Of a stretch of DNA of 64,000 nucleotides, positions 1 to 64,000 are shown one piece after another. A program made the translations under genes and the position numbers. The stretch spans positions 434,001 to 498,000 of the IMG/VR virus record IMGVR_UViG_3300049793_000366; one strand, written 5' to 3'. The notes under the pieces were generated by a model. The model had not been told where the DNA came from, ran no database searches, and worked only from the letters and a program-made list of their open reading frames with translations. Numbering within the stretch: position 1 is the stretch's first letter; each line of letters begins with the position of its first letter.

Positions 1-1
1 T

Positions 2-1402
2 AAATGCTTAAATGAATATCCGGATGCTCGTGCTATTGGTTCAGAAGTTGAACTTGGTTCACTTACACTACAAAAAGTTGGTGATAAGATGTACTATGTT
101 GCTCCGCTATTACACCGCTCATTCTTTAAGTGGTCTTCTAACTCACAGGGTACACCAGGTTATGTTATGATTAACACAACGAATGACAAAGATGTTAAGT
201 TTGTACAAGAAGTAAATGGTAAAAAACTACGCATTAAATATCAAGAGGGTGCCTGCTTTGGTGATAATATAGAACGACACATTTATACATCTGGTTATAA
301 AACAAAAGGAGTATCAGATTATTCTTTTGAAGTTGATGATAATGGTACACCTTATTACATCGCCACTATATATGAGAAACAAGTTGGATATGCTGGTGAA
401 GATGCTACTGGTGTTATAACGGTTGATGTTGCCTCTGGTGAGATTACAGAATACTCAGTAAAAGAAACACCTACATGGATTGATAGAATTTACCCAGTTG
501 ACTTTATTAAGACACAGGTTGATGATTGGGGTTATTTCTCACATGGTTGGTTAAATCCATCTGACAAAGATAGGTTAGAGTCAACTGATGGTATATCGTT
601 AGTATATGGTAATGATGGTCAGTGCTACTTCTATTGTGGTTTAACATCTGTTGGTAAGGATCAATCATCTATTGGATTTTTAATGATAAACTCTCGAACT
701 AAGGAAGTTAATTACTATCATCAAGGTGGTGCTACCGAACAAGCCGCTATGGCATCTGCTGAGGGTAAAGTACAAGAGAAAGGTTATGCCGCAAGTCACC
801 CAAGACCATATAACATTGATGGTATATGGACATATGTTATGGCTCTGAAAGATAAAGAGGGATTAATCAAAATGGTTGCTCTGGTATCAGTTAAGAATTA
901 TGATATCGTTGGTGTTGGTCAAGACATAAAAGACGCTATACGTCAATACAAATCAGCTTTAAACTCAAGTGGTAACGTCACTACATTTGAAGGTAAGAAG
1001 TCAGACTTTGAAGTAACTGGTAAGATAACCCGATTCTCTGTTGATAATCGAAGTGGTAACTCTTATTACTATTTTATGATTGATACTATTAAAACTAAAA
1101 TATTCGTAGCAACATCCAATATATCTGATGAAGTAGTTTTAACACAGCTTAATGATATAGCAACTGTAACGTTTGCTGATGCTAATTCATATCTTATTGA
1201 TGTAAGAACCTTTGATAATAAGGGACTGAGCTTATCTAAGAGCGAAAGTCAGAATAAAGTTGAAAAATATTTTAAAACAGTTAACGATTCAATTAGTATA
1301 AAGCAAGACGCAAATGATGCAAATGCTTTATGGGACACATTGAGTGAATCTAAAAAAGCTGAAATTTTGAAATCATATCAAAAGACAAACACTAAAAAGT
1401 AA
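2..1402 (+). CDS. hypothetical protein, 5'-truncated (probably membrane-anchored or exported)
   Basis: Frame is open from position 2 through the ORF-track ATG at 89; long protein-like ORF; no motif recognised. Confidence 0.75.
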   Translation, partial: KCLNEYPDARAIGSEVELGSLTLQKVGDKMYYVAPLLHRSFFKWSSNSQGTPGYVMINTTNDKDVKFVQEVNGKKLRIKYQEGACFGDNIERHIYTSGYKTKGVSDYSFEVDDNGTPYYIATIYEKQVGYAGEDATGVITVDVASGEITEYSVKETPTWIDRIYPVDFIKTQVDDWGYFSHGWLNPSDKDRLESTDGISLVYGNDGQCYFYCGLTSVGKDQSSIGFLMINSRTKEVNYYHQGGATEQAAMASAEGKVQEKGYAASHPRPYNIDGIWTYVMALKDKEGLIKMVALVSVKNYDIVGVGQDIKDAIRQYKSALNSSGNVTTFEGKKSDFEVTGKITRFSVDNRSGNSYYYFMIDTIKTKIFVATSNISDEVVLTQLNDIATVTFADANSYLIDVRTFDNKGLSLSKSESQNKVEKYFKTVNDSISIKQDANDANALWDTLSESKKAEILKSYQKTNTKK

Positions 1403-1408
1403 TATATA

Positions 1409-1915
1409 ATGGGTGATATGCCACAACATCTTGAAATTGAACGTAAGTTTTTGGTTAAAGACTTACCGAATAGAAAACCGTCATGTATAGTACAAATTGA
1501 CCAATACTATTGGAAAAATCCAAAGGGTGTCTGGGAGCGTGTGAGAACATGGCACACTAACACTGGTGAGAGACGATGGATTCACACCGTTAAAAAATAT
1601 CTCAGCAAGGGAGTCAACATCGAAGACGAGAAAGACATCACCGAATCAGAATATAAAAGCTTTATTAAGAAGTGTTCAAGTGTTGGTCAGAGTGGTAAAT
1701 TTATCTCAAAGACAAGACATATATACATTGATGCGAACAAGATGAAGTGGGAGATAGATGTGTTCAATACTGGTGCTAAGATTATTATGGCAGAGGTTGA
1801 ATTACCTAAGAAAAGCTTTAGACTTAAGATACCAAAGTTTGTAAAGGAGATAGTATTATTAGAAGTGACTGAACTAAAGAAGTTCAGCAATCGCAACTTA
1901 GCAAACGAAATATAA
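1409..1915 (+). CDS. CYTH-superfamily triphosphate tunnel metalloenzyme
   Basis: N-terminal EIERKFLV signature, K-T-R...WEIDVF, AEVEL. Confidence 0.85.
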   Translation: MGDMPQHLEIERKFLVKDLPNRKPSCIVQIDQYYWKNPKGVWERVRTWHTNTGERRWIHTVKKYLSKGVNIEDEKDITESEYKSFIKKCSSVGQSGKFISKTRHIYIDANKMKWEIDVFNTGAKIIMAEVELPKKSFRLKIPKFVKEIVLLEVTELKKFSNRNLANEI

Positions 1916-2176
1916 ATGCGCTTTAAAATTATATGCAATGACAAGGAGTTCGAACACGAAGTCTCTGTTAAAAATATTACTTACTTTGGTAAACCAGGTA
2001 AGATATCAGAGCTTTACATTCAGATAGAACAACTATTGAGTCTTGACCGCAAACTTTTTGAATATCACATCGACTACTTTCAAGAAAAGATTTACATTGA
2101 GAATACTCATGCTAATTTCATGTCACACTTGCGCGAGAATAGACTTTCTAACCTTTTAGATATCGAATTGGTATGA
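1916..2176 (+). CDS. hypothetical protein, C-tag
   Basis: Ends LRENRLSNLLDIELV; abuts neighbours. Confidence 0.75.
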   Translation: MRFKIICNDKEFEHEVSVKNITYFGKPGKISELYIQIEQLLSLDRKLFEYHIDYFQEKIYIENTHANFMSHLRENRLSNLLDIELV

Positions 2177-2466
2177 TGAACAACAACTCTAAGAGACCAC
2201 ATATTATCTTGAAACGAAATCCGGAAAGGGATAAATTTATTGATGCTATAAAATCAATAGGGTTTAGGCCCAGGATGGAGCAGAAGAATGTTGTTATCAG
2301 TACAACTGATTCAAATTCTGATTCTTCTACATATACACAATTGTGGGTAAAGGGTGACTTTGAAATAAAGCTAACACACAAGAATGTAGAATTCGATGGT
2401 GATTTCTATGATTACAATGAGAGTGAAATATTATTCAGAAATTTAAAATTAAAAAACATTATATGA
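2173..2466 (+). CDS. hypothetical protein, C-tag
   Basis: Ends FRNLKLKNII; ATGA overlaps. Confidence 0.75.
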   Translation: MMNNNSKRPHIILKRNPERDKFIDAIKSIGFRPRMEQKNVVISTTDSNSDSSTYTQLWVKGDFEIKLTHKNVEFDGDFYDYNESEILFRNLKLKNII

Positions 2467-3239
2467 AAGCTTTAGTAACAGCGGGACCAACATATGAACA
2501 CATTGACCCAGTTAGATTTATTGGTAATCATTCCTCTGGTAAAATGGGAATTGAAATTGCTGAGGAATTAAAACGTAGAGGTTATGATGTAACACTTATC
2601 ATTGGACCCACACACTTAACGTGTTCGGAAAGTATTAACCGTGTTGATGTAACATCTGCTGATGATATGTATGAGGCTTGTATTAAAGAGTTCCCATCAT
2701 GTGATGTTGCTATAATGTCAGCCGCAGTAGCAGATTATAAACCAAGCTTTTGTTCTGATAAGAAGATAAAACGAAATGGTGATAACCTCACTATTGAATT
2801 AATTCCAAATAAAGACATCGCTTCTGAGTTAGGTAAAATGAAGAAGGCTAACCAAAAGTTAATCGGTTTTGCACTTGAAACAAATGATGGTGTTGACAAT
2901 GCTATTAGAAAAATCATATCTAAAAACTTAGATATGATTGTGTTGAATCAGATAGGTGAGAAGGGTGTTGGTTTTAAAGTAGATACCAATAAAATATCTC
3001 TTATAAAACTGAAACATAATTTCACAAAAGCAAACCTACAAACTATGGTTTCTTTTCAGGATATGTTAAAGAATTATCGTGAGTCACTTCTTCAAGATCC
3101 ATCAAGTACATTCTACAATGGATTAGTTAAAAATACCGAAGCTCAGATAAGTGAGTGGAAACATTTATTCATAACAACAAAAGATTTTGAAATGAAATCT
3201 AAGTCTGATGTTGCAGTTGATATAGTAAACTCATTGTGA
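2463..3239 (+). CDS. coaB: phosphopantothenoylcysteine synthetase (CoaB domain only, with C-terminal insertion)
   Basis: LVTAGPTYEHIDPVRFIGNHSSGKMG, SAAVADY, GFALET, LDMIVLN; no CoaC flavoprotein domain. Confidence 0.9.
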   Translation: MKALVTAGPTYEHIDPVRFIGNHSSGKMGIEIAEELKRRGYDVTLIIGPTHLTCSESINRVDVTSADDMYEACIKEFPSCDVAIMSAAVADYKPSFCSDKKIKRNGDNLTIELIPNKDIASELGKMKKANQKLIGFALETNDGVDNAIRKIISKNLDMIVLNQIGEKGVGFKVDTNKISLIKLKHNFTKANLQTMVSFQDMLKNYRESLLQDPSSTFYNGLVKNTEAQISEWKHLFITTKDFEMKSKSDVAVDIVNSL

Positions 3240-3592
3240 TGATTGGTGGTGTTCACGGTTATACTGGTCATTCTGTTGGTCAACAAACACCATGTGTGTG
3301 CTTCATATCATATGTTTCGCTATCACTTGAAGACCTCGTTGTACTCATAGGTATTGGTTTGAAGATAACAAGACCAGAAGTTTTAAAATTTATCAAAGCA
3401 TATTCCAAGAGTGATTCCGGTAGCAGAGCATTCAACTTTCCATTTACCGAAGAAGAATTAGAACCATTTAAATATAAAGATTGTGTAGATGGTATCGATT
3501 GGGGTGTTCGTAGAGAATATGAAAACTTACCTAAATATGAAGCTATAAGAAAGGAATATTTTAGGAATTTAAAAATAGATAAAATTATATGA
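3236..3592 (+). CDS. hypothetical protein, C-tag
   Basis: Ends FRNLKIDKII. Confidence 0.7.
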   Translation: MMIGGVHGYTGHSVGQQTPCVCFISYVSLSLEDLVVLIGIGLKITRPEVLKFIKAYSKSDSGSRAFNFPFTEEELEPFKYKDCVDGIDWGVRREYENLPKYEAIRKEYFRNLKIDKII

Positions 3593-4131
3593 TTAAAGAG
3601 AAATTAGAATTGCGTATGTACGGATTAGTTCCGTATAACATCAGTCCAATTCAACAATCAATACAGTACGGTCACTCAGTTGTTGAATATGGTTTAGATT
3701 TCTTCAACAGTGATGAATATCAAGACTGGGCGAGAAACTGAAAAACATTTATGGTTATGAATGGTGGTACAACTAATAACAACCCGAATAAATTGGGTAC
3801 GTTAAATATGCACTTAGCTACTCTTAAAGAAGCTGGTATTAAAGTTGGTGAATTCTATGAACCAGACTTGAATGATGCTTTAACCGCAGTTACATTTCTT
3901 GCTGATGAAAGAGTATTCAACAGAGAAAAATATCCGGACCTTAATTATAAATCACCACATAGATTACCAGATGATATGATTGGGTTTTCTGTTTATCGAA
4001 TGAACCAAATAACAAATGACGAAGACCACGCTAAGAAGCAATGGATTAAGTCAATCGGTGGTGAACAGAACGCTTTTCTTAGAGCATTTTTATTCACCGG
4101 GAATAATGGTAAATCGTTCCAATTCGCGTAA
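3589..4131 (+). pseudogene. peptidyl-tRNA hydrolase 2-like protein interrupted by in-frame TGA at 3739-3741
   Basis: My translation from ATG 3589: ...NISPIQQSIQYGHSV...DWARN*KTFMVMNGG...FYEPDLNDALTAV, in frame with track ORF 3751..4131; motifs resemble PTH2-like phage proteins. Confidence 0.65.
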
Positions 4132-4163
4132 TTTGCATTCTTGAGAAAATATCCTTATATTTA
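4132..4163 (+). promoter_or_regulatory. Bacteroidota-type sigma70 promoter
   Basis: TTTG-N20-TATATTTA, ATG at 4168. Confidence 0.65.
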
Positions 4164-4167
4164 CGGA

Positions 4168-4611
4168 ATGGATTATAAAGCCTACTATGCTAATTGTGGT
4201 TCTGAAAGGGAATATCCATATGATATACCGACATTAGAAGTTCTTGAATCTGATTCAGAATACATGATGTCTGTGTTCAAAGAAGTTGTACACAAGGTAG
4301 TTTTTAATGTGTGTGATGATACGGATTACAGTGATAGATTGCGTGATCCTCGATTTATGGCTACTAAGTTTTTTGGATTTACGGAGTCAATTCGCGGAGT
4401 AGCATTTATAAAATATTATAAGAAAGTAAAAAAAGAGGATAGATGGTTTATGGATTTCGTTAAAGATTTCGTTACCGTATATAAACCTAAAATAAGTAAG
4501 GATGAAAATGGCGAAACTATTCACGTAATTGATAGCGACCCAGTGAAGATACTAACACATCTTAAAGCATACAAGAGAGATATAGAATTAAAAACATTAC
4601 TAAATGAATAA
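4168..4611 (+). CDS. hypothetical protein, C-tag
   Basis: Start moved to the ATG after the promoter; ends KRDIELKTLLNE. Confidence 0.75.
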   Translation: MDYKAYYANCGSEREYPYDIPTLEVLESDSEYMMSVFKEVVHKVVFNVCDDTDYSDRLRDPRFMATKFFGFTESIRGVAFIKYYKKVKKEDRWFMDFVKDFVTVYKPKISKDENGETIHVIDSDPVKILTHLKAYKRDIELKTLLNE

Positions 4612-5350
4612 AGAACAATTAATAGCAGTATTTGAAAATACGACAAGTATAATTAACTCAACACCTGGGTTTCAATTATCAATTACGTCTAAACATAACA
4701 CGAATAGTATTTCAGTACCTCGTGGTGAAACTATTGCAAACATACAGACGATTAATTCTGATACAGTTTCAGCCGCTTTAGAGTATTCAAGAAAAGGAAG
4801 AACAGCAATTTTAAATATGGCATCATTTAAGAGACCAGGTGGTGGCGTTGCCAATGGTGCTAAAGCTCAAGAAGAATGCTTATTCAGATGTTCTAACTTA
4901 TCTAAAGTTATTTCTAATGAATTCTATCCATTGGGTGTAAATGAAGGTCTATACACAAGAGATGCAGTCTTCTTCAAGGATTTTAACTACAACCAAATTG
5001 AACCATTCATGGTAGACGTTATCACGGTTGCTGCGATTAATTTATCTAAAGAAGATAACCCTAAGGAAATATTAGATTCGTATGATGTTATTATGATGGA
5101 TAAGATGCGACTGATGTTCGATATGGCGTTACAGAATGGTTGTAAAAACATTATTCTTGGTGCTTGGGGTTGTGGTGTGTTTAGCAACAACCCAGTTAAC
5201 ATCGCGAGTATGTTTGAAGAAGTTATGATGAAGCGAAAAAACAGAGTTGATTCAACATATCACGAATGTTTCGAGAATATTATTTTTGCGGTTATCAATG
5301 ACCACAATTCGGTTGGTGATAACTATGATGTATTTAGTAAATTTTTTTAA
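4604..5350 (+). CDS. TIGR02452-family macrodomain / bacterial-type poly(ADP-ribose) glycohydrolase
   Basis: LNMASFKRPGGGVANGAKAQEECLFRCSNL and ILGAWGCGVFSN motifs. Confidence 0.85.
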   Translation: MNKEQLIAVFENTTSIINSTPGFQLSITSKHNTNSISVPRGETIANIQTINSDTVSAALEYSRKGRTAILNMASFKRPGGGVANGAKAQEECLFRCSNLSKVISNEFYPLGVNEGLYTRDAVFFKDFNYNQIEPFMVDVITVAAINLSKEDNPKEILDSYDVIMMDKMRLMFDMALQNGCKNIILGAWGCGVFSNNPVNIASMFEEVMMKRKNRVDSTYHECFENIIFAVINDHNSVGDNYDVFSKFF

Positions 5351-5351
5351 A

Positions 5352-5636
5352 ATGTATTTCTATCACGTAACAAATAAGGGAGAGAACGCAAAGTCACATT
5401 GGTTACTTGCTAAAGACGATACTGATGCGATTAGAATTGCTTCAACTGAAAAAGGCGTAGTTGACTTAGACTCATTGGAGAAGTTAAAACCATACGCTAA
5501 TATAAATAAACTAATTAAAGAAGGTAAGGCTGGTTTACTTGCCGCTAAAATTTTAGGAATGAAGGCATCTGACCTTATTGGTGGTAAAAAACCAAAACAG
5601 ATTGAAGATCCTTGGTTTCTATATAAAGAAGTATAA
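5352..5636 (+). CDS. hypothetical protein
   Basis: ATG 5352 immediately after the upstream stop; co-oriented. Confidence 0.7.
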   Translation: MYFYHVTNKGENAKSHWLLAKDDTDAIRIASTEKGVVDLDSLEKLKPYANINKLIKEGKAGLLAAKILGMKASDLIGGKKPKQIEDPWFLYKEV

Positions 5637-5640
5637 ACAT

Positions 5641-6381
5641 ATGAGAGTATTTATTCCAAAAGGTTCACACGATTTTATTTCAAAAGAAGTTTTGAATGAG
5701 AATTGTTTTGCCGCGTTTTCTGGATTCAGTCTTATGGGTTGGGAAGTTATCTTCTATGATGCTAAAGAACAACCTGATAACTTACTTCGCTCTGATGTTG
5801 TAGTTGGTTATATAACTCATGTTAAACAAGCACTGAGAAAACTCGATATTGTACCACCAACTGAAATAGATTACCCAGAAGAATTGAATGAATACTTTGG
5901 TCGTAAGTTATGGAAGTCAACATTACACACTGTTTATAATGATGAAACAATGTGGCCAGTTTTTGTTAAACCAGTATTAGGAAAACAATTCAATGGTACA
6001 CTAGTTGAAAGTCTTACAAACTTGGTAGGTCTTGGTGCACAGGAAGACAGAGAGATATGGTGTTCAGAGCCAGTTAAGTTTGTATCTGAATATCGCTGTT
6101 TCGTTCGTTATGGGAAGGTTTTAGATGCAAGACGATATAAGGGTTCATTTAAACACATACCCGATTTTAATGTCATAGAACGTTGTATAGAAGACTTCAA
6201 AGGTCAACCAGCGGCTTATACATTAGACTTTGGTATAACAGAAGATGGTCGTTCACTTCTCATTGAAGTTAATGATGGATTTGCTTGTGGTTGTTATGGA
6301 TTACATAGCATCGATTATGCTAAATTTATGTCAGCAAGATGGCACCAAATGGTTGGCTTACCTGATCCATGTATCTTCTAA
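5641..6381 (+). CDS. ATP-grasp domain protein (DUF4343/R2K-like)
   Basis: DYPEEL..YFGRK, FVKP, SEYRCFV, AYTLDFG, LIEVNDGFACGCYG. Confidence 0.8.
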   Translation: MRVFIPKGSHDFISKEVLNENCFAAFSGFSLMGWEVIFYDAKEQPDNLLRSDVVVGYITHVKQALRKLDIVPPTEIDYPEELNEYFGRKLWKSTLHTVYNDETMWPVFVKPVLGKQFNGTLVESLTNLVGLGAQEDREIWCSEPVKFVSEYRCFVRYGKVLDARRYKGSFKHIPDFNVIERCIEDFKGQPAAYTLDFGITEDGRSLLIEVNDGFACGCYGLHSIDYAKFMSARWHQMVGLPDPCIF

Positions 6382-6635
6382 TGAAAACATTAAATGATTA
6401 TAATAAGTTTGAATTCATTGAAGATGAATTGGTTTATTTAGGAGAGAGTGAGAACTTTACATATGGTAAAACATACAGAATAGAAAACGATTACGATGTA
6501 AGTGATGATAGTGAGTATAGATTTTATATGGTATCACTAAAGAATGATAACTCATTATATGAGCGTGTACCAGGTAATAAGTTATGTAAGCTATCAGATT
6601 TTAGAAACGAAAAAATTGAAAATATAATAAAATGA
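6381..6635 (+). CDS. hypothetical protein, C-tag
   Basis: TAATG coupling; ends FRNEKIENIIK. Confidence 0.75.
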   Translation: MKTLNDYNKFEFIEDELVYLGESENFTYGKTYRIENDYDVSDDSEYRFYMVSLKNDNSLYERVPGNKLCKLSDFRNEKIENIIK

Positions 6636-7267
6636 AAAAGCAAATTTTAACAATCAACGCACAATCTTTTGTGGATGTAATTACAAATAGTTCATCTGAA
6701 TTATTTATTTGTAATACTGACAAATCTATTGATTTAGTTAATGAAATATTACAGGAGTTACTCAATGGTTATGTTGAGAGAAATGGTGGTGGTCCATCAT
6801 TCTCAGATTGCTTTGGTGCAATTGCTATCGTTGGTGATAACAACCAAACTGGTACATACTTCATCGATGATTTACCATTAACTGAACAAGATGCTTTAGA
6901 AGAGCGTAGAAAGGAAATAATCAAGGCACAGATTATCCGTGAGCTTGAGAAGGATCCATCTTGGGATAAAAAGAATTGGCAAGAAAGAGATAAAATTTCA
7001 GTTAAGAAAACAGAAGCACAATTCCTTGAATATAAAAGAGAAGAGAAACTTGCTACGGTTACCAGTGAGAAATCAAATCTACCTGAGTGGTGGTTCACTG
7101 GTGCTATGCCTAAGAAAAACTCTTGGGATTATGATTCACCAATGAGGTGGAGAGGAATGTACAAAGGTAAAATAATCATTGAGTCAGCAACAGACAATTC
7201 AATTCCATACGATTTATTCGATGAAATTGAATCAGCGTTTAATGCTGAAAGACACCACATGGGATAA
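6632..7267 (+). CDS. hypothetical protein with N-terminal DVITNSSSELF motif
   Basis: SFVDVITNSSSELFIC near the N-terminus; coupled to the radical SAM gene. Confidence 0.75.
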   Translation: MKKQILTINAQSFVDVITNSSSELFICNTDKSIDLVNEILQELLNGYVERNGGGPSFSDCFGAIAIVGDNNQTGTYFIDDLPLTEQDALEERRKEIIKAQIIRELEKDPSWDKKNWQERDKISVKKTEAQFLEYKREEKLATVTSEKSNLPEWWFTGAMPKKNSWDYDSPMRWRGMYKGKIIIESATDNSIPYDLFDEIESAFNAERHHMG

Positions 7268-7268
7268 T

Positions 7269-8123
7269 ATGAAAGTAAGAGAATTTAAAGATAAAAATTA
7301 TAAAGCTATTTTTCATAATGGTAAAACCATTAGGATAGCTACTGATGCGTCTAAACTAATTTCAGAGTTGGACTATCCTGAATTCTACGATGTTGCTATA
7401 AACAACAAATGTAAAGCTAATTGCTCTTACTGTTATGTTAGTGCAATGAAGGGTGGTGAGAACTGGGAGAATGTAACCACTCGCATTTCAAATTTCTTTT
7501 CAAAAATGACAACCAATCAAAGACCATTTCAGGTTGCGATTGGTGGTCATGGTGAACCTACATTGCATCCCGACTTCATTCCGGTATTGGAAACATTTCA
7601 TAAATTAGGAATTGTTCCAAACTATACTACGAATGGAATGCACGTAACAAATGACATCATTGATGCTACTAAGAAATATTCTGGTGGTGTTGCTATATCA
7701 TGTCACCCACACTTAGATAAGACTTGGAAGCAAGCAGTAGTTGATTATTCAAGTGCTGGTATCAAAACAAATTTACACATCATCGTTGGTGAGAGTGGTT
7801 CAGTTGATAGATTTAAAGATATCTACGCTGAGTTTGAAAATATAGTTGACTACTTTGTTATTCTACCATACATGGCTGTTGGTCGTGCTAAGGAAATAGA
7901 AGTTAAAAATGAATGGGATAAACTATTCAAAGAATTAAAAGACTACAACAGAGGTAAGGTTGCTTTTGGTGCTTTGTTCTATCCTTATTTAAAAGATAAC
8001 GAAGAAGGTGTTAAGTATTTAGATATCTCTTTATATGAGCCAGAGTTGATGTCTGGTTACATTATGTTTGACGTAGAAGAACCTATTGTCAGAAAATCCT
8101 CATACGACTTAGAGTACAAATGA
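7269..8123 (+). CDS. radical SAM protein
   Basis: CxxxCxxC (CKANCSYC), GGHGEPTLHPDF, NYTTNG; start moved to ATG 7269. Confidence 0.9.
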   Translation: MKVREFKDKNYKAIFHNGKTIRIATDASKLISELDYPEFYDVAINNKCKANCSYCYVSAMKGGENWENVTTRISNFFSKMTTNQRPFQVAIGGHGEPTLHPDFIPVLETFHKLGIVPNYTTNGMHVTNDIIDATKKYSGGVAISCHPHLDKTWKQAVVDYSSAGIKTNLHIIVGESGSVDRFKDIYAEFENIVDYFVILPYMAVGRAKEIEVKNEWDKLFKELKDYNRGKVAFGALFYPYLKDNEEGVKYLDISLYEPELMSGYIMFDVEEPIVRKSSYDLEYK

Positions 8124-8218
8124 GTTAGTGTGATATAAAAATTTATTGTTTTAACTAAAGTTGTAAAAACTTTCACTAATGGGTTAATATAACCATTAAG
8201 AAACAATAAACTTATATC

Positions 8219-10348
8219 ATGTCACAAAACTCAGAAGATTTAAAAAAGCACCGCCTTTACTCAGAAACAGAATTCGATATCAAAGCTTCCGCATCAGACG
8301 GTGGCGAGGATGATGAAGATGAAGGTAGTATGTTTAATAAGCCAAAGGCCGACACAAAATCAAAAACCCCAGTACTCGATAATTTCGGACGCGATTTAAC
8401 AAAAATGGCTGAAGAGGGTAAGTTAGATGCCATCGTAGGAAGAGACAAAGAGATAGAAAGGGTTTCCCAGATTCTATCTCGTAGAAAGAAAAACAATCCA
8501 ATTCTTATTGGTGAGCCAGGTGTTGGTAAATCTGCTGTAGCAGAAGGACTAGCACTTCGTATTGTTCAGAAGAAAGTATCACGTTTACTTTTTAATAAAA
8601 GAGTAGTGACATTGGACTTAGGTTCTATGGTTGCTGGTACTAAATATCGTGGTCAATTCGAAGAGCGAATGAAAGCTCTTATGAATGAACTTGAGAAGAA
8701 CAAAGATGTTATTTTATTCATTGATGAAATTCATACAATCGTTGGTGCCGGTGGTGCTAGTGGTTCACTTGATGCTTCTAATATGTTTAAACCACCATTA
8801 GCTCGTGGTGAAATACAAGTAGTAGGTGCTACAACCGTAGATGAATACCGTAAGCACATTGAAAAAGATGGTGCGTTAGAAAGAAGGTTTCAAAAAGTTG
8901 TTATTGAACCAGCTACACCAGAGGAAACTCTACAAATTCTTCATAACATCAAAGATAAATATGAAGACCACCACAACGTATTCTATTCAGAAGATGCTAT
9001 TGCGGCTTGCGTTAGTTTAACTACTCGCTATATGTCTGATAGACACTTACCTGATAAAGCTATTGATGCTTTGGATGAAGTTGGTTCTCGCGTTCACATC
9101 ACTAACATAAAAGTACCTCAAGAGATACTTGACATCGAGAAAAAAATCGAAGAGATTAAAACAGAAAAGAATCGTGTTGTTAAGAATCAAAAATACGAAG
9201 AGGCTGCTAAATTAAGAGATGTTGAAAAACAATTAATCAATCAATTAGATGATGCTCGTAAGAATTGGGAAGACGACCAAAAGAACAACCGAGAGATTGT
9301 TACAGAGGAACACGTTGCTCAAGTAGTATCGATGATGACTGGTATACCAGTTACAAAGATAGGACAATCTGAAGGTAAGAAGCTAATCGATATGTATAAA
9401 GAGTTATCTGGTAAGGTAATTGGACAAGATGATGCTTTAAAGAAAATTGTTAAATCAATTCAAAGAAGCCGTGTTGGTATGAAGGATCCTAATAGACCAA
9501 TCTTCTCTGGTATGTTAATTGGAAATTCAGGAGTTGGTAAAACAGAAATGGCTAAGCAATTAGCTAAGTATATGTTTGACTCAGAAGATGCATTAATCAG
9601 ATTAGATATGTCTGAGTTCATGGAGAAAATTGATGTAACTAAAATAATTGGTTCATCTGCGGGTTATGTTGGATTCGAAGAAGGTTCAGCATTCTTAAAC
9701 AAAGTTAGGTCAAAGCCATACTCAGTAATCTTATTAGATGAAATTGAGAAAGCACATCCAGAAATCTTCAATGTATTCTTACAAATGTTAGATGATGGTC
9801 AATTAAGTGATTCACATGGTAGAAAAATTAACTTCAAGAATTGTGTTATTCTTATGACATCGAATGTCGGAACAAAAGTAGTTAAAGACTTTGGTGCTGG
9901 TGTTGGATTTGTAACTCAAGCTAAGTCAACATCATCTAATGATGATTTAAAGGGTACACTTGAAAAAGAATTGAAAAAGAAATTCGCTCCTGAGTTCATT
10001 AACCGTCTTGATGATATCATTTACTTCAAAGATTTAACTAAAGAAGATATTGGTAGAATTGTTGACATCGAATTAAATAAATCACTTAATCGTTTGAAAA
10101 CAATGGGTTACGAAGCTGTAATCGAAGAGTCTTTAAAAGAACAGTTAATTGAATCTGGTTATGATCCTAACTATGGCGCAAGACCATTGAAGAGAGCAAT
10201 TCAGAGATTAGTTGATGATGCTCTTACTGATACATTACTTGAAGAGCCAGCAGTTGGATCTACTATGAGTATGGGATTCGATAAAGAAAAGGATGAGACA
10301 GTTATTACTGTTAAGAAGCCAAAAAAGAAACCAACAAAGAATGATTAA
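8219..10348 (+). CDS. clpC: ClpC-type AAA+ unfoldase lacking the N-terminal Clp-repeat domain
   Basis: Two Walker A motifs ([16 protein letters not shown]), Walker B, short UVR-like middle domain ([10 protein letters not shown]), ClpP-docking loop GVGF. Confidence 0.92.
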
Positions 10349-10601
10349 GGATTATAAAGACTACCCAATTCCTGGGCGTAAATATAAACACTACAAAGGT
10401 GGTGTGTATGAGATAGTTTCAATGGCTACTCATACTGAAACTCAGGAAGCTATCGTTGTCTATAAGTCTTTACTATTCGGTTCTTTATATGTTAGACCAT
10501 TAGATATCTGGAATAAGGTAGCATTGGATGACGATGAAGAAGAGGTAACTCGATTCGAATTGATTGACATAGAAGATGAAGATGAATACTATTGCTTATA
10601 A
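10341..10601 (+). CDS. DUF1653-like protein
   Basis: GRKYKHYKGGVYEIV..ATHTET..VVYKSL...YVRP. Confidence 0.8.
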   Translation: MIKDYKDYPIPGRKYKHYKGGVYEIVSMATHTETQEAIVVYKSLLFGSLYVRPLDIWNKVALDDDEEEVTRFELIDIEDEDEYYCL

Positions 10602-10604
10602 AAT

Positions 10605-10631
10605 AAAATCCAGCTTAAATGCTGGATTTTT
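10605..10631 (+). terminator. intrinsic terminator (possibly bidirectional)
   Basis: AAAATCCAGC-ttaaat-GCTGGATTTT hairpin followed by a T run; coordinates approximate. Confidence 0.75.
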
Positions 10632-10652
10632 CAATTGATTAATAAATTAAAT

Positions 10653-11054
10653 ATGGAAGAAGAAAAAATACCAACATCATTACAAGAAGCAATTGACTTT
10701 TTAATAGAAGCTGATGCTAATTTAGGAATGGGAAGCGGAATGGGAATGAGAAACAGTTGGGGGTTATGGCACGGTTCAAAACTCGCGCAATGGTTTTATA
10801 GACATCAAATATACCATGCTGATGATATGAGTGGCATCATTATGGATTCTTATAAAAGAACTAAAAATGGTGAACCAATTGAGTTAAAAGAACAAATAGC
10901 TAAGTATCATAAACACTGGGAGATAAATCATGGACCAAACCATTTAAGCGAAATGAAAGCCATGATTGTTGAAAATCTTATTAAGATGCGGGCTGAAAAT
11001 CTTGATGAAATATTGAAAGATATTAACTCTGAGGATATTGAAGGTAAAAGCTAA
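10653..11054 (+). CDS. hypothetical protein (DUF6794-like), C-tag
   Basis: GMGMRNSWGLW...YHADDMSGII; MRAENLDEIL near the end. Confidence 0.65.
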   Translation: MEEEKIPTSLQEAIDFLIEADANLGMGSGMGMRNSWGLWHGSKLAQWFYRHQIYHADDMSGIIMDSYKRTKNGEPIELKEQIAKYHKHWEINHGPNHLSEMKAMIVENLIKMRAENLDEILKDINSEDIEGKS

Positions 11055-11361
11055 TATTTACAGCAGTATAGTCAAAGCCACTGACTCTGACATTTTGTAA
11101 TTCAGCACCACATTCTTTAGCAATATAGGGTAGAATTCCATTGTTGAGTTCTAATGCTTCATCGTTATTAACCGCATTTGGGAATCTCTCAGTAGCAGTT
11201 ACGCTGAATAGGTTATTTCCCATATTTCTTACTTGGACCTTCATTAATTCGAAGTTTTCGTTGTCGGATAGGTATGATTCTACATCAGATTCAATATCGT
11301 CCATATCAATTCTGCCTTTCATATTAAAAATAAATTTCTCATACTTTTGAAGGTGCTTCAT
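11023..11361 (-). CDS. hypothetical protein, N-motif
   Basis: Starts MKHLQKYEKF; AATATATA just upstream. Confidence 0.8.
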   Translation of the reverse strand: MKHLQKYEKFIFNMKGRIDMDDIESDVESYLSDNENFELMKVQVRNMGNNLFSVTATERFPNAVNNDEALELNNGILPYIAKECGAELQNVRVSGFDYTAVNISFYLQYPQS

Positions 11362-11402
11362 ATGTTATATATTATTTAAAACATATAAAAAATTACACTT
11401 TT

Positions 11403-11418
11403 AATTAAACTGCCACAC
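11403..11418 (+). repeat. isolated copy of the 16-bp AATTAAAATGCCACAC repeat family
   Basis: AATTAAACTGCCACAC, 21 nt upstream of the recombinase ATG. Confidence 0.75.
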
Positions 11419-11439
11419 CATTATTCGATATAATCAACT

Positions 11440-12015
11440 ATGAATTCTATACTATTTACAAGGGTATCTACACCACAACAAACACACGATGAACAGGTTG
11501 ATACGCTGACTAAAATATCACAGGATAAAGGCTGGTCAATAGATACAGTATATCGCGAGGTTGGTTCTGGGCTTATTTCAGGTAATTTGAGGGAAACACT
11601 GACAACTATGTTGAAATACATACCAACAACCACAGTGTCAGTAGTAGCAGTTTCAAACATATCTAAGCTATCTTGTAGACCCAATGACGTAGAGAAATTA
11701 ATGACTTGGTTACATAGTAAGGGTATCTCAATATATGTTGCTAATCTTGATATTTTATCAATTGGTAATGAAGATATAATTAGAGAGCAAGCATTGTTAG
11801 CAGAGCAACAAATTAATCAAATGAAGAGTAATTATGTTGAGAGTAATAAACTACCAATTGGTAGAAAAGAGGGTTATAGAAAGCCTAAGATATCAATGAT
11901 GCTTGACCACAAAGATGTTGCTGATTTACTTAAGCAGGGATATTCTATACGAAAGGTTGGTGAAATGACTGGTAAAAGCACAACCACCGTACAAAAAGTT
12001 AAAAGATTATTGTGA
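11440..12015 (+). CDS. serine recombinase (resolvase/invertase family) with C-terminal HTH
   Basis: FTRVST..Q...Q catalytic motif, E.GSG, degenerate SKLSCR, C-terminal HTH GYSIRKVGEMTGKSTTTV. Confidence 0.8.
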   Translation: MNSILFTRVSTPQQTHDEQVDTLTKISQDKGWSIDTVYREVGSGLISGNLRETLTTMLKYIPTTTVSVVAVSNISKLSCRPNDVEKLMTWLHSKGISIYVANLDILSIGNEDIIREQALLAEQQINQMKSNYVESNKLPIGRKEGYRKPKISMMLDHKDVADLLKQGYSIRKVGEMTGKSTTTVQKVKRLL

Positions 12016-12284
12016 TTAACCCAACCGAAAATGAATTAGACAATTTCGTTTACTATAAGTTACAAGAAGATATAAAAAACAGTCCAAATAACGGACATAG
12101 CCCTCGTGTTAATGATGCACTTAGTGGTAAATATAAACTAATTTATTATAGATATGGTGTTGGTAGGGTCAAAGTAATGATGTACGTTGAGTCAGAAGAG
12201 AAAGAAGTAGGAGTCTGTATATTCGATGATACAGAATTTGACAATTGGTTAAGGGAAACCAAGCTCAGTCAGCTAATCAGCTAA
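12012..12284 (+). CDS. hypothetical protein, C-tag
   Basis: Ends LRETKLSQLIS. Confidence 0.75.
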   Translation: MINPTENELDNFVYYKLQEDIKNSPNNGHSPRVNDALSGKYKLIYYRYGVGRVKVMMYVESEEKEVGVCIFDDTEFDNWLRETKLSQLIS

Positions 12285-12286
12285 TA

Positions 12287-12318
12287 TTTGCAAATCCGCA
12301 TTTTAATCCGTACATTTG
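12287..12318 (+). promoter_or_regulatory. Bacteroidota-type promoter
   Basis: TTTG-N20-TACATTTG, ATG at 12323. Confidence 0.8.
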
Positions 12319-12322
12319 TAGA

Positions 12323-13045
12323 ATGGAAAAGAGACTCACAACTGAGAACTTACAATATTATGTAGACTACGATTACGACACTAGTTATTCATGTGAAGAT
12401 AGTGGTTGTGATAACGAAGGTATATGTCGTTGTGGTAGCATAGAGAATGCTGTTGTGAATCCTATAAACATATCAGAATTCGCAAAGAAGATGTATGAGT
12501 TATACAATCCACCAACAAAAGATAAAACAATACTTCGTGATAGAAAGATAAAATCTTTATTTGATTCATCAATTGAGGAAATAAATATCTATTGCATCGA
12601 TAGAATTTGTAGAGTACTCAAAGTATGGGACTTGAATAAGTGGGAGGTTAATGTATGTGGTGGTTATTACGGTGATGAAGTAGACTCAGTTAAGTTTGAA
12701 GATGTTGTAAAATTAGCAGAGAAGATAGAAGCTGTTTTAGAATTAAGCTCAGTCAAAGAAAAGATAGAGTATGTGTTAACTGTTGAGTATGGTAGCATTC
12801 TACCAGAGCTTAAAGATAAAGAATATTCATTGATAGAGATATCAAAAGATGATGTTATATTTGGTAGCGAAGGACAATACAAAAAAGTATCAACCGAAGA
12901 CCTTACTCACTATTCAAATAAAGAGTATAGTGGCATAAGAGGTTTGCTTTTACCAAAGGGTGAGAAGTTCAGACTAATCGATGGCTACCACAGAATGTTT
13001 GCCACAAATAACAAAAAGAAAATAAGAGTACTATTAGCACAATGA
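12323..13045 (+). CDS. hypothetical protein with Cys-rich N-terminus, internal C-tag and ParB/Srx-like C-terminal motif
   Basis: CEDSGCDNEGICRCG; LRDRKIKSLF; RLIDGYHR. Confidence 0.7.
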   Translation: MEKRLTTENLQYYVDYDYDTSYSCEDSGCDNEGICRCGSIENAVVNPINISEFAKKMYELYNPPTKDKTILRDRKIKSLFDSSIEEINIYCIDRICRVLKVWDLNKWEVNVCGGYYGDEVDSVKFEDVVKLAEKIEAVLELSSVKEKIEYVLTVEYGSILPELKDKEYSLIEISKDDVIFGSEGQYKKVSTEDLTHYSNKEYSGIRGLLLPKGEKFRLIDGYHRMFATNNKKKIRVLLAQ

Positions 13046-13458
13046 GAATAAGAAAATTAAACAGGTCTGATTATAACTCATATATTTCTTTACTCGACCA
13101 GCTAACAGAAGTTGGTTCAGTAACTAACAGTCAATTCAATCTATACGTTGATAATCAATCTCAGCTACATCAAACATTGGTGTACGAAGAGGACAATCAA
13201 CTATTGGGCTGTCTTACTTATTTCTGCGAACAGAAAGTACATCATTCATTTAGCTACGTTATTCATATCGAAGATGTTGTTACTGACGCTAAACACAGAG
13301 GTAAGGGTGTTGCTAAGACACTCATTGATAATGCTATTAAGATAGCAAAGGCATTCAAGTGTTACAAGGTAATTCTAAATTGTAGCGATAGGAATACGGA
13401 CTACTATAAAAAACTTGGCTTTCAACTAGTTGGTAATCAAATGGTTATAAAGTTTTAG
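13042..13458 (+). CDS. GNAT acetyltransferase, glucosamine-6-phosphate N-acetyltransferase-like
   Basis: HIEDVVTDAKHRGKGVA, CYKVILNC, YYKKLGF. Confidence 0.85.
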   Translation: MRIRKLNRSDYNSYISLLDQLTEVGSVTNSQFNLYVDNQSQLHQTLVYEEDNQLLGCLTYFCEQKVHHSFSYVIHIEDVVTDAKHRGKGVAKTLIDNAIKIAKAFKCYKVILNCSDRNTDYYKKLGFQLVGNQMVIKF

Positions 13459-13463
13459 AAAAA

Positions 13464-13495
13464 TTTGCATATCCGGATTATTATCCGTACTTTTG
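13464..13495 (+). promoter_or_regulatory. Bacteroidota-type promoter with palindromic spacer
   Basis: TTTG-catatCCGGATTATTATCCG-TACTTTTG. Confidence 0.8.
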
Positions 13496-13514
13496 TTAAA
13501 CAAAATCGGACAAT

Positions 13515-14006
13515 ATGCAATTCAAAGACATTCGCTACGCTCAATTACTAATCGAAACAATCCTAAAAGATTCTGGTGCTAACACTGTTAGCTTCGAAAC
13601 TATTGACAATAGAAATGTTTGTGTTGTTAATAATTTCACTGTGTCTATGTTGGCGGTTGATGCCGCAAATCGTAACTTAGAGAAAATGAATATTCGCTTA
13701 GTACAACGTGTTAAAGAAGATAACGGTAGTCGTAAAGACTTCTATGAAATAATCGACTTATCTGTTGTACAAAAGATAAAAGATATCTGTATCACAAATG
13801 GTTGTTCTGATAATTTCAGAATCGATACAAACACCGTATGGGGTGACAGAAACGTTAGTGTTAGCTTACGCTACGGTTACTGGAGAAAGTTAGACGTTGA
13901 TACTCTTAATCCACTATTAAAAGAACTTGGCGTTAAATTAGAATTAGATTCTTTTGACGATGATGATTGTGGTACACAATATACAAATCAAATTATTAAC
14001 CTTTAA
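13515..14006 (+). CDS. hypothetical protein
   Basis: ORF downstream of the promoter. Confidence 0.75.
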   Translation: MQFKDIRYAQLLIETILKDSGANTVSFETIDNRNVCVVNNFTVSMLAVDAANRNLEKMNIRLVQRVKEDNGSRKDFYEIIDLSVVQKIKDICITNGCSDNFRIDTNTVWGDRNVSVSLRYGYWRKLDVDTLNPLLKELGVKLELDSFDDDDCGTQYTNQIINL

Positions 14007-14018
14007 ACTATATAAGAT

Positions 14019-14210
14019 ATGTTAGTCTCAAACTGTTGTTCAGCTACACCAACACCAATCGATAATCGCGGTGCTGATACGAGTGATATCGGAATCTGTT
14101 CCAAGTGCTTAGACCATTGTTCCTATGAGGACGATGAAGAACCAGTACGTCCTACTACGAATGCTGATTGGAATGAGTTGTCTAATAGTTTCTTTAACGC
14201 TGGTGTTTAA
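14019..14210 (+). CDS. small Cys-rich hypothetical protein
   Basis: SNCCSA...ICSKCLDHC, possible Zn ribbon. Confidence 0.7.
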   Translation: MLVSNCCSATPTPIDNRGADTSDIGICSKCLDHCSYEDDEEPVRPTTNADWNELSNSFFNAGV

Positions 14211-14212
14211 TT

Positions 14213-14884
14213 ATGGCTAAAGAAAATATAGGATGTTTCGACTTCGAGAGAGAAGTAAGAAGAATAGAAAGTGGCATACTTAAGTCATTCGATGATATTC
14301 TACCTAAGGTAGAAGAAATGTATTCTCTTTTAGTGAAGAAGAATTTCACAGCTAAAATTGATACGAGTAATGATAACCTGAGAGGGCTATTTAACGATGA
14401 TAGTTGCTACATTGGTGTTCTTGATACAAAGCTTAACTTCAAATCACGGGCGTTATACCTATACAACGGTAGATGTCAATGGGTAATGATATTCAATCCA
14501 AAGAAAAGAACTGTTGATAATGAAACTATTCGCGCTGGATATTCAGTGTATAGAGTTTACAACGAAGTTGATTTGGATTGTATAGAGAATTCTTGGGGTT
14601 TAAAAACAACTGAGCAATTTATTACGGGTGTTGATTTAATCGCTGAGTGCTTCACTGATGTTACTAAACATTCACAGAAAGTTGATAAGCAAGTTGTTTG
14701 TCATAGACCAACTACTCAGAGATTAATACACGATTATAATACCAATGCGTTTCAGCATTATTATCCAACAATCACATCAATGGGTCACTTCGGAACTAAC
14801 GGTAACTTAGGTGAAGTTGGTGCTGTATTCTCTACACTATTGGTTATGTGTTACCGCTTAAAAATAAAAGGAGTAGAACTATAA
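14213..14884 (+). CDS. hypothetical protein
   Basis: Co-oriented ORF, tight spacing. Confidence 0.75.
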   Translation: MAKENIGCFDFEREVRRIESGILKSFDDILPKVEEMYSLLVKKNFTAKIDTSNDNLRGLFNDDSCYIGVLDTKLNFKSRALYLYNGRCQWVMIFNPKKRTVDNETIRAGYSVYRVYNEVDLDCIENSWGLKTTEQFITGVDLIAECFTDVTKHSQKVDKQVVCHRPTTQRLIHDYNTNAFQHYYPTITSMGHFGTNGNLGEVGAVFSTLLVMCYRLKIKGVEL

Positions 14885-15249
14885 TGAGTTATCGTTTACA
14901 TAAAGAATTCGAGAGAAGCTTCAACAAGCGACAATATACTTCTGTGTTGTTACAGAGTATGTTGTTTTCTTTTATATTGGTAGCACTGATGATTATTGTT
15001 GGTATGTTTATATCAATGTGTCGTAGTGGTGAATTCATAGATGGTATAAAGAAGATGTTTGACTTAATGTGGTATACCTACATAAGTATCTTCGTTATGG
15101 TTACTGGTATACTATTCATAGCTAATCGCAATAGAAGAGACCTATCCGGTTTGGATGAAACCAAAGAATTCAGTACATTTGAAACTGCATTCAAAGAACA
15201 AGAAAGAGACGAAAAAATAAAAAATATATTAGATGGAAGTAAAGATTAA
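14884..15249 (+). CDS. membrane protein (two hydrophobic segments), C-tag
   Basis: TAATG coupling; ends ERDEKIKNILDGSKD. Confidence 0.75.
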   Translation: MSYRLHKEFERSFNKRQYTSVLLQSMLFSFILVALMIIVGMFISMCRSGEFIDGIKKMFDLMWYTYISIFVMVTGILFIANRNRRDLSGLDETKEFSTFETAFKEQERDEKIKNILDGSKD

Positions 15250-15760
15250 ATCACTTGAAGAACTAACAAAAGCAGGACAGTTATTGTTAATGAAGTCACC
15301 ATTTGGTGGTGATGATATTGCTGTGTACTCCGGTAAACACAAGACATATAAATACCCAATCACTACCGATGGTAGAAAAGCACGTTCGCTTGGTTATGAC
15401 CAGAAAAAGGGATTCAACTATGTATTCGCTGATGATTCTGGTGACAAGGGCGATGAAATGATTTGGCAATATGACTTCTTAACGAAGATGGGTGCCACTG
15501 TAACACTTGATGAATGTGATGATATCAAGACCTGGAACTTTAGATTGATTGATAATACACACGCTGAGTACGATGAAGAATTTGCTAAATACGGAAACAA
15601 CTTCGCAAGTATGTTAAGCTTAGTAAGTAAATCATTCGGTGATGAAGGTCCCGAAGGTGGTATCGTTGGTGTGGATGAATCTGATGTATCGGACTTTATG
15701 AAAATGATTGGTGGTGGTTTGATGGGTATAGATCCAAGTAAGAAAAAGAAGAAAAAGTAA
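15233..15760 (+). CDS. hypothetical protein
   Basis: Co-oriented overlapping ORF. Confidence 0.75.
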   Translation: MEVKIKSLEELTKAGQLLLMKSPFGGDDIAVYSGKHKTYKYPITTDGRKARSLGYDQKKGFNYVFADDSGDKGDEMIWQYDFLTKMGATVTLDECDDIKTWNFRLIDNTHAEYDEEFAKYGNNFASMLSLVSKSFGDEGPEGGIVGVDESDVSDFMKMIGGGLMGIDPSKKKKKK

Positions 15761-16380
15761 TGGAGAGTGATGTTATAGATATAAGTGAGTTTAGACTACA
15801 AAGAGAACGTGAGCGTCTTATAGAGCATCATGGTATTAAACCATATGAAGATATAAGGGAACACTATATAATACGTCTGAAAGAACGCTATGGCATCACA
15901 ATCACTGAAGCTGAGTATGATGATATACTTGATAGATTTAAACGAAATGATTTCATAAAAATGTACAGTCTTTCATACAATAGAAAGGTTGTATGGGTTA
16001 AAGTAAAGGGTAGATATATTTTCAGCATCTATAATAAGAAAATAAGCAATCTAAGAGAAGGTGCATTGCTTACTTGTTTAGAGTTTAATTCTACATTAAG
16101 AATGCCAGTACCTAAGATATTTGGTATAAATGGATTTCGACCTGCTGATTTTGAGAAGAGTGTAAATGAAACAATAGAAGAAGCGTTTACACTATTGAAT
16201 GATTATTATGAAATGGGTACTAAGGATTTCTTTATGAAGCACCCAGCAAATAAAAATCATAAATCAATCATACACTTCTGGGCTAAGTCTGGTGAGATTG
16301 AATTGGATAGAGTAATTGATTACATGGAAAATAAATTCAAAGAAGACGGTACTTTTAAGATAACTGAAATAAAATACTAA
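15760..16380 (+). CDS. hypothetical protein
   Basis: TAATG coupling. Confidence 0.75.
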   Translation: MESDVIDISEFRLQRERERLIEHHGIKPYEDIREHYIIRLKERYGITITEAEYDDILDRFKRNDFIKMYSLSYNRKVVWVKVKGRYIFSIYNKKISNLREGALLTCLEFNSTLRMPVPKIFGINGFRPADFEKSVNETIEEAFTLLNDYYEMGTKDFFMKHPANKNHKSIIHFWAKSGEIELDRVIDYMENKFKEDGTFKITEIKY

Positions 16381-16679
16381 TGAATATTTTCGACAAAGCA
16401 AATATAAACTCAATACTCGATGCTAAATTAAATACACACGAGATACTTGCTTGGCGTAGTGAGGGTAATAAATTACATCTAAAGATACTGACTGGAGCAA
16501 CCGGACGTAAGAATAAGAAGAAGTATTTTTTTGACTTTGAATTCGATATTACTAACATTGGTACAAAAGATTTAGTGATGTTACTATCTAAGAAAATATC
16601 AGCAACATCACCAGAGCAACTAAAAGAATTTTGGAAAAAAGAACTAAGAGAAGTTAAAATTAGAAATCTAACAAAATGA
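16380..16679 (+). CDS. hypothetical protein, C-tag
   Basis: Ends LREVKIRNLTK. Confidence 0.75.
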   Translation: MNIFDKANINSILDAKLNTHEILAWRSEGNKLHLKILTGATGRKNKKKYFFDFEFDITNIGTKDLVMLLSKKISATSPEQLKEFWKKELREVKIRNLTK

Positions 16680-17023
16680 AACCATCAGCATTAGAGAGAG
16701 ATATGTCATTAGCAAAGCTATTGATGTCACCTGAGCAAGCAATGTATCAAGAAACACATTCTGCTTTTTATGGTATCTATGACGACCAGGGACTAGAAAG
16801 CTTTATCGCTATCGGTGACCATTTTACTATGCCTGCTCTTGATAAAGTATCACAGAGAATTAATATGCTGGATATTCGTGCCAGATATTCAAGTCAGCGA
16901 AACGCAAAGGTATATGTTTGTTGGATTAAGAATTCTGATGTAGAAAGAATAAATTCACTATGTAACTCTAGTGAGTTTATAGAAGCTAAAGACTTATTAA
17001 AATCAATCGCAAATTTCGTATAA
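16676..17023 (+). CDS. hypothetical protein
   Basis: ATGA coupling. Confidence 0.75.
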   Translation: MKPSALERDMSLAKLLMSPEQAMYQETHSAFYGIYDDQGLESFIAIGDHFTMPALDKVSQRINMLDIRARYSSQRNAKVYVCWIKNSDVERINSLCNSSEFIEAKDLLKSIANFV

Positions 17024-17223
17024 TGAATACAAATGACTTACCAATAGACTTCCTGAGTGAAGTACTTATACAAGGTAGAATACTATCGAAGAACCCGTGT
17101 GAAGAACCAGATTGTGAAATAGGTTCTGTCGAACTTGTAGTTGACTACAAAGGGAAAACATATTCTGTAATAACAGATACACATGGTGATAATATTTATC
17201 AAAATTACTGTCAAGAAATATGA
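17023..17223 (+). CDS. hypothetical protein
   Basis: TAATG coupling. Confidence 0.7.
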   Translation: MNTNDLPIDFLSEVLIQGRILSKNPCEEPDCEIGSVELVVDYKGKTYSVITDTHGDNIYQNYCQEI

Positions 17224-17573
17224 AGCTAAGAGATGCAGTTAAGAGAATAGTTGAGACTGGTGGTATTGTAGAGATAGCACATAAGTCTAAGATTAATGAA
17301 TGGTACGGTAGCGTTAAGGTTTATAAATCTACTTATAGCGGTAAATATTTCGTTGAACATGGTCGTGGTGAGTTTAAGACGGTAGATGAAGCAGTTGATG
17401 TGTTTATGGATCTTGCATATACTTCTAAAAATATTGGCTACATTCAAAAGAGATTAGACGAGAAGGGAATAAACTTCGAGGATGATTATGACCTTGAAAA
17501 ACCATCAACAGAGCTAAGAAAAATGTTTAAGGATGAAGGTGTTATTGTTGATGAAGAATATAAATCATTATGA
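17220..17573 (+). CDS. hypothetical protein
   Basis: ATGA coupling. Confidence 0.75.
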   Translation: MKLRDAVKRIVETGGIVEIAHKSKINEWYGSVKVYKSTYSGKYFVEHGRGEFKTVDEAVDVFMDLAYTSKNIGYIQKRLDEKGINFEDDYDLEKPSTELRKMFKDEGVIVDEEYKSL

Positions 17574-17890
17574 CACTAAACGAGAAGTTCAGAAGTGAAT
17601 TTGGAACTGATGTGTTCTTAGAAATGATGGATATCTTCATCACGGGTGATACTCCGTTTATGCAATGTCTGAGCATTGGTACTACCAGTCCAATTACTAA
17701 AGATGTCTACCTTTTAGTTGGTGATACTTACATTCATGCTTCTTATACATTATGTATGACGAGTGATGATGGTGTTGGTAATGGTTGGGACTTGGAGATA
17801 TTGGAATATGGTAAAGAGATAACGATGCCATTGGGACCAGCGTTTGACGACCACAGGCGCAATATGAGAATCAATAAAATAGTTGATTAA
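17570..17890 (+). CDS. hypothetical protein, C-tag
   Basis: Ends RRNMRINKIVD. Confidence 0.75.
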   Translation: MTLNEKFRSEFGTDVFLEMMDIFITGDTPFMQCLSIGTTSPITKDVYLLVGDTYIHASYTLCMTSDDGVGNGWDLEILEYGKEITMPLGPAFDDHRRNMRINKIVD

Positions 17891-18131
17891 GCTTTTCCTC
17901 CCTACGTATATGAAGGTCTGAGAAGTGTTTAGAAAATTCAACACGCCTACTTTCATTAAAGAAGTACATACCATCAACATCATCTTTTATCTTGAATGTC
18001 GTAGTATCTATTTGTCTCTTAAGATTACTTGTGGTTGATAGAAATAATTCATAGTCATATTGTCTTCCTTCTTCGAAAACAACATTACCTGTATAGTCAT
18101 AATATGATTTAATACAAATACATTTCTTCAC
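17871..18131 (-). CDS. CxC-family small protein, C-tag
   Basis: KKCICIK...EGRQYDY...FSKHF...RREEKLNQLF. Confidence 0.8.
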   Translation of the reverse strand: MKKCICIKSYYDYTGNVVFEEGRQYDYELFLSTTSNLKRQIDTTTFKIKDDVDGMYFFNESRRVEFSKHFSDLHIRREEKLNQLFY

Positions 18132-18316
18132 TAAGCGAATACAAGCTGAGATGGATATAGAATACGTCTCAGTTCTTCTTTTTCACCATCCAATACCCAA
18201 ACAGAATTTCTTCTTGCTTTAGTAATATCTGGTTGTCTGGTCAATTTTGTGATATCAAGCTCAACTCTTTTTATTTCCTTAGAGTTAGAATCGGTGATAA
18301 TTTCATATACTTTCAT
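18131..18316 (-). CDS. hypothetical protein
   Basis: Coupled minus-strand ORF. Confidence 0.65.
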   Translation of the reverse strand: MKVYEIITDSNSKEIKRVELDITKLTRQPDITKARRNSVWVLDGEKEELRRILYPSQLVFA

Positions 18317-18321
18317 TGATA

Positions 18322-18867
18322 TTATTTTTCAAGGTTAAATACTTCGTCTAAATTTGCTTCTCTTATTACACCAGAGTCTTTCATTATACTCTGATAAATG
18401 TCATTAAAATTATTTCGGTTCAACTCATCATTTATCTTTTTAATATCGGACAATAACTCATCATACATCTTTACGTCCATGTATTTAGTATAACCGAAAT
18501 CATTATAAGTAATCGTGAAGCCTCTATCTTTATAGATGTATATCTCGATGTAGTTGCCGTGACTTACCAACATTTTATTGTTAGTATTTTTTGGCTTTTT
18601 AATGTTAGTTAGGTCGCTACATGATATGTATATCTCGCTCTCAGTAAGTGTTACCGATAGTCTATCACGGTACTGATATAGACTAACAACCAACTTCTTA
18701 GTTTTCTCTGAAACACTCGGATCATAATCATTGAAGTTGGTCCAATTGTAGTTAGTTGGCTCATCAACCTCATAAACCTCTTGCAATTCTTCTTCTGGTT
18801 CAGAATTATATTTGTCAATTTCTTTAATCAAGAATTTGGCAATCTTTTTGAGTTTCCTTCGTTTCAT
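18322..18867 (-). CDS. hypothetical protein, C-tag
   Basis: Ends IREANLDEVFNLEK. Confidence 0.75.
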   Translation of the reverse strand: MKRRKLKKIAKFLIKEIDKYNSEPEEELQEVYEVDEPTNYNWTNFNDYDPSVSEKTKKLVVSLYQYRDRLSVTLTESEIYISCSDLTNIKKPKNTNNKMLVSHGNYIEIYIYKDRGFTITYNDFGYTKYMDVKMYDELLSDIKKINDELNRNNFNDIYQSIMKDSGVIREANLDEVFNLEK

Positions 18868-18922
18868 TTCATTTTTATAAAAATTCTTGATAAAAGTTTA
18901 AGAAAGTCCGTATATTTATAAA

Positions 18923-19189
18923 ATGAAATGTAGATGCATCTTAACACTTGATGCCGGTAAACGAATGGGTATATTCGAAGAAGGTAAATTATATGAATTC
19001 TTTGAATCAGATTTGAGTGACCATATCGGTAAGTCAACAATGCGAAATGGTTGGGAATTAACTAATCATTACACGGTTGTTAGTGACACTGGATCAACAC
19101 ACACATTCTCAACCAGTGAATTCGATGAACGTTTTGTAGATATTAAAGAACACCGCGATAAGAAAATTAATAAAATATTAAATGGATAA
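18923..19189 (+). CDS. CxC-family small protein, C-tag
   Basis: MKCRC...EGKLYEF...HRDKKINKIL; TCCGTATATTTA upstream. Confidence 0.8.
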   Translation: MKCRCILTLDAGKRMGIFEEGKLYEFFESDLSDHIGKSTMRNGWELTNHYTVVSDTGSTHTFSTSEFDERFVDIKEHRDKKINKILNG

Positions 19190-19559
19190 CATAGTTAAAG
19201 AAGGTGATGTACTCGTGTGTAAAAAACGAGATACAATTGGTGCATATCCAGATACGCTACACTTATTAGAAATAGGTAAGCATTATCGTATAGAAAGACT
19301 TGATGCTATAAACTCAACGATAGGACTATTTCGCGCATATATACTTATTGATAGCAAACCAGTTCAATTCTACTATCCATTGGATATTAATCTAGTTCGC
19401 AACCAATTGAACATGACCAAGCACCGTGATGAAATTGATTATGTAAACAAACTTATAGATGGTTGTTATGAGTGGGGCTTATTAACATATTTTGATACAG
19501 TAGAAAATTTTAGAGAATTACAATTAAATAAATTAGTAGATGGTTACTATCAAAAATAA
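19182..19559 (+). CDS. hypothetical protein, C-tag
   Basis: LVCKK...IGKHY...FRELQLNKLV. Confidence 0.75.
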   Translation: MDNIVKEGDVLVCKKRDTIGAYPDTLHLLEIGKHYRIERLDAINSTIGLFRAYILIDSKPVQFYYPLDINLVRNQLNMTKHRDEIDYVNKLIDGCYEWGLLTYFDTVENFRELQLNKLVDGYYQK

Positions 19560-19800
19560 TGCTGATACCGTTGGTAGTGCTATATTGACTTATAAGCAGT
19601 GTGGTAAGTTAATAGCACGTATGGACTTTAAAACATCAGAGGGTTTGGATTTCAAGAAGGGTGAGATAATAGAATATACTCACTACGAAAACTATGGTGA
19701 TAAGATATACTATACAATAACCAGCACTCTTTATCTTAGTAGCGAGGTTGTTATGGAGTTGAATGAGTATAGAGAAGAGCAAATAAATAAATTGGATTAA
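19540..19800 (+). CDS. hypothetical protein, C-tag
   Basis: Ends YREEQINKLD. Confidence 0.75.
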   Translation: MVTIKNNADTVGSAILTYKQCGKLIARMDFKTSEGLDFKKGEIIEYTHYENYGDKIYYTITSTLYLSSEVVMELNEYREEQINKLD

Positions 19801-20147
19801 TGGAAAAGTATATTTTAGGTGTAGAACTAGAACCGAATGGTAGTATTAAAATTGTTCAAATGTGTGTTTCTAAATGTATCTGTATTAAATATAATGCTGA
19901 TCCATACACACAGCTAAGTACTTCAATACCAAAGACTGATTTCAATGAAGGTAATATCTATTACTATGGTATTGATGATACTCGACCTGTGACTAATCCA
20001 TACTTTGTAGTAGAAGAGGGTAAAACACATAGGTATTTCACAGAAGACGAATTCAATGCACATTTCGTTGACTACATAAAAAATAGAGAAAATAAAATAT
20101 CAAACATAGTTGATGAATCATTAAACAATTCATCAGATTGTGAATAA
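19800..20147 (+). CDS. CxC-family protein, C-tag
   Basis: KCICIK...EGNIYYY...FNAHF...NRENKISNIV. Confidence 0.8.
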   Translation: MEKYILGVELEPNGSIKIVQMCVSKCICIKYNADPYTQLSTSIPKTDFNEGNIYYYGIDDTRPVTNPYFVVEEGKTHRYFTEDEFNAHFVDYIKNRENKISNIVDESLNNSSDCE

Positions 20148-20155
20148 AAGAGTAC

Positions 20156-20470
20156 TTGATACTCGATTTAAAACAAATAACAACCGACGAATTTCACGAG
20201 AGTACTGACTACACAAATCCGGAAGCCAATCCGTTAATCTTCTGTGGTGAGACAAACGTATTCCTTGTCAATGGTGAGGTGTATAATACATACGCACCTA
20301 ATATTTTCTGGTACAAAGATAATGGTAGTTATGATAATCCAGTTGGTAGACTAATATATGTTATTCAAGAGACTGGCGTTTATATCAGAATATATTTTGA
20401 TGTAGATGATAAACCATTTAAAACAAAAGAGGATTTAAGAAATATCAAACTAAGCGAATTACTACTTTAA
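20156..20470 (+). CDS. hypothetical protein, C-tag
   Basis: Ends LRNIKLSELLL. Confidence 0.75.
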   Translation: MILDLKQITTDEFHESTDYTNPEANPLIFCGETNVFLVNGEVYNTYAPNIFWYKDNGSYDNPVGRLIYVIQETGVYIRIYFDVDDKPFKTKEDLRNIKLSELLL

Positions 20471-20481
20471 AAATATATACT

Positions 20482-20829
20482 ATGAAGAAAGAAACACTTT
20501 ATATACTAAACCAGGTTAAAAACGGTGAACTAAGCGTAGAAGATGCGTATGATGAGATAATGAATATACATGGTCTTAGTAAGAGTAGTGTATTATGTGG
20601 TGGTGATAAGATAGGTGAGTATGGTGAAAGACATCGAGAAGAAGCAGAACTAATCAAAGAGGTTTTGATTGAAAATGGATTCATCAATGCTGGATTAAAC
20701 GATGCTATTTGGTTATGGGGTGAGTATTCAGATAGTTATTGTGCTGGGTGGCTTGGTCTACCAGATGAGAAAGAAGAGATATACGATTGTATAAAAAGAT
20801 ACATTGTCAAAACACACTACTGTGGTTAA
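20482..20829 (+). CDS. hypothetical protein
   Basis: Contains LWGEYSDSYCAGWL. Confidence 0.75.
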   Translation: MKKETLYILNQVKNGELSVEDAYDEIMNIHGLSKSSVLCGGDKIGEYGERHREEAELIKEVLIENGFINAGLNDAIWLWGEYSDSYCAGWLGLPDEKEEIYDCIKRYIVKTHYCG

Positions 20830-20842
20830 AATTAAAACAGTT

Positions 20843-21088
20843 ATGAATAAGTACTTCTGTTATTGTATAGAAGAAATAGAAACCACTGGGTATCACACTT
20901 CATTGTTCGAGGTCGGAGTTATGTATGAATATGCGTATAAGACAAATGAAGTATCAGCAGGATATATTAGAATCTATGTTAATCCAAAAAATAGTATTCA
21001 ACTAACTCATAAACAATTCAGAAGGTTTTTCAAACCAGTAACCGAGAGACGGGATATGTTAATCAATGATATTATAGGAACAGATTAA
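20843..21088 (+). CDS. CxC-family small protein, C-tag
   Basis: FCYCIEE...VGVMYEY...FRRFF...RRDMLINDII. Confidence 0.75.
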   Translation: MNKYFCYCIEEIETTGYHTSLFEVGVMYEYAYKTNEVSAGYIRIYVNPKNSIQLTHKQFRRFFKPVTERRDMLINDIIGTD

Positions 21089-22241
21089 ACGTCAGCGTTG
21101 CTTTATCACCTCTAACACTACCAATAGCAGCTTCCTTTGTTATATCCTTTAAATCATCAAAAGCATTTTTCAATCCATTTTTGAACTCAATTAGTTGCAT
21201 AAACTTTGGGATAAACTTAGCATTATAAAACTCTTCAACCGAGAATGTGACTACGTATGAATTTGGTTTCTCAATTACGTTCATCAATCCTTTATACTTA
21301 CTATTCAAATGTGGTAATATATCATAGCTTGGTAAGCTAACACCATCCAACTCTTTTGCTAAATCAGAAATATGTGCTTCTAAATCACAATCATTATTAA
21401 ATACCGACATTATCATAGCTACATCAAATAATCTATTTAATAGTTCTTCTTTGTTAGCTGAGAAATTTTGCTTATGTCGAATTGAGCCATACTTAGTTTT
21501 ATGATAACCATAACCAATTTTAATAGAGAATTCAAAGTTACAACTACCATGTTCATTTTCATTATTGAATCTGAATCCACCTAAGTCAGTAGTTTTATTG
21601 TAGTGATATAGAAATAAATCCGTTATACCATCTTCGCTTATTGTTGGATTAATATCTTTAGCCGCCATCGTTATCGATTCTACTGTCCAACCTTTATCTT
21701 CAATTAAGATGTTAGTGATATAATTTACTAACTCATTAGGGTCTAATTGACCACTATCACCAGCAGACTCTCTATCTCTCTTCTCGATAACTGAATAACT
21801 ATTGGTATAATCTTCATATATAGAATATAAATCTATAATCAATTTATATTCTTTCATTTTCTCGTCATCAAAAATATTTAAATTGAAATTAGTAATCTCA
21901 AAACTACCGTACAAAGTAAATAAAGCCTCTAAAGATGGGATGATATTATCTATGAATCCGTTTCCCTGTATATTTGTTTTATTAAGTCGCTCATTATATA
22001 AGTCGAAATATGACATATGATAACCAGAGTTCTTTAACCTCTTAGATACTTTCTTAATTGCTTCTAAAAATTCCTTATTCAATGTAACTGAATCTGCTGA
22101 ATACACATACTGAGAAGGAAATCCTGAAACAGGTAAAACAGATTTAACAAAATCTAAATCCAATAAGTCAATCATATTTGAATTGACATCTACTTCGCTA
22201 CTCACGTTTAAATTCTCGTTATATGTTTTAAGATATCTCAT
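21072..22241 (-). CDS. hypothetical protein, N-motif (389 aa)
   Basis: Starts MRYLKTYNE; AATATATA upstream. Confidence 0.8.
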   Translation of the reverse strand: MRYLKTYNENLNVSSEVDVNSNMIDLLDLDFVKSVLPVSGFPSQYVYSADSVTLNKEFLEAIKKVSKRLKNSGYHMSYFDLYNERLNKTNIQGNGFIDNIIPSLEALFTLYGSFEITNFNLNIFDDEKMKEYKLIIDLYSIYEDYTNSYSVIEKRDRESAGDSGQLDPNELVNYITNILIEDKGWTVESITMAAKDINPTISEDGITDLFLYHYNKTTDLGGFRFNNENEHGSCNFEFSIKIGYGYHKTKYGSIRHKQNFSANKEELLNRLFDVAMIMSVFNNDCDLEAHISDLAKELDGVSLPSYDILPHLNSKYKGLMNVIEKPNSYVVTFSVEEFYNAKFIPKFMQLIEFKNGLKNAFDDLKDITKEAAIGSVRGDKATLTFNLFL

Positions 22242-22251
22242 TTTCTATATA

Positions 22252-22602
22252 TTAACTCCAGCTCACTGTTATTACAATTGTGTCAGTAAACCTAAATGAT
22301 GCTCTATATCCATCAGCGTGTAGCTTTTTGATTATCCTCTCACACATACTGAATAAATTCTTGTATTTATCGAGGTTTTCATAAAATAAATGACAATCAT
22401 GTACACTATAATAACCATTTAAATTTGGTGCGCTGTGTACGTAAATATGTGCTTCTGTTGTCTTTTTCTCAGTAAAATAGCTAACATCAATATCTTCTGT
22501 GTCATCAAGCTCAGTCAGTAGTTCCTTCATTAAGCCGGTTGTAAGCTCCGCGTGTAATTTGTCAAGATTTTCTGAATTTTCAAATGACTTTAAGTATTTC
22601 AT
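22252..22602 (-). CDS. hypothetical protein, N-motif
   Basis: Starts MKYLKSFEN; AATATATA upstream. Confidence 0.8.
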   Translation of the reverse strand: MKYLKSFENSENLDKLHAELTTGLMKELLTELDDTEDIDVSYFTEKKTTEAHIYVHSAPNLNGYYSVHDCHLFYENLDKYKNLFSMCERIIKKLHADGYRASFRFTDTIVITVSWS

Positions 22603-22626
22603 AAACGTATATATTATATATAGCTT

Positions 22627-23055
22627 ATGATTAAATCGTTCAAACTATTTGAAAATAATTCAGACTCAAATTCTGCTAAAATTTTGGCTCAACTTGGTGA
22701 TATAAAATCACAATGCTTTGCGTCAATACAATCAGAGCTTAAGAGAATTAAAGGTATTTATATGAGAGGATTTAATACCGAGGACTTAACTTATGATGAT
22801 AGTGAGGACAGAGATTTTGATGGATTTTTAGAGCTAATTGAGCATTTTTCTAAGGATTTTTATGTAGAACACTATGATACTACTGAAAATCACATGGTGA
22901 TAGCAATAGATACGAATGGTGAAGAAATACTAGTAGAATGGGGTGACGATTACCAAACATTCCCGATTACTGAACTTGATGTAGTTGAATCAGTAAAACT
23001 TCTTGGAGTTTTAGAGAAAATGGTTAGCTATGAACAAATAGAAATGAGAGACTAA
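22627..23055 (+). CDS. hypothetical protein, N-motif variant
   Basis: Starts MIKSFKLFEN; TATATA upstream. Confidence 0.8.
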   Translation: MIKSFKLFENNSDSNSAKILAQLGDIKSQCFASIQSELKRIKGIYMRGFNTEDLTYDDSEDRDFDGFLELIEHFSKDFYVEHYDTTENHMVIAIDTNGEEILVEWGDDYQTFPITELDVVESVKLLGVLEKMVSYEQIEMRD

Positions 23056-23588
23056 TGAAGAAGAATATAAAACTATACGAAGGATTCATAGAGAATATCA
23101 AAAACGACTTCGCCAGAACTTTGTATCAAAGGAGACAAAGATTTGAAGATTGTTTACAAATATTAAAGGATGAATATGGCGTTGATTACTATGAACAATC
23201 ATTATCTGATGTATTCACACAAGCTAAAATAGAATATATGAATGTTGAGGATATTGATAAGTTTCCACTATCAGATACGCTCATAGATGACATTATAAAA
23301 ACGGTAAAGAGACTGAGACAATACGAAGATATTGATATTGAAGGTCGTATTACAATGCGTTTAAAGGGCTCAAATTATAAAAAAAGTGTATTTTTTAGCA
23401 CAAATGATTGGTATGATACACCAAATCCTACCGAGAGTCAAAGAAGATATATCAAGAATCCAAATGATATTAAAGCACTTTTTGATGAGAGAATGGTTCA
23501 ATTAATGAAAGCCAAAAGAGAACTAAAAGATGGTGATGATAGCCACGATAATTATATTGTATCTCTAATAAATATATCTATATGCTAA
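23055..23588 (+). CDS. hypothetical protein, N-motif
   Basis: Starts MKKNIKLYEGF. Confidence 0.8.
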   Translation: MKKNIKLYEGFIENIKNDFARTLYQRRQRFEDCLQILKDEYGVDYYEQSLSDVFTQAKIEYMNVEDIDKFPLSDTLIDDIIKTVKRLRQYEDIDIEGRITMRLKGSNYKKSVFFSTNDWYDTPNPTESQRRYIKNPNDIKALFDERMVQLMKAKRELKDGDDSHDNYIVSLINISIC

Positions 23589-23806
23589 TGAAACACTTAA
23601 TGGATTTTAAATTATTCGAAGAAAAAAGCCTTGAATCAAGCTATTTATACTACAAAGAACTTGTAGATGATGGTAAGAAAAGAGCCAAGAACTCATCAGG
23701 TGGTGAGAATGAAATGGATATGGAAAACCTTACGCATAATAGAAAGATGATGAACAGAGCTAAAGCCGCGCTCAAAAAAGCAGGTAAAGAAATACCAAAG
23801 AAGTAA
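23588..23806 (+). CDS. hypothetical protein, N-motif
   Basis: Starts MKHLMDFKLFEE. Confidence 0.75.
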   Translation: MKHLMDFKLFEEKSLESSYLYYKELVDDGKKRAKNSSGGENEMDMENLTHNRKMMNRAKAALKKAGKEIPKK

Positions 23807-24279
23807 TGAAACACTTAAAGCTATTCGAAGGATTTATGGATGACATCAGACAATCAGTTGTTGATGTGTTCGACAATGCTCGAAAGCCTTATGATGCTTG
23901 TTTACACGAGTTAATCGATGATTATGGTTTACAATTCGATGGTGATAAAATCACTAATATGTTTTCAGATAGGTGTTTAGTGTACTATATAAACGAACCA
24001 ACTGAACTGAGCTTAGAAGCTGTAAATAAGATAGTCAGAGCAGTCAAAAGATTGGGTGAGTTCGAAGAACTTCGTATCGCTGGTGCTATCACACTTTACT
24101 TTAATAACTCACCGATATCAGCATCATTCGATAAGAAAGTTGATATACATAAATATGTTAGAAATATAATGAATACTAAGCTAACTCAATATTATGGTGA
24201 TGAACACGAAAGAGTAATAGAACCAGAATATTCAGAGTTTACTTTCACAGTAAAATTCACATTATACCAAGCAACTTAA
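23806..24279 (+). CDS. hypothetical protein, N-motif
   Basis: Starts MKHLKLFEGF. Confidence 0.8.
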   Translation: MKHLKLFEGFMDDIRQSVVDVFDNARKPYDACLHELIDDYGLQFDGDKITNMFSDRCLVYYINEPTELSLEAVNKIVRAVKRLGEFEELRIAGAITLYFNNSPISASFDKKVDIHKYVRNIMNTKLTQYYGDEHERVIEPEYSEFTFTVKFTLYQAT

Positions 24280-24481
24280 GTTTAAGCTCCCTCAATTCAT
24301 GTGCTGGTCTAAAGTGACCAAAGAAGAATACTGCTGGATATCTTATTGTACCATTGAATAGATTAGAAACTTCTACACCATTTATATCAAAACTAGTTTT
24401 ATTTAGATAAACAGTGTGTCCAACCTTTATAGTAACCTTATAATGCACATCCGTAAATTGCTTTGTGCAAACATATAACAT
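24257..24481 (-). CDS. hypothetical protein, C-tag
   Basis: MLYVCTK...LRELKLKLL; start moved. Confidence 0.65.
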   Translation of the reverse strand: MLYVCTKQFTDVHYKVTIKVGHTVYLNKTSFDINGVEVSNLFNGTIRYPAVFFFGHFRPAHELRELKLKLLGIM

Positions 24482-24526
24482 ACTTGTTATATTTAGAAAA
24501 ATGAATAGGTTTTTAATATATACGAT

Positions 24527-24916
24527 ATGAAACACATTAAGAAATTCAACGAAGATGCCGAGCATTTGGTTAGTAAGGAATACTTAGAGCCATTCTTCTT
24601 GGAGCTTAGTGATGTGTACGGTGAAGATGTTGAAATAACATTTTCTGGTGAAACTCAGGCTGATGTTGAACTTACATTCTCCAATATCATTTTAAATAGA
24701 ATGAATAAAGGATATAAAGTAGATGGTAGTGAACATGATTACTCATATGATGTTCTAATCGATGCTTATTCAAAAGCCGCTAATATTACCACATCCTTGA
24801 AAAAGATAGCGAAAAAGATTGATGCTGATGGTCTTTACCAATGTAGAATGTTTGTAAATAAACCATCACATAAGATAAAATATAGCTTCATTGTGTTTAA
24901 TAAACACTTTGATTAA
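24527..24916 (+). CDS. hypothetical protein, N-motif
   Basis: Starts MKHIKKFNE; AATATATA upstream. Confidence 0.8.
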   Translation: MKHIKKFNEDAEHLVSKEYLEPFFLELSDVYGEDVEITFSGETQADVELTFSNIILNRMNKGYKVDGSEHDYSYDVLIDAYSKAANITTSLKKIAKKIDADGLYQCRMFVNKPSHKIKYSFIVFNKHFD

Positions 24917-25509
24917 TTCTCTTTAAATACTATATAATCCGCTGATAAATAACCCTTCTTAGTCTTATACCTTTGTTCAATCATTGTTAAGCTAAATAAG
25001 TCTCCCGCTTTTTTACCAATATACATATGTAGACCATAAGATGATAACTTCTTATTAACTCGTAATAATTCTTGTAATAACTTTCTATCAACCAATACCG
25101 TATTAGAAAAGTCAAACTGCAAAAAGTTTACAGACGTTTTTGGTGTAGAAACTAATTCGTATTCATCAATTAATCCTTGAAAGTTAGAAATAATTTCCTG
25201 TATTCTATTATGAACATGGGCTTTAATTTCAACATCCATCTTACTTCTATAACTTCTTCCGATTGCCTCTGTCTCAGACCTTAAATCTGTTATGAATCCT
25301 TCAAATAGTTTAATTACGGATTCATTAAATGACTCTTTAAATATTCTAAACTTAAGTAACGGTTTACCATTGATAGTCACATCACCTTTAGCATTCTTAC
25401 CAATCTTCTTCACAACAATCTTCTTGTTCTTGAATCTTCCGCCCAAGACCGTATCACCCACGCTAATAGGTATCTTAATCATTTCGTCTATATGCTTAAG
25501 GTATCTCAT
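24913..25509 (-). CDS. hypothetical protein with two N-motif copies (apparent fusion)
   Basis: MRYLKHIDE... plus internal SFNESVIKLFEGF. Confidence 0.75.
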   Translation of the reverse strand: MRYLKHIDEMIKIPISVGDTVLGGRFKNKKIVVKKIGKNAKGDVTINGKPLLKFRIFKESFNESVIKLFEGFITDLRSETEAIGRSYRSKMDVEIKAHVHNRIQEIISNFQGLIDEYELVSTPKTSVNFLQFDFSNTVLVDRKLLQELLRVNKKLSSYGLHMYIGKKAGDLFSLTMIEQRYKTKKGYLSADYIVFKEN

Positions 25510-25931
25510 AAGTCAACTACATTTATCATAAAACTACCACCATCTGTGGTGATTGTTACTTCTTTATATTTATTAATTAGTTTAATAAAATCATCAACAG
25601 TTCTTCCACTATTAACTGCGTTCTTTAAACCAGTACCATATCCATTTAATTCAATTGCCATATAATGAAAGTCCTTCACTTGAATGAAAGAACCATTTTG
25701 TCTTAGTTTTCTATCAGCCATTGCTAACTCTTTCATAAACTCAGCAGTAACATCAAACTTTCTATCTATTATGAAGCAATATGACTCATCATAATACCTA
25801 AACTCAAGCTCATAGTCATCTATTAAAATTTGTAAAGAGTTCTCTATTAACTTCAAATACTTATCAATAGAAGCATCCTGCTCACGTTGTAAATCAGCTA
25901 TAAATCCTTCATATAGTTTAATCTGCTTCAT
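25506..25931 (-). CDS. hypothetical protein, N-motif
   Basis: Starts MKQIKLYEGF. Confidence 0.8.
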   Translation of the reverse strand: MKQIKLYEGFIADLQREQDASIDKYLKLIENSLQILIDDYELEFRYYDESYCFIIDRKFDVTAEFMKELAMADRKLRQNGSFIQVKDFHYMAIELNGYGTGLKNAVNSGRTVDDFIKLINKYKEVTITTDGGSFMINVVDL

Positions 25932-26307
25932 GTCCCACCATTTTTTCAAAGAATACCCTGAACCAGGTTAAATCAGCAATGTAAACCTCACAACTATAAA
26001 TACCATCTAAGGTTATTTTATTCAATGCTTTTTTTAATAATAAGTTAAACTCAAGAAGTCTCCTTGATGCTTCTGTGTACCTATCAAATTCACTCAATCC
26101 CATCATTGATGGTGTTAGACCTTGTGATGTTAATGTGTCAGTGAAATCAAGTCTCAATGATACCTCATCCATATTCCAATCAAATTCAACACCATCGATA
26201 TCTTTAATTTCCTGAAAGAACGGCTCTACATAACTAAGAAGATCCTGTTGTTCATCAAGTCTTGATTCTGTAACTCTATATTCGTCGTATACCTTTAAGT
26301 GTTTCAT
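25918..26307 (-). CDS. hypothetical protein, N-motif
   Basis: Starts MKHLKVYDE. Confidence 0.8.
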   Translation of the reverse strand: MKHLKVYDEYRVTESRLDEQQDLLSYVEPFFQEIKDIDGVEFDWNMDEVSLRLDFTDTLTSQGLTPSMMGLSEFDRYTEASRRLLEFNLLLKKALNKITLDGIYSCEVYIADLTWFRVFFEKMVGHEAD

Positions 26308-26308
26308 A

Positions 26309-26692
26309 TTATACTATTACTTCTCTGCTTATATTTACAGCAATCGCACCAACACGGTTAACTCTTACTGATATCTCATAACCTAACTGAGCCAGTTCAA
26401 CAAATGCCTTAAACTCTGCTTCATTCATTATGGTAGCTGAATTACCAACACTCATCCATACCTGTGATATGTCATTCACATCACCGTTTATGATGTAGTT
26501 ACCATCAACATCCACTAAATTAACAGAGAAAACAGACCAATAATCAATCCCACATTTATCCAATACAGAATGTAATTTATTGTTCTCTCTACGTCTTATC
26601 TCAAAGAACTCATCAGTTTCACCATTCAATCTGAATTTGGATCCAGTATCGGGTGCTTCATTTTGCGACTCAAATCTTTTAAGATATCTCAT
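26309..26692 (-). CDS. hypothetical protein, N-motif
   Basis: Starts MRYLKRFES; AATATATA upstream. Confidence 0.8.
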   Translation of the reverse strand: MRYLKRFESQNEAPDTGSKFRLNGETDEFFEIRRRENNKLHSVLDKCGIDYWSVFSVNLVDVDGNYIINGDVNDISQVWMSVGNSATIMNEAEFKAFVELAQLGYEISVRVNRVGAIAVNISREVIV

Positions 26693-26860
26693 AGTAAGTA
26701 TATATTAAAAATATTGTTCAAACATCTTAAAACTTTCACTTACACCTGTATATACTTACTCAACACTTTCGCGAAGTGATTACATATATGTTCACAAGTT
26801 TGTGTACCAGAAATGGGAACGGCTTCTAGAGCTTAGGTATTTGAATTCCCACAAACCTCT

Positions 26861-27280
26861 GTGAACCCCCTTTTTCTTAAAACTCAAGCACCCTCTTATA
26901 CTATAAGTCTCATGTCAATAATGAGTCCAGATACAGCCAGAGAATTGGTAAAATTAGCATTACATCCATCTAACGGCCATAAATATGATTACATAGTGGA
27001 TATGCTCGATTTTCGTCCTAAAGATTTTACTACTGGTTACGAGAATTATCCAGGTCTTCACGGTAAATATTGCTTCTATCACTTGGAAGGTTACTACATT
27101 TTATCCATCAATATAATTAAACATACCGTAGATATAAATACACAACTCATCAATCAATTGTATCACAAAAGCAATGGATTTACTGGATTATATCCACCAT
27201 CAGAAAAAATCAATTATGATGATAAAATTTGTGTCCGAGATATCAAAATAAACCATATATTTGAATCTCATGTGGTATAA
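26861..27280 (+). CDS. hypothetical protein, C-tag
   Basis: Ends VRDIKINHIF; start uncertain. Confidence 0.7.
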   Translation: MNPLFLKTQAPSYTISLMSIMSPDTARELVKLALHPSNGHKYDYIVDMLDFRPKDFTTGYENYPGLHGKYCFYHLEGYYILSINIIKHTVDINTQLINQLYHKSNGFTGLYPPSEKINYDDKICVRDIKINHIFESHVV

Positions 27281-27566
27281 CGTTGGTGACATAATAACTA
27301 TTAAAGAAAATTGCCGTTTGGCAAGCGGATCTTATATCAAAGATTCTAAATTACTCTATCCGCTTATTGGTAAAGAAGCATACATCGTTCTAATCCAATC
27401 AGATTATAGTCAGGCTGCTAAAAATCATTACTGTCATTATAAACTTAAACTCGTAGACGAAGCCGACCATAGCTCGTTCGGCTACTTCAAAGTATTCCAC
27501 GATGATGGCATCTGTATCAAAACATACCGCAGAGAAGAACAACTAAATAAAATACTTAAACCCTAA
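27270..27566 (+). CDS. hypothetical protein, C-tag
   Basis: YNVGDIITIK (KOW-like start)...RREEQLNKIL. Confidence 0.75.
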   Translation: MWYNVGDIITIKENCRLASGSYIKDSKLLYPLIGKEAYIVLIQSDYSQAAKNHYCHYKLKLVDEADHSSFGYFKVFHDDGICIKTYRREEQLNKILKP

Positions 27567-27569
27567 ACT

Positions 27570-27920
27570 ATGAAAAGACTAATCATCACCGCAGTATTAT
27601 TACTGACAACATTCTTATTGACCTCACAAACCACACAACACTTCAACTTTAAAACAGTTAAGAAAGACACCATCAGCCGTAAAGTAAATACATACGTTAC
27701 GCTCGATAAGACCGCTAAACGCCTTTTTATACAAGATAGTACTCTTCATATGAAGACCACACTTTTCATCACAAGATATTCATTGGCTACCAAATACCAA
27801 CTTATGGACTGCAAAGATTCAGCATCTAAAGAAAGTATCTATGTAGAAGTGTACAAAGGAACCAAAGAATCCTATATGAAATTACAATACGCTAACGACC
27901 AAACCTATATCTACAAATGA
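27570..27920 (+). CDS. putative exported protein
   Basis: Signal-peptide-like MKRLIITAVLLLTTFLLTSQ. Confidence 0.75.
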   Translation: MKRLIITAVLLLTTFLLTSQTTQHFNFKTVKKDTISRKVNTYVTLDKTAKRLFIQDSTLHMKTTLFITRYSLATKYQLMDCKDSASKESIYVEVYKGTKESYMKLQYANDQTYIYK

Positions 27921-28225
27921 TAACACTTACCAAAATGGGTGATAGCTACGTTGTTGTAGAGTCCGATGGTGTACAGTTATGTATCTTAACCACCTCACTC
28001 ACTGTCTACGATAAGAACACACACGAAGCATATAAGAATATTATGCTACTGCTTAACGCAGACCAGCAACAACTTATATTAGGTAAGTTCAAGATAAAGG
28101 AAACAGAACACGATAAACCGTTCGATGATGTGGAATTCATCCGGGATAACCTAATGAACATCGAACACCCAGAATTCTTATTAGTAAGAAGAGACCTAAA
28201 ATTAAGTGAACTAACGAGTGATTAA
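27917..28225 (+). CDS. hypothetical protein, C-tag
   Basis: Ends RRDLKLSELTSD. Confidence 0.75.
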   Translation: MITLTKMGDSYVVVESDGVQLCILTTSLTVYDKNTHEAYKNIMLLLNADQQQLILGKFKIKETEHDKPFDDVEFIRDNLMNIEHPEFLLVRRDLKLSELTSD

Positions 28226-28574
28226 GCAGAAATATAAATACAAACTTAAATATTCAGAAATAAAAGAAACAGACTCAGCTACCAATAGAAACATATTAGT
28301 ATTATCCACCAAAGATGAAGTATTAATAGAATTCATATTAAGTAACTCAATAGAATCAGGTAATAGTAAATACCAATTGAAACGAGCGATATACTTCCTG
28401 AACCAAAGCATTAACCACACAGGCGAGTACGAATACGTTACCATCTGTTGTAGTTATTTGGATGTTGGGATGGATGATATAGACTTCATTGAGTATTACT
28501 TCAACGAATTGATGGATGATGATAAACTTAAACACATTAGAAGACATTTAATAATTGATAAAGCTTTAGAATAA
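28218..28574 (+). CDS. hypothetical protein, C-tag variant
   Basis: Ends RRHLIIDKALE. Confidence 0.7.
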   Translation: MIKQKYKYKLKYSEIKETDSATNRNILVLSTKDEVLIEFILSNSIESGNSKYQLKRAIYFLNQSINHTGEYEYVTICCSYLDVGMDDIDFIEYYFNELMDDDKLKHIRRHLIIDKALE

Positions 28575-28744
28575 TGGAAAAAATTAAAAAAGAACAATTT
28601 GCTGTTTATGAGAAAAAACCAGCTCATCAAAAAGACGTTAATGGTATCATTTTAGCTCCATATAATACCAAAGAAGAGGCTGAAAAAGCTGGTACTAAAT
28701 ATGGTTACTCTGGGGATAACTATTATGTTGATAAATTAATATAG
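28574..28744 (+). CDS. small hypothetical protein (56 aa, absent from ORF track)
   Basis: TAATG-coupled, MEKIKKEQFAVYEKKP...YYVDKLI*, fills the gap. Confidence 0.6.
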   Translation: MEKIKKEQFAVYEKKPAHQKDVNGIILAPYNTKEEAEKAGTKYGYSGDNYYVDKLI

Positions 28745-28746
28745 AC

Positions 28747-28992
28747 ATGAGAGGATTTTGTAAATGTAGAGTAACATTCAAAAAAGATATACACACCTAC
28801 GTTGGTAACCAAATATATGAATACCGTATATATGGTAGTATGTATACCGTTGAGACACCATCACTGCTTAACCCAGATTTAAGTGTCGGGTATCAATTCA
28901 GTCAAAAAGCATTTGATGAGCAATTTGATGAGTTTACCCAGCAACAAATAAGAGAAATGAGATTAGATACCGTATTAAAAGACAATGAGTAA
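28747..28992 (+). CDS. CxC-family small protein, C-tag
   Basis: FCKCRV...GNQIYEY...FDEQF...IREMRLDTVL. Confidence 0.8.
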   Translation: MRGFCKCRVTFKKDIHTYVGNQIYEYRIYGSMYTVETPSLLNPDLSVGYQFSQKAFDEQFDEFTQQQIREMRLDTVLKDNE

Positions 28993-29251
28993 AGAATCAC
29001 AACTAATAGAAGGCTATGAGAATTTCAAAGGCTTTGAAGTAAACTCTATTGTCATATGCGTAGATGCCAAAGATTGCATATCCATCAAAGAAGGTGATGA
29101 GTATACCGTATTGAACCAACCACACTATCATAACATGAGAGGCGTTGGTGTAGAGGTTAGTAGTCCAGGTACTTCTAATTTTTATCATCCAGGTCGATTC
29201 ATCAGTAAAGAAGAACTAAGAAATAAGAAAATCCAAACCATATTAGAATGA
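28985..29251 (+). CDS. small protein, C-tag
   Basis: VICVDA...EGDEYTV...LRNKKIQTIL. Confidence 0.8.
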   Translation: MSKESQLIEGYENFKGFEVNSIVICVDAKDCISIKEGDEYTVLNQPHYHNMRGVGVEVSSPGTSNFYHPGRFISKEELRNKKIQTILE

Positions 29252-29550
29252 CTGTACAATTTCATAGAACAGACACCGAGAAGTTTATACTACTCATCTT
29301 CACTGGTGGATCTCCGCTCGATAACCGCAAAGCTCTGGATAACTACCTAAGCGATTTAAAAGTTGATGATAACGGAGAATATGTAGATTATAACCGCTAT
29401 GACTTCTGTGATATCAAATACTATATGGATGTCTTATGCCTCTTATATAAGAAACCACACAGCTTAAACGATGAAGATTTTGTTGATTATAATAAGAACT
29501 ATCCAACAGCACTGAAAAGAATTAAAGGACTAAATAAATTACTGGTATGA
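29248..29550 (+). CDS. hypothetical protein
   Basis: ATGA coupling; ends RIKGLNKLLV (tag-like). Confidence 0.7.
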   Translation: MTVQFHRTDTEKFILLIFTGGSPLDNRKALDNYLSDLKVDDNGEYVDYNRYDFCDIKYYMDVLCLLYKKPHSLNDEDFVDYNKNYPTALKRIKGLNKLLV

Positions 29551-29741
29551 GCCAACGAATGGAAGAATTTAACTACGTAAGTGGTGGGCATCACAATAAA
29601 TTAATTGTGGTTGATATATTATATATGCTAAAGAAACAAATGCGAACAGAAGCTTTTCATAGACCAATTGAAATAGTATCAGACTCAAAAGAACTTCTTA
29701 TAATCGCGGATTATGTCAAAAACAATAAGATAAAATTCTAA
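29547..29741 (+). CDS. hypothetical protein
   Basis: ATGA coupling. Confidence 0.65.
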   Translation: MSQRMEEFNYVSGGHHNKLIVVDILYMLKKQMRTEAFHRPIEIVSDSKELLIIADYVKNNKIKF

Positions 29742-30002
29742 ATGAAATGTATCTGTCATAACGATTTGCTTGAAGGAACAAGGTCAGCTTTCATCAAAGG
29801 TAACATATATGAATATAGTATCTACAACAACGGTAAAACCATATCACTTGGTGGAACTTTCATTGACTTCGAAGGATTCGAATATGTGGCAGACAAACAA
29901 GCACTATCAATTGATATGTTCACCCATTACTTTAGAGATTTAGAAGAACACAGAGATTTAACCATCAATACACTATTAGAATGGCAATGTACCAAGAAGT
30001 AA
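29742..30002 (+). CDS. CxC-family small protein, C-tag
   Basis: MKCIC...KGNIYEY...FTHYF...HRDLTINTLL. Confidence 0.8.
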   Translation: MKCICHNDLLEGTRSAFIKGNIYEYSIYNNGKTISLGGTFIDFEGFEYVADKQALSIDMFTHYFRDLEEHRDLTINTLLEWQCTKK

Positions 30003-30232
30003 GAGATATAGTTTGCACATCATCCAAACTATACCCACAATATATTAAAGGTAAACACTATCGTGGTAACTTTAGGTTATATTGCTGGGATGTCGTAGAT
30101 GAATACAATAACATGATGAACTATGGTATAGATAAATTCAATGAGTATTTCACCGAGTTAGAAGAATTAAGAGATAATAAGATTAAAACAATATTAGATA
30201 ATGAAGTTCAAACCAATATTCAGCATAGGTGA
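29981..30232 (+). CDS. CxC-family small protein, C-tag
   Basis: IVCT...KGKHY...FNEYF...LRDNKIKTIL. Confidence 0.8.
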   Translation: MAMYQEVRDIVCTSSKLYPQYIKGKHYRGNFRLYCWDVVDEYNNMMNYGIDKFNEYFTELEELRDNKIKTILDNEVQTNIQHR

Positions 30233-30431
30233 CTTAGTATATGTGGACACCAATACAATAGCAACCATTCTAAGAACCCGCGCCAATATAGAATTTCTCA
30301 TCGAATACGAAATGTCAAAGAAATACATCAATATGTCAGCTAAACGAAAATACTGGGTCTATTATGAAGTCTTGGTCAAATATAACACAGGTATCATACG
30401 CGAACAAAAGCTCAATAATCTATTACAATGA
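30201..30431 (+). CDS. small protein, C-tag
   Basis: FSIGDLV...IREQKLNNLL. Confidence 0.75.
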   Translation: MKFKPIFSIGDLVYVDTNTIATILRTRANIEFLIEYEMSKKYINMSAKRKYWVYYEVLVKYNTGIIREQKLNNLLQ

Positions 30432-30661
30432 AAGCAAAATGTATTAAACCAATCATAGATGAATTCGGAGACCATCAAATGGAACTAATACTGAATGAGA
30501 ACTATGAATATAGAATAATACTGACCGATAAACCGGCTGATAGGTTCATTTATAAACTCATCGTAAAAAATAAAGAATATTCATTAACAACAGAGTATTT
30601 CGATAGATATCTACTCGACATAACCATTCATAGAGATAACCAACTCGATACACTATTATGA
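30428..30661 (+). CDS. CxC-family small protein, C-tag
   Basis: MKAKCIK...FDRYL...HRDNQLDTLL. Confidence 0.8.
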   Translation: MKAKCIKPIIDEFGDHQMELILNENYEYRIILTDKPADRFIYKLIVKNKEYSLTTEYFDRYLLDITIHRDNQLDTLL

Positions 30662-30927
30662 GCAAGAAAGAAGAAATATCACTCATCTGTATAGAAGATA
30701 TTGTAGACCTGTTCACCAAAGTCGCACAGTTTAAGAAAGGCATAACCTACAAAGCATTCTTAGACCCACTACACATTGTCTACATCTATAATGAATCAGG
30801 CGCACTCTTCCAAAAGTATAACCTGATGAATACCTATGAACACGATGAATATACAAAACACTTCGAGATACCCTGGAGACACCGCGATAATAAAATAAAC
30901 AATATATTGGAAGAACATGGGAACTGA
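30658..30927 (+). CDS. CxC-family small protein, C-tag
   Basis: LICIED...KGITY...HRDNKINNIL. Confidence 0.8.
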   Translation: MSKKEEISLICIEDIVDLFTKVAQFKKGITYKAFLDPLHIVYIYNESGALFQKYNLMNTYEHDEYTKHFEIPWRHRDNKINNILEEHGN

Positions 30928-31153
30928 ATTAAGAATATGTCGGTGCGTCAATGATGCCTATATCGGTTACCGATTAACTATTGAATATAAATTCAGCGTG
31001 GTGTATGTAAACCAACACGTAGATATCTATCGGGTCTATTTGGAAGATAGGTCAACCTTTAACCATTTCACCAAACTACAATTCAATAAATGCTTCATCG
31101 ATTTAACCGCCATAGAAGAAAGAGATACTAACATTCAAAAAGTATTAGAGTAA
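30917..31153 (+). CDS. CxC-family small protein, C-tag
   Basis: ICRCVN...FNKCF...ERDTNIQKVL. Confidence 0.8.
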   Translation: MGTELRICRCVNDAYIGYRLTIEYKFSVVYVNQHVDIYRVYLEDRSTFNHFTKLQFNKCFIDLTAIEERDTNIQKVLE

Positions 31154-31374
31154 TGGAAAAGGAAGAAGAATTAATCATCCGGTGCATAAAAGACACACCC
31201 AGCTTTTTTAAAGATAAATGCTATAAAGCAGTTATCAATCATATAGACCACGAGATTAACATATTCAGTGAATATTTAAAGGTAGAATTTGAATATCCAT
31301 CCTATTACTTCAATGAACATTTCCAATTAGAATGGCAACGCCGTGACCAAATTATAGACTCAATACTCAAATGA
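31153..31374 (+). CDS. CxC-family small protein, C-tag
   Basis: IRCIKD...FNEHF...RRDQIIDSIL. Confidence 0.8.
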   Translation: MEKEEELIIRCIKDTPSFFKDKCYKAVINHIDHEINIFSEYLKVEFEYPSYYFNEHFQLEWQRRDQIIDSILK

Positions 31375-31631
31375 AAGCAATCTGTATTAAACCCATCATT
31401 GAACACATAAACTGGGAAACCATCACTCTATCCGAAGGAGTCATATATGAGTATGAACTGATGATTGATACCGCCCAAGCCACCTTCGGAAGAGTCTATC
31501 AAGTTATGATAAATAATAACCCATATAGTATGAAACCAGAATTCTTTAACAAACATCTTAAAACCATTGACGAACACCGAGAGAAACAATTAGACAAACT
31601 ATTAAATGAAGATAAAAGCCATCTGTATTAA
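31371..31631 (+). CDS. CxC-family small protein, C-tag
   Basis: MKAICIK...EGVIYEY...HREKQLDKLL. Confidence 0.8.
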   Translation: MKAICIKPIIEHINWETITLSEGVIYEYELMIDTAQATFGRVYQVMINNNPYSMKPEFFNKHLKTIDEHREKQLDKLLNEDKSHLY

Positions 31632-31857
31632 AACATTCAAAGTCGGCTATGGAATCAAAGAATCCAACTTCATCGAAGGGGAAATCTATGACTATGAACG
31701 ACTACTCATCGGTATTATGAATAATGATACCAGAGAATATAGAATACATTCGGGTGATAACCATTTCAAATTAAACCCGCAATTCTTTAAACAACACCTG
31801 ATGGACTTAGAACTATACAGAGAGAAACAATTAAAAGACGTATTGAATGAGCGATAG
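31606..31857 (+). CDS. CxC-family small protein, C-tag
   Basis: KAICIK...EGEIYDY...YREKQLKDVL. Confidence 0.8.
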   Translation: MKIKAICIKTFKVGYGIKESNFIEGEIYDYERLLIGIMNNDTREYRIHSGDNHFKLNPQFFKQHLMDLELYREKQLKDVLNER

Positions 31858-32221
31858 AATGATACCAGAACAATTAGATACACTTATCTGTATTGAAGAC
31901 TATTATGAAAAACTCACCTATGGTAACTATAAACTGAACATCCTATTCAAAAAAGGCAAACAATACATCGCCTATGAACTCAGAGGTATAGTCTATGTAC
32001 TAAATGAACAAAGCCTATTCGTACAGTTTAACCTTCTCACCAGTAAAGAACTATCCGATTACAATAGACACTTTACCGTACTAAGTACACACAGAGAAAC
32101 ATTGATTGATTCTATTATTACTAATAACATTGAGAAAGATGAAACGGTTAAAGAAAGCGAGCCGCAGGCGAGCTGTAGAGCTTCCGAACCCTTAAATTCA
32201 TTAAATCCTCCGCGAGATTAG
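31847..32221 (+). CDS. CxC-family protein, C-tag followed by an extension
   Basis: LICIED...KGKQY...HRETLIDSII. Confidence 0.75.
   Translation: MSDRMIPEQLDTLICIEDYYEKLTYGNYKLNILFKKGKQYIAYELRGIVYVLNEQSLFVQFNLLTSKELSDYNRHFTVLSTHRETLIDSIITNNIEKDETVKESEPQASCRASEPLNSLNPPRD
32156..32174 (+). other. GNA-triloop mini-hairpin with tandem G.A mismatches
   Basis: AGC-GA-GCC-GCA-GGC-GA-GCT, GC-rich in an AT-rich context. Confidence 0.6.
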
Positions 32222-32243
32222 TCGAAATTAACCATATTCCACC

Positions 32244-32480
32244 ATGATAACATTTACCAAACAATGCATCTGTATAAACGACAAGAACCCAGTATCACAG
32301 GAACAAACCCTGTTCAGAAAAGGAACCATCTATGGCTACGAATTTATGACAGAAGGTATCTATAAAGACGAATACGTTCTGAGCATTAATACAATGGGTC
32401 TTCCACCAGATATGTTCAACCACTATATGATGGACTTACAAGAATACAGAGAGAAACTACTAAACAACCTAACCGATTAG
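32244..32480 (+). CDS. CxC-family small protein, C-tag
   Basis: QCICIND...KGTIYGY...YREKLLNNL. Confidence 0.8.
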   Translation: MITFTKQCICINDKNPVSQEQTLFRKGTIYGYEFMTEGIYKDEYVLSINTMGLPPDMFNHYMMDLQEYREKLLNNLTD

Positions 32481-32483
32481 AAA

Positions 32484-32702
32484 ATGGGCTATATTACCAC
32501 CGTCATATGTACCGAAACTGTTAAGAATATTACCATAGAGTATAAGAAAGGTCAACACTATGAAGCATACTTCTACCTCGATAAAGTTAGTATCAACCAT
32601 AACAATACCTCGATAGAATATGAATGTGATGAATTTTTTAAAGAACACTTCAAACCACTCTATAAACACCGAGATAATCAAATCAATAACATATTAGATT
32701 AA
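32484..32702 (+). CDS. CxC-family small protein, C-tag
   Basis: VICTET...KGQHYE...FKEHF...HRDNQINNIL. Confidence 0.8.
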   Translation: MGYITTVICTETVKNITIEYKKGQHYEAYFYLDKVSINHNNTSIEYECDEFFKEHFKPLYKHRDNQINNILD

Positions 32703-33022
32703 TGTACACCGAAGAAGAATTAGAATATACCTGGCAAAACTATCATAAGAATCAAAAACATTGGTTCAAATGTATATGTATAAAATCATTCGGTATATAC
32801 GAAGCCGGTAACATATATGAATATAACATAAACAAAACAAATGTCACCGATACCTCAAACGGCTATAAATCATATATCAAATGGGATTTCTATGTAAAGT
32901 TCGAGAAATACCCAAAACTATACACAGATACCAATATAGTAAGATATAACCAATTCATAGAATGTATGATAGATGTATCAAAATATAGAGAGAATCAAAT
33001 CAATAACATATTAGAACAATGA
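32702..33022 (+). CDS. CxC-family protein, C-tag
   Basis: KCICIK...AGNIYEY...YRENQINNIL. Confidence 0.8.
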   Translation: MYTEEELEYTWQNYHKNQKHWFKCICIKSFGIYEAGNIYEYNINKTNVTDTSNGYKSYIKWDFYVKFEKYPKLYTDTNIVRYNQFIECMIDVSKYRENQINNILEQ

Positions 33023-33252
33023 TTCAGATAGATTCATGTACAACCTGTCCAAATTGTGGTAATGGCTCATTATCAGAAGTTAAAGTATATCTAAATAAGA
33101 ATGTACTTGGACTAACATATAAGAAATACTCACATACTAAACAAGTATGCCTGTTCAACTATAAAACAAGCATGGGTATATGTAACTATGACTCAGATAA
33201 TACATTAGACGTTATAAGAGATAATAAACTTCAAACACTATTAGACCAGTAA
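33019..33252 (+). CDS. small Zn-ribbon-like protein, C-tag
   Basis: CPNCG...C...C; IRDNKLQTLL. Confidence 0.75.
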   Translation: MIQIDSCTTCPNCGNGSLSEVKVYLNKNVLGLTYKKYSHTKQVCLFNYKTSMGICNYDSDNTLDVIRDNKLQTLLDQ

Positions 33253-33491
33253 TGATAAACACACTAATCAAACAAGGATTCGTCTATGATATGGAAGATA
33301 ACCTCTGGTATGATGAAAACATCTACCGTATCAAATATAAACTCAGAGTCAGTATTCTAAAACGTATAGACGGTTCTTATAAAGCTACACTATATACAGG
33401 TGGGTATAATAACTCAATGACCATTAATAACTCATATGAATTAGAAGCCGCTATAAGAGATTCACAATTAGAACGATTAATGAAAGTATGA
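33252..33491 (+). CDS. small protein, C-tag
   Basis: Ends IRDSQLERLM. Confidence 0.75.
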   Translation: MINTLIKQGFVYDMEDNLWYDENIYRIKYKLRVSILKRIDGSYKATLYTGGYNNSMTINNSYELEAAIRDSQLERLMKV

Positions 33492-33730
33492 AAGTTATAT
33501 GTATTAAGAACTATAAACATACCGGCTTCGATATGATGTTCTTTATGGATAATTTATATGATGCTGATATATCCAAAGATATGGCTTATGTATGTAGCAA
33601 TCAATACCTGATGGGTAAACAAGTATCCTTTGGTATGTCCTATGATGAATTCTATGAACACTTTAAAGTATTAGCAGATTATAGAGAAGAACAAATTAAT
33701 AACCTTCTTATAGAAAACAAACATGATTAA
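33488..33730 (+). CDS. CxC-family small protein, C-tag
   Basis: MKVICIK...FYEHF...YREEQINNLL. Confidence 0.8.
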   Translation: MKVICIKNYKHTGFDMMFFMDNLYDADISKDMAYVCSNQYLMGKQVSFGMSYDEFYEHFKVLADYREEQINNLLIENKHD

Positions 33731-34013
33731 TAAAATTATATGTATCAAAAGCTATGTACAAAAAGGTTCAATATCCTCTTATAGCTTTACTTTCTTAGAA
33801 GGACATACATATGAGTATAATCCATTAGAAGAGGTTGGTGGTGTGATAGTAACACTATATACAGGAGAATATAGGAACACACATAGAGTAGGATTCAATA
33901 TTACCCGTGGTGAATTCTATGAACACTTTAAGATACTAAAAGATTATAGAGAAGAACAAATAGACAGCTTGCTTGCGAACGAAGTGAGCAGTCTGAATAA
34001 TTTAAACAGTTAG
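33723..34013 (+). CDS. CxC-family small protein, C-tag
   Basis: IICIK...EGHTYEY...FYEHF...YREEQIDSLL. Confidence 0.8.
   Translation: MINKIICIKSYVQKGSISSYSFTFLEGHTYEYNPLEEVGGVIVTLYTGEYRNTHRVGFNITRGEFYEHFKILKDYREEQIDSLLANEVSSLNNLNS
33974..33990 (+). other. GNA-triloop mini-hairpin with tandem G.A mismatches
   Basis: TGC-GA-AC-GAA-GT-GA-GCA. Confidence 0.6.
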
Positions 34014-34025
34014 AACAATTACACT

Positions 34026-34244
34026 ATGAAGACAGTTTTATTATGTATGAAGAGTAATCACTATTCAGATAGACATAAACAAGAGTTTGAAAAAGGTAGA
34101 TTATATAACGCACAAGTAGTCGATAATAGAGTCAAGATTACAGATGATTTAGGTAATACAAACTCATTCTCATTCATATATGTTTATCAGTATTTTGTAG
34201 ATGCTGCTGAATATAGGAAGGAACAGATAGATAAAATACTGTGA
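34026..34244 (+). CDS. CxC-family small protein, C-tag
   Basis: LLCMK...KGRLYN...YQYF...YRKEQIDKIL. Confidence 0.8.
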   Translation: MKTVLLCMKSNHYSDRHKQEFEKGRLYNAQVVDNRVKITDDLGNTNSFSFIYVYQYFVDAAEYRKEQIDKIL

Positions 34245-34392
34245 AATGAGTTAAAATGTATATGCTAAATTTGACTGTTTTCGCAGATTTACATGACGTT
34301 TATGTGAAGCCTGTTTGCGGGAACTATTATAATGCCACACTTGTACCACCTTAGTTGTCAGTCTATGTCTAACCTTGTCAGCCAGTCAGAAC

Positions 34393-34497
34393 CCGTCAGA
34401 TTGTTCATAACTTCTATTTTATCCACAATTTATGGACATAAGGTTGTTGATAACTTTCTATCAGTCTGACGGTAATCTTTTATTAAATTTAAACAAT
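34393..34497. promoter_or_regulatory. DnaA-box-like cluster bracketed by an 8-bp inverted repeat and followed by an AT-rich tract (origin-like)
   Basis: TTATCCACA 34419-27, TGTTGATAA 34445-53, TGTTCATAA 34402-10, TTATGGACA 34430-38; CCGTCAGA 34393 and TCTGACGG 34465. Confidence 0.55.
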
Positions 34498-34713
34498 ATG
34501 GAAACACCAATCACTGATAAACAAATAGTTGAGTATTTAAAATACTTGAAGACCGAATTCACTGAACTATGTAAAACTCCGGATAGGAGTATAAAAGAAA
34601 TGTCTTACCGTAGTGTATTACTTGAGATGTTTCAGATTGAGACTAACAATGAGAAACACTTCGATGTACTTAGTAAAACACTAAATGACTATCGTATATC
34701 AAAGCGTAATTAA
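34498..34713 (+). CDS. hypothetical protein
   Basis: Start moved to ATG 34498; stop codon supplied by the repeat (AAT TAA). Confidence 0.65.
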   Translation: METPITDKQIVEYLKYLKTEFTELCKTPDRSIKEMSYRSVLLEMFQIETNNEKHFDVLSKTLNDYRISKRN

Positions 34714-34790
34714 AATGCCACACCTCAAAGCCTTATTCGGTGAGCATTCAAATTATAATGCCACAGTCTGACGGAGTTAAAGTGCCACAC

Positions 34791-34809
34791 TGCTCGTCTC
34801 CGACTCGCA
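34791..34809 (-). other. GNA-triloop mini-hairpin with tandem G.A mismatches
   Basis: Minus strand TGC-GA-GTC-GGA-GAC-GA-GCA. Confidence 0.6.
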
Positions 34810-34842
34810 TTAAACTACCACACCTTTCGGACATATAATGGT

Positions 34843-35070
34843 ATGTTTCAATCTATGAATGAGTTAGAGGTAAAGGCTGACGGTATGTTATGCTACAATG
34901 GTGTAAAGCTTCTTAGTGTTGAGGCTTTGAGTGACTTTGTATCTCTAACTGGGTTTGAACCTTTACAGGCTTTACAGACGTACTATATAACCACTCAAAC
35001 ACATCAGAGGAATCAAAAGCTTGAGATTCTATTTGATGGAGTTAAAGTGCCACACCTCAAACCGTTATAG
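34843..35070 (+). CDS. hypothetical protein, C-tag
   Basis: QRNQKLEILF, then runs through a repeat copy. Confidence 0.65.
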   Translation: MFQSMNELEVKADGMLCYNGVKLLSVEALSDFVSLTGFEPLQALQTYYITTQTHQRNQKLEILFDGVKVPHLKPL

Positions 35071-35101
35071 GGAGAATAAGTTAGAAGTCTTGTTGAATTA
35101 A
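35036..35101 (+). CDS. 21-aa mini-ORF consisting mostly of the C-tag
   Basis: MELKCHTSNRYRENKLEVLLN*, lying between two repeat copies. Confidence 0.35.
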   Translation: MELKCHTSNRYRENKLEVLLN

Positions 35102-35156
35102 AATGCCACACCTCAACGCCTTATCTGGTAAGGATTAGAATTAAAATGCCACACTT

Positions 35157-35381
35157 ATGTTTAATATAGGAGATAGAGTTAAAGAATTGGGTAGGGATTG
35201 TTATAGGGATGAGCCTATTGAGATAATATCTACGCTCAAGGAGAATAAGCGATATCATTTAAAGTATTTGAATGTATTTAATGTACAGGGTACTAATATG
35301 TTATTCTGGGTTCATGAAGATGATATTATCTTAGACAAGGAGTATTATAGGGATAAGAAGATTAATGAGGTGTTGAATTAA
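35157..35381 (+). CDS. small protein (KOW-like start), C-tag
   Basis: FNIGDRV...YRDKKINEVLN*; flanked by repeats on both sides. Confidence 0.8.
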   Translation: MFNIGDRVKELGRDCYRDEPIEIISTLKENKRYHLKYLNVFNVQGTNMLFWVHEDDIILDKEYYRDKKINEVLN

Positions 35382-35392
35382 AATGCCACACT

Positions 35393-35812
35393 TTATCTTT
35401 CTCTATCAACTTCCATTTTCATAATAGCCAGACATTCTTGAACATCTGCTACGATTTCATCAGCAGTAGCTTTGGTTGACTGCATGGTTTTCATAGACAT
35501 TTCAATCATTCTGATGGAGCTTTGTAGGCTTTTAATAAGTCTAATCTCTTCTTCTCTTGCTATATCGAGACCTTGTTGTATACCTAACTGTACTGCACAC
35601 GCCATAACCGATTCTACGTGGCTTCTGCCCTGTTCTTTTCTGCTGTACTCTAAGTTGCGTTTATTGAGTTGTACATCGATGTTTTGGCTTGTGGCGAGTA
35701 ATTTACTGGATGTGAGCATAACACCGTCATATGCTTCGAACTTTTTATTAACGATGATTGCGTTATAGGCTTTCATAATGCCTTTCATAATATCGGGAAA
35801 TGTATTTTTCAT
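35393..35812 (-). CDS. hypothetical protein
   Basis: Start moved to MKNTFPD. Confidence 0.7.
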   Translation of the reverse strand: MKNTFPDIMKGIMKAYNAIIVNKKFEAYDGVMLTSSKLLATSQNIDVQLNKRNLEYSRKEQGRSHVESVMACAVQLGIQQGLDIAREEEIRLIKSLQSSIRMIEMSMKTMQSTKATADEIVADVQECLAIMKMEVDRER

Positions 35813-35823
35813 GTCTTGTTGTA

Positions 35824-36030
35824 TTAGAATATTGATGGGAATATTAGGTCTAAAGCACCTGCGAGATATAATAGTATCATTATAAGAAGAGATATGCCAA
35901 TTTTCCAATTTCGCTCTCTTTTAAACATTTCTTTTGCTTCATCTGAATACTGTTCCATGAAGTTCAAGGAACTAAATATAACATATACTGTGAATATAAA
36001 TAAGATGAGTATTTGTATAAATAATTTCAT
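35824..36030 (-). CDS. small membrane protein
   Basis: Two hydrophobic segments; promoter upstream. Confidence 0.7.
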   Translation of the reverse strand: MKLFIQILILFIFTVYVIFSSLNFMEQYSDEAKEMFKRERNWKIGISLLIMILLYLAGALDLIFPSIF

Positions 36031-36073
36031 ATTATGATTAATTTATTAGTTGATATCTTTAGTGTATGGTTTG

Positions 36074-36105
36074 TAAATATACGGATAATATTCCGGATCT
36101 CCAAA
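36074..36105 (-). promoter_or_regulatory. Bacteroidota-type promoter with palindromic spacer
   Basis: TTTG-gagatCCGGAATATTATCCG-TATATTTA. Confidence 0.8.
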
Positions 36106-36143
36106 TGAAAACAACTTAGATAGGGTTGTATCGTATAATTAAA

Positions 36144-36401
36144 ATGCCACACCAACCATATCATATGTTATTACCGAAGGTTCGAAATGTATCACCGAGT
36201 ACATTGGGTCAGAATATACAGATTATTAACACTGCGTATATGATACCAATGCGAAAGTGTTGTGATTGTGGTAATGTGATTAATATAATAGATGATGAGT
36301 TTGAGACAAAGCCTCGTATGTTTTTGTGGGTTAAGTTGGAGACTGATTATAGGTGTTGTGTATGTATGCGTGATAATAAGATTCGTAAGATATTTAAGTG
36401 A
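36144..36401 (+). CDS. CxxC...CxxC small protein, C-tag
   Basis: ATG supplied by the repeat (MPH); CCDCG...CCVC-MRDNKIRKIF. Confidence 0.7.
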   Translation: MPHQPYHMLLPKVRNVSPSTLGQNIQIINTAYMIPMRKCCDCGNVINIIDDEFETKPRMFLWVKLETDYRCCVCMRDNKIRKIFK

Positions 36402-36625
36402 TGTCTGGACTTACTTGTATATGTAAAGCTGACCATGCTTATCGGTTTATCAAGGGTAGGACTTATACTTATATGATAATTAATGGGCGGTTTAGTGTTT
36501 TAAATAGGGATGCTAAGACTTGGTATAACTTTCACGATGATAACTTCCATGATGATTCGGTTAATTTTCACTTATTTTTTGAGTCTATACGTGATTATAA
36601 TCTAAATGAATTACTGAGCGAATAG
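36398..36625 (+). CDS. CxC-family small protein, C-tag
   Basis: LTCICK...KGRTYTY...IRDYNLNELL. Confidence 0.8.
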   Translation: MMSGLTCICKADHAYRFIKGRTYTYMIINGRFSVLNRDAKTWYNFHDDNFHDDSVNFHLFFESIRDYNLNELLSE

Positions 36626-36626
36626 A

Positions 36627-36658
36627 TTTGGTAATACCGGACTTTATCAATATATTTG
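36627..36658 (+). promoter_or_regulatory. Bacteroidota-type promoter
   Basis: TTTG-N20-TATATTTG, ATG at 36663. Confidence 0.75.
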
Positions 36659-36662
36659 AAAT

Positions 36663-36788
36663 ATGAAAGCATTCTTAAGAATAATCACTTTTTATAGAGT
36701 AAATGATGTAGACTACGTACCTAATGGGTGCTTAGGATTAATATTCTGGCTTATAGTGATAGGTATAGTATTAGCAATCGCGAATTAA
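36663..36788 (+). CDS. 41-aa membrane peptide (absent from ORF track)
   Basis: MKAFLRIITF...CLGLIFWLIVIGIVLAIAN*; promoter upstream; stop lies within the repeat. Confidence 0.6.
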   Translation: MKAFLRIITFYRVNDVDYVPNGCLGLIFWLIVIGIVLAIAN

Positions 36789-36789
36789 A

Positions 36790-37047
36790 ATGCCACACCA
36801 CTTCAAATGTATATGTAAGAATGAGTATCTACAATCCGGTAGGGAAGATACTTTAGTTATCTTCATACTCAATGAGATATATCTGGTGGAGAATACCGCG
36901 AGTGGGAACTACTTATTAACTGGTAATATCCGTAGTGGTGATAATATTTTGCGTGAAATAGTATCTTTAGATGATGTAGGCTTTAAACGCTATATGATGC
37001 ACATAGACGAGTATAGGGAGAATAAGTTAGAAGCATTGCTTAATTAG
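36790..37047 (+). CDS. CxC-family small protein, C-tag
   Basis: ATG from the repeat (MPH); KCICK...YRENKLEALLN. Confidence 0.8.
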   Translation: MPHHFKCICKNEYLQSGREDTLVIFILNEIYLVENTASGNYLLTGNIRSGDNILREIVSLDDVGFKRYMMHIDEYRENKLEALLN

Positions 37048-37567
37048 CTAATGCTTCGTCTAATTTCATATCCCTAATCTGAGATTTTACTTCTGATACT
37101 TTAGCTTTAAAGGTGAAACCCAGTTCATCATTTCGTAATTGAATGCTTTTCTCAACATCTTTAGACCATTTATCTCTCATTGTAGCATTGTACACGTTTA
37201 CCAATAACCCGGTTTTAATTGAGTTGGTAACTACCTGGTCTTTACACGTAACAACTACTACGAATTTTTCGTTTACTGTATTGCTGAGTGCATTGAGTAG
37301 TTTATTAAACCTGGTTACTGTTAAACCACTATGCGAACCAACTTCAAGATACTCATAATTATCACCAGACATAGCATCTTCTAATAGTTCTTTAATCTCT
37401 CTGATGTTGTATTCAGAACCTTTGACAACATTTATCTTACCCTTTTTGAATTTGAAGAAGTTACTCTCAAGTGTATCGTTATGTAACTCAAGTGCTAATT
37501 TGGAAACGAGTACCCAATCAGGTGACTGTTTTACTATTTCTGCTTTTATTTTATCTGTGTTATTCAT
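37040..37567 (-). CDS. hypothetical protein, C-tag
   Basis: Ends IRDMKLDEALAN. Confidence 0.75.
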   Translation of the reverse strand: MNNTDKIKAEIVKQSPDWVLVSKLALELHNDTLESNFFKFKKGKINVVKGSEYNIREIKELLEDAMSGDNYEYLEVGSHSGLTVTRFNKLLNALSNTVNEKFVVVVTCKDQVVTNSIKTGLLVNVYNATMRDKWSKDVEKSIQLRNDELGFTFKAKVSEVKSQIRDMKLDEALAN

Positions 37568-37977
37568 CTACTATCTAACTGTTTTAATGCGGCATCGCGT
37601 TTAATCTGCTTAATGAAGTCTTCGTCCATTTCTTTGGGTTGAATTGGATAGCCATTCTCTGCGTAGAAGTCACTGTGCCATTCGTGTGCGATACCGTATG
37701 TGCTTACAAGCTTTCTATATTCTCTTGGCTTTAGGTTGAGTGTAACTAATCGAACCAATTCATCAATGGTTAGTGGTACGCTTATATCTTGTGACATATA
37801 GGTTACTGCTGGATTACCAGAGAGAATGCTTTTTGTATCGGTTGGCTTTAGGTAGAATAGTTCACCTTGAAATGTAGCCATGAGTAATGAATTAGGGTCG
37901 AACTGGTGTTGACCATCAGCATCTATGATAAGTATCTTAAGGAAACCTAATGGTGTTGTAAGTCTATTCTTTTTCAT
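37564..37977 (-). CDS. hypothetical protein, C-tag variant
   Basis: Ends KRDAALKQLDSR. Confidence 0.75.
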   Translation of the reverse strand: MKKNRLTTPLGFLKILIIDADGQHQFDPNSLLMATFQGELFYLKPTDTKSILSGNPAVTYMSQDISVPLTIDELVRLVTLNLKPREYRKLVSTYGIAHEWHSDFYAENGYPIQPKEMDEDFIKQIKRDAALKQLDSR

Positions 37978-37993
37978 TAGCTGTATTTTGCCC

Positions 37994-38025
37994 TAAATAT
38001 ACGGATAATAATCCGGATTACCTAA
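37994..38025 (-). promoter_or_regulatory. Bacteroidota-type promoter with palindromic spacer
   Basis: TTAG-gtaatCCGGATTATTATCCG-TATATTTA. Confidence 0.75.
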
Positions 38026-38349
38026 TTATACTAAAAATCCACTAAAATATTGACTGAACTCTACGGTTCTAAAGAAGTGTTTACGTTGATATTCGGCACA
38101 ACCAACAGATCCGGTAGAGAAGCTATCATCACTTGACCATATAATGATTCCTGTCTCTCTGGTTGACATTTGAGGTACCCAGTCGATATACAAGACATCT
38201 TCACCCAAGAACTTCTGTATATGCTTATATTCCTGTTCATTTCTAACGACAACGGATAGTCCATTGTAGCTTAGAACTTCTTCGATGGTGTTATCTCGCT
38301 TATCTGAATTTGGTTCAGTATTAACTATTCCTTTTCTTGTGGTTGCCAT
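38026..38349 (-). CDS. hypothetical protein
   Basis: Minus-strand ORF, protein-like. Confidence 0.7.
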   Translation of the reverse strand: MATTRKGIVNTEPNSDKRDNTIEEVLSYNGLSVVVRNEQEYKHIQKFLGEDVLYIDWVPQMSTRETGIIIWSSDDSFSTGSVGCAEYQRKHFFRTVEFSQYFSGFLV

Positions 38350-38394
38350 AATTCTCTGATATTAAATATAAGCAATAAGTTTAATATATACTAC

Positions 38395-38859
38395 ATGAAA
38401 CATATTAAACTATTCGAGGCTTTTTCTGATGATTTAAGTAATATACATCTTGACCTTAGACGTGCCGAGCAAAAGCTTAAGACTGAATACCGCGATAAAG
38501 AGAAACAATTGGGTGATAAGTATAAGAGTGCTGTTGAAGCTTGTATTCAAGACTTATTAGAAGATTATGATGCTAAGTTCATTTATGATATGTTTCCACA
38601 CACTGGTCAGAAGATTGGCTTCGAAGTTAGTGTATTCTTTGATAAACCTACTGGGAGTCAATTAGAAACTCTATTACCAATCATAGCAAGGACTGATAAG
38701 AAGCTTACAGCAGAAGGTTTTATAGTTTCTTATGTATGTGAACATAATCTTGGTAACTTCTCCAATGATGATTATTCTAAAGATTTAGCTGAATTATCAA
38801 AGAATTTCATACATTACTCTGGTTGTGTTTCATTAAAGGTTAGTATGAGAATCAACTAA
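38395..38859 (+). CDS. hypothetical protein, N-motif
   Basis: Starts MKHIKLFEAF; AATATATA upstream. Confidence 0.8.
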   Translation: MKHIKLFEAFSDDLSNIHLDLRRAEQKLKTEYRDKEKQLGDKYKSAVEACIQDLLEDYDAKFIYDMFPHTGQKIGFEVSVFFDKPTGSQLETLLPIIARTDKKLTAEGFIVSYVCEHNLGNFSNDDYSKDLAELSKNFIHYSGCVSLKVSMRIN

Positions 38860-38864
38860 TCCTA

Positions 38865-38896
38865 TTTGGTTATATCGAATATAATCCGTATATTCG
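38865..38896 (+). promoter_or_regulatory. Bacteroidota-type promoter
   Basis: TTTG-N20(...ATAATCCG)-TATATTCG. Confidence 0.7.
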
Positions 38897-38900
38897 GACT

Positions 38901-39092
38901 ATGGAAACCTCAATTGTTAGAATCAATTTAATGACTGATAAAGATTACAGACCATATTGTGGTGCTGATTCTTGTGTATATACTATGCCACGTTCAAAGT
39001 GGAATGGTAGTCAATTCGAATGTAAATGTGGGTGGGTATCTGAATTCCCTGCTGATTTCATTACTCGTTATAAAGAAAAACACAATCTTTAA
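38901..39092 (+). CDS. small Zn-ribbon-like protein
   Basis: PYCGADSC...FECKCGW. Confidence 0.7.
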   Translation: METSIVRINLMTDKDYRPYCGADSCVYTMPRSKWNGSQFECKCGWVSEFPADFITRYKEKHNL

Positions 39093-39427
39093 TGGGTAGA
39101 AAAGTTAAAATAAAGAAAGAAGATATTATACTTGAAGCATTAATTGAATGGTTCGATGATGATTTCAAGACCAGTAGAGCAGAAGCCAAGAAGAATCCTA
39201 CTGAGGTTACCAACCCACATTTTTGGGAGAAACCACAATTCGTATCACTTAATTACATTGACCAGTATAATAATATCTGTATCACAGAGACTCAAGCTGG
39301 TGTAGACCCATCAGAACCAAATTATACAATAGGAGTAGCTGTTCCATATGTTTGGTATAAGCCCTATCACGATAAGTATATGAAGATGCGTAACCGCATT
39401 GAGAGTATAGATTCTTTAGTCAAATAG
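39092..39427 (+). CDS. hypothetical protein
   Basis: TAATG coupling. Confidence 0.75.
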   Translation: MGRKVKIKKEDIILEALIEWFDDDFKTSRAEAKKNPTEVTNPHFWEKPQFVSLNYIDQYNNICITETQAGVDPSEPNYTIGVAVPYVWYKPYHDKYMKMRNRIESIDSLVK

Positions 39428-39428
39428 A

Positions 39429-39821
39429 CTATTTATTAGACTTTTCAGCATTACAAACCGTACACATTGGTTGATAGTTATCGATGTGGTCGGGACCGCC
39501 TTTATCTCTTGCTATGATATGGTCTTTAGTCATAAGCACCTCTTCACCCTTTGAATTCACTGCGTATAGGTTGAGGTGATAAGCCAATGAAGCTTTATTA
39601 TACTTATCGCGTTCTTTAGCGAAGTATTTACCCTTAGCACCACAGATAACACAATCAATTCCTTTTACTTTGAAGGTTTTATACCTATCAGAACCCAGCT
39701 TGATATCATCACCATCTAAGACTATGATATCTCTTTTGGTATGATGCAGTTCAACAGATGATAGAATGAGTTGAATTGGATATGTTTCTTTACGATAGTA
39801 TCTCTTTACTTCAGTTTCCAT
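39429..39821 (-). CDS. HNH endonuclease
   Basis: CVICG...TKDHIIARDKGG...NYQPMCTVCNAEK. Confidence 0.85.
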   Translation of the reverse strand: METEVKRYYRKETYPIQLILSSVELHHTKRDIIVLDGDDIKLGSDRYKTFKVKGIDCVICGAKGKYFAKERDKYNKASLAYHLNLYAVNSKGEEVLMTKDHIIARDKGGPDHIDNYQPMCTVCNAEKSNK

Positions 39822-39871
39822 TAATACAAATATAGCGAATTATTATGACATTTAATATATACTCTAAACAA

Positions 39872-40600
39872 ATGAGTAAGATGGACACACGATATAAGTT
39901 AAAAGAGGTGGGGAGATTTATTAAAGCACTCAGCAATGACTATAAGAATACGGTTGATACTGATATAAAAGCTAAGAAGAAGAAAGCTATATGGAAAACA
40001 GTATGCTTGACATTCGACCAGATTTGGAGTGGGATATCAGCATTGTTTGTTTATCCTATTTGGTATGCTTTCAGAAAGCAAATAACTAATACCTTATATG
40101 AAGGTACTACCTGGGAAGCCGTTCATCAATTGGTGGTTGATAATAAGATTGATGAGGTGAAGTATATTGTCAAACGAAAGGGTGCTTTATTGTATTGGTT
40201 ATGGACTTTTGGTGACTTGAGAGATCCATTAGGTAGAGGTGAGTTACCGGAAGATGGGTATAAAGGTAGGTATAAGAATAACTTCGTAGGGAGATATTAT
40301 GAGAATGCTTTGCGTAATCCAAGGTTTACTATTAACTATATGAATTATCGAACTGGTACCATAGTAGAATCGCATACGGTGATTGATACCAGAGATTATA
40401 ATATATCGTATTCATCAGAGGGTATTGGTAAGAATCCTGCGGGTGTATTATTCAAATGGGTGGTTGATGATAAGAATAAGTGGTATTATGTCTATGATGA
40501 TAATAACAAGGAGAACTTATTTTACTTTGGGTATTCTGGTTTGGGTAAAACTGATATTGGTAAGAATGGTAGGTTTGAGATTAGTTACAGAAAAAATTGA
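39872..40600 (+). CDS. hypothetical protein (possible membrane segment)
   Basis: AATATATA upstream; start moved to 39872. Confidence 0.75.
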   Translation: MSKMDTRYKLKEVGRFIKALSNDYKNTVDTDIKAKKKKAIWKTVCLTFDQIWSGISALFVYPIWYAFRKQITNTLYEGTTWEAVHQLVVDNKIDEVKYIVKRKGALLYWLWTFGDLRDPLGRGELPEDGYKGRYKNNFVGRYYENALRNPRFTINYMNYRTGTIVESHTVIDTRDYNISYSSEGIGKNPAGVLFKWVVDDKNKWYYVYDDNNKENLFYFGYSGLGKTDIGKNGRFEISYRKN

Positions 40601-40610
40601 TATATAACAC

Positions 40611-41024
40611 ATGAAACATCTTAGACACTTTAATGAGCATTTGAATAATGAGCTTCAAGAAATAGCTGAGTTCTTTTACTATGCATTTGAAGACCATAAC
40701 TATTATGAGTTCAAACCACTCAACAAAGGATATACTGATACTGTTTATTATAATGGTGTTGTTGAGGTGAGAGATATGTCTTCTGGTCAGTATGAGGTTT
40801 ATATGAATCTTGGTATACCTGAGCCATATAGTGGTCCTTCTTTATTCGGTGGATCATCTACTATGAAATACAGTAATGATGCTGAGTTAAATAAGTTAAA
40901 TGTTGAGGTTAAGAAGATAGCGAGAAAGCTTGGTTTCAGTGAGAAGTCTCATGTGGATTACATATGTAGTTACTTAGATGAGACTGATAATATGATAAAA
41001 GCGTCAATTGTTATTTATAAATAA
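40611..41024 (+). CDS. hypothetical protein, N-motif
   Basis: Starts MKHLRHFNE; GATATATA upstream. Confidence 0.8.
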   Translation: MKHLRHFNEHLNNELQEIAEFFYYAFEDHNYYEFKPLNKGYTDTVYYNGVVEVRDMSSGQYEVYMNLGIPEPYSGPSLFGGSSTMKYSNDAELNKLNVEVKKIARKLGFSEKSHVDYICSYLDETDNMIKASIVIYK

Positions 41025-41035
41025 ATATATAGAGC

Positions 41036-41434
41036 ATGAAATATTTACAAACATTCAATGAAAGAAAATTCTACACTATCAAATATGATAATCAGGAATT
41101 AAGTATCGATGATATTAACAATGGTGAATGGTCTTTAACTGACCATTTAAACCCTAAGATTGATAAGCTTATCATGGCATTAGGTGATATGAAAGCGCGA
41201 GTTAATACACACGGTAGCAAAGTCTATAAAGACGAAGCAAAGAAGATAGATTTGATGAGTCAGATATTAGATTCTGATGTTGCTGAGTCTGCTCCAATTG
41301 AAGCAACTGAGACTACAGTTGATATTAATATCGCTTTAGTTGATGAGGTTGAACCGATTGAAGATGTGTCAGTAGAAGTTGATAATACACCAATGAATAT
41401 AGGTGGTGCTATTGATAGGCTTATGTCAACCTAA
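41036..41434 (+). CDS. hypothetical protein, N-motif
   Basis: Starts MKYLQTFNE; AATATATA upstream. Confidence 0.8.
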   Translation: MKYLQTFNERKFYTIKYDNQELSIDDINNGEWSLTDHLNPKIDKLIMALGDMKARVNTHGSKVYKDEAKKIDLMSQILDSDVAESAPIEATETTVDINIALVDEVEPIEDVSVEVDNTPMNIGGAIDRLMST

Positions 41435-41706
41435 TCGGTTATCTTATCTATTTGTTTAGCCCTGTATTTGATTTTCTGTTCATCATACCACTTATCGGAT
41501 GGGTTGTTATACCATACTTTATATAATTCAATTGGGTTTATCCAAGATTCTATTCTATTGACAACGCCATTGAATTCTAATTTTGCTGAGGTGTTATTCT
41601 CTCTACAATAAACCACCACTACCTCAACGCACTCACATAGTTCGCTACCTGGTATGACTGAGGCATAATATCCTTCTTGAATCTTAAATAAGTTATTTAG
41701 TTCCAT
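41431..41706 (-). CDS. hypothetical protein, C-tag
   Basis: Ends YRAKQIDKITD. Confidence 0.75.
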   Translation of the reverse strand: MELNNLFKIQEGYYASVIPGSELCECVEVVVVYCRENNTSAKLEFNGVVNRIESWINPIELYKVWYNNPSDKWYDEQKIKYRAKQIDKITD

Positions 41707-41708
41707 TG

Positions 41709-42149
41709 TTAGTATCTTGTATTATATAATCCGATATCAATTGTTATTTCTAAGCATTCTATTTGATTATCCAACATATAGAATGGTTTATCTTTTTTAT
41801 AAAGGAATGAGAAGAATCCTTTCTTTTGTACTGGTTTATGATTCACCTCAGCCATAAAAGAATACAAATCCGAACGCATACTACCACGGGTAATACCTGG
41901 GCTGGTTATAATCAATATAGATACATCCTTCTTTACATCCCAACCATCAGCCATTAACTTCCTATTGAATCTATTCAGACTCTTTACTAAGTCTTTATCC
42001 AGTAGTTGGTCTTTGTATTCAGCTTTCAATCGGATATCTCTCTTACTATTGATTAGACACATAGAGTAACTTTCCATTAGCTCGAAGCCAGCGGATTCTA
42101 CTTCTTTGAGTAGGTTCAGTATGAGTTGTTTCTTATAGCTCTTTAACAT
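41709..42149 (-). CDS. hypothetical protein sharing the N-motif-family core
   Basis: LNRFNRKLMADGW core motif. Confidence 0.7.
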   Translation of the reverse strand: MLKSYKKQLILNLLKEVESAGFELMESYSMCLINSKRDIRLKAEYKDQLLDKDLVKSLNRFNRKLMADGWDVKKDVSILIITSPGITRGSMRSDLYSFMAEVNHKPVQKKGFFSFLYKKDKPFYMLDNQIECLEITIDIGLYNTRY

Positions 42150-42583
42150 TAGTGTATTCTTATATGACCGTGATAATCACCAGCACCATCCCAGAGTGAT
42201 AATTCAAACCACACCTTGTGTCCTTCGCTTTCAATCTTCTTTAGTAATGATTTGGTATGTAGTAACATTTCTTGTTTAGCTCTGAGTACTACCAGTTTAG
42301 CTTCCATCTTTGATTCCCATTCGAATAGAGAAGGACCGCCGGTATCTGGTGTTGGCTTTCTTACGATGAAGTATATGTTCGCTAAATGGATTAGATTCTT
42401 GATTCGTTCTTCTTTGGTGATTGAGAATGGTGACTTACCTTTACAATACCAATGGTCAACGATTGGGTTATATCCTATACTAAGGTCTTTGAATCCTTCA
42501 TGTAGGCTCATAGCATCTTCGAATGATTCTACGATGAGGTTAATGGTTGATTCGAAATCCTTCTGTATTTGTGTGTAGTCCAT
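42149..42583 (-). CDS. hypothetical protein
   Basis: Start moved to MDYTQ after the promoter; LLKKIESEGH. Confidence 0.7.
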   Translation of the reverse strand: MDYTQIQKDFESTINLIVESFEDAMSLHEGFKDLSIGYNPIVDHWYCKGKSPFSITKEERIKNLIHLANIYFIVRKPTPDTGGPSLFEWESKMEAKLVVLRAKQEMLLHTKSLLKKIESEGHKVWFELSLWDGAGDYHGHIRIH

Positions 42584-42589
42584 TGGGCA

Positions 42590-42620
42590 TAAATATACGG
42601 ATAATATTCCGATAACCAAA
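42590..42620 (-). promoter_or_regulatory. Bacteroidota-type promoter with palindromic spacer
   Basis: TTTG-gttatCGGAATATTATCCG-TATATTTA. Confidence 0.8.
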
Positions 42621-42623
42621 CAG

Positions 42624-43103
42624 TTAAAGTGAACATAGTTCATCCAACTCACTGAACTGATGATAACGAATGTCTTCTTTTTTAAATATAACAGCCATGA
42701 GTTCTATATCCGTTTCTATACCATCAGTAATATAACGGTGAAGATAACCAGCATCTACCACATCTTTTATATAGTAGAAGTTCTTAATACCACATGGTAA
42801 TGTCTCACAATCCTGTAAGCTTGGACAAACAACCGCTTCTTGATAGAACCTGGCGAATAGCTTATAACCCATCTTCTCAAGCTTCTTATTAGCTCTCAGT
42901 ATCTTATTGACCATAGATGTTGTTATAGTGATGTATCTACGGTCTCCGCTTGGACTTGTGTCCTTTACGTGGTACCAATAGTAATTACTATATTCATCAC
43001 AGTATTCGGTGGTATATAACTCATATTCATAATCATCACATAATTCGAACATGATATCATTAACCTTTGGTACGTCAATAGTATAGATTGACTCTTTTAT
43101 CAT
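42624..43103 (-). CDS. hypothetical protein sharing the N-motif-family core
   Basis: FELCDDYE...ILRANKKLEKMGY. Confidence 0.75.
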   Translation of the reverse strand: MIKESIYTIDVPKVNDIMFELCDDYEYELYTTEYCDEYSNYYWYHVKDTSPSGDRRYITITTSMVNKILRANKKLEKMGYKLFARFYQEAVVCPSLQDCETLPCGIKNFYYIKDVVDAGYLHRYITDGIETDIELMAVIFKKEDIRYHQFSELDELCSL

Positions 43104-43778
43104 TTAAACGGTTTCTAATTCGAACTGACAGACCTTTACTTTAAGGTCATTGTATTGATAGATTTTATTCTTCTTCTCAAGGCTTTTGATGTATTCGATA
43201 TACTCAGGTCTTGCTGGTTCATTCTTGTTGAGGTACATATGTTCAATATGTTCTAACTCAGAAAACGATGTTATCTCTGTATCACCGTAACCTATACCAC
43301 CGCTACCTCTGGGTCCGAAGATAGTACTTGGGATAACAGTTGATTCAATCTCATAGGAAGAGTTTAATGTCTCCTTATTGAAATGATAGTCTTGATAGTC
43401 TGAATGATTTATATTGCGACCAATGTGCCATCTGAATCTTCCGATAGCTTTCTTCTTCTCGATGGGTTCTTTATGACCAGCCCAGTTATCAATATAGGTA
43501 ATATGGTCAACACCTTCTAACCTTGCGATAGCGATTTCACGCTGTACTTGCTTATCATCGAATCCCCAGCCGCTTACCTTTAGTTTATTGGTAAAGTTTT
43601 CGAATTCAACCTTTAACTTCATACCATAGACGAATTCAATCAATAGCTCTGCTTCATTACAGTTGATTGGTCTCTGGACATTAAGACTACGTGTATAGCC
43701 TTTAGTTAACAAAGACATATAGAAGTCTTTATGGATGCCCAGCTTGGTCTTAGCTCCTTTATAACAATTATTTTTCAT
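43104..43778 (-). CDS. hypothetical protein
   Basis: Coupled minus-strand ORF. Confidence 0.75.
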   Translation of the reverse strand: MKNNCYKGAKTKLGIHKDFYMSLLTKGYTRSLNVQRPINCNEAELLIEFVYGMKLKVEFENFTNKLKVSGWGFDDKQVQREIAIARLEGVDHITYIDNWAGHKEPIEKKKAIGRFRWHIGRNINHSDYQDYHFNKETLNSSYEIESTVIPSTIFGPRGSGGIGYGDTEITSFSELEHIEHMYLNKNEPARPEYIEYIKSLEKKNKIYQYNDLKVKVCQFELETV

Positions 43779-44031
43779 CAGCTTCGGTAATTAATAGTGA
43801 TAGGTTTATAATCGTTTTATCCTTATTCTTAAAGAACTTCTCTTTGTTATACTCTTTGAACTTCAATGTACTATTCTTCGATGTGTATAACTTATCGTCT
43901 AACTTCTTCGATATCCTATCAATCTCTCTTAATAGTTTATCAGTGAGTACAGTATGCTTAATAGCACACCCATAAGTTCCAACTGGAACGAACCCAAAGT
44001 CTTCAATCAGTGTTAAGAATATATCATTCAT
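43768..44031 (-). CDS. hypothetical protein sharing the N-motif-family core
   Basis: FLTLIEDFG...EIDRISKKL. Confidence 0.7.
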   Translation of the reverse strand: MNDIFLTLIEDFGFVPVGTYGCAIKHTVLTDKLLREIDRISKKLDDKLYTSKNSTLKFKEYNKEKFFKNKDKTIINLSLLITEADEK

Positions 44032-44040
44032 ATTGTCCAG

Positions 44041-44072
44041 TAAATATACGGATAATAATCGATACTACCAAA
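44041..44072 (-). promoter_or_regulatory. Bacteroidota-type promoter
   Basis: TTTG-gtagtatCGATTATTATCCG-TATATTTA. Confidence 0.75.
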
Positions 44073-44104
44073 TTTATGACCATTAATCATGGATATTAAT
44101 GGAT

Positions 44105-44245
44105 TCTTATATAAAATATAAGATAAGTTGGAGTCTACTCGGTCTCAGACGCTTGGTTCTGTTACAGTCAATCTTATTCTTATTTTTTTAACTTACTGAG
44201 TTACAGGTCTTTAGCAGGTTGGGGATTCAGTTCCTCCCTGATGAC
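44105..44245 (-). ncRNA. candidate small structured RNA
   Basis: No credible ORF downstream of a perfect promoter at 44250-44281; imperfect hairpins. Confidence 0.3.
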
Positions 44246-44249
44246 AATA

Positions 44250-44281
44250 CAAATATAAGGAATAAATTCTAAACCACCAAA
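44250..44281 (-). promoter_or_regulatory. Bacteroidota-type promoter
   Basis: TTTG-N20-TATATTTG, exact consensus. Confidence 0.65.
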
Positions 44282-44337
44282 TATATCCGCATATTTTGGA
44301 CAATAAACTTCGATTACCCTCTGGTATATAAGTATTT

Positions 44338-44634
44338 ATGAACATAAGAGAGAAATTCGCATTATATAAACAACTATACAGTGAGATACTGGATGAGTTT
44401 GGAATGGATGGCTGGGAACAAATAGATAACAAGCTTGAGGCTAAGTGGAGACATAACGAGAAACACAATGATATGTTATTCTACGAAGGTGATTGTGAGT
44501 ATGGTATTGATGATGCCAGACTAATCAAAGAAGTCGATGGGTTAGTACTATTCTATTGTAGAGACAATGGTGATAAGTTCTACTCTCTATTTGATACCGC
44601 TAATAAACTGGGTGAAGAGGATGAAGATGAGTAA
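44338..44634 (+). CDS. hypothetical protein
   Basis: GTATATA upstream; acidic tail. Confidence 0.75.
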   Translation: MNIREKFALYKQLYSEILDEFGMDGWEQIDNKLEAKWRHNEKHNDMLFYEGDCEYGIDDARLIKEVDGLVLFYCRDNGDKFYSLFDTANKLGEEDEDE

Positions 44635-44857
44635 TACTTATATCTGTGTAAAAGAGTGGAGTCTTGCTTCTATACCATATAGAAAGGGTGATAGGGTACA
44701 TACTGCTGATATATCATCAAAGATATCACCAAGTAAATTCATTAGCTTAACTAATGGTGCTATATTCCGCACACGTACATTTTTAGAACACTTTAAACAT
44801 ATCGATGATTACATTCGTGATATTGATAAGAATATAGACCTTGTGTTAAATGATTAA
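44627..44857 (+). CDS. CxC-family small protein, C-tag variant
   Basis: YICVKE...KGD...FLEHF...IRDIDKNIDLVL. Confidence 0.75.
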   Translation: MSNTYICVKEWSLASIPYRKGDRVHTADISSKISPSKFISLTNGAIFRTRTFLEHFKHIDDYIRDIDKNIDLVLND

Positions 44858-45116
44858 CGGTCTACCAATAAAAACCTGCGTATGTATTAAGAACTACGCT
44901 AAACGAAACGATACCTATCGCTATACCATCGGTGAGGTCTATAAGTATCAAGTAGTCAGTCATTATATAAGCCCTGATGTATGGCGTGTCTATACCACTG
45001 ATGCAGACTATGACTTCTATGAAGTATCAAAGGATCCATGCGAACCAAAGATAATTGAGTACTTTCAAGATATACAAACGAATAGGGATTCTAAACTTAA
45101 GAAGCTATTGAAATGA
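44850..45116 (+). CDS. CxC-family small protein, C-tag
   Basis: TCVCIK...IGEVYKY...NRDSKLKKLL. Confidence 0.8.
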   Translation: MINGLPIKTCVCIKNYAKRNDTYRYTIGEVYKYQVVSHYISPDVWRVYTTDADYDFYEVSKDPCEPKIIEYFQDIQTNRDSKLKKLLK

Positions 45117-45499
45117 CAGCACCCGAACTAATAGAGTATTTAGAGCGATTGGGATTCATTATGGATTCTTATACCAGTATGATGGAGTTCATCACCCTAC
45201 ATCTACGCGATAAAGATATTGGTGCTAATGTGAATAACCTAAGTGGTGTATCAATAAGTATCTGTAAGAGTAAAGGAGTCTATCATCAACAGTATAGTGA
45301 TAAGCCAAACATATTCAGTATTAAGTATGAGCTAACGGATCATATAGACTTCAATACGAAGATGCCCGTTAGAAGCCATCAGATGAATCACTATACAATA
45401 GATGGTGTGTTGGAGTTCCTCGTAGAGAATCGAATTGGTAAACCGGATGTATTAAGAGAAGCTATCATTGAATTAAACTGCCACAGGCTCTTGAATTAA
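45113..45499 (+). CDS. hypothetical protein ending within repeat copies
   Basis: The last codons (LNCHRLLN*) are encoded by two repeat copies. Confidence 0.75.
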   Translation: MTAPELIEYLERLGFIMDSYTSMMEFITLHLRDKDIGANVNNLSGVSISICKSKGVYHQQYSDKPNIFSIKYELTDHIDFNTKMPVRSHQMNHYTIDGVLEFLVENRIGKPDVLREAIIELNCHRLLN

Positions 45500-45589
45500 A
45501 ATGCCACACCAACTAATTAAACTACCACATCCGAAACCCTTACTGGATAAGACTTAGAATTATAATGCCACACTTAGAAATGTGGATAA
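45471..45589 (+). repeat. second cluster of the 16-bp repeat (4 copies) plus a perfect DnaA box
   Basis: Copies at 45471, 45494, 45515, 45558; TGTGGATAA at 45581-89. Confidence 0.85.
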
Positions 45590-45716
45590 GGTATGCCGCC
45601 CTTCTGATTATCGTAATGCTCCTTGATACGTTTCTCCCTTTCTGCCTCTAACTTTTCTTTCTCAAGCTTCTCAACTTTCTCAGTTAGTTCTTTTATCTTT
45701 AATTCTTCTGGTGTCA

Positions 45717-46184
45717 TTAGTATATACTGTATGATGGGTTATATGATTTGACGAATGGCTTACCATTGAATGTATGCGTACAACACTTACAGTTCGGATG
45801 TAAGTCTTCATTCTTGAACTCTGGGTTAACCAATTGAAGTATGTTATTACTATCAACGAATAGACCACTGTAATAGCTACTCTCACCACAACATACATAA
45901 TCACGCTTCTTGCTATCATCTTCTGCTACCAGATGGTAGATTGGTTCAGACTTATCTAAACGACTGATGGCTTCGCTATACACTTCATCCCAGTCTTTAC
46001 CTACCTTTGATAGTAAGAAGCGATACAACGGTGTATAATCAAGCCCACGCTCAACGCCTTTCTTAAGTGAATGACTCATACCCTTCTTAGTGGATCTGTC
46101 GTTCTTAGCATCACCACCGAAGTTATGATGTACACCACGGGCTTTAGTGTTCTGCTTTCTATATAGAGGTTCTTTCTGTTTCAT
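45717..46184 (-). CDS. hypothetical protein
   Basis: GLDYTPLYRFLLSKVGKDWDEVYSEA; C-terminal CxCC..H. Confidence 0.75.
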   Translation of the reverse strand: MKQKEPLYRKQNTKARGVHHNFGGDAKNDRSTKKGMSHSLKKGVERGLDYTPLYRFLLSKVGKDWDEVYSEAISRLDKSEPIYHLVAEDDSKKRDYVCCGESSYYSGLFVDSNNILQLVNPEFKNEDLHPNCKCCTHTFNGKPFVKSYNPSYSIY

Positions 46185-46362
46185 TCAATTCTGTTTTTAG
46201 CTTAGACCAAAATTTATAGTGTTCTGATTGGAAATATTCATCACCCTTTCTGATAGCATTCTCTTTAACTTCGATGTCACACCAATTCATAGCAAGACCA
46301 ATATCATTACTGAAGTCTTCGATTATCTCTTTGAGTGATGGTTTATATTCTTGTATTAGCAT
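46159..46362 (-). CDS. hypothetical protein
   Basis: Overlapping co-oriented ORF. Confidence 0.6.
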   Translation of the reverse strand: MLIQEYKPSLKEIIEDFSNDIGLAMNWCDIEVKENAIRKGDEYFQSEHYKFWSKLKTELNETERTSI

Positions 46363-46406
46363 ATTGGTTCATCATGTGGGTTATCCGCATACGGATCATC
46401 TTTTGT

Positions 46407-46613
46407 TTAGTAATCATCGTCAGAGTCTTCGTCTTCTTCTCTATCATCATCACCCAGTAACGAATCAACTACGTCACCAACGATACCACCCGCACCCCTT
46501 GATACTTCTGTCTCAAATGCGTCTTCGATGAATGAATCATCATGGTCTTTATCAATCGCATCATGTACTTTAGATGCTGTGAATAATCCTGCTAATGCTC
46601 CAAATAATCCCAT
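46407..46613 (-). CDS. small acidic protein
   Basis: MGLFGALAGLF..., Asp/Glu-rich tail; promoter upstream. Confidence 0.7.
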   Translation of the reverse strand: MGLFGALAGLFTASKVHDAIDKDHDDSFIEDAFETEVSRGAGGIVGDVVDSLLGDDDREEDEDSDDDY

Positions 46614-46629
46614 TGTGTTTAATTTTATT

Positions 46630-46661
46630 TAAATATACGTATAATAATCCGGATCACCAAA
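46630..46661 (-). promoter_or_regulatory. Bacteroidota-type promoter
   Basis: TTTG-gtgatCCGGATTATTATACG-TATATTTA. Confidence 0.75.
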
Positions 46662-46664
46662 CCA

Positions 46665-47342
46665 CTATTTCTTCTTGCTAATTGCTTTCTCGTGCTTGAT
46701 GGTTTGTTCTATCTCTCTTTTAATACCAGACATAAGAGAAGTTGAGTACTCAACGCATTCATATAAGTGAAACGTATTGTCACCCATTTCTTCAATCTTC
46801 TTGAAGTCAGCTAACATATCTAAGTCTTGTTGACTTACCTTACCGTTGAGGTGTTCAAGCATTCTACGTGTAAACGCACTGGAATACTCGTAGGTAAAGA
46901 TAAACCCTTCACTGGTAAAGCTATCAGCTTCTACCTTATAATCTCTTTGCTTGTATTTGGTTAACTCTTTCGATGGGTTATGAAGCTTACGGATATGGAA
47001 CTTACCATTTGCTTTATCATCTATAACAATGATGTGTTGTAGGTTGGGACCGTAGATGGTTTCATCATCGATAACCAACACGTCTAATTCGTCAGTAAGC
47101 TTTAACACCTTACACTTCAATGAATGCTTATCATCGTAGTTCTTGATGCTATTATCGCGGGAGTGCTTGAAGATATAATCAGCAAAGCTTTTAATCTTAT
47201 CGGCTTGTTGCTTAACCATTTCATTGATAACACCTACGAGGAAGTGATTATCTATACCAAAAGCTTTTCTATCATCATACTGTAATGAAATGATTTCTTT
47301 AGCTATGCGCTGTTCAGCTTTTTGACGTTGGTCGAAATTCAT
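46665..47342 (-). CDS. hypothetical protein
   Basis: Start moved to the ATG downstream of the promoter. Confidence 0.75.
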   Translation of the reverse strand: MNFDQRQKAEQRIAKEIISLQYDDRKAFGIDNHFLVGVINEMVKQQADKIKSFADYIFKHSRDNSIKNYDDKHSLKCKVLKLTDELDVLVIDDETIYGPNLQHIIVIDDKANGKFHIRKLHNPSKELTKYKQRDYKVEADSFTSEGFIFTYEYSSAFTRRMLEHLNGKVSQQDLDMLADFKKIEEMGDNTFHLYECVEYSTSLMSGIKREIEQTIKHEKAISKKK

Positions 47343-47363
47343 ACGATAAGGGTTTAATGTCCT

Positions 47364-47395
47364 CAAATATACGGATAATATTCCGTATTACCAAA
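47364..47395 (-). promoter_or_regulatory. Bacteroidota-type promoter with palindromic spacer
   Basis: TTTG-gtaatACGGAATATTATCCG-TATATTTG. Confidence 0.85.
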
Positions 47396-47780
47396 TACGT
47401 TTGTTTACCTCAATACTACCAGAGGTATAGAACCTTAATCTATATGGATTCTCCTTATCATTCCATTGATAAATGATACCTACGTTATCCATGTCACACT
47501 TACGGGCAAGCTTTGTAAGCCTACCGAAGATAGCATCCTCTATCCTATAACGAATCTCTCTACCATCAAGAGCATACTTCAATTCTTTGTGTCGCCATAG
47601 GTCTCGTCTGATACGGGTATCTTCATTGAAGTCTATCTCAGTAATGACGGTGATGTTATGTGGGTAGTTGGGTGGATATAGTTCACAGCGGGCTAATGTC
47701 AAGTCTGGTTGATTCTCCAGCTCGAAGCTGAATATATCTAAGATACTTAGCTCAGTCTTATTAGGATCACGCATCAACAT
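47388..47780 (-). CDS. hypothetical protein
   Basis: Co-oriented ORF. Confidence 0.75.
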   Translation of the reverse strand: MLMRDPNKTELSILDIFSFELENQPDLTLARCELYPPNYPHNITVITEIDFNEDTRIRRDLWRHKELKYALDGREIRYRIEDAIFGRLTKLARKCDMDNVGIIYQWNDKENPYRLRFYTSGSIEVNKRIW

Positions 47781-47781
47781 A

Positions 47782-48102
47782 CTAATCTTCTTTCTTTACC
47801 GATACAGTTCCTTCATTGTGTGAATGTACGGAGTATGTCTTATAACCTGAGTTTTTACCATAAAAGATTGTTATCCAACCAAACCAGCGATTGATGAACT
47901 TAACTACCTTACCAATACGGACATGGTTCATATAGTCTTTAGGTGTACAAAGAACCTCACCACAGTTAGGGCATGGCTTATTGACATAGTGTAACAGTTC
48001 TTCATCTGGGTTAGCTCCTTTGGTATGTGTGACAATATAGCCACAACCTGGCTTATCGCAGGTCACATCGGTTTGGGTACCAGCATCAATTAATTGTCTC
48101 AT
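47782..48102 (-). CDS. Zn-ribbon-like protein
   Basis: CDKPGCG...CPNCG; start moved. Confidence 0.75.
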   Translation of the reverse strand: MRQLIDAGTQTDVTCDKPGCGYIVTHTKGANPDEELLHYVNKPCPNCGEVLCTPKDYMNHVRIGKVVKFINRWFGWITIFYGKNSGYKTYSVHSHNEGTVSVKKED

Positions 48103-48107
48103 GTGTA

Positions 48108-48227
48108 TTAGATTAATCCTAAGGTTTTCATTGATAGTAATATAGCTATTGCGGCTGTAACGCCTGTAACAATACAACCTAATAGGAACCCTCTTAGGAA
48201 TGCTTCTCGTTTAAGTTTTTGAATCAT
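48108..48227 (-). CDS. 39-aa membrane peptide
   Basis: MIQKLKREAFLRGFLLGCIVTGV...; promoter upstream. Confidence 0.65.
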   Translation of the reverse strand: MIQKLKREAFLRGFLLGCIVTGVTAAIAILLSMKTLGLI

Positions 48228-48232
48228 AGAAA

Positions 48233-48264
48233 CAAATATACGGATAATAATCCGGAATATCAAA
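48233..48264 (-). promoter_or_regulatory. Bacteroidota-type promoter with palindromic spacer
   Basis: TTTG-atattCCGGATTATTATCCG-TATATTTG. Confidence 0.85.
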
Positions 48265-48281
48265 TTATAATATATACAACT

Positions 48282-48698
48282 ATGAAACATCTTAGAAGAT
48301 TTAACGAATCAGTAGAATTAGATTATGCTCCAATCTTTACGGAGTTACTTGAAGAAGATTTAGGTGCTGTGGCTATCTTTGATTTAGTAGAGGATTGGGA
48401 AAATGGTGGTGCTGAGTTTTGGTATTTTACAAATGATGAGATGGATGGTGTAAAGGTATCTGATGTAAATGATAAGATAAGTATGACCAAGGATCTATTG
48501 ACTGCTAGTATTCTTGACGCATTAAAGGATGGTACAATAATGGATAACCCATCTAAGGTAATATGTATTGTTTATAACCCTGAGCCAGTAGTACAAGAGC
48601 TAATCGATAAAATAAAACGTAAGTGTGGTAAGGTAAGTACTACAGTAAGAACTGGTACATGGGGTATTTATAGTGAAGAAACAATCCTAATATTCTAA
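48282..48698 (+). CDS. hypothetical protein, N-motif
   Basis: MKHLRRFNE; AATATATA at 48269. Confidence 0.8.
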   Translation: MKHLRRFNESVELDYAPIFTELLEEDLGAVAIFDLVEDWENGGAEFWYFTNDEMDGVKVSDVNDKISMTKDLLTASILDALKDGTIMDNPSKVICIVYNPEPVVQELIDKIKRKCGKVSTTVRTGTWGIYSEETILIF

Positions 48699-48913
48699 TC
48701 TGTCTTAAGACTTCTCACGTATTCATTGTGAACCTTTACTATATGTTCAGCATAGACTTTAGGTATACATCCGGAAGATGCTATATACATTTCGTGACCA
48801 CCATCGCTTCTTATCTCAACCACTGGTTCTATAATAGCACACCAGCATCCCTCATCATTACATGAGGTTGTTTTCCATTCAGTTGTAAGTATCTTATTAT
48901 CTAATTCGTCCAT
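48695..48913 (-). CDS. hypothetical protein
   Basis: SCNDEGCWC motif. Confidence 0.7.
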   Translation of the reverse strand: MDELDNKILTTEWKTTSCNDEGCWCAIIEPVVEIRSDGGHEMYIASSGCIPKVYAEHIVKVHNEYVRSLKTD

Positions 48914-48970
48914 ATTTAATTGTATAGTAAAATGTAATATTGTTCTAAAATATTCTTATATTTACACTGA

Positions 48971-49357
48971 ATGAATATTGATATAGACAAAGAGAAATTT
49001 AAAGAGTACGTCAATACCAAACGTGTAGATGATATTCGTATATGTCATATACATTCTATTGCTTTAAACCAAATGAGATATCATAAAGGTCAGCTACCCA
49101 AAGATTCTATGTATGCTGATATACTCGATACGGTTGGATATGTCGATTTAATTATGGTTAAGCCTATATGGGATGGGTGGAAGTTTATAGATGGTAGAAT
49201 GGGTGGTACAATCACTCAGTTTACCAATACATGGGCATATCGCGTGAACAGAAGCAATAATAGGTTCAACCTTGACAATTATAAGAAATGGTTGATTGAA
49301 GAGCGCGATTCGAAGATACAGACACTACTCAGTGTTAAGGAATGTAAGATTAAGTAG
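48971..49357 (+). CDS. hypothetical protein, C-tag
   Basis: Ends ERDSKIQTLL. Confidence 0.75.
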   Translation: MNIDIDKEKFKEYVNTKRVDDIRICHIHSIALNQMRYHKGQLPKDSMYADILDTVGYVDLIMVKPIWDGWKFIDGRMGGTITQFTNTWAYRVNRSNNRFNLDNYKKWLIEERDSKIQTLLSVKECKIK

Positions 49358-49516
49358 CCTATCCTTTTGAGGGTCTGGTAATAGTTGTCTCAGGTTAAAT
49401 GTCCTGAGACACTTCTTAGTCTTTTGATGTCTATCTAATTTCATAATCATATTATTACCACTGAGGTACTTACCGCACTTTATACAAATGGTTGATTCTT
49501 TCATCGTCATGGACAT
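49325..49516 (-). CDS. possible small CxxC protein with tag variant
   Basis: ICIKCGKY...CLRTFNLRQLL; start uncertain. Confidence 0.45.
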   Translation of the reverse strand: MSMTMKESTICIKCGKYLSGNNMIMKLDRHQKTKKCLRTFNLRQLLPDPQKDRLLNLTFLNTE

Positions 49517-49573
49517 GATGTAAAGATATGGACATTTATTTAAACTACCAATAATATTATTTCTATAATTCAT

Positions 49574-50095
49574 ATGAGTAATTTGATATTCAAACAGAGC
49601 AGGGATATAAAAGATTTCAGACCATTGATAGATTCGTTGATACCTGACTTCGATTATGTATTCCTTCATACGATATTACAGTGGTGTAATCTTGCGAGTG
49701 ACCCTTATGATAAGTCTCAACACTGGGAAGTATACCTCTTCTACACTAAAGAGAATCCTGATGAGGTGATTGGGATATGTGGTTTATATTCCTTAGCACC
49801 ACACAGCACGAAGGAACTTTGGTTGGGATGGTTTGGTATTATACCAGAGCTACGTAATAAAGGATATGGTAGGGAAGTGATGGAGTTATTATACAGCGAG
49901 GCTAAGAAGGTTGGGTGTGAGCAGTTGATGTCATACGTTGATAAGGAAGGTAAGCCCTTAACATTTTATAAGCGAGAAGGGTTTGAGGTGATTGGTACAG
50001 TCGAAGAGTTTTTAAGGGATAGTAATATGCGTCAGATAGACGGTGATGCTTTCGAGAGTCCGGAAGACTTCGTTATAAGAAAGTATTTAAGATGA
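49574..50095 (+). CDS. GNAT acetyltransferase
   Basis: WLGWFGIIPELRNKGYG...FYKREGF. Confidence 0.85.
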   Translation: MSNLIFKQSRDIKDFRPLIDSLIPDFDYVFLHTILQWCNLASDPYDKSQHWEVYLFYTKENPDEVIGICGLYSLAPHSTKELWLGWFGIIPELRNKGYGREVMELLYSEAKKVGCEQLMSYVDKEGKPLTFYKREGFEVIGTVEEFLRDSNMRQIDGDAFESPEDFVIRKYLR

Positions 50096-50277
50096 GGTTT
50101 AAACGTAAATATTGGTGTCGTATGTTTCATATGGCTTATTCTTTAGATAAAGAAAGTCAACGTGAATATCAATTGGATGCTATACTAAATGATAAAGAAT
50201 CATACATCGATGGTAAGTATTGTCCTACGTGTGGACACTGTTGGGAATACTTACCAGCACAATTATACCCCAAATAA
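50092..50277 (+). CDS. small Zn-ribbon protein, internal C-tag
   Basis: WC..FH...QREYQLDAIL...YCPTCG. Confidence 0.7.
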   Translation: MRFKRKYWCRMFHMAYSLDKESQREYQLDAILNDKESYIDGKYCPTCGHCWEYLPAQLYPK

Positions 50278-50279
50278 CT

Positions 50280-50702
50280 ATGGAATCATATATTAAAACA
50301 AAGATTGAGGATTTTATCACTATACTATTGGAATCAAAGCTAGACATGGTGATGTTTGATATCTATATGACTGAGCGGTACAAGACCAAGAAGCATTGGT
50401 ATACGTTTAAGATTGATACGAAAGTACCAGTGAAGCCTAATTCAATATATGGTTTAAGCTTTTCATTCAGTACACAGATGGTTACATTTTCGGTATGCGT
50501 GGATGATGGTAGTATCATATTGGAGAAGGATGACTATTTAACGTTTAAAGATACTGATATCGAATTTGCTAAGAAGTGTGCAATTCTAATTGAAGAGAAG
50601 CATAAGATAAAGCAAGTGACAATATTGGATAGTATAGTAGATACAACGAACACTGAGCTTAAGTTGAACCGTGAGAGTAATATAAGTAAATTAAAGATAT
50701 AG
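50280..50702 (+). CDS. hypothetical protein, C-tag
   Basis: Ends NRESNISKLKI. Confidence 0.75.
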   Translation: MESYIKTKIEDFITILLESKLDMVMFDIYMTERYKTKKHWYTFKIDTKVPVKPNSIYGLSFSFSTQMVTFSVCVDDGSIILEKDDYLTFKDTDIEFAKKCAILIEEKHKIKQVTILDSIVDTTNTELKLNRESNISKLKI

Positions 50703-50995
50703 TGGTTATTACGACTAAAGTATATTGTATAAGGGATTGGTATTATAATAATGCTGAGAAGCCTGTGTTTATTAATAGCCACACATATGGTGCTATTAAG
50801 GGTAGCAATACCTATATAGTAGTATCTGATGATATTGGTTCGATGGCATCTAATGTACCAATTACTTTTCATGTAAATGATGATATTGATTGGAATGATA
50901 ATAGAACATTCGGTAAATATTTTATAACCGAGGTAGAATATAAAGAGAGTAATAGAGATACTAAAATTAATGAAATAATTGACGATGTATTTTAA
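50702..50995 (+). CDS. CxC-family small protein, C-tag
   Basis: KVYCIRD...FGKYF...NRDTKINEII. Confidence 0.8.
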   Translation: MVITTKVYCIRDWYYNNAEKPVFINSHTYGAIKGSNTYIVVSDDIGSMASNVPITFHVNDDIDWNDNRTFGKYFITEVEYKESNRDTKINEIIDDVF

Positions 50996-51269
50996 TCCTG
51001 CATTGAAAGTAATAGCGGTTCAACCATCTAAGTTCAGTGGTCCCGATGGTGATTACCTTGCTCCTGATATAACAGTTGGTAATGCATATGAAGTTGTCTC
51101 TACGGATAAGTTTGTATTTGAAGACAATCGGTTTAGTGAATTAGTAGGTTCTGTACCAGAAGAATATCTATTAGTGGATGATTCGGGTAGAACATCATGG
51201 CACAATGCTAAATACTTTAAGACAATCTCTGAGTACAGAGACGATATAATAAATAAAATACTGATATGA
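50979..51269 (+). CDS. small protein, C-tag
   Basis: VGNAYEV...KYF...YRDDIINKIL. Confidence 0.8.
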   Translation: MTMYFNPALKVIAVQPSKFSGPDGDYLAPDITVGNAYEVVSTDKFVFEDNRFSELVGSVPEEYLLVDDSGRTSWHNAKYFKTISEYRDDIINKILI

Positions 51270-51682
51270 GTAAAGAAGAAAACAAACAAGCATTTTTAGA
51301 TTTCTGTGATAAGCATGAGATATTCGATGCTATTGGTACTCTATGTATCGTTGGCTGTGGTAACCCAGAGATAGTTAAGCTGGTAGGGATTGCACAGGAT
51401 CACTGTGATTACTATTATGTTCTATTGTATCAAGAGAGAGGATTGATATATGATACGTGTGTTGATAGGTGTCAATCACTTAAGGGTAAGATAAAGGATT
51501 ATGATTATCATCTTATGAGATATGATACGGTTACTGAGATGTATTGTAAGAACAGTGATAATACTGTATGTTATGACTTATCCGAATTTAAAGAGCGAGG
51601 GATGAGAGGGAGTATGGGTGTCTATTTAAGTAGAGATGAGATGGTAAATGAGTATAGAGAAATTGATTATAAACTAAGATAA
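51266..51682 (+). CDS. hypothetical protein
   Basis: ATGA coupling. Confidence 0.75.
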   Translation: MSKEENKQAFLDFCDKHEIFDAIGTLCIVGCGNPEIVKLVGIAQDHCDYYYVLLYQERGLIYDTCVDRCQSLKGKIKDYDYHLMRYDTVTEMYCKNSDNTVCYDLSEFKERGMRGSMGVYLSRDEMVNEYREIDYKLR

Positions 51683-51688
51683 TATAAT

Positions 51689-52042
51689 ATGATACCAAAC
51701 GGAGTACCAGTCAGATGTGCTGATTGTTTTGAATACAAGATAGATTGTATGTGTGATGAAAAAATGATAACAAATTTTATAGAGTTAAACGAAATAAGCA
51801 AGAATATGTTAACAGCAAGAGAAGCCAGAGAAATGTCTGACAAAGCAAACAAATCACTTATAGATACTCAGTATGCTGAGGTGAAACGTATAGTAGAAGC
51901 TACCTCTAAGAGAGGTGAGTATCATACTTACATAGAATTATCACTAAGGGCTGATGTGAAGAAGTTATTAATAGAAGAAGGATTTACTATTGGTGAAAGG
52001 GAATCTCACCGTAATGAATCTCATGTGAAGATATCTTGGTAA
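51689..52042 (+). CDS. hypothetical protein
   Basis: Co-oriented; true start may be MLTAREA. Confidence 0.7.
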   Translation: MIPNGVPVRCADCFEYKIDCMCDEKMITNFIELNEISKNMLTAREAREMSDKANKSLIDTQYAEVKRIVEATSKRGEYHTYIELSLRADVKKLLIEEGFTIGERESHRNESHVKISW

Positions 52043-52384
52043 ATGCCAGTCTATTATGAACCACAAACAATAGAGACACTAAAGGATTTGGAATCCGTGT
52101 TTAAGTGTGAGATAGAGAATAACCATGAGTATAACTATACTGGTATACTCGAACTATCATATAACTTCGAACCTGACCAAACGTTAGTTGTATTCCAAGT
52201 GGAGTGTGAGATGTTAGATATTCCACCATTGAATAAGATACTCAATCGTTTCATAAAGAAGTACAGCATAGCAAAGTGTGAGACAAATACTGATTATCTA
52301 TTTAGTGATAATTGGGAGAATAGTAATATAAAGGTGTCTTGTTTATTTACATTAGATAATAATTGGAAGTCAAATGGCAATTGA
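52043..52384 (+). CDS. hypothetical protein
   Basis: Abuts the upstream stop. Confidence 0.75.
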   Translation: MPVYYEPQTIETLKDLESVFKCEIENNHEYNYTGILELSYNFEPDQTLVVFQVECEMLDIPPLNKILNRFIKKYSIAKCETNTDYLFSDNWENSNIKVSCLFTLDNNWKSNGN

Positions 52385-52574
52385 ACCATTAAATTTAGAT
52401 AATATGAGTAGATTAACCGAGAGGAATTGTGCTGATTGTAATTGTATTATAGATATAATTGTCGATGAATACTATCACAAGAAGCGTAAATTCTTATGGT
52501 TTGACTTACCTACTAAATTCTTATGTGAGGTATGTTACCGTAATTCTAAGATTGAGTCAGTACTCGAATCATAA
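52374..52574 (+). CDS. CxxC...CxxC small protein, C-tag
   Basis: CADCN...FLWF...LCEVCYRNSKIESVL; paralog of 36144..36401. Confidence 0.75.
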   Translation: MAIEPLNLDNMSRLTERNCADCNCIIDIIVDEYYHKKRKFLWFDLPTKFLCEVCYRNSKIESVLES

Positions 52575-52919
52575 GTCCAGCTTGGATATCTTCATATCCC
52601 TTATAGTCTTGGTATGCTCCATCATAATATCATTAGCATAGCTGACAAACATCATATCTATATTACTGATATATGGTGTGTTCGTGAACTCATCTAGTAT
52701 TACTTTACAGATACATAGTTGATTATCTGTTAATATGAAGCCTTCTTTAGATACCGTGTCTTTGAAGTGATTATCTTTTACATCAATCTTATCCAATAAG
52801 TCTTTACTAATTGACTCAAGTACAATCAGTACCTTATCAGGAAGGGGATTGCTATCATTAGCAAGTTGTCTTAGGTAGACACAACCAATGATTGAATCAT
52901 ATATTTCACTATTATCCAT
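52569..52919 (-). CDS. hypothetical protein, C-tag
   Basis: Ends IRDMKISKLDL. Confidence 0.75.
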   Translation of the reverse strand: MDNSEIYDSIIGCVYLRQLANDSNPLPDKVLIVLESISKDLLDKIDVKDNHFKDTVSKEGFILTDNQLCICKVILDEFTNTPYISNIDMMFVSYANDIMMEHTKTIRDMKISKLDL

Positions 52920-52978
52920 GTTAATTGTATATAAAATAGCGTCATTGTTTTCAAAAATTATCCGTATATTTACACTAT

Positions 52979-53221
52979 ATGATAATTGGTAAGCTTGACG
53001 TATATAATAAGCCCGTAACTATTGGTAGTATAATCGATATACATCAAACGGTTAACGGTTGTACGCTATTCATTGTATTTGCTGAGGATGATATCAGATA
53101 TCACTATGATAAGAACAGACACTATGAATATGATATAGAAGATTTGTTTGATACCCAATTCGAAATAGTTGGTGACTATCGAGACATCTTGGATAATAAG
53201 ATAAACAGTATAATCGAGTAG
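52979..53221 (+). CDS. small protein (YopX-like ending), C-tag variant
   Basis: FEIVGDYRDILDNKINSII; ATCCGTATATTTA upstream. Confidence 0.7.
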   Translation: MIIGKLDVYNKPVTIGSIIDIHQTVNGCTLFIVFAEDDIRYHYDKNRHYEYDIEDLFDTQFEIVGDYRDILDNKINSIIE

Positions 53222-53222
53222 T

Positions 53223-53561
53223 ATGGAATACGATATGTTTAAAAGGATATTATTATCTTATGGTGCTATTTACTTCCCATATACTCTCATTGATTTAAGG
53301 AAGAGTAACCGGGTTGAGCGCATTGACCGTGTGTTGGGTATTGATAGCAAACCGAGTCTATATGAGATATATCTCGTATTGTTAGAAGAGCATTTCAAAA
53401 AATACTGTGAAGAATTTAAGGTTGATATTAGTGTTAAAGATCCGGTATATGAAACTCCAATTAAGATTGAGAGTTATTCCCATGCGATGAAAACTGAGTT
53501 ATTGTTATCATATGCTGGTTGGTTACAGAAAGCAAAGGCACATGAACGCTCAATGTTTTGA
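53223..53561 (+). CDS. hypothetical protein, internal tag variant
   Basis: NRVERIDRVL. Confidence 0.7.
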   Translation: MEYDMFKRILLSYGAIYFPYTLIDLRKSNRVERIDRVLGIDSKPSLYEIYLVLLEEHFKKYCEEFKVDISVKDPVYETPIKIESYSHAMKTELLLSYAGWLQKAKAHERSMF

Positions 53562-54002
53562 TTATATGTCCATATTAGTAAAGTCAATCTCATAGATAAC
53601 AATCTCACATGAAGTAATCTTGTAGAATCTACTTCTTTCATTATCATATAGTCTTTTAAGTTCAGTAAGCTTTATTCTATCCTTGCTGATTGGTTTATGT
53701 CTATCATTTATATTAAGGTAACTGAATTGAAATCCCAACCCCATTGCTGATAACTTTTTTGATAGTATATCAAGGCTCTTGAAGAAGTCACCGTTCAACG
53801 GTATGTCACTTAAAGCCTCATAACCAAATCTGGATATCGGATGTGTCTCATCATCAAGCACAGTTCTACTATGTTGAAAGTCATAGACATCCATCAATGC
53901 CTGCATAACATTATCAACCTCTGAGCGAGATTTATCTATCTCAACACTAAGGTGTTTGTTTATAATAGTGATATATCCTTCGAATGTCTTAAGGTGTTTC
54001 AT
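53562..54002 (-). CDS. hypothetical protein, N-motif
   Basis: Starts MKHLKTFEGY. Confidence 0.8.
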   Translation of the reverse strand: MKHLKTFEGYITIINKHLSVEIDKSRSEVDNVMQALMDVYDFQHSRTVLDDETHPISRFGYEALSDIPLNGDFFKSLDILSKKLSAMGLGFQFSYLNINDRHKPISKDRIKLTELKRLYDNERSRFYKITSCEIVIYEIDFTNMDI

Positions 54003-54384
54003 GTTCCCAGATTGTCATTTTGATTTGAGTATTACCCTGTTCAATTTTCAAATAGGAAGACTTATATCCTTCGGCTTCCAGTTTAAGTATTATCCTCTGA
54101 CACTTCTTAATGATGTTATAATAATCATCAAGCCTTTCATTTAGCTCACTGAATAATCCTTTATCTGATGATACACCTACCGCGTTCGGTGACCTATAAG
54201 TACCAACGTGTGTTTTTAATTGTAGATACACTTCCAATAGTTCAGCACCAGATACATCATCATCGTAGTAGATAATCTCTACGTCATGGTTGTCAGTTAT
54301 ATCAGTCATAAGATATTTAACCTTATCTGCTAACTTTTTCATACCAGGTGACATTGCTTCGTTGAATCTATATAGGTGTTTCAT
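53989..54384 (-). CDS. hypothetical protein, N-motif
   Basis: Starts MKHLYRFNE. Confidence 0.8.
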   Translation of the reverse strand: MKHLYRFNEAMSPGMKKLADKVKYLMTDITDNHDVEIIYYDDDVSGAELLEVYLQLKTHVGTYRSPNAVGVSSDKGLFSELNERLDDYYNIIKKCQRIILKLEAEGYKSSYLKIEQGNTQIKMTIWEHETP

Positions 54385-54793
54385 TGTTCTCATATTGTTT
54401 TAGTAGGTCAATTATCTTATCAGCTAATTCTCTACCCATATCATCCGCATTAACTTCAGTCCACATAATAGCATATTTTATATCTACATTAGCTCCGTTT
54501 TCCAATAGGAATTTCGTTATATCATAATGCCCTAGTTCAGCCGCATATCTTAGTGTCATACCACTATCAGCATTTATATCTGCTACATTCTTATTAACTA
54601 TCTTCTTAACCAACTCAAAATCACCAAATTTAGCAGCTAATCTCAATGCTCTTGACGCGATATCACGGTATGAAGCATCTCTATTTCTCTTGATGAATAA
54701 GCTAAGACGTTCAATGACATCAGCATTGTTAATACCCAAATCAGATATAAAGGTAAATGTGTCATTCTCCTTAAGATATTTAAGATATTTCAT
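54368..54793 (-). CDS. ankyrin-repeat protein, N-motif
   Basis: MKYLKYLKE; ALRLAAKFGDFELVKKIV; TLRYAAELGHYDITKFLLENGANV. Confidence 0.85.
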   Translation of the reverse strand: MKYLKYLKENDTFTFISDLGINNADVIERLSLFIKRNRDASYRDIASRALRLAAKFGDFELVKKIVNKNVADINADSGMTLRYAAELGHYDITKFLLENGANVDIKYAIMWTEVNADDMGRELADKIIDLLKQYENNETPI

Positions 54794-54794
54794 A

Positions 54795-55211
54795 TTAACT
54801 ATTGTATGGTTCATCAATTGATATCCTAACTTGTCTGATAACAAGTGGTACAGCATTACCTAAATTTCTATATTTCTCAGGGTGTTCGGTGATATCCTTA
54901 TGTTTCTTAACTAAATAGTCAAGTGAATTGATATATAATGCTCCGGTAGCCACGAATGATATATACAACCCGTATGCTTTAACCTTCTTTTCAGCGCGAA
55001 GTAACATCTCTACGAACTCATCGGTAACTGTTATATCCATGTTAGATTCATAAAGGAATTGACCATCGTGTAGCTTATCAAATACTAGTCCATAATCATC
55101 AATCAATTCGTTCAAACAAGCATCGATGTCAACACGGTATTTATCCTGTATGGCTCTTATTTCCCTGAACATATCAATCATGTAACCTTCGTATAATTTA
55201 AGATGCTTCAT
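54795..55211 (-). CDS. hypothetical protein, N-motif
   Basis: MKHLKLYEGY; AATATATA upstream. Confidence 0.8.
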   Translation of the reverse strand: MKHLKLYEGYMIDMFREIRAIQDKYRVDIDACLNELIDDYGLVFDKLHDGQFLYESNMDITVTDEFVEMLLRAEKKVKAYGLYISFVATGALYINSLDYLVKKHKDITEHPEKYRNLGNAVPLVIRQVRISIDEPYNS

Positions 55212-55226
55212 AGGGTATATATTTAA

Positions 55227-55258
55227 TTTGCTAATGCGAATTATTGTCCGTACATTTG
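55227..55258 (+). promoter_or_regulatory. Bacteroidota-type promoter
   Basis: TTTG-N20(...TTATTGTCCG)-TACATTTG. Confidence 0.8.
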
Positions 55259-55263
55259 GTATA

Positions 55264-55566
55264 ATGAAAAATACTATAACAATCAATAATGATGAGATTA
55301 GTACTCACTTATCATATACTCTTATAGAGAAAGATACCGCCTTTATTGGACACATCACTGCGCTAAATATACCATTCACATCACCTACTAAAGATAAAGC
55401 TTCTGATATTGCTAAAGGTCTTGTAAAAGCTTTATTTCATAAATGGGGAAATACTGGTGGTTTAGAATTAATAAGAGAGAAGATAAAGTCGTTTAATTTC
55501 ACACAGGTATATGATACGCACTACGAATATAGTTTACCAGTACCAAAATCTTCATATCAAATGTAA
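55264..55566 (+). CDS. hypothetical protein
   Basis: ATG after the promoter. Confidence 0.7.
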   Translation: MKNTITINNDEISTHLSYTLIEKDTAFIGHITALNIPFTSPTKDKASDIAKGLVKALFHKWGNTGGLELIREKIKSFNFTQVYDTHYEYSLPVPKSSYQM

Positions 55567-55880
55567 TGAAAGGCGTTAGAATAAATGAATCAGTCTGGAC
55601 ATCAGACAATGGTAATACTGGTAAAGTAGCCATTTTCACCTATGCGGGTGATTTAGATCCAAGTGCTGTATTAGAACAAGCAGTCAGAAACTATGTAGGT
55701 GATAGTAAGAAATATGTAGAACTAATGGATGCTCATATGAACTGCCCCTGGATGCGTGGCATCGTATCTGGTATAAATGATATGAGTCAGGTTGAATGGT
55801 CGGGGCAAACACTTAAACAATTTTTACGCGAGAACACAATAAATGAAATATTAAACAATCAAGATGATATTAACACCTGA
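55566..55880 (+). CDS. hypothetical protein, C-tag
   Basis: LRENTINEILN. Confidence 0.75.
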   Translation: MKGVRINESVWTSDNGNTGKVAIFTYAGDLDPSAVLEQAVRNYVGDSKKYVELMDAHMNCPWMRGIVSGINDMSQVEWSGQTLKQFLRENTINEILNNQDDINT

Positions 55881-56139
55881 ACAATTAAAGAAGTTCGAGC
55901 TTACTAAAGCTATGCACGAACCCGTACATATATGTGCGTTAAGAGTAACACCGAAGTCTTCTCAGAAGAAATACAAGCTTTATGTGCTTAAAAACGGTGA
56001 AATCAAGGATTTTAAGCTAAAATTCGATGATATTGTGTCATTGGATGTCGTTGGTGGGTATGGTTCTGGTACTATCAGCGTTGAGGATTATGTAGAACGT
56101 TCTAATGATATATGTAACTATACAAAGAATCATCAGTAA
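55864..56139 (+). CDS. hypothetical protein
   Basis: Co-oriented overlapping ORF. Confidence 0.7.
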   Translation: MILTPEQLKKFELTKAMHEPVHICALRVTPKSSQKKYKLYVLKNGEIKDFKLKFDDIVSLDVVGGYGSGTISVEDYVERSNDICNYTKNHQ

Positions 56140-56687
56140 TGTTCAGATTCAGAAAGAGTAACAATTACATCACATTAAAGGATGTTGGGTATAAAGCCTT
56201 CTTTCACTTACAAGATCCTGCTACCAATGAAGAACTTAGTAGGACTATGGGTATTGCTATGTGTAACGAGTATTATATCAATGCTCCGAACCATGTGGAA
56301 ATATTTGAAAAGACTATGCTTAGTGGAAGAATCGTCAAAAAATACACAAGCAACGATTCATATTGTAGAGTGAGAACCAGATGGAGATACGGCACCACAA
56401 ATAGAAAGGGAGAGTATGACGGTGATTCTTGGACAGAGAAAGTTGAAGAGTTTATGATGCAACCCACTCACAGAAGATGTCCTATATGTGAAGCAATATA
56501 TAAACAGGTTCCTTTCACAACGATTATAAACAACAGAAATATGGAATTACAAGAAGTATATACAAAGCTGAATAACTTATTGGATTTACAGGAACACAGG
56601 GACTTAACCACTAAGGAAGAAGCTGAACTGAAAAATCTTAAGAAACTACGTAATGAATTGGACCCTGAGTGGGCTAAACGATTATAA
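56139..56687 (+). CDS. hypothetical protein
   Basis: TAATG coupling; CPIC motif. Confidence 0.75.
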   Translation: MFRFRKSNNYITLKDVGYKAFFHLQDPATNEELSRTMGIAMCNEYYINAPNHVEIFEKTMLSGRIVKKYTSNDSYCRVRTRWRYGTTNRKGEYDGDSWTEKVEEFMMQPTHRRCPICEAIYKQVPFTTIINNRNMELQEVYTKLNNLLDLQEHRDLTTKEEAELKNLKKLRNELDPEWAKRL

Positions 56688-56704
56688 TAGTTAATATATA
56701 CTCT

Positions 56705-57160
56705 ATGAGGTATATAAAAACGTTCGAGGGTTTAAGGGCTGACTTAATTGCTATTGATGCTAAATTCGCTGATAGGAAGAAGGAGTTAGAATTAGAACTT
56801 CATAATATAGATAAAGAAACCCACGCGCTTAAAGCCAAAGCCATTCTCTCTAATAAGGAGAAGGTATCTGAGTTCGCGTTTGAAATACTTGACGAATACG
56901 ATACTACTGTTGTCTATAAGAATAAATTAGATATTCAAAGCAGACACTTCAATATAAACATTGAGATAACTCCGGATATAGACTTCGACAAACTTAAATC
57001 AATCGTATCAAGATTTGAAAAGAAATGCTTATCTGAACAATTCGCAATGAGATTCAATATCAGATACGAAGATGGTAGAAGCACACACGCTGATACCTTT
57101 AGCGATGCACTACCTAAGCTGGTGGATAAAACAGCGAGACTATCTATATTAGCCAGATAA
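56705..57160 (+). CDS. hypothetical protein, N-motif
   Basis: MRYIKTFEG; AATATATA upstream. Confidence 0.8.
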   Translation: MRYIKTFEGLRADLIAIDAKFADRKKELELELHNIDKETHALKAKAILSNKEKVSEFAFEILDEYDTTVVYKNKLDIQSRHFNINIEITPDIDFDKLKSIVSRFEKKCLSEQFAMRFNIRYEDGRSTHADTFSDALPKLVDKTARLSILAR

Positions 57161-57681
57161 TGAAGAATCTAAAACTATTCGAAGATTTTAACGAGTCACA
57201 TAGATATAACACGAGGGATTTTACATTCAGTGGAGTTCCAACGGATAGCGAATTGATAGATACGTTCATGTCTATGATAGACGATGATATTATTGTCAGA
57301 CTCAAGCGTGATTTGGATTTTGCTGTGGCTCTTAAAGGACCATCACGCACAATCAGACCAGTTAAAGAGAGTTGGGAATATACAATCAATACTGATGGTG
57401 TTTTGAATATTACTTCTCATAATCATACCGATATTGATGAGGAATCAAAGTTGGTTGGGTTCGTTGATAAGTTTCAGATATACTGTGAATCACCTCAAGA
57501 GATAGATATTTTACTAGGAAAAGAAGTAGATGATATAGCACTCGATGATTCAATCGTAAATAATGCTATGCGTAAGTTGAAGTCTTTAGAATGTGTTACT
57601 AGTGTTACGCATAAGAAGGTAACTGAATACTACTCAGTATTAATTGTACAATATAACAATCCAACGTTTATAATAATTTAA
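57160..57681 (+). CDS. hypothetical protein, N-motif
   Basis: MKNLKLFEDFNE. Confidence 0.8.
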   Translation: MKNLKLFEDFNESHRYNTRDFTFSGVPTDSELIDTFMSMIDDDIIVRLKRDLDFAVALKGPSRTIRPVKESWEYTINTDGVLNITSHNHTDIDEESKLVGFVDKFQIYCESPQEIDILLGKEVDDIALDDSIVNNAMRKLKSLECVTSVTHKKVTEYYSVLIVQYNNPTFIII

Positions 57682-57712
57682 TATTTTCAGTGTATATATG
57701 TACAGGCCGTTT

Positions 57713-57988
57713 TCATCTAAATAGTCTGTTTATTTTGACTTCTCGGATTTTTTGCAACTCAAAATTTTTTGCAGCGAACGTCTGAATCATTTGTCTACAC
57801 TGATGAATGAACTTACGCTTGAGAGCATTACCCTTCTTACTACTAATCAGAAAACAATTATCAGACCATACATACTTCTCACCGTATGTGATGTAGTAAC
57901 CAGCTTCATGTCTGCTGATTCTAATATACCGGATATGTAAATCACGAAGACCGCACCTACGTCCTATCTTAATGAGTTCTTGTTTCAT
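57713..57988 (-). CDS. hypothetical protein, C-tag
   Basis: Ends IREVKINRLFR. Confidence 0.75.
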   Translation of the reverse strand: MKQELIKIGRRCGLRDLHIRYIRISRHEAGYYITYGEKYVWSDNCFLISSKKGNALKRKFIHQCRQMIQTFAAKNFELQKIREVKINRLFR

Positions 57989-58383
57989 GGTATATGAATC
58001 ATCATGTTTAATACTACGTGTTTATTAACGAAATAATGTAGATTAATATCGGTTATTGGTATAGGCTTTGGATATATCACTCTACCTTTTGTAACTATAC
58101 TAAAGTCTGCTATACCAACTTCTACTTTTAAGTCAAGCTCAGAAAGTTTTTTGAATATCCTTATTACTTCTGACCTAAGCTGAGTTGTAAATATAATCAT
58201 ATCTTCTTCTAATATATTATCATTACTGATATTATTAAACAGTATAGGATCTATCAGTCTTATATAGCGGGAACCATAGCTTCTACCATTTTGATTATAC
58301 TTATCAATATTACTAGTGATGAAGAAGTCATATTCTTCTATAATAGTACTGAGCGTGTTAAATATAACAATACTATTGTTCAT
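57985..58383 (-). CDS. hypothetical protein, tandem paralog of the next gene
   Basis: STIIEEYDF...IRLIDP...EEDMIIFT. Confidence 0.8.
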   Translation of the reverse strand: MNNSIVIFNTLSTIIEEYDFFITSNIDKYNQNGRSYGSRYIRLIDPILFNNISNDNILEEDMIIFTTQLRSEVIRIFKKLSELDLKVEVGIADFSIVTKGRVIYPKPIPITDINLHYFVNKHVVLNMMIHIP

Positions 58384-58766
58384 TATAATCCAATAACCAA
58401 TTTAAGTATTACTCGCTTATTTAAAAATTCATTAAGGTCTACCTCTTCAAATTGTTTTGGTTCTTTAAGCCATGCCATATACATACGAATCATATAGTCG
58501 TCTAAGATTCTAATTTTAACTGGTACTTCAAATTCTAAAAGCTTCTTATAAATCTTTACTACCTCTGACTTCAGTTGTGGTGTAAAGATAATCATATCCT
58601 CTTCTCTTATAGTATCTTCGAATATTACAGTGGAAGCCGGATCTACCAGGCGTATTTCTTTGATTATTTCACCAGCATTCATAATCTGGTGACCACTCAC
58701 ACTGAAATCATACTCTTCTATGAGAGTGCTTATCGCATCTGTTATGGTTTTACCTTTCTCAGTCAT
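58383..58766 (-). CDS. hypothetical protein, tandem paralog of the previous gene
   Basis: STLIEEYDF...IRLVDP...EEDMIIFT. Confidence 0.8.
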   Translation of the reverse strand: MTEKGKTITDAISTLIEEYDFSVSGHQIMNAGEIIKEIRLVDPASTVIFEDTIREEDMIIFTPQLKSEVVKIYKKLLEFEVPVKIRILDDYMIRMYMAWLKEPKQFEEVDLNEFLNKRVILKLVIGL

Positions 58767-58770
58767 GTTA

Positions 58771-58802
58771 TAAATATACGGATAATATTCCGGATTACCA
58801 AA
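58771..58802 (-). promoter_or_regulatory. Bacteroidota-type promoter with palindromic spacer
   Basis: TTTG-gtaatCCGGAATATTATCCG-TATATTTA. Confidence 0.85.
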
Positions 58803-59096
58803 TCAGAGTAATTGGGTTAATTTCCTATCACGAGTGAATTGCTCAAAGCTCAATGGTTCTACTTGGTCGTCATATACAACCATTTTAAGTATGCGCTCGT
58901 GTATTTGGTGTATTTTGATATTATTGTATTCATCATCTAATTTACCTTTGATATCAGATAATACAAATTCTGGTGGTACATCCGAATGTAGTTCAGCGAT
59001 GTGAGTAGCGATGTATAGCATATTCTCTGAGTTATACCCAGTGAATCCATATAAATAATACTTATATCTTTCTAGTGATTCTAATGTGAGACTCAT
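58803..59096 (-). CDS. hypothetical protein, C-tag (triplet member)
   Basis: LESL..Y..YL...SFEQFTRDRKLTQLL. Confidence 0.8.
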   Translation of the reverse strand: MSLTLESLERYKYYLYGFTGYNSENMLYIATHIAELHSDVPPEFVLSDIKGKLDDEYNNIKIHQIHERILKMVVYDDQVEPLSFEQFTRDRKLTQLL

Positions 59097-59356
59097 AGCA
59101 ATTTGTTTAGCTTATGGTCGCGGATAAATTGTTCATATGGTAATAGTTCCTTCTCAGTAATGATTGACTCCATTTCATTCTCAAGACTAATGAAAATATC
59201 ATGCAGTAAAAAGCTTTCTATGGTTCTGTGTTTGGCTGTTTCAATATACTTATCTATACGTATTCTCATATAATCCAATGTCTCAGGCTTATTGAACTTA
59301 TATAAGTATTCCTGATAGGCTTGTAACGATTCTAAATATGTTATCTGTGATGTCAT
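59093..59356 (-). CDS. hypothetical protein, C-tag (triplet member)
   Basis: TYLESLQAYQEYL...PYEQFIRDHKLNKLL. Confidence 0.8.
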   Translation of the reverse strand: MTSQITYLESLQAYQEYLYKFNKPETLDYMRIRIDKYIETAKHRTIESFLLHDIFISLENEMESIITEKELLPYEQFIRDHKLNKLL

Positions 59357-59619
59357 AGTATCTGGTCTAATTTATTATCACGCATGAACTCTATATAGGA
59401 TAATACTTTACCCTTTGATATGTGTATGGTATCTACTTCATATTTTAGCTTAGATATAACATCCAACATAACTATATTTGATATAGGTTGTGTCTTGATG
59501 ATGTTCATTAAGTTATTTATCTGAACACCAAGTATCATCATAGAATCAGAGTTGCTTATATCAAATAAATATTCTTGATAGGCTTTTAATGATTTCAAAT
59601 ATGTTAACTGGTCTTCCAC
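59353..59619 (-). CDS. hypothetical protein, C-tag (triplet member)
   Basis: TYLKSLKAYQEYL...SYIEFMRDNKLDQIL. Confidence 0.8.
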   Translation of the reverse strand: MEDQLTYLKSLKAYQEYLFDISNSDSMMILGVQINNLMNIIKTQPISNIVMLDVISKLKYEVDTIHISKGKVLSYIEFMRDNKLDQIL

Positions 59620-60041
59620 TACTTGTATTCAGGTTCTATTGTAGAAATTTCATCAAGTTCTTTTTTGTTTTCAACCAACCAAATATTATAAGCTTCCATA
59701 AAGTCTTTATCCTTTAAAGCTTCTTCGAGTGGAAAATCATCACCATTATCATCTACTAATGTTTCGATGTTTAAGAATGCGCGGATGAAGTTAAGGTTGT
59801 CAATACCTTCATCACTTTCCTCTAAGCAATATCCTTTGGTTAAACAAATCCACTCTTCATTATGAATGAACATATTATCACCATCGATAACTTTAAGTTT
59901 ACCTTCTGAAATCAATTCATCGAGTAAGGCACCTAAACCATGTGGTCTAAGTATGTGGCCCGGTAAGCCTTGTCCTGTTTCTTTATACACATCTACTGCC
60001 GCTTTATAAAGCTCTTGTTTTGTCATTTCTACTTGTTCCAT
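59619..60041 (-). CDS. hypothetical protein
   Basis: Coupled minus-strand ORF. Confidence 0.75.
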   Translation of the reverse strand: MEQVEMTKQELYKAAVDVYKETGQGLPGHILRPHGLGALLDELISEGKLKVIDGDNMFIHNEEWICLTKGYCLEESDEGIDNLNFIRAFLNIETLVDDNGDDFPLEEALKDKDFMEAYNIWLVENKKELDEISTIEPEYK

Positions 60042-60749
60042 TTACCAAATTTTAGGATTAATTTCTTTTTGTTGTTTAAATATATCTTGACCAACAGCTA
60101 CCCATTGGTTCCAATTCATTCTAAGTTCTTCTGGGTGATAACCAGTCGCGCTACCGTTATGTCGTGACACATACGACATGATACACTCAGCATGAATAGA
60201 GTGATGATTATATTCGTTCTCACCGCAACCACAGGCAGTGCCTCTACCGTTATTATATTCCCATACGAGTGGAATTAAACCACAGATTTTACATGGCGCC
60301 CATGCGCTTGGATTTGTCACTCGTTTGTATGCTGAGATAGCTTTATAATTCCTACGATGTTCAAGCCATACTTTCATAGACTTAAGCATACCAGCTTTCA
60401 TTTTAACATTACGCTTGGTGATGAAGTTATCAATCTCATACTTATCTGGTATAAGATTGATGAATGTATCGGCATCCATTTCTTGTATCGCCATCACATT
60501 AGAAGCAGTGATTGTAACAGAATCACCAGCAGCTTTTCTATCCTTGAAGAACCGCGCATATTTCAAATCAGTAATACTGTATAGTGTGTCTTTTTTATCA
60601 GGGCTACCACTATCACAGCCCATGAAGAATCGTTTTTCATCTTCATCAAATAAAGCAGATAATTTATTATCGCGCTGACGTTGTTTATCAGTAATCTCTA
60701 TGTAATAGAATATGTCTCTCTTGGTAGAGTAGTATAATTTATTATCCAT
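60042..60749 (-). CDS. hypothetical protein with N-proximal tag and C-terminal Zn-binding region
   Basis: QRDNKLSALF at about residue 25; PCKICG...ACGCG...WN.W. Confidence 0.75.
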   Translation of the reverse strand: MDNKLYYSTKRDIFYYIEITDKQRQRDNKLSALFDEDEKRFFMGCDSGSPDKKDTLYSITDLKYARFFKDRKAAGDSVTITASNVMAIQEMDADTFINLIPDKYEIDNFITKRNVKMKAGMLKSMKVWLEHRRNYKAISAYKRVTNPSAWAPCKICGLIPLVWEYNNGRGTACGCGENEYNHHSIHAECIMSYVSRHNGSATGYHPEELRMNWNQWVAVGQDIFKQQKEINPKIW

Positions 60750-61047
60750 TTATTAATTGTTTGAGCTTTCTATCTCTATTCTCTGGTATATTTATCTTGA
60801 AGTTATCTAAGTTAAAATATGGTTCGCGTTGACCATATACCTCCGTGTGTATTGGTTCATTATGAATCTCATTTAGTACTATACCATACACAACTGTATT
60901 GTCAACTTTTTCTGATATAATATCTCGTATGGTATAAGTTTGTTCATTAACTGGGTACATAACACCTTTCATATCACCAGCCCCTTCAAAGTTTTTATTT
61001 GTAGGTCTTAAATAAGTGACGCTATCTCCTATTTTTATATTAGCCAT
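60742..61047 (-). CDS. small protein (KOW-like start), C-tag
   Basis: IKIGDSV...NRDRKLKQLI. Confidence 0.8.
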   Translation of the reverse strand: MANIKIGDSVTYLRPTNKNFEGAGDMKGVMYPVNEQTYTIRDIISEKVDNTVVYGIVLNEIHNEPIHTEVYGQREPYFNLDNFKINIPENRDRKLKQLING

Positions 61048-61420
61048 TGATTATATTTTCTGCGACTGTTCTGAATAAATCTTCTGCGATTAAATCGTCA
61101 ATAACAATCTCTCTACACTCCTGTTTGAATACTTCTCTGAATCTTTCATTAAGATGATTTCTTCTCCACTCATTATCTGGTGCGAGTTGGAATACACAAT
61201 CTACATTCTCACCAGTTACATTATGATGTGTGTATAAACGATAATCGGCAGTGTCGTAATTGATTTCACTATTGGTATCACCATGACTAAATACAACAAG
61301 TGTGTAGTGTTTATCAACGAAGTAATCTGGGTAGTATTTATACTCTATTGCCCAGCCAGCACCAGGGTGTGTGATACCAATTTGCACGAATCCTATATTA
61401 GTAAACTTCTCTATGAACAT
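61040..61420 (-). CDS. hypothetical protein, C-tag variant
   Basis: CREIVIDDLI. Confidence 0.75.
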   Translation of the reverse strand: MFIEKFTNIGFVQIGITHPGAGWAIEYKYYPDYFVDKHYTLVVFSHGDTNSEINYDTADYRLYTHHNVTGENVDCVFQLAPDNEWRRNHLNERFREVFKQECREIVIDDLIAEDLFRTVAENIING

Positions 61421-61647
61421 AATTTACTCAACTTATAATCTCTGATGAATTCTAATGATAGGTGTATCGTAACTTCAGCGTGTGATGTTAAACCATATCT
61501 ATCACCTGGTCTCAATCTATATTCAACGTGTTGTTTATCGTGTTCTGCTTTTAATTCATCTGGGTTGTAACATTCATATCTACAACCTACGTTACTGATG
61601 CAGTCGATGAACCACTTATCGTCCTTTTTATCTAATCTACCTATCAT
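61411..61647 (-). CDS. hypothetical protein, C-tag
   Basis: Ends IRDYKLSKLCS. Confidence 0.75.
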   Translation of the reverse strand: MIGRLDKKDDKWFIDCISNVGCRYECYNPDELKAEHDKQHVEYRLRPGDRYGLTSHAEVTIHLSLEFIRDYKLSKLCS

Positions 61648-61651
61648 GTCC

Positions 61652-61683
61652 TAAATGTACGGATAATATCCCGTATTACCAAA
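61652..61683 (-). promoter_or_regulatory. Bacteroidota-type promoter
   Basis: TTTG-gtaatACGGGATATTATCCG-TACATTTA. Confidence 0.8.
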
Positions 61684-61689
61684 TTTATG

Positions 61690-62010
61690 CTAAAATTGCC
61701 AATAAACTATCTCTTTTACGTCTTTAAACCTCTCTTTTAGCGCAATAACATACTTATTATCCAATATACAGATGTCTTTCTTATAATCGAAGTGCTTTTC
61801 ACATAATGTAATATTTTCAAAGGAATTTGTATAATCGAAGCCATCCATATGATTTGAATATACTTCAACCAGACCGTCCTTATTTACCAAAGCAATAGAG
61901 TGACAATGGTCAGTATCTTTTATAATACCTGGTATATTATTTATAACATCTGCTACGGTCATGTTTCTATACGGGATTAACTTCTTTATAACCAAACATA
62001 TTTCTCTCAA
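61690..62010 (-). CDS. hypothetical protein
   Basis: Co-oriented ORF. Confidence 0.7.
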   Translation of the reverse strand: MREICLVIKKLIPYRNMTVADVINNIPGIIKDTDHCHSIALVNKDGLVEVYSNHMDGFDYTNSFENITLCEKHFDYKKDICILDNKYVIALKERFKDVKEIVYWQF

Positions 62011-62335
62011 TCATTTTGCGCTCTGTGTAGAAGAACAATCGGAATGGTCGTGGTGGTTCTAAGTAACGCTCTACACCATCTATCATTGTTTTTATTTGAT
62101 ACTCACATAGACGGTGCTTATTACCATCAGTGTCAGTATGTGTCTTATCTTTTCGTTCAACTGTAAATTCGGTACCAAGTGGTATCAACACCGTTTTATT
62201 AGTGTTAGTTGTCCGGAATCTACTAAAGCATACTTCATTATTCAACTGTCTCAGCTTACTATCACGAACGAAGCTTTTATCTGTAAACTCACTATAATCA
62301 TATATAGTATGGTTTATGGATTTAAATATAGTCAT
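61967..62335 (-). CDS. hypothetical protein, N-proximal tag
   Basis: VRDSKLRQLN at about residue 23. Confidence 0.7.
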   Translation of the reverse strand: MTIFKSINHTIYDYSEFTDKSFVRDSKLRQLNNEVCFSRFRTTNTNKTVLIPLGTEFTVERKDKTHTDTDGNKHRLCEYQIKTMIDGVERYLEPPRPFRLFFYTERKMIERNMFGYKEVNPV

Positions 62336-62622
62336 TACTCAAATAGTTTATTTATTTTTGAATCGAGTATTATTTGTTTTATTATATCAGGTAGAAATCC
62401 AATACTCGTGTTACCTATGAATGGATTAGCTGTGCGATATATTTCAACACCCTTGTGTAATTCTTCCGCTTCTTCAATAGTCTCAACATCAGTTATGCTA
62501 TTTTCAGTGATAGTGTAGGTTTTATTATGCCCTTTGAAATTAACCGTTCGTATATTTATAGCATAGCTGGTATAATCAACAACATCACCACTTTGTATAT
62601 TCACACTTGTTACAATTATCAT
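62335..62622 (-). CDS. hypothetical protein, C-tag variant
   Basis: Ends ILDSKINKLFE. Confidence 0.75.
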   Translation of the reverse strand: MIIVTSVNIQSGDVVDYTSYAINIRTVNFKGHNKTYTITENSITDVETIEEAEELHKGVEIYRTANPFIGNTSIGFLPDIIKQIILDSKINKLFE

Positions 62623-62765
62623 TTATTCATTAACTTCTTATACAATCTGTTTAAATCTGTTTTGGTTCCGACTAACTTAGCTAACTTAAGTTTCTTCTTT
62701 TGCTTCTTACCGAGTCCAATGCCCATATCAATGAATTTGATATGTCTTTCTATTTGTTTATTCAT
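62619..62765 (-). CDS. 48-aa basic protein (absent from ORF track)
   Basis: MNKQIERHIKFIDMGIGLGKKQKKKLK...KLMNK*; ATGA overlaps at both ends. Confidence 0.6.
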   Translation of the reverse strand: MNKQIERHIKFIDMGIGLGKKQKKKLKLAKLVGTKTDLNRLYKKLMNK

Positions 62766-63055
62766 TTTGTTAGTTCATCAAGCTTAAGTGTTCGTATTTC
62801 TTCTTTTAATACTGTTTGTAGAAATCTGATATGTTGATTGTCTCTCTTTATAATGTAGGCTTCGAGTGCGTCATATAAACTCTGTGCTTCTTCGGATGAT
62901 TCAACTGGTGTCCACAACTTATTATCATTTGCCTTTGCATTTGTATAGCGTATGACATAAGTTCTGTTGTCAGTTTTTATATTCCAAAATAGTGTATTAC
63001 CACTTGGATCTTTGGGGTTCCCGCCAGTTTTAGCCATGACGCTCCCTACTACCAT
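62762..63055 (-). CDS. hypothetical protein, C-tag
   Basis: Ends IRTLKLDELTK. Confidence 0.75.
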   Translation of the reverse strand: MVVGSVMAKTGGNPKDPSGNTLFWNIKTDNRTYVIRYTNAKANDNKLWTPVESSEEAQSLYDALEAYIIKRDNQHIRFLQTVLKEEIRTLKLDELTK

Positions 63056-63369
63056 TAGTAATTGATAGTGAATGGTTCGTATGACATGATTTGATTACCG
63101 TTGTTCCAGTTAGATGTGTCTAACTGAGATTCATCATCAGTCTTTGAATTGAAGACTTGTACACAACCATTGATAATCTTTTTACCCTCTGTTATCTTGT
63201 AGGGTAGTCGGTCTTTTTTTGGTGAGCATAAGTACTCAGTTTTACTTGTTGTGTTCTTAACAAGCACTTCTGTGTCTTTTGGTGTCTTATAGATACTGAA
63301 TACTTCTTTAGATGCAATCAGTTCTTGTACTTGTTGTACGCTGAGATATCCGATGTTTGTTACTATCAT
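63055..63369 (-). CDS. hypothetical protein
   Basis: Coupled minus-strand ORF. Confidence 0.7.
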   Translation of the reverse strand: MIVTNIGYLSVQQVQELIASKEVFSIYKTPKDTEVLVKNTTSKTEYLCSPKKDRLPYKITEGKKIINGCVQVFNSKTDDESQLDTSNWNNGNQIMSYEPFTINY

Positions 63370-63734
63370 ACTAATTCGTTTAAAAATTTATTACGCTTTG
63401 CTTGTTTTAATATCTTCTCACACAAGATTATATTCTGTTCGTATTTTCTATTCGTACTATCTGGGTCAAGATGGTTCTTAATCATCTGTGAATAACCGAT
63501 AAGATAATTTTTAAATACGACTGTAAAAAAGGATTTTGGTTTCCTTTCTACACCACCGAGATTAGGGTCGAATTTATCTTCTTTCTTCTTTGTGAATTCA
63601 ATACCATTATTCAATAATATTTCTCCTATCTCTTCATGTAAATCAGTGAACTTCTTAAGTTTATTCATATAGACATAACAGTTGCTTCGGTATAAGCTAA
63701 TCAAATGTTTTTCAATATTTTCGGTAAAATACAT
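63366..63734 (-). CDS. hypothetical protein, C-tag
   Basis: Ends KRNKFLNELV. Confidence 0.75.
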   Translation of the reverse strand: MYFTENIEKHLISLYRSNCYVYMNKLKKFTDLHEEIGEILLNNGIEFTKKKEDKFDPNLGGVERKPKSFFTVVFKNYLIGYSQMIKNHLDPDSTNRKYEQNIILCEKILKQAKRNKFLNELV

Positions 63735-63754
63735 CGAATAATTGTCCGTGTAAC

Positions 63755-63988
63755 CTAATCCCTTATTAGGTCAGGGTCTACGCGATATTCCGGATCTATT
63801 TGTTCTGGCTTAAACCATTCATTTAGCTTTTCTTTGGCTTCATCTTCTGTATCAAAAGAGTGAGCTTCATTAGAGCTATCTTTAACAAAGTTATTCGCGT
63901 AATAGTCACCTTCATCAAACCATTGTAAACACACAATAGTAATTAGACCATTCTCTCTTTTGTATAATTTATAATATATTGCGCTCAT
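63755..63988 (-). CDS. hypothetical protein
   Basis: Minus-strand ORF at the window end. Confidence 0.7.
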   Translation of the reverse strand: MSAIYYKLYKRENGLITIVCLQWFDEGDYYANNFVKDSSNEAHSFDTEDEAKEKLNEWFKPEQIDPEYRVDPDLIRD

Positions 63989-64000
63989 TAGTAAAATCTT

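Follow-up and report, generated by a model that had tools for sequence, protein, structure and literature searches.

The window is a stretch of 64,000 nucleotides from the genome of an uncultured phage of the Mahaphage clade (507,910 bp). One DNA run contains this phage, and the single putative RNA run yielded two tiny contigs. The preliminary description listed 22 ORFs in the window with a common type of N-terminus. All 22 coordinates were confirmed as ORFs with the described start. They open with M-[KR]-[HY]-[LI]-[KR]-x-[FY]-[EN], 16 in strict register and six as offset or weaker variants; 11 are on the plus and 11 on the minus strand. The first coordinate is the ATG for plus-strand ORFs and the stop end for minus-strand ORFs. 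The promoter motif is AATATATA.

11023..11361, minus strand (ATG 11361): 112 aa, MKHLQKYEKF; AATATATA ends 4 nt before the ATG.
21072..22241, minus strand (ATG 22241): 389 aa, MRYLKTYNEN; promoter motif 4 nt upstream; Y-N-E-N site ending at residue 9; no Pfam family matched.
22252..22602, minus strand (ATG 22602): 116 aa, MKYLKSFENS; promoter motif 5 nt upstream.
22627..23055, plus strand: 142 aa, variant MIKSFKLFENN, lead shorter by one residue.
23055..23588, plus strand: 177 aa, variant MKKNIKLYEGF with one residue extra; six-paralog family.
23588..23806, plus strand: 72 aa, variant MKHLMDFKLFEE with a two-residue insertion; the first ATG of the ORF is at 23582.
23806..24279, plus strand: 157 aa, MKHLKLFEGF; six-paralog family.
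24527..24916, plus strand: 129 aa, MKHIKKFNED; promoter motif 4 nt upstream.
24913..25509, minus strand (ATG 25509): 198 aa, weak variant MRYLKHIDEM, Ile at position 7.
25506..25931, minus strand (ATG 25931): 141 aa, MKQIKLYEGF; six-paralog family.
25918..26307, minus strand (ATG 26307): 129 aa, MKHLKVYDEY.
26309..26692, minus strand (ATG 26692): 127 aa, MRYLKRFESQ; promoter motif 6 nt upstream; first gene of a leftward tagged run (26692 to 24913).
38395..38859, plus strand: 154 aa, MKHIKLFEAF; six-paralog family; promoter motif 4 nt upstream.
40611..41024, plus strand: 137 aa, MKHLRHFNEH.
41036..41434, plus strand: 132 aa, MKYLQTFNER; promoter motif 4 nt upstream.
48282..48698, plus strand: 138 aa, MKHLRRFNES; promoter motif 5 nt upstream; F-N-E-S site.
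53562..54002, minus strand (ATG 54002): 146 aa, MKHLKTFEGY; six-paralog family.
53989..54384, minus strand (ATG 54384): variant, 131 aa from MKHLYRFNEA; a further ATG lies upstream at 54393 (MRTMKHLYRFNE).
54368..54793, minus strand: ankyrin-repeat protein of 141 aa (Ank_2, 9.9e-10, residues 37-106), weak tag MKYLKYLKEND from an internal ATG (54793).
54795..55211, minus strand (ATG 55211): 138 aa, MKHLKLYEGY; six-paralog family; promoter motif 4 nt upstream.
56705..57160, plus strand: 151 aa, MRYIKTFEGL; promoter motif 4 nt upstream.
57160..57681, plus strand: 173 aa, MKNLKLFEDF; a second site, F-N-E-S, ends at residue 12.

The motif is thus real, but the number of 22 proteins given for this arsenal was too low. 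A motif search across the full genome found 69 tagged ORFs among ~758, and the tag is common to the clade, with similarly large sets in the related phages examined (see below). ORF totals are approximate because the gene calls are crude (longest ATG ORF, overlaps removed greedily). This T4-like phage of roughly 0.5 Mb therefore carries a shared N-terminal tag of 10-13 residues on about 1 in 11 proteins, with the consensus MKHLKxFExF, optionally followed by LNE. When the N-termini of the genome are scored with a PSSM of the motif, they fall into two groups: 59 reach a score of 17 or more, and the best of the others is 9.8. Scored without Met (Met column dropped, threshold 14), the motif is found at 55 of 758 N-termini versus 9 of 147,964 internal positions. 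This internal rate predicts about 0.1 chance matches at N-termini, and most of the 9 internal matches are no more than 12 residues from an alternative start.

The tag is found on otherwise unrelated proteins, not on one gene family. After removal of the first 14 residues, the 69 tagged proteins fall into 61 BLASTP groups, and nearly all are ORFans. Recognisable cargo includes a P-loop kinase (AAA_33 domain from residue 31), a NUDIX protein (domain from residue 64) and an ankyrin protein. The homologs listed for the kinase (identity about 53-64%) are all devoid of the tag (119 of 119). In the six-paralog family, the tag residues belong to the few invariant columns of the alignment, and at least 4 of 54 relatives begin directly after the position where the tag would end. 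The AlphaFold2 model of one member (23806..24279, pLDDT 91) did not match any known fold. The tag opens a helix in this model (residues 2-32). Because it starts a continuous modelled helix of 31 residues, cutting the tag might be harmful in this family.

The head module is T4-like, with a portal (PF07230, 9e-59), a major capsid protein (Gp23, 4.6e-27) and a protease (phrog_207, 6e-30); a gp55-like late sigma factor is also encoded. The protease aligns with T4 gp21 (2e-6) in a region spanning the GE.xHP and VSSR motifs, and its match to Pfam S77 is below the cut-off (18.7 versus 27 bits). Protease and scaffold are fused into one protein of 757 aa, and the scaffold part contains about 11 tandem [LI]-A-E-N repeats with a repeat unit of 14 residues. 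Across the proteome, the density of cleavage-type sites ([LIVMFY]-x-E-[NSAG]) is highest in this fusion protein, which has 21 of them, most being the tandem repeats (27.7 versus 5.9 per 1000 residues). LAEN and IAE sites are also present in T4 gp22, and the capsid propeptide has a conserved [ILV]-x-E with N or S as the next residue. A hydrophobic-x-E-[NSAG] site occurs within the first 15 residues of 35 of the 69 tagged proteins, compared to 52 of 689 others (p = 4e-18). Only half of the tags in this genome have the canonical site; in tags with Glu as residue 8, P3 is frequently occupied by K, S or T. The 14-residue repeats of the scaffold are similar to the second half of the tag.

Among upstream 8-mers, the promoter motif shows the strongest enrichment (121 genes, against 5.3 expected). 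It is found upstream of 38 of the 69 tagged genes versus 83 of 689 others (p = 2e-15), and also upstream of the portal, protease, capsid and head-decoration genes. A Bacteroidota sigma-A-type (host-type) promoter was detected for none of the 69 tagged genes, compared to 34 other genes. An operon walk classified 58 tagged genes as late and none as early, with 11 unassigned, where late means association with the promoter motif as read from the sequence. This points to late expression of the tagged genes.

The tag also occurs on 63 of 727 ORFs of another complete genome (G008, 482 kb; consensus MKHIKLFExFLNE), with the site ending at residue 8 in 50 and at residue 13 in 25 of the 63. There, too, the site density is highest in the protease-scaffold. 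Tagged genes of G008 are not significantly enriched for the promoter motif directly upstream (7 of 63 tagged genes, 50 of 664 others), and the motif is absent within 50 nt of the G008 capsid gene. Homologs are detectable between the two genomes for only 17% of the proteins, and BLASTP matches in G008 were obtained for 2 of the 69 tagged versus 130 of the 689 other proteins. The cargo was replaced between genomes while the tag was retained. The closest named relative (LR756502) has 62 pattern matches versus 1 in the control.

Sphingomonas phage PAU is the closest cultured relative with a sister tag (capsid protein 25.5% identical). The strict pattern of the huge phages has no match in PAU, but MK[TS][LI]xxL[YF]E, often followed by KLNE and A or S, has 18 forward-strand matches at ATGs, clustered around the head genes and mostly in or near the head module (proteins compared: gp131-133, 142, 143, 145, 146, 149, 150, 152-154, 164). 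The register is nearly the same, with one residue more before the aromatic. According to the depositor's notes, from which the gene labels are taken, the sister tag is on both genes for internal capsid protein and on the one for scaffolding. We searched the literature for a description of the PAU tag and found no paper.

The best reading of these data is probably capsid targeting, and we consider it somewhat more probable than all alternatives together that this is a cleavable tag of the T4 capsid-targeting sequence (CTS) type, here borne by about 9% of the proteome. The preliminary description had proposed both the T4-like motif and this function. This interpretation is borne out in part, by indirect evidence: the strictly N-terminal position on unrelated proteins, the likeness to the T4 leaders, the hydrophobic-x-Glu site in half of the tags, the gp21-like protease, the promoter motif shared with head genes and the PAU sister tag. 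In T4, the CTS is considered to bind the scaffolding core, and it is all that the diverse T-even internal proteins have in common (PMC3012670, PMC5694885). Like the tag, it spans about 10 residues from Met1 of small proteins that are otherwise unrelated, and its end is a hydrophobic-x-Glu site of the kind cut by a gp21-type protease. The leaders in the T4 record (IPI, MKTFKEF; IPII/IPIII, MKTYQEFIAE) share M1, K2, a hydrophobic residue at position 4 and F7 with the phage tag, and alignment by cleavage ends gives K-x-aromatic-[QE]-x-F-[IL]-x-E. However, the tag consensus is different and longer and is known here from sequence alone, recognisable enzymes are among the cargo, the phage scaffold consists of tandem repeats and forms one protein with the protease, and T4 has three tagged proteins compared to about 69 here and about 60 or more in the relatives examined. 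The tagged proteins have a median pI of 5.1 and are more acidic than the other proteins (5.8), whereas T4 IPII and IPIII are basic. This counts against capsid targeting, as do the canonical site in only half of the tags, the helix that the tag opens in the modelled family and the promoter result in G008.

In phiKZ-like phages, paralogous ejection proteins of the head (SPN3US gp53/gp54, phiKZ gp93) have an identical N-terminus of 15 residues, which holds protease motifs and is cleaved off in the mature head; a CTS function is discussed by the authors (PMC5694885). Such short propeptides are similarly common to several head proteins. The protease motif is, however, A/S/G-x-E, 8 of ~50 head proteins are processed, and this other capsid lineage has no proteome-wide tag. 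Encapsulin cargo-loading peptides resemble the tag in that a short terminal peptide suffices to load diverse enzymes into an HK97-fold shell, but they are C-terminal and uncleaved, bind the shell rather than a scaffold, and serve one or a few cargo types.

It is possible, but unlikely, that the tag addresses proteins to a non-capsid destination, such as a compartment or complex that the phage builds inside the cell or a dedicated chaperone, or that it is a degron which times turnover by a host or phage protease. N-terminal specificity, unrelated cargo and conservation suit any address label; the cargo of known fold (kinase, NUDIX, ankyrin protein) is of cytoplasmic type, and another jumbo lineage has a different recurrent leader (MKxxIKxILREG) on RNA-repair-type enzymes. 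Left unexplained, however, are the cleavage-type site shared with scaffold and capsid propeptide, the co-regulation with head genes, and the sister tag on the scaffold and on genes labelled as internal capsid proteins in the PAU head module.

We regard it as rather improbable that the tag is a relic of an ancient gene family or of a promoter-plus-5'-end cassette, spread by duplication and recombination through hypervariable regions and devoid of a common function today. Many tagged genes are in tandem arrays (21-26.7 kb and 53.5-57.7 kb of the window), one family has six paralogs, and promoter and tag often occur together, 4-7 nt apart. But synonymous codon usage at tag positions is that of the rest of the genome, and third-base identity, where the residue is identical, is 0.53. 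Synonymous sites are randomised, and therefore there is no DNA-level cassette; selection works on the amino acids of the tag. A relic also fits poorly with a tag on unrelated known folds whose homologs are devoid of it, with its invariance in the paralog family, and with its retention between genomes sharing essentially none of the cargo. It is very improbable that the motif reflects a constraint on translation initiation in a Bacteroidota host, on late mRNAs that are leaderless or have no Shine-Dalgarno sequence (A/U-rich unstructured first codons, no protein signal): in 62 genes, only 4-7 nt separate the end of AATATATA from the ATG, so that many late mRNAs may be leaderless, and Lys-rich second codons are common across the genome, but half of these 62 genes are devoid of the tag, 31 tagged genes have no nearby promoter motif, and conservation extends to residues 7-13 by amino-acid class (F/Y, E, L/I) with codons varying freely.

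Under capsid targeting, the tagged proteins would be made late, and the tag would dock as an N-terminal amphipathic helix (an L4/F7/F10 hydrophobic stripe flanked by Lys and Glu) on a prohead core built from the 757-aa fusion protein. The shell would close round them, and the gp21-like protease, which would also chop the scaffold, would cut after Glu at the hydrophobic-x-E site within or at the end of the tag. The matured cargo would stay in the head and enter the next host with the DNA, possibly acting there as effectors. To our knowledge, 60-70 distinct cargo species would be unprecedented, which speaks against this reading. If it is true, the injected protein cargo of this phage could be read from its sequence alone.

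The tag, a shared N-terminal leader, was analyzed in the whole record to which the window belongs (G000; 507,910 bp, 33% G+C, CheckV-estimated completeness 97%). The window spans positions 434,001-498,000 of this record. Gene calling was crude: the longest ATG ORFs of at least 50 aa were taken and overlaps were removed greedily. The 758 ORFs that remained take up 92.5% of the genome. The preliminary description had listed 22 tagged proteins in the window, and all 22 positions correspond to ORFs with the N-terminus reported for them. These positions are gene starts only on the plus strand; for the 11 minus-strand genes, they mark the stop end. The tag is present in all 22, but six of these have offset or weaker variants. 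The 22 are real, but their number is too low, as a genome-wide motif search assigns the tag to 69 of the 758 ORFs. This is the count once small start offsets are allowed. A PSSM applied to the G000 N-termini gives a clean split (59 score at least 17, the next-best scores 9.8). The consensus is M-[KR]-[HY]-[LI]-[KR]-x-[FY]-[EN]-[E/x]-[FY], with a Glu at position 8 or 9 in 57 tags and within 14 residues in all 69. Without its Met, the motif occurs at 55 of 758 N-termini versus 9 of 147,964 internal positions, and most of the latter adjoin an alternative start. By chance, ~0.1 N-terminal matches are expected. The tag is thus real, far above chance and more extensive than initially counted.

The G000 major capsid protein shows 65% sequence identity to LR745206 and LR756502 (“uncultured phage”, 635-642 kb), 53-55% to LR756501/3/4 (636-735 kb), ~30% to Prevotella Lak phages, and 25-27% to Tenacibaculum phage PTm1 and Sphingomonas phage PAU. 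By capsid sequence, G000 and its capsid relatives are placed in the Mahaphage clade, for which Bacteroidetes are the predicted hosts (PMC7162821). A near-identical phage was not found among GenBank phages (megablast, 22 kb). A contig of 711,805 bp carries two of the G000 proteins as well (P0001 and P0121), and IMG/VR classifies the 508-kb record as a provirus. G000 may thus have been trimmed from a genome of ~712 kb, and the real number of tags may be higher than the one counted. A single DNA run, from a soil metagenome, contains the G000 locus. One putative RNA run has two contigs of ~200 nt, both on the capsid gene, which provide no start-site or timing information.

The tag is not confined to G000. 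A degenerate DNA pattern for it has 62 matches in LR756502 (1 with a reversed-pattern control), 1 in PTm1, 2 in Lak-C1 and 0 in PAU. With a stricter pattern, at least 120 loci were retrieved from IMG/VR, with 207 ORFs starting with the tag among the matches listed. Of 23 sampled carrier records, seven (271-676 kb) reach a completeness of 90% or more, and a Gp23-type capsid protein is encoded in every one of these seven. The short carriers, rated 5-36% complete, are read as fragments of ~700 kb genomes. A second complete genome (G008; 482,156 bp, 37% G+C) has 63 tagged proteins among 727 ORFs, with the consensus MKHIKLFExF[L]NE; here, the motif is found at 53 of 727 N-termini versus 4 of 142,483 internal positions. 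An exactly N-terminal leader is expected of a capsid-targeting sequence (CTS), and this is what was found in both genomes. Only 2 of the 69 tagged G000 proteins have a BLASTP match in G008, compared to 130 of the 689 others, which indicates that the leader is kept while the cargo is replaced.

A CTS is also expected to be shared by otherwise unrelated proteins, and this is seen in BLASTP groups, in the domains downstream of the tag and in untagged homologs. Trimming 14 residues leaves 61 BLASTP groups among the 69 proteins: 57 proteins stand alone, six form one group and the others make up three pairs. A common paralogous family is rejected, since homology beyond the leader was detected only within the group of six and the three pairs. 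Pfam and PHROGs searches with all 69 revealed no family common to them and recognized only a few (one kinase, one NUDIX protein, a weak match to GNAT and some unnamed PHROGs); an ankyrin-repeat protein, located within the window, was found separately. The recognizable proteins have unrelated folds. In the P-loop kinase, an AAA_33 domain starts at residue 31, and in the adjoining NUDIX protein the domain starts at residue 64. All 119 kinase homologs listed (~53-64% identity) lack the tag and begin either at the conserved core itself or with another leader. Codon use at tag positions is that of the genome (AAA/AAG 42:17 and 24:22; Leu encoded by TTA and CTT), and identical tag residues have a third-base identity of 0.53. 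Tag codons thus vary as the genome does, so the constraint acts on the peptide; a DNA cassette is rejected, because synonymous positions vary freely. Trimmed of their tags, the 69 proteins are more acidic than the others (median pI 5.1 versus 5.8, p = 7e-4).

The kinase and the NUDIX protein belong to a run of four tagged genes that lies behind one late motif (see below):

G000 400668-403108 (= L006:2671-5108), minus strand: 158-aa ORF, P-loop kinase, NUDIX protein and 277-aa ORF

The kinase is shortened (193 aa versus ~310 aa in its homologs). The run codes for RNA- or nucleotide-directed enzymes that are apparently expressed late.

For the six-paralog family, 5.8 billion proteins were searched by word index, and nothing but the query itself was found. 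An exhaustive profile search returned 54 representatives, all unannotated; most are tagged, and at least four start right after the tag. In the AlphaFold2 model (pLDDT 91, pTM 0.82), the tag is predicted to form the beginning of a helix over residues 2-32. Foldseek comparison with PDB and BFVD gave no match at E <=0.001 and none with TM >0.36, and thus no functional clue. A separate large paralog array is found on the plus strand at window positions 27,500-37,100. It consists of ~35 tandem small ORFs (70-100 aa), which are untagged; many start with MK.ICIK or contain Cys-rich C.C motifs.

The top enriched 8-mer within 50 nt upstream of genes is AATATATA (121 genes versus 5.3 expected), mostly as part of TTAATATATA. 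It precedes the genes for portal, protease-scaffold, capsid (at 38 nt) and head-decoration protein, and several very large ORFs. Like TATAAATA of T4, it is an A/T-rich -10-type element, and G000 encodes a gp55 homolog. A second promoter-like class (TTTG-N17-23-TAnnTTTG), which we take to be the Bacteroidota sigma-A promoter type, is found upstream of 34 genes. Proteins with a CTS would be synthesized late, when heads are assembled, and the tagged genes may have this timing. The putative late motif AATATATA is located within 50 nt upstream of 38 of the 69 tagged genes versus 83 of the 689 others (OR 8.9, p = 2e-15), and the host-type promoter precedes none of the 69. When same-strand runs are walked as operons, 58 tagged genes are classed as late, none as early and 11 are without class; among the other genes, 218 are classed as late, 151 as early, 316 are without class and 4 have both motifs. 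G008 shows an enrichment of both motif classes, too. Its tagged genes have no significant direct association with the late motif (7 of 63 versus 50 of 664 others), and the link holds only in the operon walk (57 tagged genes classed as late and none as early).

TTAATATATA often ends 4-7 nt upstream of the ATG, which implies leaderless late mRNAs; the motif has this spacing in 62 genes, 31 of them tagged. Examples from the window, with the promoter motif just upstream of the ATG, are:

ATG at 11361, minus strand
ATG at 22241, minus strand
ATG at 24527, plus strand
ATG at 38395, plus strand
ATG at 41036, plus strand
ATG at 56705, plus strand

Half of the genes with this spacing are untagged, and 31 tagged genes have no nearby promoter, so the tag is not needed for leaderless translation. 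A translation signal is thus rejected as the function of the tag, the tag and a near-ATG promoter often occurring apart.

G000 has a T4-like head module, listed here together with an ORF located nearby:

Head module and neighboring ORF of G000
86.7-99 kb: T4-like head module
within the module: gp15-like protein
within the module: gp55-like late sigma factor (phrog_234, 1.4e-7)
within the module: portal (PF07230, 9e-59)
93393-95666 (= L003:13393-15666): head maturation protease-scaffold, 757 aa (phrog_207, 6e-30)
within the module: Gp23 capsid protein (4.6e-27)
97610-98959 (= L003:17610-18959), directly after the capsid gene: M28 peptidase (phrog_4191, 1e-68)
82932-83288, minus strand: 118-aa ORF whose VPVQPM motif is capsid-like and similar to the N-terminal region of gp23/gp24-type proteins

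The 118-aa ORF may represent either a fragment of a capsid gene or what is left of a vertex protein. The M28 peptidase, with the late motif 4 nt upstream of its ATG, is a possible second processing enzyme of the head module.

A gp21-like protease and a scaffolding core are likewise expected if the tag is a CTS; a PHROG match, an alignment to gp21 and a repeat scaffold that is kept in G008 were found. Against Pfam S77 (PF03420), the protease scores 18.7 bits, below the curated cut-off of 27; a PF03420 search of the genome gave no match, nor did phmmer against PDB sequences. By BLASTP, the protease domain has 27% identity to T4 gp21 over 109 residues (E = 2e-6), and this alignment spans the His and Ser motifs (GEFDHP with GELNHP, VSSRAAG with VSSRGLG). 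On this weaker evidence, together with the strong PHROG match, it is a candidate member of S77. The C-terminal two-thirds of the protein are scaffold-like: ~11 copies of a 14-residue repeat (Y-[LI]-A-E-N-x-D-K-x-I-x-Y-x-E) are arranged in tandem, and a highly acidic stretch comes after them. The protease-repeat scaffold architecture is also present in G008, and PTm1 has a fusion without repeats.

The protease-scaffold has 21 sites of the type [LIVMFY]-x-E-[NSAG], the densest in the proteome (27.7 versus 5.9 per 1000 residues). In G000, G008, PTm1 and PAU alike, the propeptide of the capsid protein contains two conserved [ILV]-x-E sites with N or S as the next residue. In T4, the scaffold gp22 is chopped by gp21 into short fragments, and Alt is cleaved at ITE and LTE (PMC5694885); the gp22 sequence contains LAEN and IAE sites. 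From these sites, we infer that the protease would cut after the Glu of hydrophobic-x-E when N, S, A or G follows. Such a site is found within the first 15 residues in 35 of 69 tagged proteins versus 52 of 689 others (odds ratio 12.6, p = 4e-18). In G008, a hydrophobic-x-E ends at residue 8 (L-F-E) in 50 of 63 tags, and a second one ends at residue 13 (L-N-E) in 25.

In the T4 record, IPII and IPIII begin with MKTYQEFIAE and IPI with MKTFKEF. In register, these leaders and the tag have in common M1, K2, a hydrophobic residue at 4, K/Q at 5 and F7. Aligned at the cleavage end, K-T-Y-Q-E-F-I-A-E of T4 and K-L-F-E-N-F-L-N-E of G008 match in K, an aromatic residue, Q/E, F, I/L and E. The tag PSSM scores the T4 leaders at -12 to +4.5; a motif this short does not lend itself to statistics. 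In its second half, the tag is similar to one scaffold repeat (F-L-N-E versus Y-L-A-E), which suggests, as speculation, that it docks by mimicking such a repeat.

PAU has a leader of its own, MK[TS][LI]xxL[YF]E, with 18 forward-strand matches, all at ATGs (control: 0), that often continues with KLNE and then A or S. It is a sister of the huge-phage tag in nearly the same register. Thirteen of the genes are within or beside the head module; they include gp152 (deposited as “scaffolding”) as well as gp142 and gp154, each of which carries the deposited label “internal capsid protein”. Going by the depositor's labels, the PAU leader provides the best connection so far from such a leader to proteins inside the head. 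In another jumbo-phage lineage, a 264-kb ENA contig (L174) shows a different recurrent N-terminal leader, MKxxIKxILRE[GN]. The ORFs that carry it are the kinase homolog, a PolyA_pol/CCA-adding-type enzyme and neighboring ORFs:

L174 1962-2759
L174 5649-6812
L174 8769-9425
L174 10001-10939

N-terminal tags may be lineage-specific dialects.

Convergent indirect evidence makes a capsid-targeting sequence the best-supported mechanism for the tag, and we consider it somewhat probable that the tag functions in this way. The main rival, that the tag is an address for something other than the capsid, shares with it a leader on unrelated proteins; we regard it as unlikely, given the protease-type sites in the tags and the labels of the PAU leader proteins. 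Building on capsid targeting, we tentatively propose a wider model, which is possible but which we hold with reserve: huge T4-lineage phages would use a sequence-readable cargo code, in which a cleavable tag that mimics a scaffold repeat loads 60-70 fast-evolving proteins per capsid for injection, among them the P-loop kinase, the NUDIX hydrolase and the ankyrin protein. One ancient signal would then exist in several dialects, namely the tag, the PAU leader and the CTS of T4, and other jumbo lineages would possibly use other leaders, e.g., MKxxIKxILREG. Neither the tag motif nor the PAU tag was found to be mentioned in the searchable literature, where matches to the motif strings were unrelated. 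To judge from that literature, neither a tag on the scale of a proteome nor its conservation across the clade appears to have been described, and the same applies to the scaffold of repeats and to the sister tag of PAU.

Huge phages have enormous capsids and ORFan genes by the hundreds, and the tag bears on the question of how these are used. If the tag is an address for the capsid, the injected proteome of an uncultured clade would be predictable from sequence, for dozens of IMG/VR genomes of 270-735 kb, among which are the largest known from phages. Each genome, with its 60-70 candidates, would be a rich place to look for first-strike proteins that counter defence or take over the host, and tag and scaffold repeat would together form a compact handle for packing foreign proteins into capsids of large size. 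What was a curiosity in T4, limited to three proteins with a CTS, would then turn out to represent a general, evolvable system.

What the first reader, a model, noticed from the sequence alone, without database searches (positions are those of the whole stretch)
11403..12015. Serine recombinase gene preceded by a lone copy of the 16-bp repeat
Seen: AATTAAACTGCCACAC at 11403-11418, 23 kb from the main cluster and 21 nt before the resolvase-family ATG. The enzyme keeps the catalytic Ser (FTRVST) and an HTH, but the usual DRLxR motif reads SKLSCR. Established: resolvases autoregulate by binding their res sites. Inference: this protein binds the repeat family, either recombining cassettes or resolving dimers, or acting as a catalytically degenerate DNA-binding factor at the origin-like clusters.
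Basis: partly seen in the sequence, partly recalled or inferred. Interest (0 to 1): 0.68.

Follow-up and report, generated by a model that had tools for sequence, protein, structure and literature searches.

The report
Megaphage resolvase-like protein and its binding sites
A giant phage of Bacteroidota carries a resolvase-family gene with a weakened catalytic site, and the 16-bp repeat before it is very probably that protein's own DNA-binding site, which also marks the borders of small-gene cassettes elsewhere in the genome.

Summary
AATTAAACTGCCACAC lies at 11403-11418, 21 nt before a 191-aa Resolvase+HTH gene (11440-12015). Fifteen more copies, all on the + strand, lie at 34.3-36.8 and 45.5 kb.

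The window belongs to a megaphage of at least 508 kb, with Bacteroidota-type promoters.

- **Own-gene copy.** The site is kept before the gene in seven orthologous lineages (59-82% identity). A TATAA[T/A/C] box always follows it after 9-10 nt, while the distance to the ATG varies.
- **Wider family.** Homologues at 25-32% identity carry arrays of head-to-tail half-sites before their genes, and the half-site changes with the HTH recognition helix. The homologue whose helix is closest to the phage's has TGTGGTA; the phage has TGTGGCA. So the 16-mer is most likely the protein's cognate half-site.
- **Catalysis.** The phage clade has lost R71 (Cys), and this window's subclade has K at R68. Helix E is 14 residues shorter than in the outgroup. 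No dyad or inverted site exists, so catalysis is doubtful.
- **Clusters.** The closest relative phage keeps the site clusters (sites almost unchanged, spacers about 70%), but the genes between sites differ.

Best reading: an autoregulated, probably crippled recombinase that acts as a site-specific DNA-binding factor. Cassette recombination is not excluded. This is a new variant of a known kind.

The parts
11403..11418 (+). Own-gene copy of the site (variant with C at position 8, so it has no ATG). It occupies about -38 to -23 relative to the start predicted from the TATAAT box.
   Evidence: Conserved in orthologous loci L118-L124, L162-L165 and L171.
11429..11434 (+). TATAAT box, 10 nt after the site and 5 nt before the ATG.
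   Evidence: A TATAA[T/A/C] box lies 9-10 nt after the site in all seven orthologous lineages, while the box-to-ATG distance varies from 4 to about 25 nt.
11440..12015 (+). 191-aa small serine-recombinase homologue: catalytic domain, helix E (111-135), GRKEG arm and a C-terminal HTH.
   Evidence: Pfam. AlphaFold2 model with pLDDT 84. Foldseek matches to TP901-1, Sin, Tn3 and gamma-delta resolvase. It is the only PF00239 gene in the record.
11023..11361 (-). Divergent 112-aa ORF that shares the 78-bp intergenic region with the recombinase gene.
   Evidence: Also present in the L119 lineage but absent in L118.
34325..34340 (+). Single site (TATTATAATGCCACAC).
   Evidence: It is orthologous to the relative's site inside a 79%-identical block.
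34708..34823 (+). Cluster A: four head-to-tail sites spaced 43, 24 and 33 bp, directly before ORF 34843-35070. The first three form a composite element (site, 27-bp spacer, site, 8-bp spacer, site).
   Evidence: Orthologous cluster in L251. Composite element aligned.
35040..35154 (+). Cluster B: three head-to-tail sites spaced 56 and 43 bp. It overlaps the 3' end of ORF 34843-35070 and ends 2 nt before ORF 35157-35381.
35376..35391 (+). Single site. Its TAA is the stop of ORF 35157-35381, and the next gene is convergent.
36137..36152 (+). Single site in a divergent intergenic region. ORF 36144-36401 can start at the site's ATG.
   Evidence: A host-type promoter for the - strand gene lies beside it.
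36783..36798 (+). Single site at a gene junction. Its TAA ends ORF 36663-36788 and its ATG starts ORF 36790-37047.
   Evidence: In the relative the homologous gene starts 5 nt after the site.
45471..45573 (+). Cluster C: four head-to-tail sites spaced 23, 21 and 43 bp, at the 3' end of ORF 45113-45499 and before a convergent gene.

Best explanation
The gene encodes a small serine-recombinase homologue, and its C-terminal HTH and GRKEG arm recognise the asymmetric site. On the opposite strand the site reads as an outer box GTGTGGCA followed by an A/T-rich inner part. The conserved copy before its own gene overlaps the upstream half of a promoter with a TATAAT box, so it would serve as an autoregulatory operator, as res does for Tn3-type resolvases. 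In this phage and its closest relative the same site has multiplied into head-to-tail arrays at the borders of small-gene cassettes in a variable region. The protein would bind there as a regulatory or architectural factor. The clade has Cys in place of R71, this subclade has Lys in place of R68, helix E is shortened, and no dyad site exists, so I take strand exchange to be lost or very slow. Shown: the site, its conservation, the co-variation with the HTH, and the residue changes. Inferred: binding, autoregulation and loss of catalysis.
For: 1. All seven orthologous lineages keep [G/T/A]ATTAAACTGCCAC[A/G]C before the gene, followed after 9-10 nt by a TATAA[T/A/C] box, although the flanks and the distance to the ATG diverge.
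2. In about 50 homologues from metagenomes, the region upstream of the gene holds arrays of direct half-sites plus an inverted copy near the ATG. The half-site follows the recognition helix: KSSGTVQKVK goes with TGTATCA, GISTVQRVK with GTGTGTTCA, S[V/I]STVQR[L/I/V]K with TGTATTCA, and KSTKTVQKVK (L180) with TGTGGTA. The phage has KSTTTVQKVK and TGTGGCA.
3. In L180 the inverted half-site lies in the spacer of a TTTG-N20-TATATTTG promoter, which looks like an operator.
4. The alignment puts C79 at the place of R71 in all eight phage-clade members of alignment A1, with K76 or R76 at R68, and helix E is 14 residues shorter than in the outgroup. In Tn3 resolvase, R68K, R71A and R71K cut cleavage to about 0.001 of the reference activity and abolish resolution in vivo (PMC2794168).
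5. There are no inverted or dyad copies in the 508 kb. In Sin, head-to-tail sites are regulatory and the dimer bound to them is catalytically inactive (PMC2428073).
6. In cluster A only 2 bases differ across the four sites between two phages, whereas the spacers are about 70% identical and carry an indel.
7. Two megaphages that lack the gene also lack the site.
Against: No binding experiment exists. R8, S10, E40 (at the D36 position) and R51 (at the R45 position) stay invariant or nearly so in the clade, and a basic residue always follows C79, so some catalysis may survive. Gene content differs between sites in two related phages, which would also fit active recombination. The sites have no fixed position relative to downstream start codons (0-35 nt), so a simple promoter-operator role does not explain the clusters. 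The 73%-identity relative has no further copy in the 50 kb examined, so the arrays are lineage-specific.
Confidence: 0.5

Rival explanations
1. The protein is still an active recombinase. The sites, in particular the composite three-site elements, are its recombination targets. Exchange between direct copies excises, inserts or shuffles small-gene cassettes, giving an integron-like or PeSL-like system driven by a serine recombinase.
For: All sites share one orientation. They lie at gene borders and supply stop and start codons. Between the window and L251 the genes between conserved sites differ or are reordered. One 236-bp replacement ends exactly where TTAAAATGCCACAC begins, 14 bp from the outer end, which is where a crossover centre would be expected. 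Composite elements recur five times in two phages. S10 and R8 are conserved.
Against: There is no dyad crossover site. R71 is lost and R68 is K here. Helix E is short. Repeats of this length can also drive homologous recombination without any site-specific enzyme, as shown for T4-type PeSLs (PMC2839356). The contigs of the only run that holds this DNA show no alternative junction, but contigs cannot show rare forms.
Confidence: 0.22
2. The motif is read by something else: a promoter element for a phage sigma factor or an activator, or an RNA-level operator at translation start regions. On this view its place before the recombinase gene says nothing about that protein.
For: The fixed 9-10 nt spacing to a TATAAT-type box before the gene resembles a T4 MotA-box middle promoter (from my own knowledge). 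The record encodes a sigma-70 family ORF. Most copies lie 0-35 nt before + strand ORF starts, and several contain the start codon itself.
Against: The half-site pattern and its co-variation with the HTH helix recur across unrelated genomic contexts. Copies at convergent gene ends (35376, cluster C) and the variable distance to start codons do not fit a core promoter. No RNA structure or Rfam family was found.
Confidence: 0.15
3. The clusters are iterons of a replication origin, and the protein is their initiator or regulator.
For: The repeats are direct, clustered and spaced at roughly whole numbers of helical turns (21-24, 33, 43 and 56 bp).
Against: There are three clusters plus single copies at gene junctions. 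No replication gene was seen next to them, cumulative GC skew shows no turning point tied to them, and serine recombinases are not known initiators.
Confidence: 0.05

Closest known systems
Tn3 / gamma-delta resolvase with its res site
   Same: The domain order is the same (catalytic domain, helix E, arm, HTH). Full-length structural matches were found. Binding sites lie before the recombinase gene, where binding represses transcription (textbook knowledge).
   Different: res consists of three dyad sites. Here only one half-site precedes the gene, R68 and R71 are not kept, helix E is shorter, and many distant copies exist.
Sin resolvase res (site I dyad, HU/IHF spacer, site II head-to-tail repeats)
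   Same: Both have head-to-tail binding motifs with a conserved spacer between sites, and Sin is among the best sequence and structure matches. The outgroup relatives have exactly this layout before their genes.
   Different: The phage clade has no site I dyad. Spacings are 21-56 bp rather than about 16-17 bp. The arrays lie 23-34 kb from the gene.
PeSL cassettes of T4-type phages (PMC2839356, PMC4122927)
   Same: Both are short conserved repeats between small ORFs of a hyperplastic region, with gene content that differs between close relatives at the repeats.
   Different: PeSLs are a sigma-70-like promoter plus a terminator hairpin and recombine by homology. Here no hairpin is supported, and the repeat matches the half-site of an encoded recombinase homologue.
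Integron cassette arrays
   Same: In both, one-orientation sites separate single small genes.
   Different: Integrons use a tyrosine integrase next to attI and folded attC sites. None of that is present here.
Gin, Hin and Pin DNA invertases (the name JGI gives some homologues)
   Same: Same size and domain order.
   Different: Invertases need inverted sites flanking a segment. No inverted copy exists in the 508 kb.

Membership tests
Small serine recombinases (resolvase/invertase type) | Resolvase catalytic-domain fold followed by helix E and a C-terminal HTH | tested here: met
   Pfam PF00239 at 1e-14 plus HTH families. AlphaFold2 model and Foldseek matches.
Small serine recombinases (resolvase/invertase type) | Nucleophilic Ser10 and Arg8 | tested here: met
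   R8 and S10 are nearly invariant across alignment A1; the only exception is the N-terminally truncated outgroup protein P0020.
Small serine recombinases (resolvase/invertase type) | Catalytic arginines R68 and R71 (Tn3 numbering) | tested here: not met
   K76 and C79 are aligned to them. The outgroup keeps ELSR[L/I/V]GR. Their functional weight is shown in PMC2794168.
Small serine recombinases (resolvase/invertase type) | Dyad-symmetric crossover site | tested here: not met
   There is no inverted half-site near the gene, in the clusters or anywhere in the record.
Small serine recombinases (resolvase/invertase type) | Strand-exchange activity | not testable with these tools
   This needs biochemistry.
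Sin-type res | Head-to-tail regulatory half-sites | tested here: met
   Clusters A, B and C and the composite element.
Sin-type res | Adjacent site I dyad next to the gene | tested here: not met
   It is present in outgroup loci.
DNA invertase system | Inverted sites flanking a segment | tested here: not met
   All 16 sites are on one strand.
PeSL-type regulatory cassette | Promoter plus stable stem-loop terminator | tested here: not met
   Fold z-scores range from -1.6 to +1.0. The sites have no fixed promoter geometry.
Iteron origin | Adjacent initiator or replication genes and a skew turning point | tested here: inconclusive
   Skew is uninformative. The neighbouring ORFs were not scanned for function; a few upstream genes are named only through relatives' Pfam hits.

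The most novel reading that the evidence does not exclude
A megaphage lineage uses a serine-recombinase homologue and one-orientation, half-site-only targets to excise, capture and reorder small-gene cassettes. This would be an integron-like gene-shuffling system built on serine rather than tyrosine recombination, working without a dyad crossover site.
Probability: 0.15. Interest if true: 0.85.

Novelty: new variant of a known kind. Interest (0 to 1): 0.58.

Why it matters
The work pairs an uncultivated megaphage protein with a predicted DNA target using sequence data alone, so the prediction can be tested directly with a 19-bp oligonucleotide. If the protein is a crippled recombinase kept as a DNA-binding factor, it would be an example of a serine recombinase domesticated by a virus. 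If it still recombines, the site arrays would explain how the variable small-gene regions of huge phages are reshuffled. The observed pairing of recognition helix and half-site (SSG with TATC, ST[T/K] with TGG[C/T]) may also help predict targets for this recombinase family.

Tried and rejected
- **Exact-pattern scans of IMG/VR** for the 14-mer and for paired cores gave only chance single hits.
- **The search for related loci with the single protein** in viral contigs found nothing.
- **Walking 40 kb downstream of the 73%-identity orthologue** on a 709-kb contig found no further site. That record could not be searched whole.
- **Sequencing runs.** Only one DNA run, probably the source soil metagenome, holds the region, and there is no RNA run. 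The laid contigs are identical to the window and show no real joint; the one listed joint comes from the repeated promoter word. Expression and rare junctions therefore remain untested.
- **Homodimer prediction** returned no verdict and is not used as evidence either way.
- **RNA explanations.** There are no Rfam hits and no significant folds.
- **Phage RNA polymerase as the reader of the motif.** No T7-like polymerase (though that Pfam search rang in no control genome either, so it is uninformative) and no RNA polymerase beta-subunit (PF00562) match was found in the record.
- **A plain host promoter.** The host-type promoter is a different, well-defined motif.
- **The idea that the repeat is only a coding junction of a paralogous gene family** (…LN stop, then MPH…). 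This is rejected because clusters have 21-56 bp spacing without genes, and because the copy before the recombinase is conserved in seven lineages.

Full report
**Setting.** The window is positions 434,001-498,000 of a 507,910-bp IMG/VR virus record with 33.7% G+C. The recombinase protein is also on record from a 711,805-bp contig. Its ClpB gene is 73% identical in DNA to two uncultured phages of 634-642 kb. The genome is packed with small ORFs. It uses a strong promoter of the Bacteroidota type, TTTG-N19-21-TAnnTTTG, whose core word TCCGTATATTT occurs 63 times on both strands following gene direction, often with the ATG only 4-6 nt after it. The host is therefore very probably a member of the Bacteroidota.

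**The observation.** The 16-mer family has 16 members, all on the + strand, confined to a 35-kb stretch of the record.

**The protein.**
- Pfam, a profile search of solved structures, and a confident AlphaFold2 model (pLDDT 84) with Foldseek all identify a small serine recombinase. It has a catalytic domain, helix E, a GRKEG arm and an HTH.
- Eight close homologues (59-82% identity) form a clade found on phage-like contigs. In several of them the gene sits just downstream of ClpB.
- All eight phage-clade members of alignment A1 read IS[K/R]LSC[R/K] where the wider family reads ELSR[L/I/V]GR. The helix-D register in the profile alignments puts Cys79 at the place of R71 and Lys76 at R68.
- In Tn3 resolvase, R68K, R71A and R71K reduce cleavage about a thousand-fold and abolish resolution in vivo (PMC2794168).
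- Helix E is 14 residues shorter than in the outgroup.
- R8, S10, E40 and R51 are kept, so I cannot call the protein dead, only doubtful.

**The own-gene copy.** In all seven orthologous lineages the same site precedes the gene and is followed after 9-10 nt by a TATAA[T/A/C] box. The rest of the spacer is not conserved, and the distance from the box to the ATG runs from 4 to about 25 nt. The conserved unit is therefore 'site plus -10-like box', which places the site at about -38 to -23 of a promoter. This promoter differs from the phage's standard one. One relative has a second such unit before another small gene on the other strand (L165).

**Who reads the site.** This is the decisive evidence.
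- More distant homologues (25-32% identity, canonical active site) occur in small integrative elements, together with a large serine recombinase and a restriction-modification pair, and on many metagenomic contigs.
- Upstream of their genes lie two to four head-to-tail repeats and one inverted copy next to the ATG. This is a Sin-like res layout (PMC2428073).
- Each repeat has an outer box followed by an A/T-rich stretch, and the box changes with the recognition helix: TGTATCA, GTGTGTTCA, TGTATTCA or TGGTCA for four helix types.
- The single homologue whose helix (KSTKTVQKVK) is nearest to the phage's (KSTTTVQKVK) has TGTGGTA. The reverse complement of the phage 16-mer reads GTGTGGCA followed by TTTTAATT.
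- In that homologue the inverted half-site lies inside the spacer of a canonical host-type promoter.

This co-variation across unrelated contexts is why I put the sub-claim 'the 16-mer is this protein's cognate half-site' at about 0.8.

**The clusters.**
- The closest relative phage (recombinase 82% identical, neighbouring gene 76%) has 15 copies, or 16 counting one variant with A for C in the box. All have one orientation and lie in the corresponding region.
- Cluster A is orthologous between the two phages. Only 2 bases differ across its four sites, whereas the 27-nt spacer has 9 mismatches and another spacer has a 10-nt indel.
- A composite element (site, conserved 27-bp spacer, site, about 8 bp, site) recurs five times in the two phages, two of the copies lacking the third site.
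- The genes between sites are not the same. One window gene (34432-34713) replaces about 45 bp of the relative, and homology resumes exactly at the site. Other modules are absent or reordered.
- Sites lie 0-35 nt before + strand ORF starts. Four ORFs start at a site's ATG and several ORFs end at a site's TAA.
- More distant relatives show only the own-gene copy in the stretches available.
- Two megaphages without the gene also lack the site.

**Weighing.**
- The sites are under selection and mark cassette borders.
- A canonical serine-recombinase crossover needs a dyad bound by a dimer, and none exists. With the active-site changes, this makes a binding-only role the better bet (0.5).
- Active cassette recombination stays alive at about 0.2, because the mosaic pattern is what it would produce. 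Homologous recombination at repeats gives the same pattern in T4-type phages (PMC2839356).
- A different reader of the motif (sigma factor, activator or RNA-binding protein) gets 0.15, and origin iterons 0.05.

**Limits.** No experiment, RNA data or read-level data were available. About 200 kb of the phage genome lies outside the record I could search. The co-variation table rests on inspection of about 45 upstream regions and a simple repeated-word count, not on a formal statistical model.

Noticed in passing
window 12287-12318 (+), 36628-36658 (+), 58741-58771 (-) and about 20 more; 63 in the record: There is a highly conserved Bacteroidota-type promoter (TTTGGTAATCCGGAATATTATCCGTATATTTA-like). 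The ATG often follows only 4-6 nt after the -7 box, which implies leaderless or near-leaderless mRNAs.
   Followed up: partly
window 8219-10348 (+); L122 5442-9616: A ClpB-type double-AAA chaperone gene is conserved across the clade (89% amino-acid identity to the 709-kb relative). In one lineage (L122, L123) it is split into two ORFs by a 506-aa ORF of unknown function.
   Followed up: no
window about 28700-37050 (+): There is a tandem array of about 30 small ORFs of 70-100 aa. Many are paralogous, with an N-terminal x-C-[I/M]-[C/K] motif and a C-terminal YRxxxLxxLLN. Only the last few are separated by the recombinase sites.
   Followed up: partly
window 4604-8123 (+): By synteny with relatives, these genes carry Pfam hits to PARG_cat_microb, R2K_2/R2K_3 and Radical_SAM. 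DUF1653 (10293-10601) and DUF6794 (10635-11054) follow.
   Followed up: no
G000:C1:112839-113045 (outside the window): A 209-aa ORF matches Sigma70_r2 (8e-18). No RNA polymerase beta-subunit (PF00562) match was found in the record. A search for a T7-like polymerase (PF00940) also found nothing, but it rang in no control genome, so it is uninformative.
   Followed up: no
L251 1900-3210: The closest relative encodes a 436-aa protein with an RNA polymerase alpha C-terminal domain (PF03118), a few kb from its site clusters.
   Followed up: no
whole record G000: IMG/VR classes the 508-kb record as 'provirus', yet the same protein lies on a 711,805-bp contig and relatives are phage contigs of about 709 kb. 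The record is probably a trimmed part of a free megaphage genome.
   Followed up: no
L166 1876-9341; L168: The outgroup recombinase sits in a 5-6 kb element with a large serine recombinase and a restriction-modification pair. The element is inserted in a Mg-chelatase/ComM-like gene, and one contig looks circular.
   Followed up: no
window 34461-34471 and 34767-34774; L251 equivalents: A second short conserved word (C/T)AGTCTGACGG occurs next to CCACAG-type sites and at the left border of the 236-bp replacement.
   Followed up: no

What the first reader, a model, noticed from the sequence alone, without database searches (positions are those of the whole stretch)
12287..61683. Host-type promoters carry a conserved palindrome between the -33 and -7 boxes
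Seen: at least 15 promoters fit TTTG-N19/20-TAnnTTT(G/A). Many have a spacer with the near-palindrome CGGA(A/T)TATTATCCG (13464, 36074, 37994, 42590, 47364, 48233, 58771; degenerate at 44041, 46630, 61652, 38865, 55227). Established: -33 TTTG / -7 TAnnTTTG is the Bacteroides/Flavobacterium housekeeping promoter, whose spacer is normally not conserved. Inference: an operator for a dimeric phage regulator that switches early genes off or on in concert, or a mobile promoter unit copied around the genome.
Basis: partly seen in the sequence, partly recalled or inferred. Interest (0 to 1): 0.6.

Follow-up and report, generated by a model that had tools for sequence, protein, structure and literature searches.

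The report
Palindromic early-promoter cassettes in huge phage
A roughly 710-kb phage of Bacteroidota carries over a dozen near-identical 33-bp host-type promoters with an inverted repeat between their two boxes; two related phages keep them almost letter for letter while the genes around them shuffle, so they look like movable promoter cassettes with a built-in regulator-binding site.

Summary
The 14-nt core occurs at 11 sites in the window against 0.6 expected. It always lies inside a TTTG-N20-TAnnTTT(G/A) promoter, which matches 16 times against 1.3 expected. Each promoter points at a gene on the same strand.

Conservation is confined to about 33 bp, and the flanks are at background. The downstream genes are unrelated and almost all have no known family.

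In the 508-kb record, strong copies occur only in the last 62 kb. The record is the end of a 711.8-kb contig of a Mahaphage-like phage. Two relatives with 45-83% protein identity and scrambled gene order carry the same unit with an identical core.

At three pairs of orthologous neighbouring genes the unit is present in one lineage and absent in another. At two orthologous promoters the arms CCGGA and TCCG are kept while the 6-nt centre varies.

The right arm abuts the -7 box in about a fifth of this phage's other host-type promoters. Neither that word nor the palindrome is enriched in Bacteroidota genomes.

Best reading: compact early-promoter cassettes, often with a leaderless start. They behave like the PeSL cassettes of T4-type phages, and their spacer palindrome is probably an operator. 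No binder was identified and no expression data could be obtained.

The parts
12287..12318 (+). Weak unit P1: left arm is CCGCA, right arm TCCG is intact. It drives the 240-aa gene at 12323-13045.
   Evidence: PWM score 30.9. Positional orthologues in two relatives have intact CCGGA arms.
13464..13495 (+). Strong unit P2. It drives the 163-aa gene at 13515-14006.
   Evidence: Exact core match; PWM score 44.7. Orthologous promoters in two relatives keep the arms while the centre varies.
36074..36105 (-). Strong unit upstream of the small ORF 35824-36030.
36627..36658 (+). Degenerate unit: left arm shifted by 1 nt, right arm lost.
   Evidence: PWM score 20.2.
37994..38025 (-). Strong unit whose -33 box reads TTAG. 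It drives 37564-37977.
38865..38896 (+). Weak unit: left arm is TCGAA and the -7 box ends TTCG. It drives 38901-39092.
   Evidence: PWM score 27.5.
42590..42620 (-). Strong core with a 19-nt spacer. It drives 42149-42583.
44041..44072 (-). Strong unit with left arm TCGA. It drives 43768-44031.
46630..46661 (-). Strong unit with right arm TACG. It drives 46407-46613.
47364..47395 (-). Strong unit with perfect 7-bp arms (ATACGGA and TCCGTAT). It drives the 225-aa gene 46665-47342. The link between unit and gene is kept in the 709-kb relative.
48233..48264 (-). Strong unit lying back to back with a TAATATATAC motif (48268-48277, + strand) that faces gene 48282-48698.
55227..55258 (+). Strong unit (arms GCGAA and GTCCG). 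It drives 55264-55566 and diverges from gene 54795-55211.
58771..58802 (-). Strong unit that fills the whole gap between genes. The ATG of 58383-58766 lies 4 nt after the -7 box. The unit is absent at the orthologous junction of the 709-kb relative.
61652..61683 (-). Strong unit (left arm ACGGG) with the ATG of 61411-61647 lying 4 nt after the -7 box.

Best explanation
Each unit is a compact promoter cassette read by the host's housekeeping RNA polymerase (Bacteroidota type: -33 TTTG, 20-nt spacer, -7 TAnnTTTG). It often drives a leaderless mRNA, because the ATG lies 4-5 nt after the -7 box. The cassettes head short operons of small unknown genes in a fast-changing region at the end of a ~710-kb phage genome.

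The spacer carries a 20-bp imperfect inverted repeat, ATnCGGA-N6-TCCGnAT. Its right arm touches the first bases of the -7 box. I infer that this is the binding site of a dimeric, sequence-specific protein, most likely phage-encoded. That protein would switch this set of operons together, most simply by blocking the -7 box once early genes have been expressed.

Because the cassettes are near-identical, they also act as portable modules and as points of genetic exchange. They are gained, lost and re-linked to different genes between related phages, as PeSL cassettes are in T4-type phages.

Shown: the motif, its promoter context, its confinement to one region, its conservation across lineages, and the indels. 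Inferred: early timing, leaderless starts, protein binding, and repression.
For: - Motif and promoter are far above chance. The 20-nt spacing is strongly preferred genome-wide.
- All strong copies sit in short gaps just upstream of co-oriented genes.
- Identity is 0.82 inside the unit and 0.29 in the flanks. The downstream genes are not paralogues.
- Strong copies occur only at genome positions 447-499 kb of 508 kb. Left and right arms co-occur only there.
- The same unit with an identical 24-nt core occurs 7 times in 40 kb of a 709-kb relative and 3 times in ENA contigs. Proteins there are 45-83% identical and gene order is scrambled.
- Unit-sized presence or absence is seen at three orthologous gene junctions.
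- At two orthologous promoters in three lineages the arms CCGGA and TCCG are kept (5 of 6 and 6 of 6) while the 6-nt centre changes at most positions.
- Dyad symmetry has a permutation p of about 0.02.
- TCCGTANNTTTG is not enriched in 41 Bacteroidales genomes, but occurs 18 times against 3 for the control in the phage. The palindrome next to a -7 box is not enriched in 121 Bacteroidota genomes: 14 against 17.
- Genes behind generic host-type promoters are enzymes. Genes behind the second motif, TAATATATAC, are very large unknown proteins plus a head-tail adaptor, which fits early versus late classes.
Against: - No DNA-binding protein could be tied to the site. Of the 90 proteins encoded at 27-64 kb, 85 have no Pfam match. 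There is no HTH_3 in the 508-kb record. The first genes of the operons have no family.
- The right arm occurs alone next to the -7 box in 12 of 60 strict host-type matches outside the terminal region, and in distant relatives that lack the left arm. It may therefore be a polymerase-read 'extended -7' element rather than half of an operator.
- In the hyperplastic-region copies the non-symmetric centre TATTAT is invariant, which a simple two-arm operator does not require.
- The symmetry statistic is only moderate.
- The first ~204 kb of the contig could not be searched.
Confidence: 0.5

Rival explanations
1. There is no separate regulator. The whole 33 bp is an optimised promoter read by RNA polymerase itself, possibly after phage modification of the enzyme. 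TCCG would act as an extended -7 element and the AT-rich spacer would tune DNA shape. On this view the palindromic look is largely coincidental.
For: The right arm TCC(G) abuts the -7 box in 12 of 60 strict host-type matches outside the terminal region. In upstream-of-gene promoters TCC sits there in 14 of 34. The centre plus right arm (ATATT-A/T-TCCGTA) recurs in LR756502, which lacks the left arm. The centre TATTAT is invariant yet not symmetric. T4 early promoters also have conserved spacers (own knowledge; review PMC2988021 listed, not read).
Against: The left arm lies about 23-28 nt upstream of the start. For sigma-70-type polymerases no base-specific contacts are known there (established knowledge for E. 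coli; untested for Bacteroidota). The two-arm form is confined to one region, whereas a polymerase optimum should appear genome-wide. At orthologous promoters the centre drifts while both arms stay. Host genomes show no TCCG preference.
Confidence: 0.25
2. The conserved core is kept mainly as a recombination substrate. This could be homologous exchange between cassettes, as proposed for PeSLs, or site-specific crossover by the serine recombinase encoded at 11440-12015. The palindrome would be the crossover site.
For: Units are gained and lost at orthologous junctions, and synteny breaks fall at units. A catalytically intact small serine recombinase with a C-terminal helix-turn-helix lies just upstream of the first two units, in all three lineages. 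The central dinucleotide is AT.
Against: Symmetry extends over only 20 bp, whereas hix/gix/res-type sites have about 12-bp half-sites (own knowledge). The recombinase's recognition helix is invariant even in lineages whose contigs show no palindromic unit (L081, L082). The recombinase gene has its own conserved upstream motif, ATTAAACTGCCACAC, in five lineages. Homologous exchange alone does not explain why the arms are fixed while the 5 nt after the -33 box vary. Inversion between units would leave expression unchanged.
Confidence: 0.12
3. The inverted repeat acts as an RNA or DNA hairpin. It would terminate or attenuate transcription coming from the upstream operon, as PeSL stem-loops do, or be a structured promoter as in phage N4.
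For: In tandem operons the unit would be transcribed by read-through, and a U-rich stretch follows the repeat. [quoted passage not shown]
Against: Predicted hairpins are weak: the core alone gives 0 to -7.8 kcal/mol. Whole-unit energies lie within about 1.5 sd of the shuffle mean for 10 of 12 copies. The stem has only 4-7 bp with a 6-nt loop. Clear host-type -33 and -7 boxes argue against an N4-type hairpin promoter.
Confidence: 0.05

Closest known systems
PeSL (promoter-early stem-loop) cassettes of T4-type phages (Arbiol et al. 2010, PMC2839356; Comeau et al. 2014, PMC4122927)
   Same: Both are many near-identical host-sigma early-type promoters. Both concentrate in hyperplastic regions rich in genes of unknown function and lie directly upstream of such genes. 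Both carry an inverted repeat that is often between the two promoter boxes. In both, indels and replacements between related phages are bounded by the cassettes.
   Different: The promoter type here is Bacteroidota -33/-7, not sigma-70 -35/-10. The repeat is short and AT-rich with a weak predicted hairpin, not a G/C-rich terminator. There is no Shine-Dalgarno sequence, and the ATG is often 4 nt after the -7 box. The phage clade is different (~710-kb Mahaphage-like). Mini-circles were not tested.
Bacteroidota housekeeping (sigma-A) promoter, -33 TTTG / -7 TAnnTTTG
   Same: Both boxes and a single preferred spacing are present, and the units lie upstream of co-oriented genes.
   Different: Host promoters show no conserved spacer. 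TCCG next to the -7 box and the CGGA-N6-TCCG repeat are not enriched in the host-phylum genomes sampled.
Dispersed operator regulons of phage repressors (for example P1 C1 operators, lambda-type operators overlapping promoters, phiC31 conserved inverted repeats; recalled from memory, not verified here)
   Same: Many copies of one short site overlap promoters and would allow concerted control of many operons.
   Different: No cognate repressor has been identified. The site is fused at a fixed register into a whole conserved promoter. The phage looks lytic and huge, and no integrase was seen in the window.
MerR-type operators lying in the promoter spacer
   Same: A dyad sits between the two promoter boxes, and the arms contain the letters TCCGTA and TACGGA.
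   Different: The spacer is not overlong: palindromic and generic promoters share the same 20-nt spacing. The arm order is inverted relative to merO (memory). No MerR-family protein was seen among the window's proteins.

Membership tests
Bacteroidota sigma-A (-33/-7) promoter | -33 TTTG and -7 TAnnTTTG boxes | tested here: met
   16 exact matches in the window against 1.28 expected. All strong units carry both boxes. Exceptions: 37994 has TTAG at -33, and 13464 has TACTTTTG at -7.
Bacteroidota sigma-A (-33/-7) promoter | One preferred spacing between the boxes | tested here: met
   Genome-wide, a 20-nt spacer gives 67 matches against 11-23 for spacings of 17-19 and 21 nt.
Bacteroidota sigma-A (-33/-7) promoter | Transcription start a few nt downstream of the -7 box | not testable with these tools
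PeSL cassette | Repeated strong host-type early promoter, concentrated in a hyperplastic region upstream of genes of unknown function | tested here: met
   Strong copies occur only at genome 447-499 kb. Mean gene size there is about 100-120 aa. 85 of 90 proteins have no Pfam match.
PeSL cassette | Stable stem-loop acting as a terminator or attenuator | tested here: not met
   Core hairpins are 0 to -7.8 kcal/mol. Whole-unit energies lie within about 1.5 sd of the shuffle mean for 10 of 12 copies.
PeSL cassette | Indels or replacements between related phages bounded by the cassettes | tested here: met
   The unit is present or absent between orthologous neighbours at three junctions, and synteny breaks fall at units.
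PeSL cassette | Mini-circle formation by exchange between cassettes | not testable with these tools
   This needs reads or PCR on phage DNA.
Operator of a dimeric DNA-binding regulator | Dyad symmetry with conserved arms and a less constrained centre | tested here: inconclusive
   7 conserved complementary pairs, p about 0.02. At orthologous promoters the arms are kept and the centre varies. In the hyperplastic-region copies, however, the centre is invariant.
Operator of a dimeric DNA-binding regulator | A cognate DNA-binding protein | tested here: inconclusive
   None was identified. Most proteins have no detectable family, so absence is not shown.
Serine-recombinase crossover site (hix/gix/res type) | Site co-occurs with the recombinase whose helix-turn-helix reads it | tested here: not met
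   The recombinase recognition helix is invariant in lineages whose contigs lack the palindrome. A different motif is conserved upstream of the recombinase gene.
MerR-type spacer operator | Overlong spacer that the regulator must distort | tested here: not met
   The spacing is the same 20 nt as in this phage's other promoters.

The most novel reading that the evidence does not exclude
The palindrome is the operator of a still unidentified regulator that defines a co-ordinately switched regulon of small unknown early genes in the largest known phages (~710 kb, Mahaphage-like). The 40-bp 'promoter + operator + leaderless start' unit is a self-contained module that these phages move about to wire newly acquired genes into that regulon.
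Probability: 0.35. Interest if true: 0.6.

Novelty: new variant of a known kind. Interest (0 to 1): 0.45.

Why it matters
Nothing is known about how phages of 600-700 kb programme transcription. This locus gives a concrete, testable picture with three elements:
- a host-polymerase promoter class with a phage-specific extension;
- a sub-class of that promoter carrying a two-arm site, confined to the most plastic part of the genome;
- a second, -10-only motif in front of large, probably structural genes.

The locus also extends the PeSL idea, in which conserved promoter cassettes act as the joints of gene shuffling. That idea would now apply beyond T4-type coliphages, to a distant phage clade and a different promoter type.

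The 33-bp unit is also a candidate compact strong promoter for Bacteroidota genetics.

Tried and rejected
**Motif searches elsewhere**
- An exact 21-mer scan of IMG/VR found nothing.
- The same scan of JGI metagenomes and species genomes gave only single, chance-level hits. One lies inside a ClC channel gene.
- The full palindrome is absent from the distant relative LR745206.

**Host-factor idea**
- The palindrome next to a -7 box is not enriched in 121 Bacteroidota genomes.
- TCCG next to the -7 box is not enriched in 41 Bacteroidales genomes.
- A loose pattern does hit 20 IMG/VR contigs (about 10 families), against 1 and 5 for scrambled left arms. These are single copies with unrelated downstream genes. 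I treat this as a lead only.

**Hunt for a binder**
- Pfam and PHROGs scans of the operons' first genes and of all 144 window proteins found no regulator.
- HTH_3 and sigma-domain searches of the genome found only one ECF-like sigma, at 112.8 kb.
- A weak winged-helix hit at 51689-52042 has no homologues at all.
- Atlas look-ups of two basic, Cys-rich proteins were uninformative.

**Other ideas and tools**
- The RNA hairpin or terminator idea was set aside because predicted energies are weak.
- Duplication of gene cassettes was rejected: the downstream genes are not paralogues.
- Rfam and tRNA scans of the window found nothing.
- The Whitaker et al. 2017 paper on Bacteroides phage promoters could not be read.
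- One pattern search was mis-spaced by 1 nt and is not used.

No alternative genetic code was needed. Coding density is 89% under table 11.
Full report
**Where the window lies.** The window is bases 434,001-498,000 of a 507,910-bp IMG/VR virus record with 33% G+C. That record is the last 508 kb of a 711,805-bp JGI contig. Its ClpB-like gene is 73% identical at the DNA level to LR745206 and LR756502. Those are 634- and 642-kb phages, in the size group that Al-Shayeb et al. assign to Bacteroidetes hosts and the Mahaphage clade (PMC7162821). Table 11 gives 89% coding density with my own simple gene caller. No other genetic code was used.

- The 14-nt core with up to 2 mismatches occurs at 11 sites, against 0.62 expected.
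- It always sits in the same register inside TTTG-N20-TAnnTTT(G/A). That pattern has 16 matches in the window against 1.28 expected.
- Genome-wide the 20-nt spacing is strongly preferred: 67 matches against 11-23 at other spacings.
- A position weight matrix built from the sites finds strong copies only between genome positions 447,462 and 499,020. That makes 11 in the window, plus one 1 kb beyond it. Six weaker copies lie at 446-508 kb.
- Every strong copy lies in a short gap immediately upstream of a co-oriented gene. Several fill the whole gap between a stop codon and the next ATG.
- The ATG is often 4-5 nt after the -7 box, in this phage and in its relatives. This implies leaderless mRNAs if transcription starts where it does in Bacteroidota promoters. 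That step is an inference.

**It is a 33-bp unit, not a longer repeat.**
- Mean pairwise identity per column is 0.82 within the unit and 0.29 in both 60-nt flanks.
- The downstream genes are not paralogues.
- Almost none of them has a known family.
- Inside the unit, the five bases after the -33 box vary freely. CGGA, TATTAT, TCCG and the boxes are nearly fixed.
- So the similarity reflects selection on particular positions, not recent copying of a block.

**Relatives.** The 342-aa protein downstream of the unit just outside the window has homologues at 61% and 64% identity. One is on a 709,085-bp NCBI contig (JAWVHH010000009.1). The other is on ENA contigs.
- Forty kilobases of the first carry 7 strong and 3 weak units. 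The ENA contigs carry 3 strong units. All share the 24-nt core from ATCCGGA to the TTT of the -7 box.
- Proteins in the region are only 45-83% identical and their order is scrambled.
- Junction 1: this phage has a 41-bp unit between the 110-aa and 342-aa genes, where the ENA lineage has a 2-nt gap.
- Junction 2: the ENA lineage has a unit after the 345-aa gene, in front of the orthologue of a gene that has no unit upstream of it in this phage.
- Junction 3: this phage has the unit at 58771 in front of a gene that, in the 709-kb relative, overlaps its upstream neighbour by TAATG.
- One link between unit and gene is conserved (47364 with the 225-aa gene), while the gene upstream of the unit differs.
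- This is the behaviour described for PeSL cassettes of T4-type phages. Their stem-loops are often placed between the two promoter boxes (PMC2839356, PMC4122927).

**Is the palindrome a binding site?** Four arguments favour it.
- The two-arm form is confined to one region. Outside it, arms occur singly, and only 1 of 60 promoters has both.
- The two promoters just downstream of the serine recombinase gene are positional orthologues in three lineages. They keep CCGGA (5 of 6) and TCCG (6 of 6) while the 6-nt centre changes at most positions.
- The conserved consensus has 7 complementary pairs about the centre GGAATA|TTATCC, with a column-permutation p of about 0.02.
- The left arm lies where sigma-70-type polymerases make no known base-specific contacts (established knowledge for E. 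coli).

Four arguments count against it, or complicate it.
- TCC(G) abuts the -7 box in 12 of 60 strict host-type matches outside the terminal region, and in 14 of 34 promoters lying directly upstream of genes.
- TCC(G/T) also abuts the -7 box in LR745206 and LR756502, and in LR756502 the centre plus right arm recurs. Neither has the left arm.
- The right arm may therefore be a phage-specific 'extended -7' element that the palindrome was built on.
- The non-symmetric centre is invariant in the hyperplastic-region copies.

The right-arm word is phage-specific rather than host-general. It occurs 18 times against 3 for the control in the phage, with no excess in 41 Bacteroidales genomes. The palindrome next to a -7 box shows no excess in 121 Bacteroidota genomes: 14 against 17.

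**Other readings.**
- Hairpin: predicted hairpins are weak.
- Serine recombinase: the gene at 11440-12015 is intact (RVST motif, C-terminal helix-turn-helix) and syntenic in five lineages. Its recognition helix is invariant even where no palindromic unit is present. It also has its own conserved upstream motif.
- No other DNA-binding protein could be tied to the site.

**Context for timing.**
- A second motif, TAATATATAC preceded by T's, has 41 exact copies. Of these, 37 lie within 150 nt upstream of a gene start, and there is no -33 box.
- Ten genes behind it are very large unknown proteins plus a head-tail adaptor.
- Genes behind generic host-type promoters include RNA ligases, peptidases, an ATPase and a phosphatase.
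- The phage encodes one ECF-like sigma factor.
- This fits host-type promoters as early or middle and the second motif as late. It remains an inference.

**Limits.**
- The first ~204 kb of the contig and most of the relatives' genomes could not be searched.
- The host is unknown beyond the phylum.
- Gene calls for small ORFs come from my own heuristic.

**Verdict.** The feature is real and under strong selection. It is best described as a Bacteroidota-phage counterpart of PeSL promoter cassettes with a probable operator in the spacer. That makes it a new variant of a known kind.

Noticed in passing
G000:C1, whole record; in the window for example 24514-24523, 38382-38391, 48268-48277, 56692-56701: A second promoter-like motif, TAATATATAC preceded by T's and with no -33 box, has 41 exact copies, 37 of them within 150 nt upstream of a gene start. 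The ATG is often 3-4 nt or about 20-30 nt downstream. It precedes very large unknown proteins and a head-tail adaptor, so it may be a late class read by the phage sigma factor.
   Followed up: partly
window 11394-11419, 34708-34830, 35031-35160, 35367-35392, 36128-36153, 36774-36799, 45462-45572: Thirteen direct copies of TTAAA-n-T(G/A)CCACA occur, all on the + strand and partly in tight arrays. One copy, ATTAAACTGCCACAC followed about 10 nt later by ATATAA, lies just upstream of the serine recombinase gene in five lineages. These may be the recombinase's own sites or a third promoter type.
   Followed up: partly
whole record G000 / JGI contig Ga0497410_0000003: The IMG/VR 'provirus' record of 507,910 bp is the end of a 711,805-bp contig, and a relative sits on a 709,085-bp contig. 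If these are whole phage genomes they are close to the largest reported (735 kb), and the provirus trimming may be an artefact. A Logan contig extends 142 bp past the contig end.
   Followed up: partly
G000:C1, whole record: Several palindromic hexamers are almost absent from 508 kb: ACCGGT 2, AGGCCT 1, AGCGCT 1, TGCGCA 0, ACGCGT 1. I estimate about 40 expected from base composition. TCCGGA has 70 copies. This looks like avoidance of restriction sites.
   Followed up: no
window 27900-34250: A tandem array of about 25 ORFs of roughly 60-120 aa on the + strand shares DNA repeats near the gene ends, encoding motifs like YREEQI-x-x-LL (families D3, D5, D10, D12). It looks like a diversifying family of small proteins.
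   Followed up: no
window 13496-13517 and the orthologous leaders L079:11400-11418 and L080:11699-11722: The leader of promoter P2 keeps TCGGACA a few nt before the ATG in three lineages. GGAC(A) also follows the -7 box or precedes the ATG at several other units. It could be a start-site preference or an extra half-site.
   Followed up: no
G000:C1:112839-113327: One ECF-like sigma factor is encoded, in a 209-aa open frame with Sigma70_r2 and r4_2 domains. It is the only sigma domain found above the family cut-off in the record.
   Followed up: no
IMG/VR loci L025, L026/L043, L031, L033, L034, L038: Other viral contigs of 28-44% G+C each carry one promoter of the form TTTG-N6-CGGA-N6-TCCGTA-NN-TTT, several with longer arms (TACGGA and TCCGTA). 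There are 20 such contigs against 1 and 5 for scrambled left arms. The architecture may be more widespread in phages with this promoter type.
   Followed up: partly
window 1-12000: A conserved block upstream of the plastic region is syntenic in the relatives: CoaBC-like DFP, microbial PARG, R2K ATP-grasp, radical SAM, a ClpB-like double AAA+ protein (8219-10348), DUF1653, DUF6794, then the recombinase. In one Flavobacteriales-labelled contig the ClpB gene is split by an inserted ORF.
   Followed up: no
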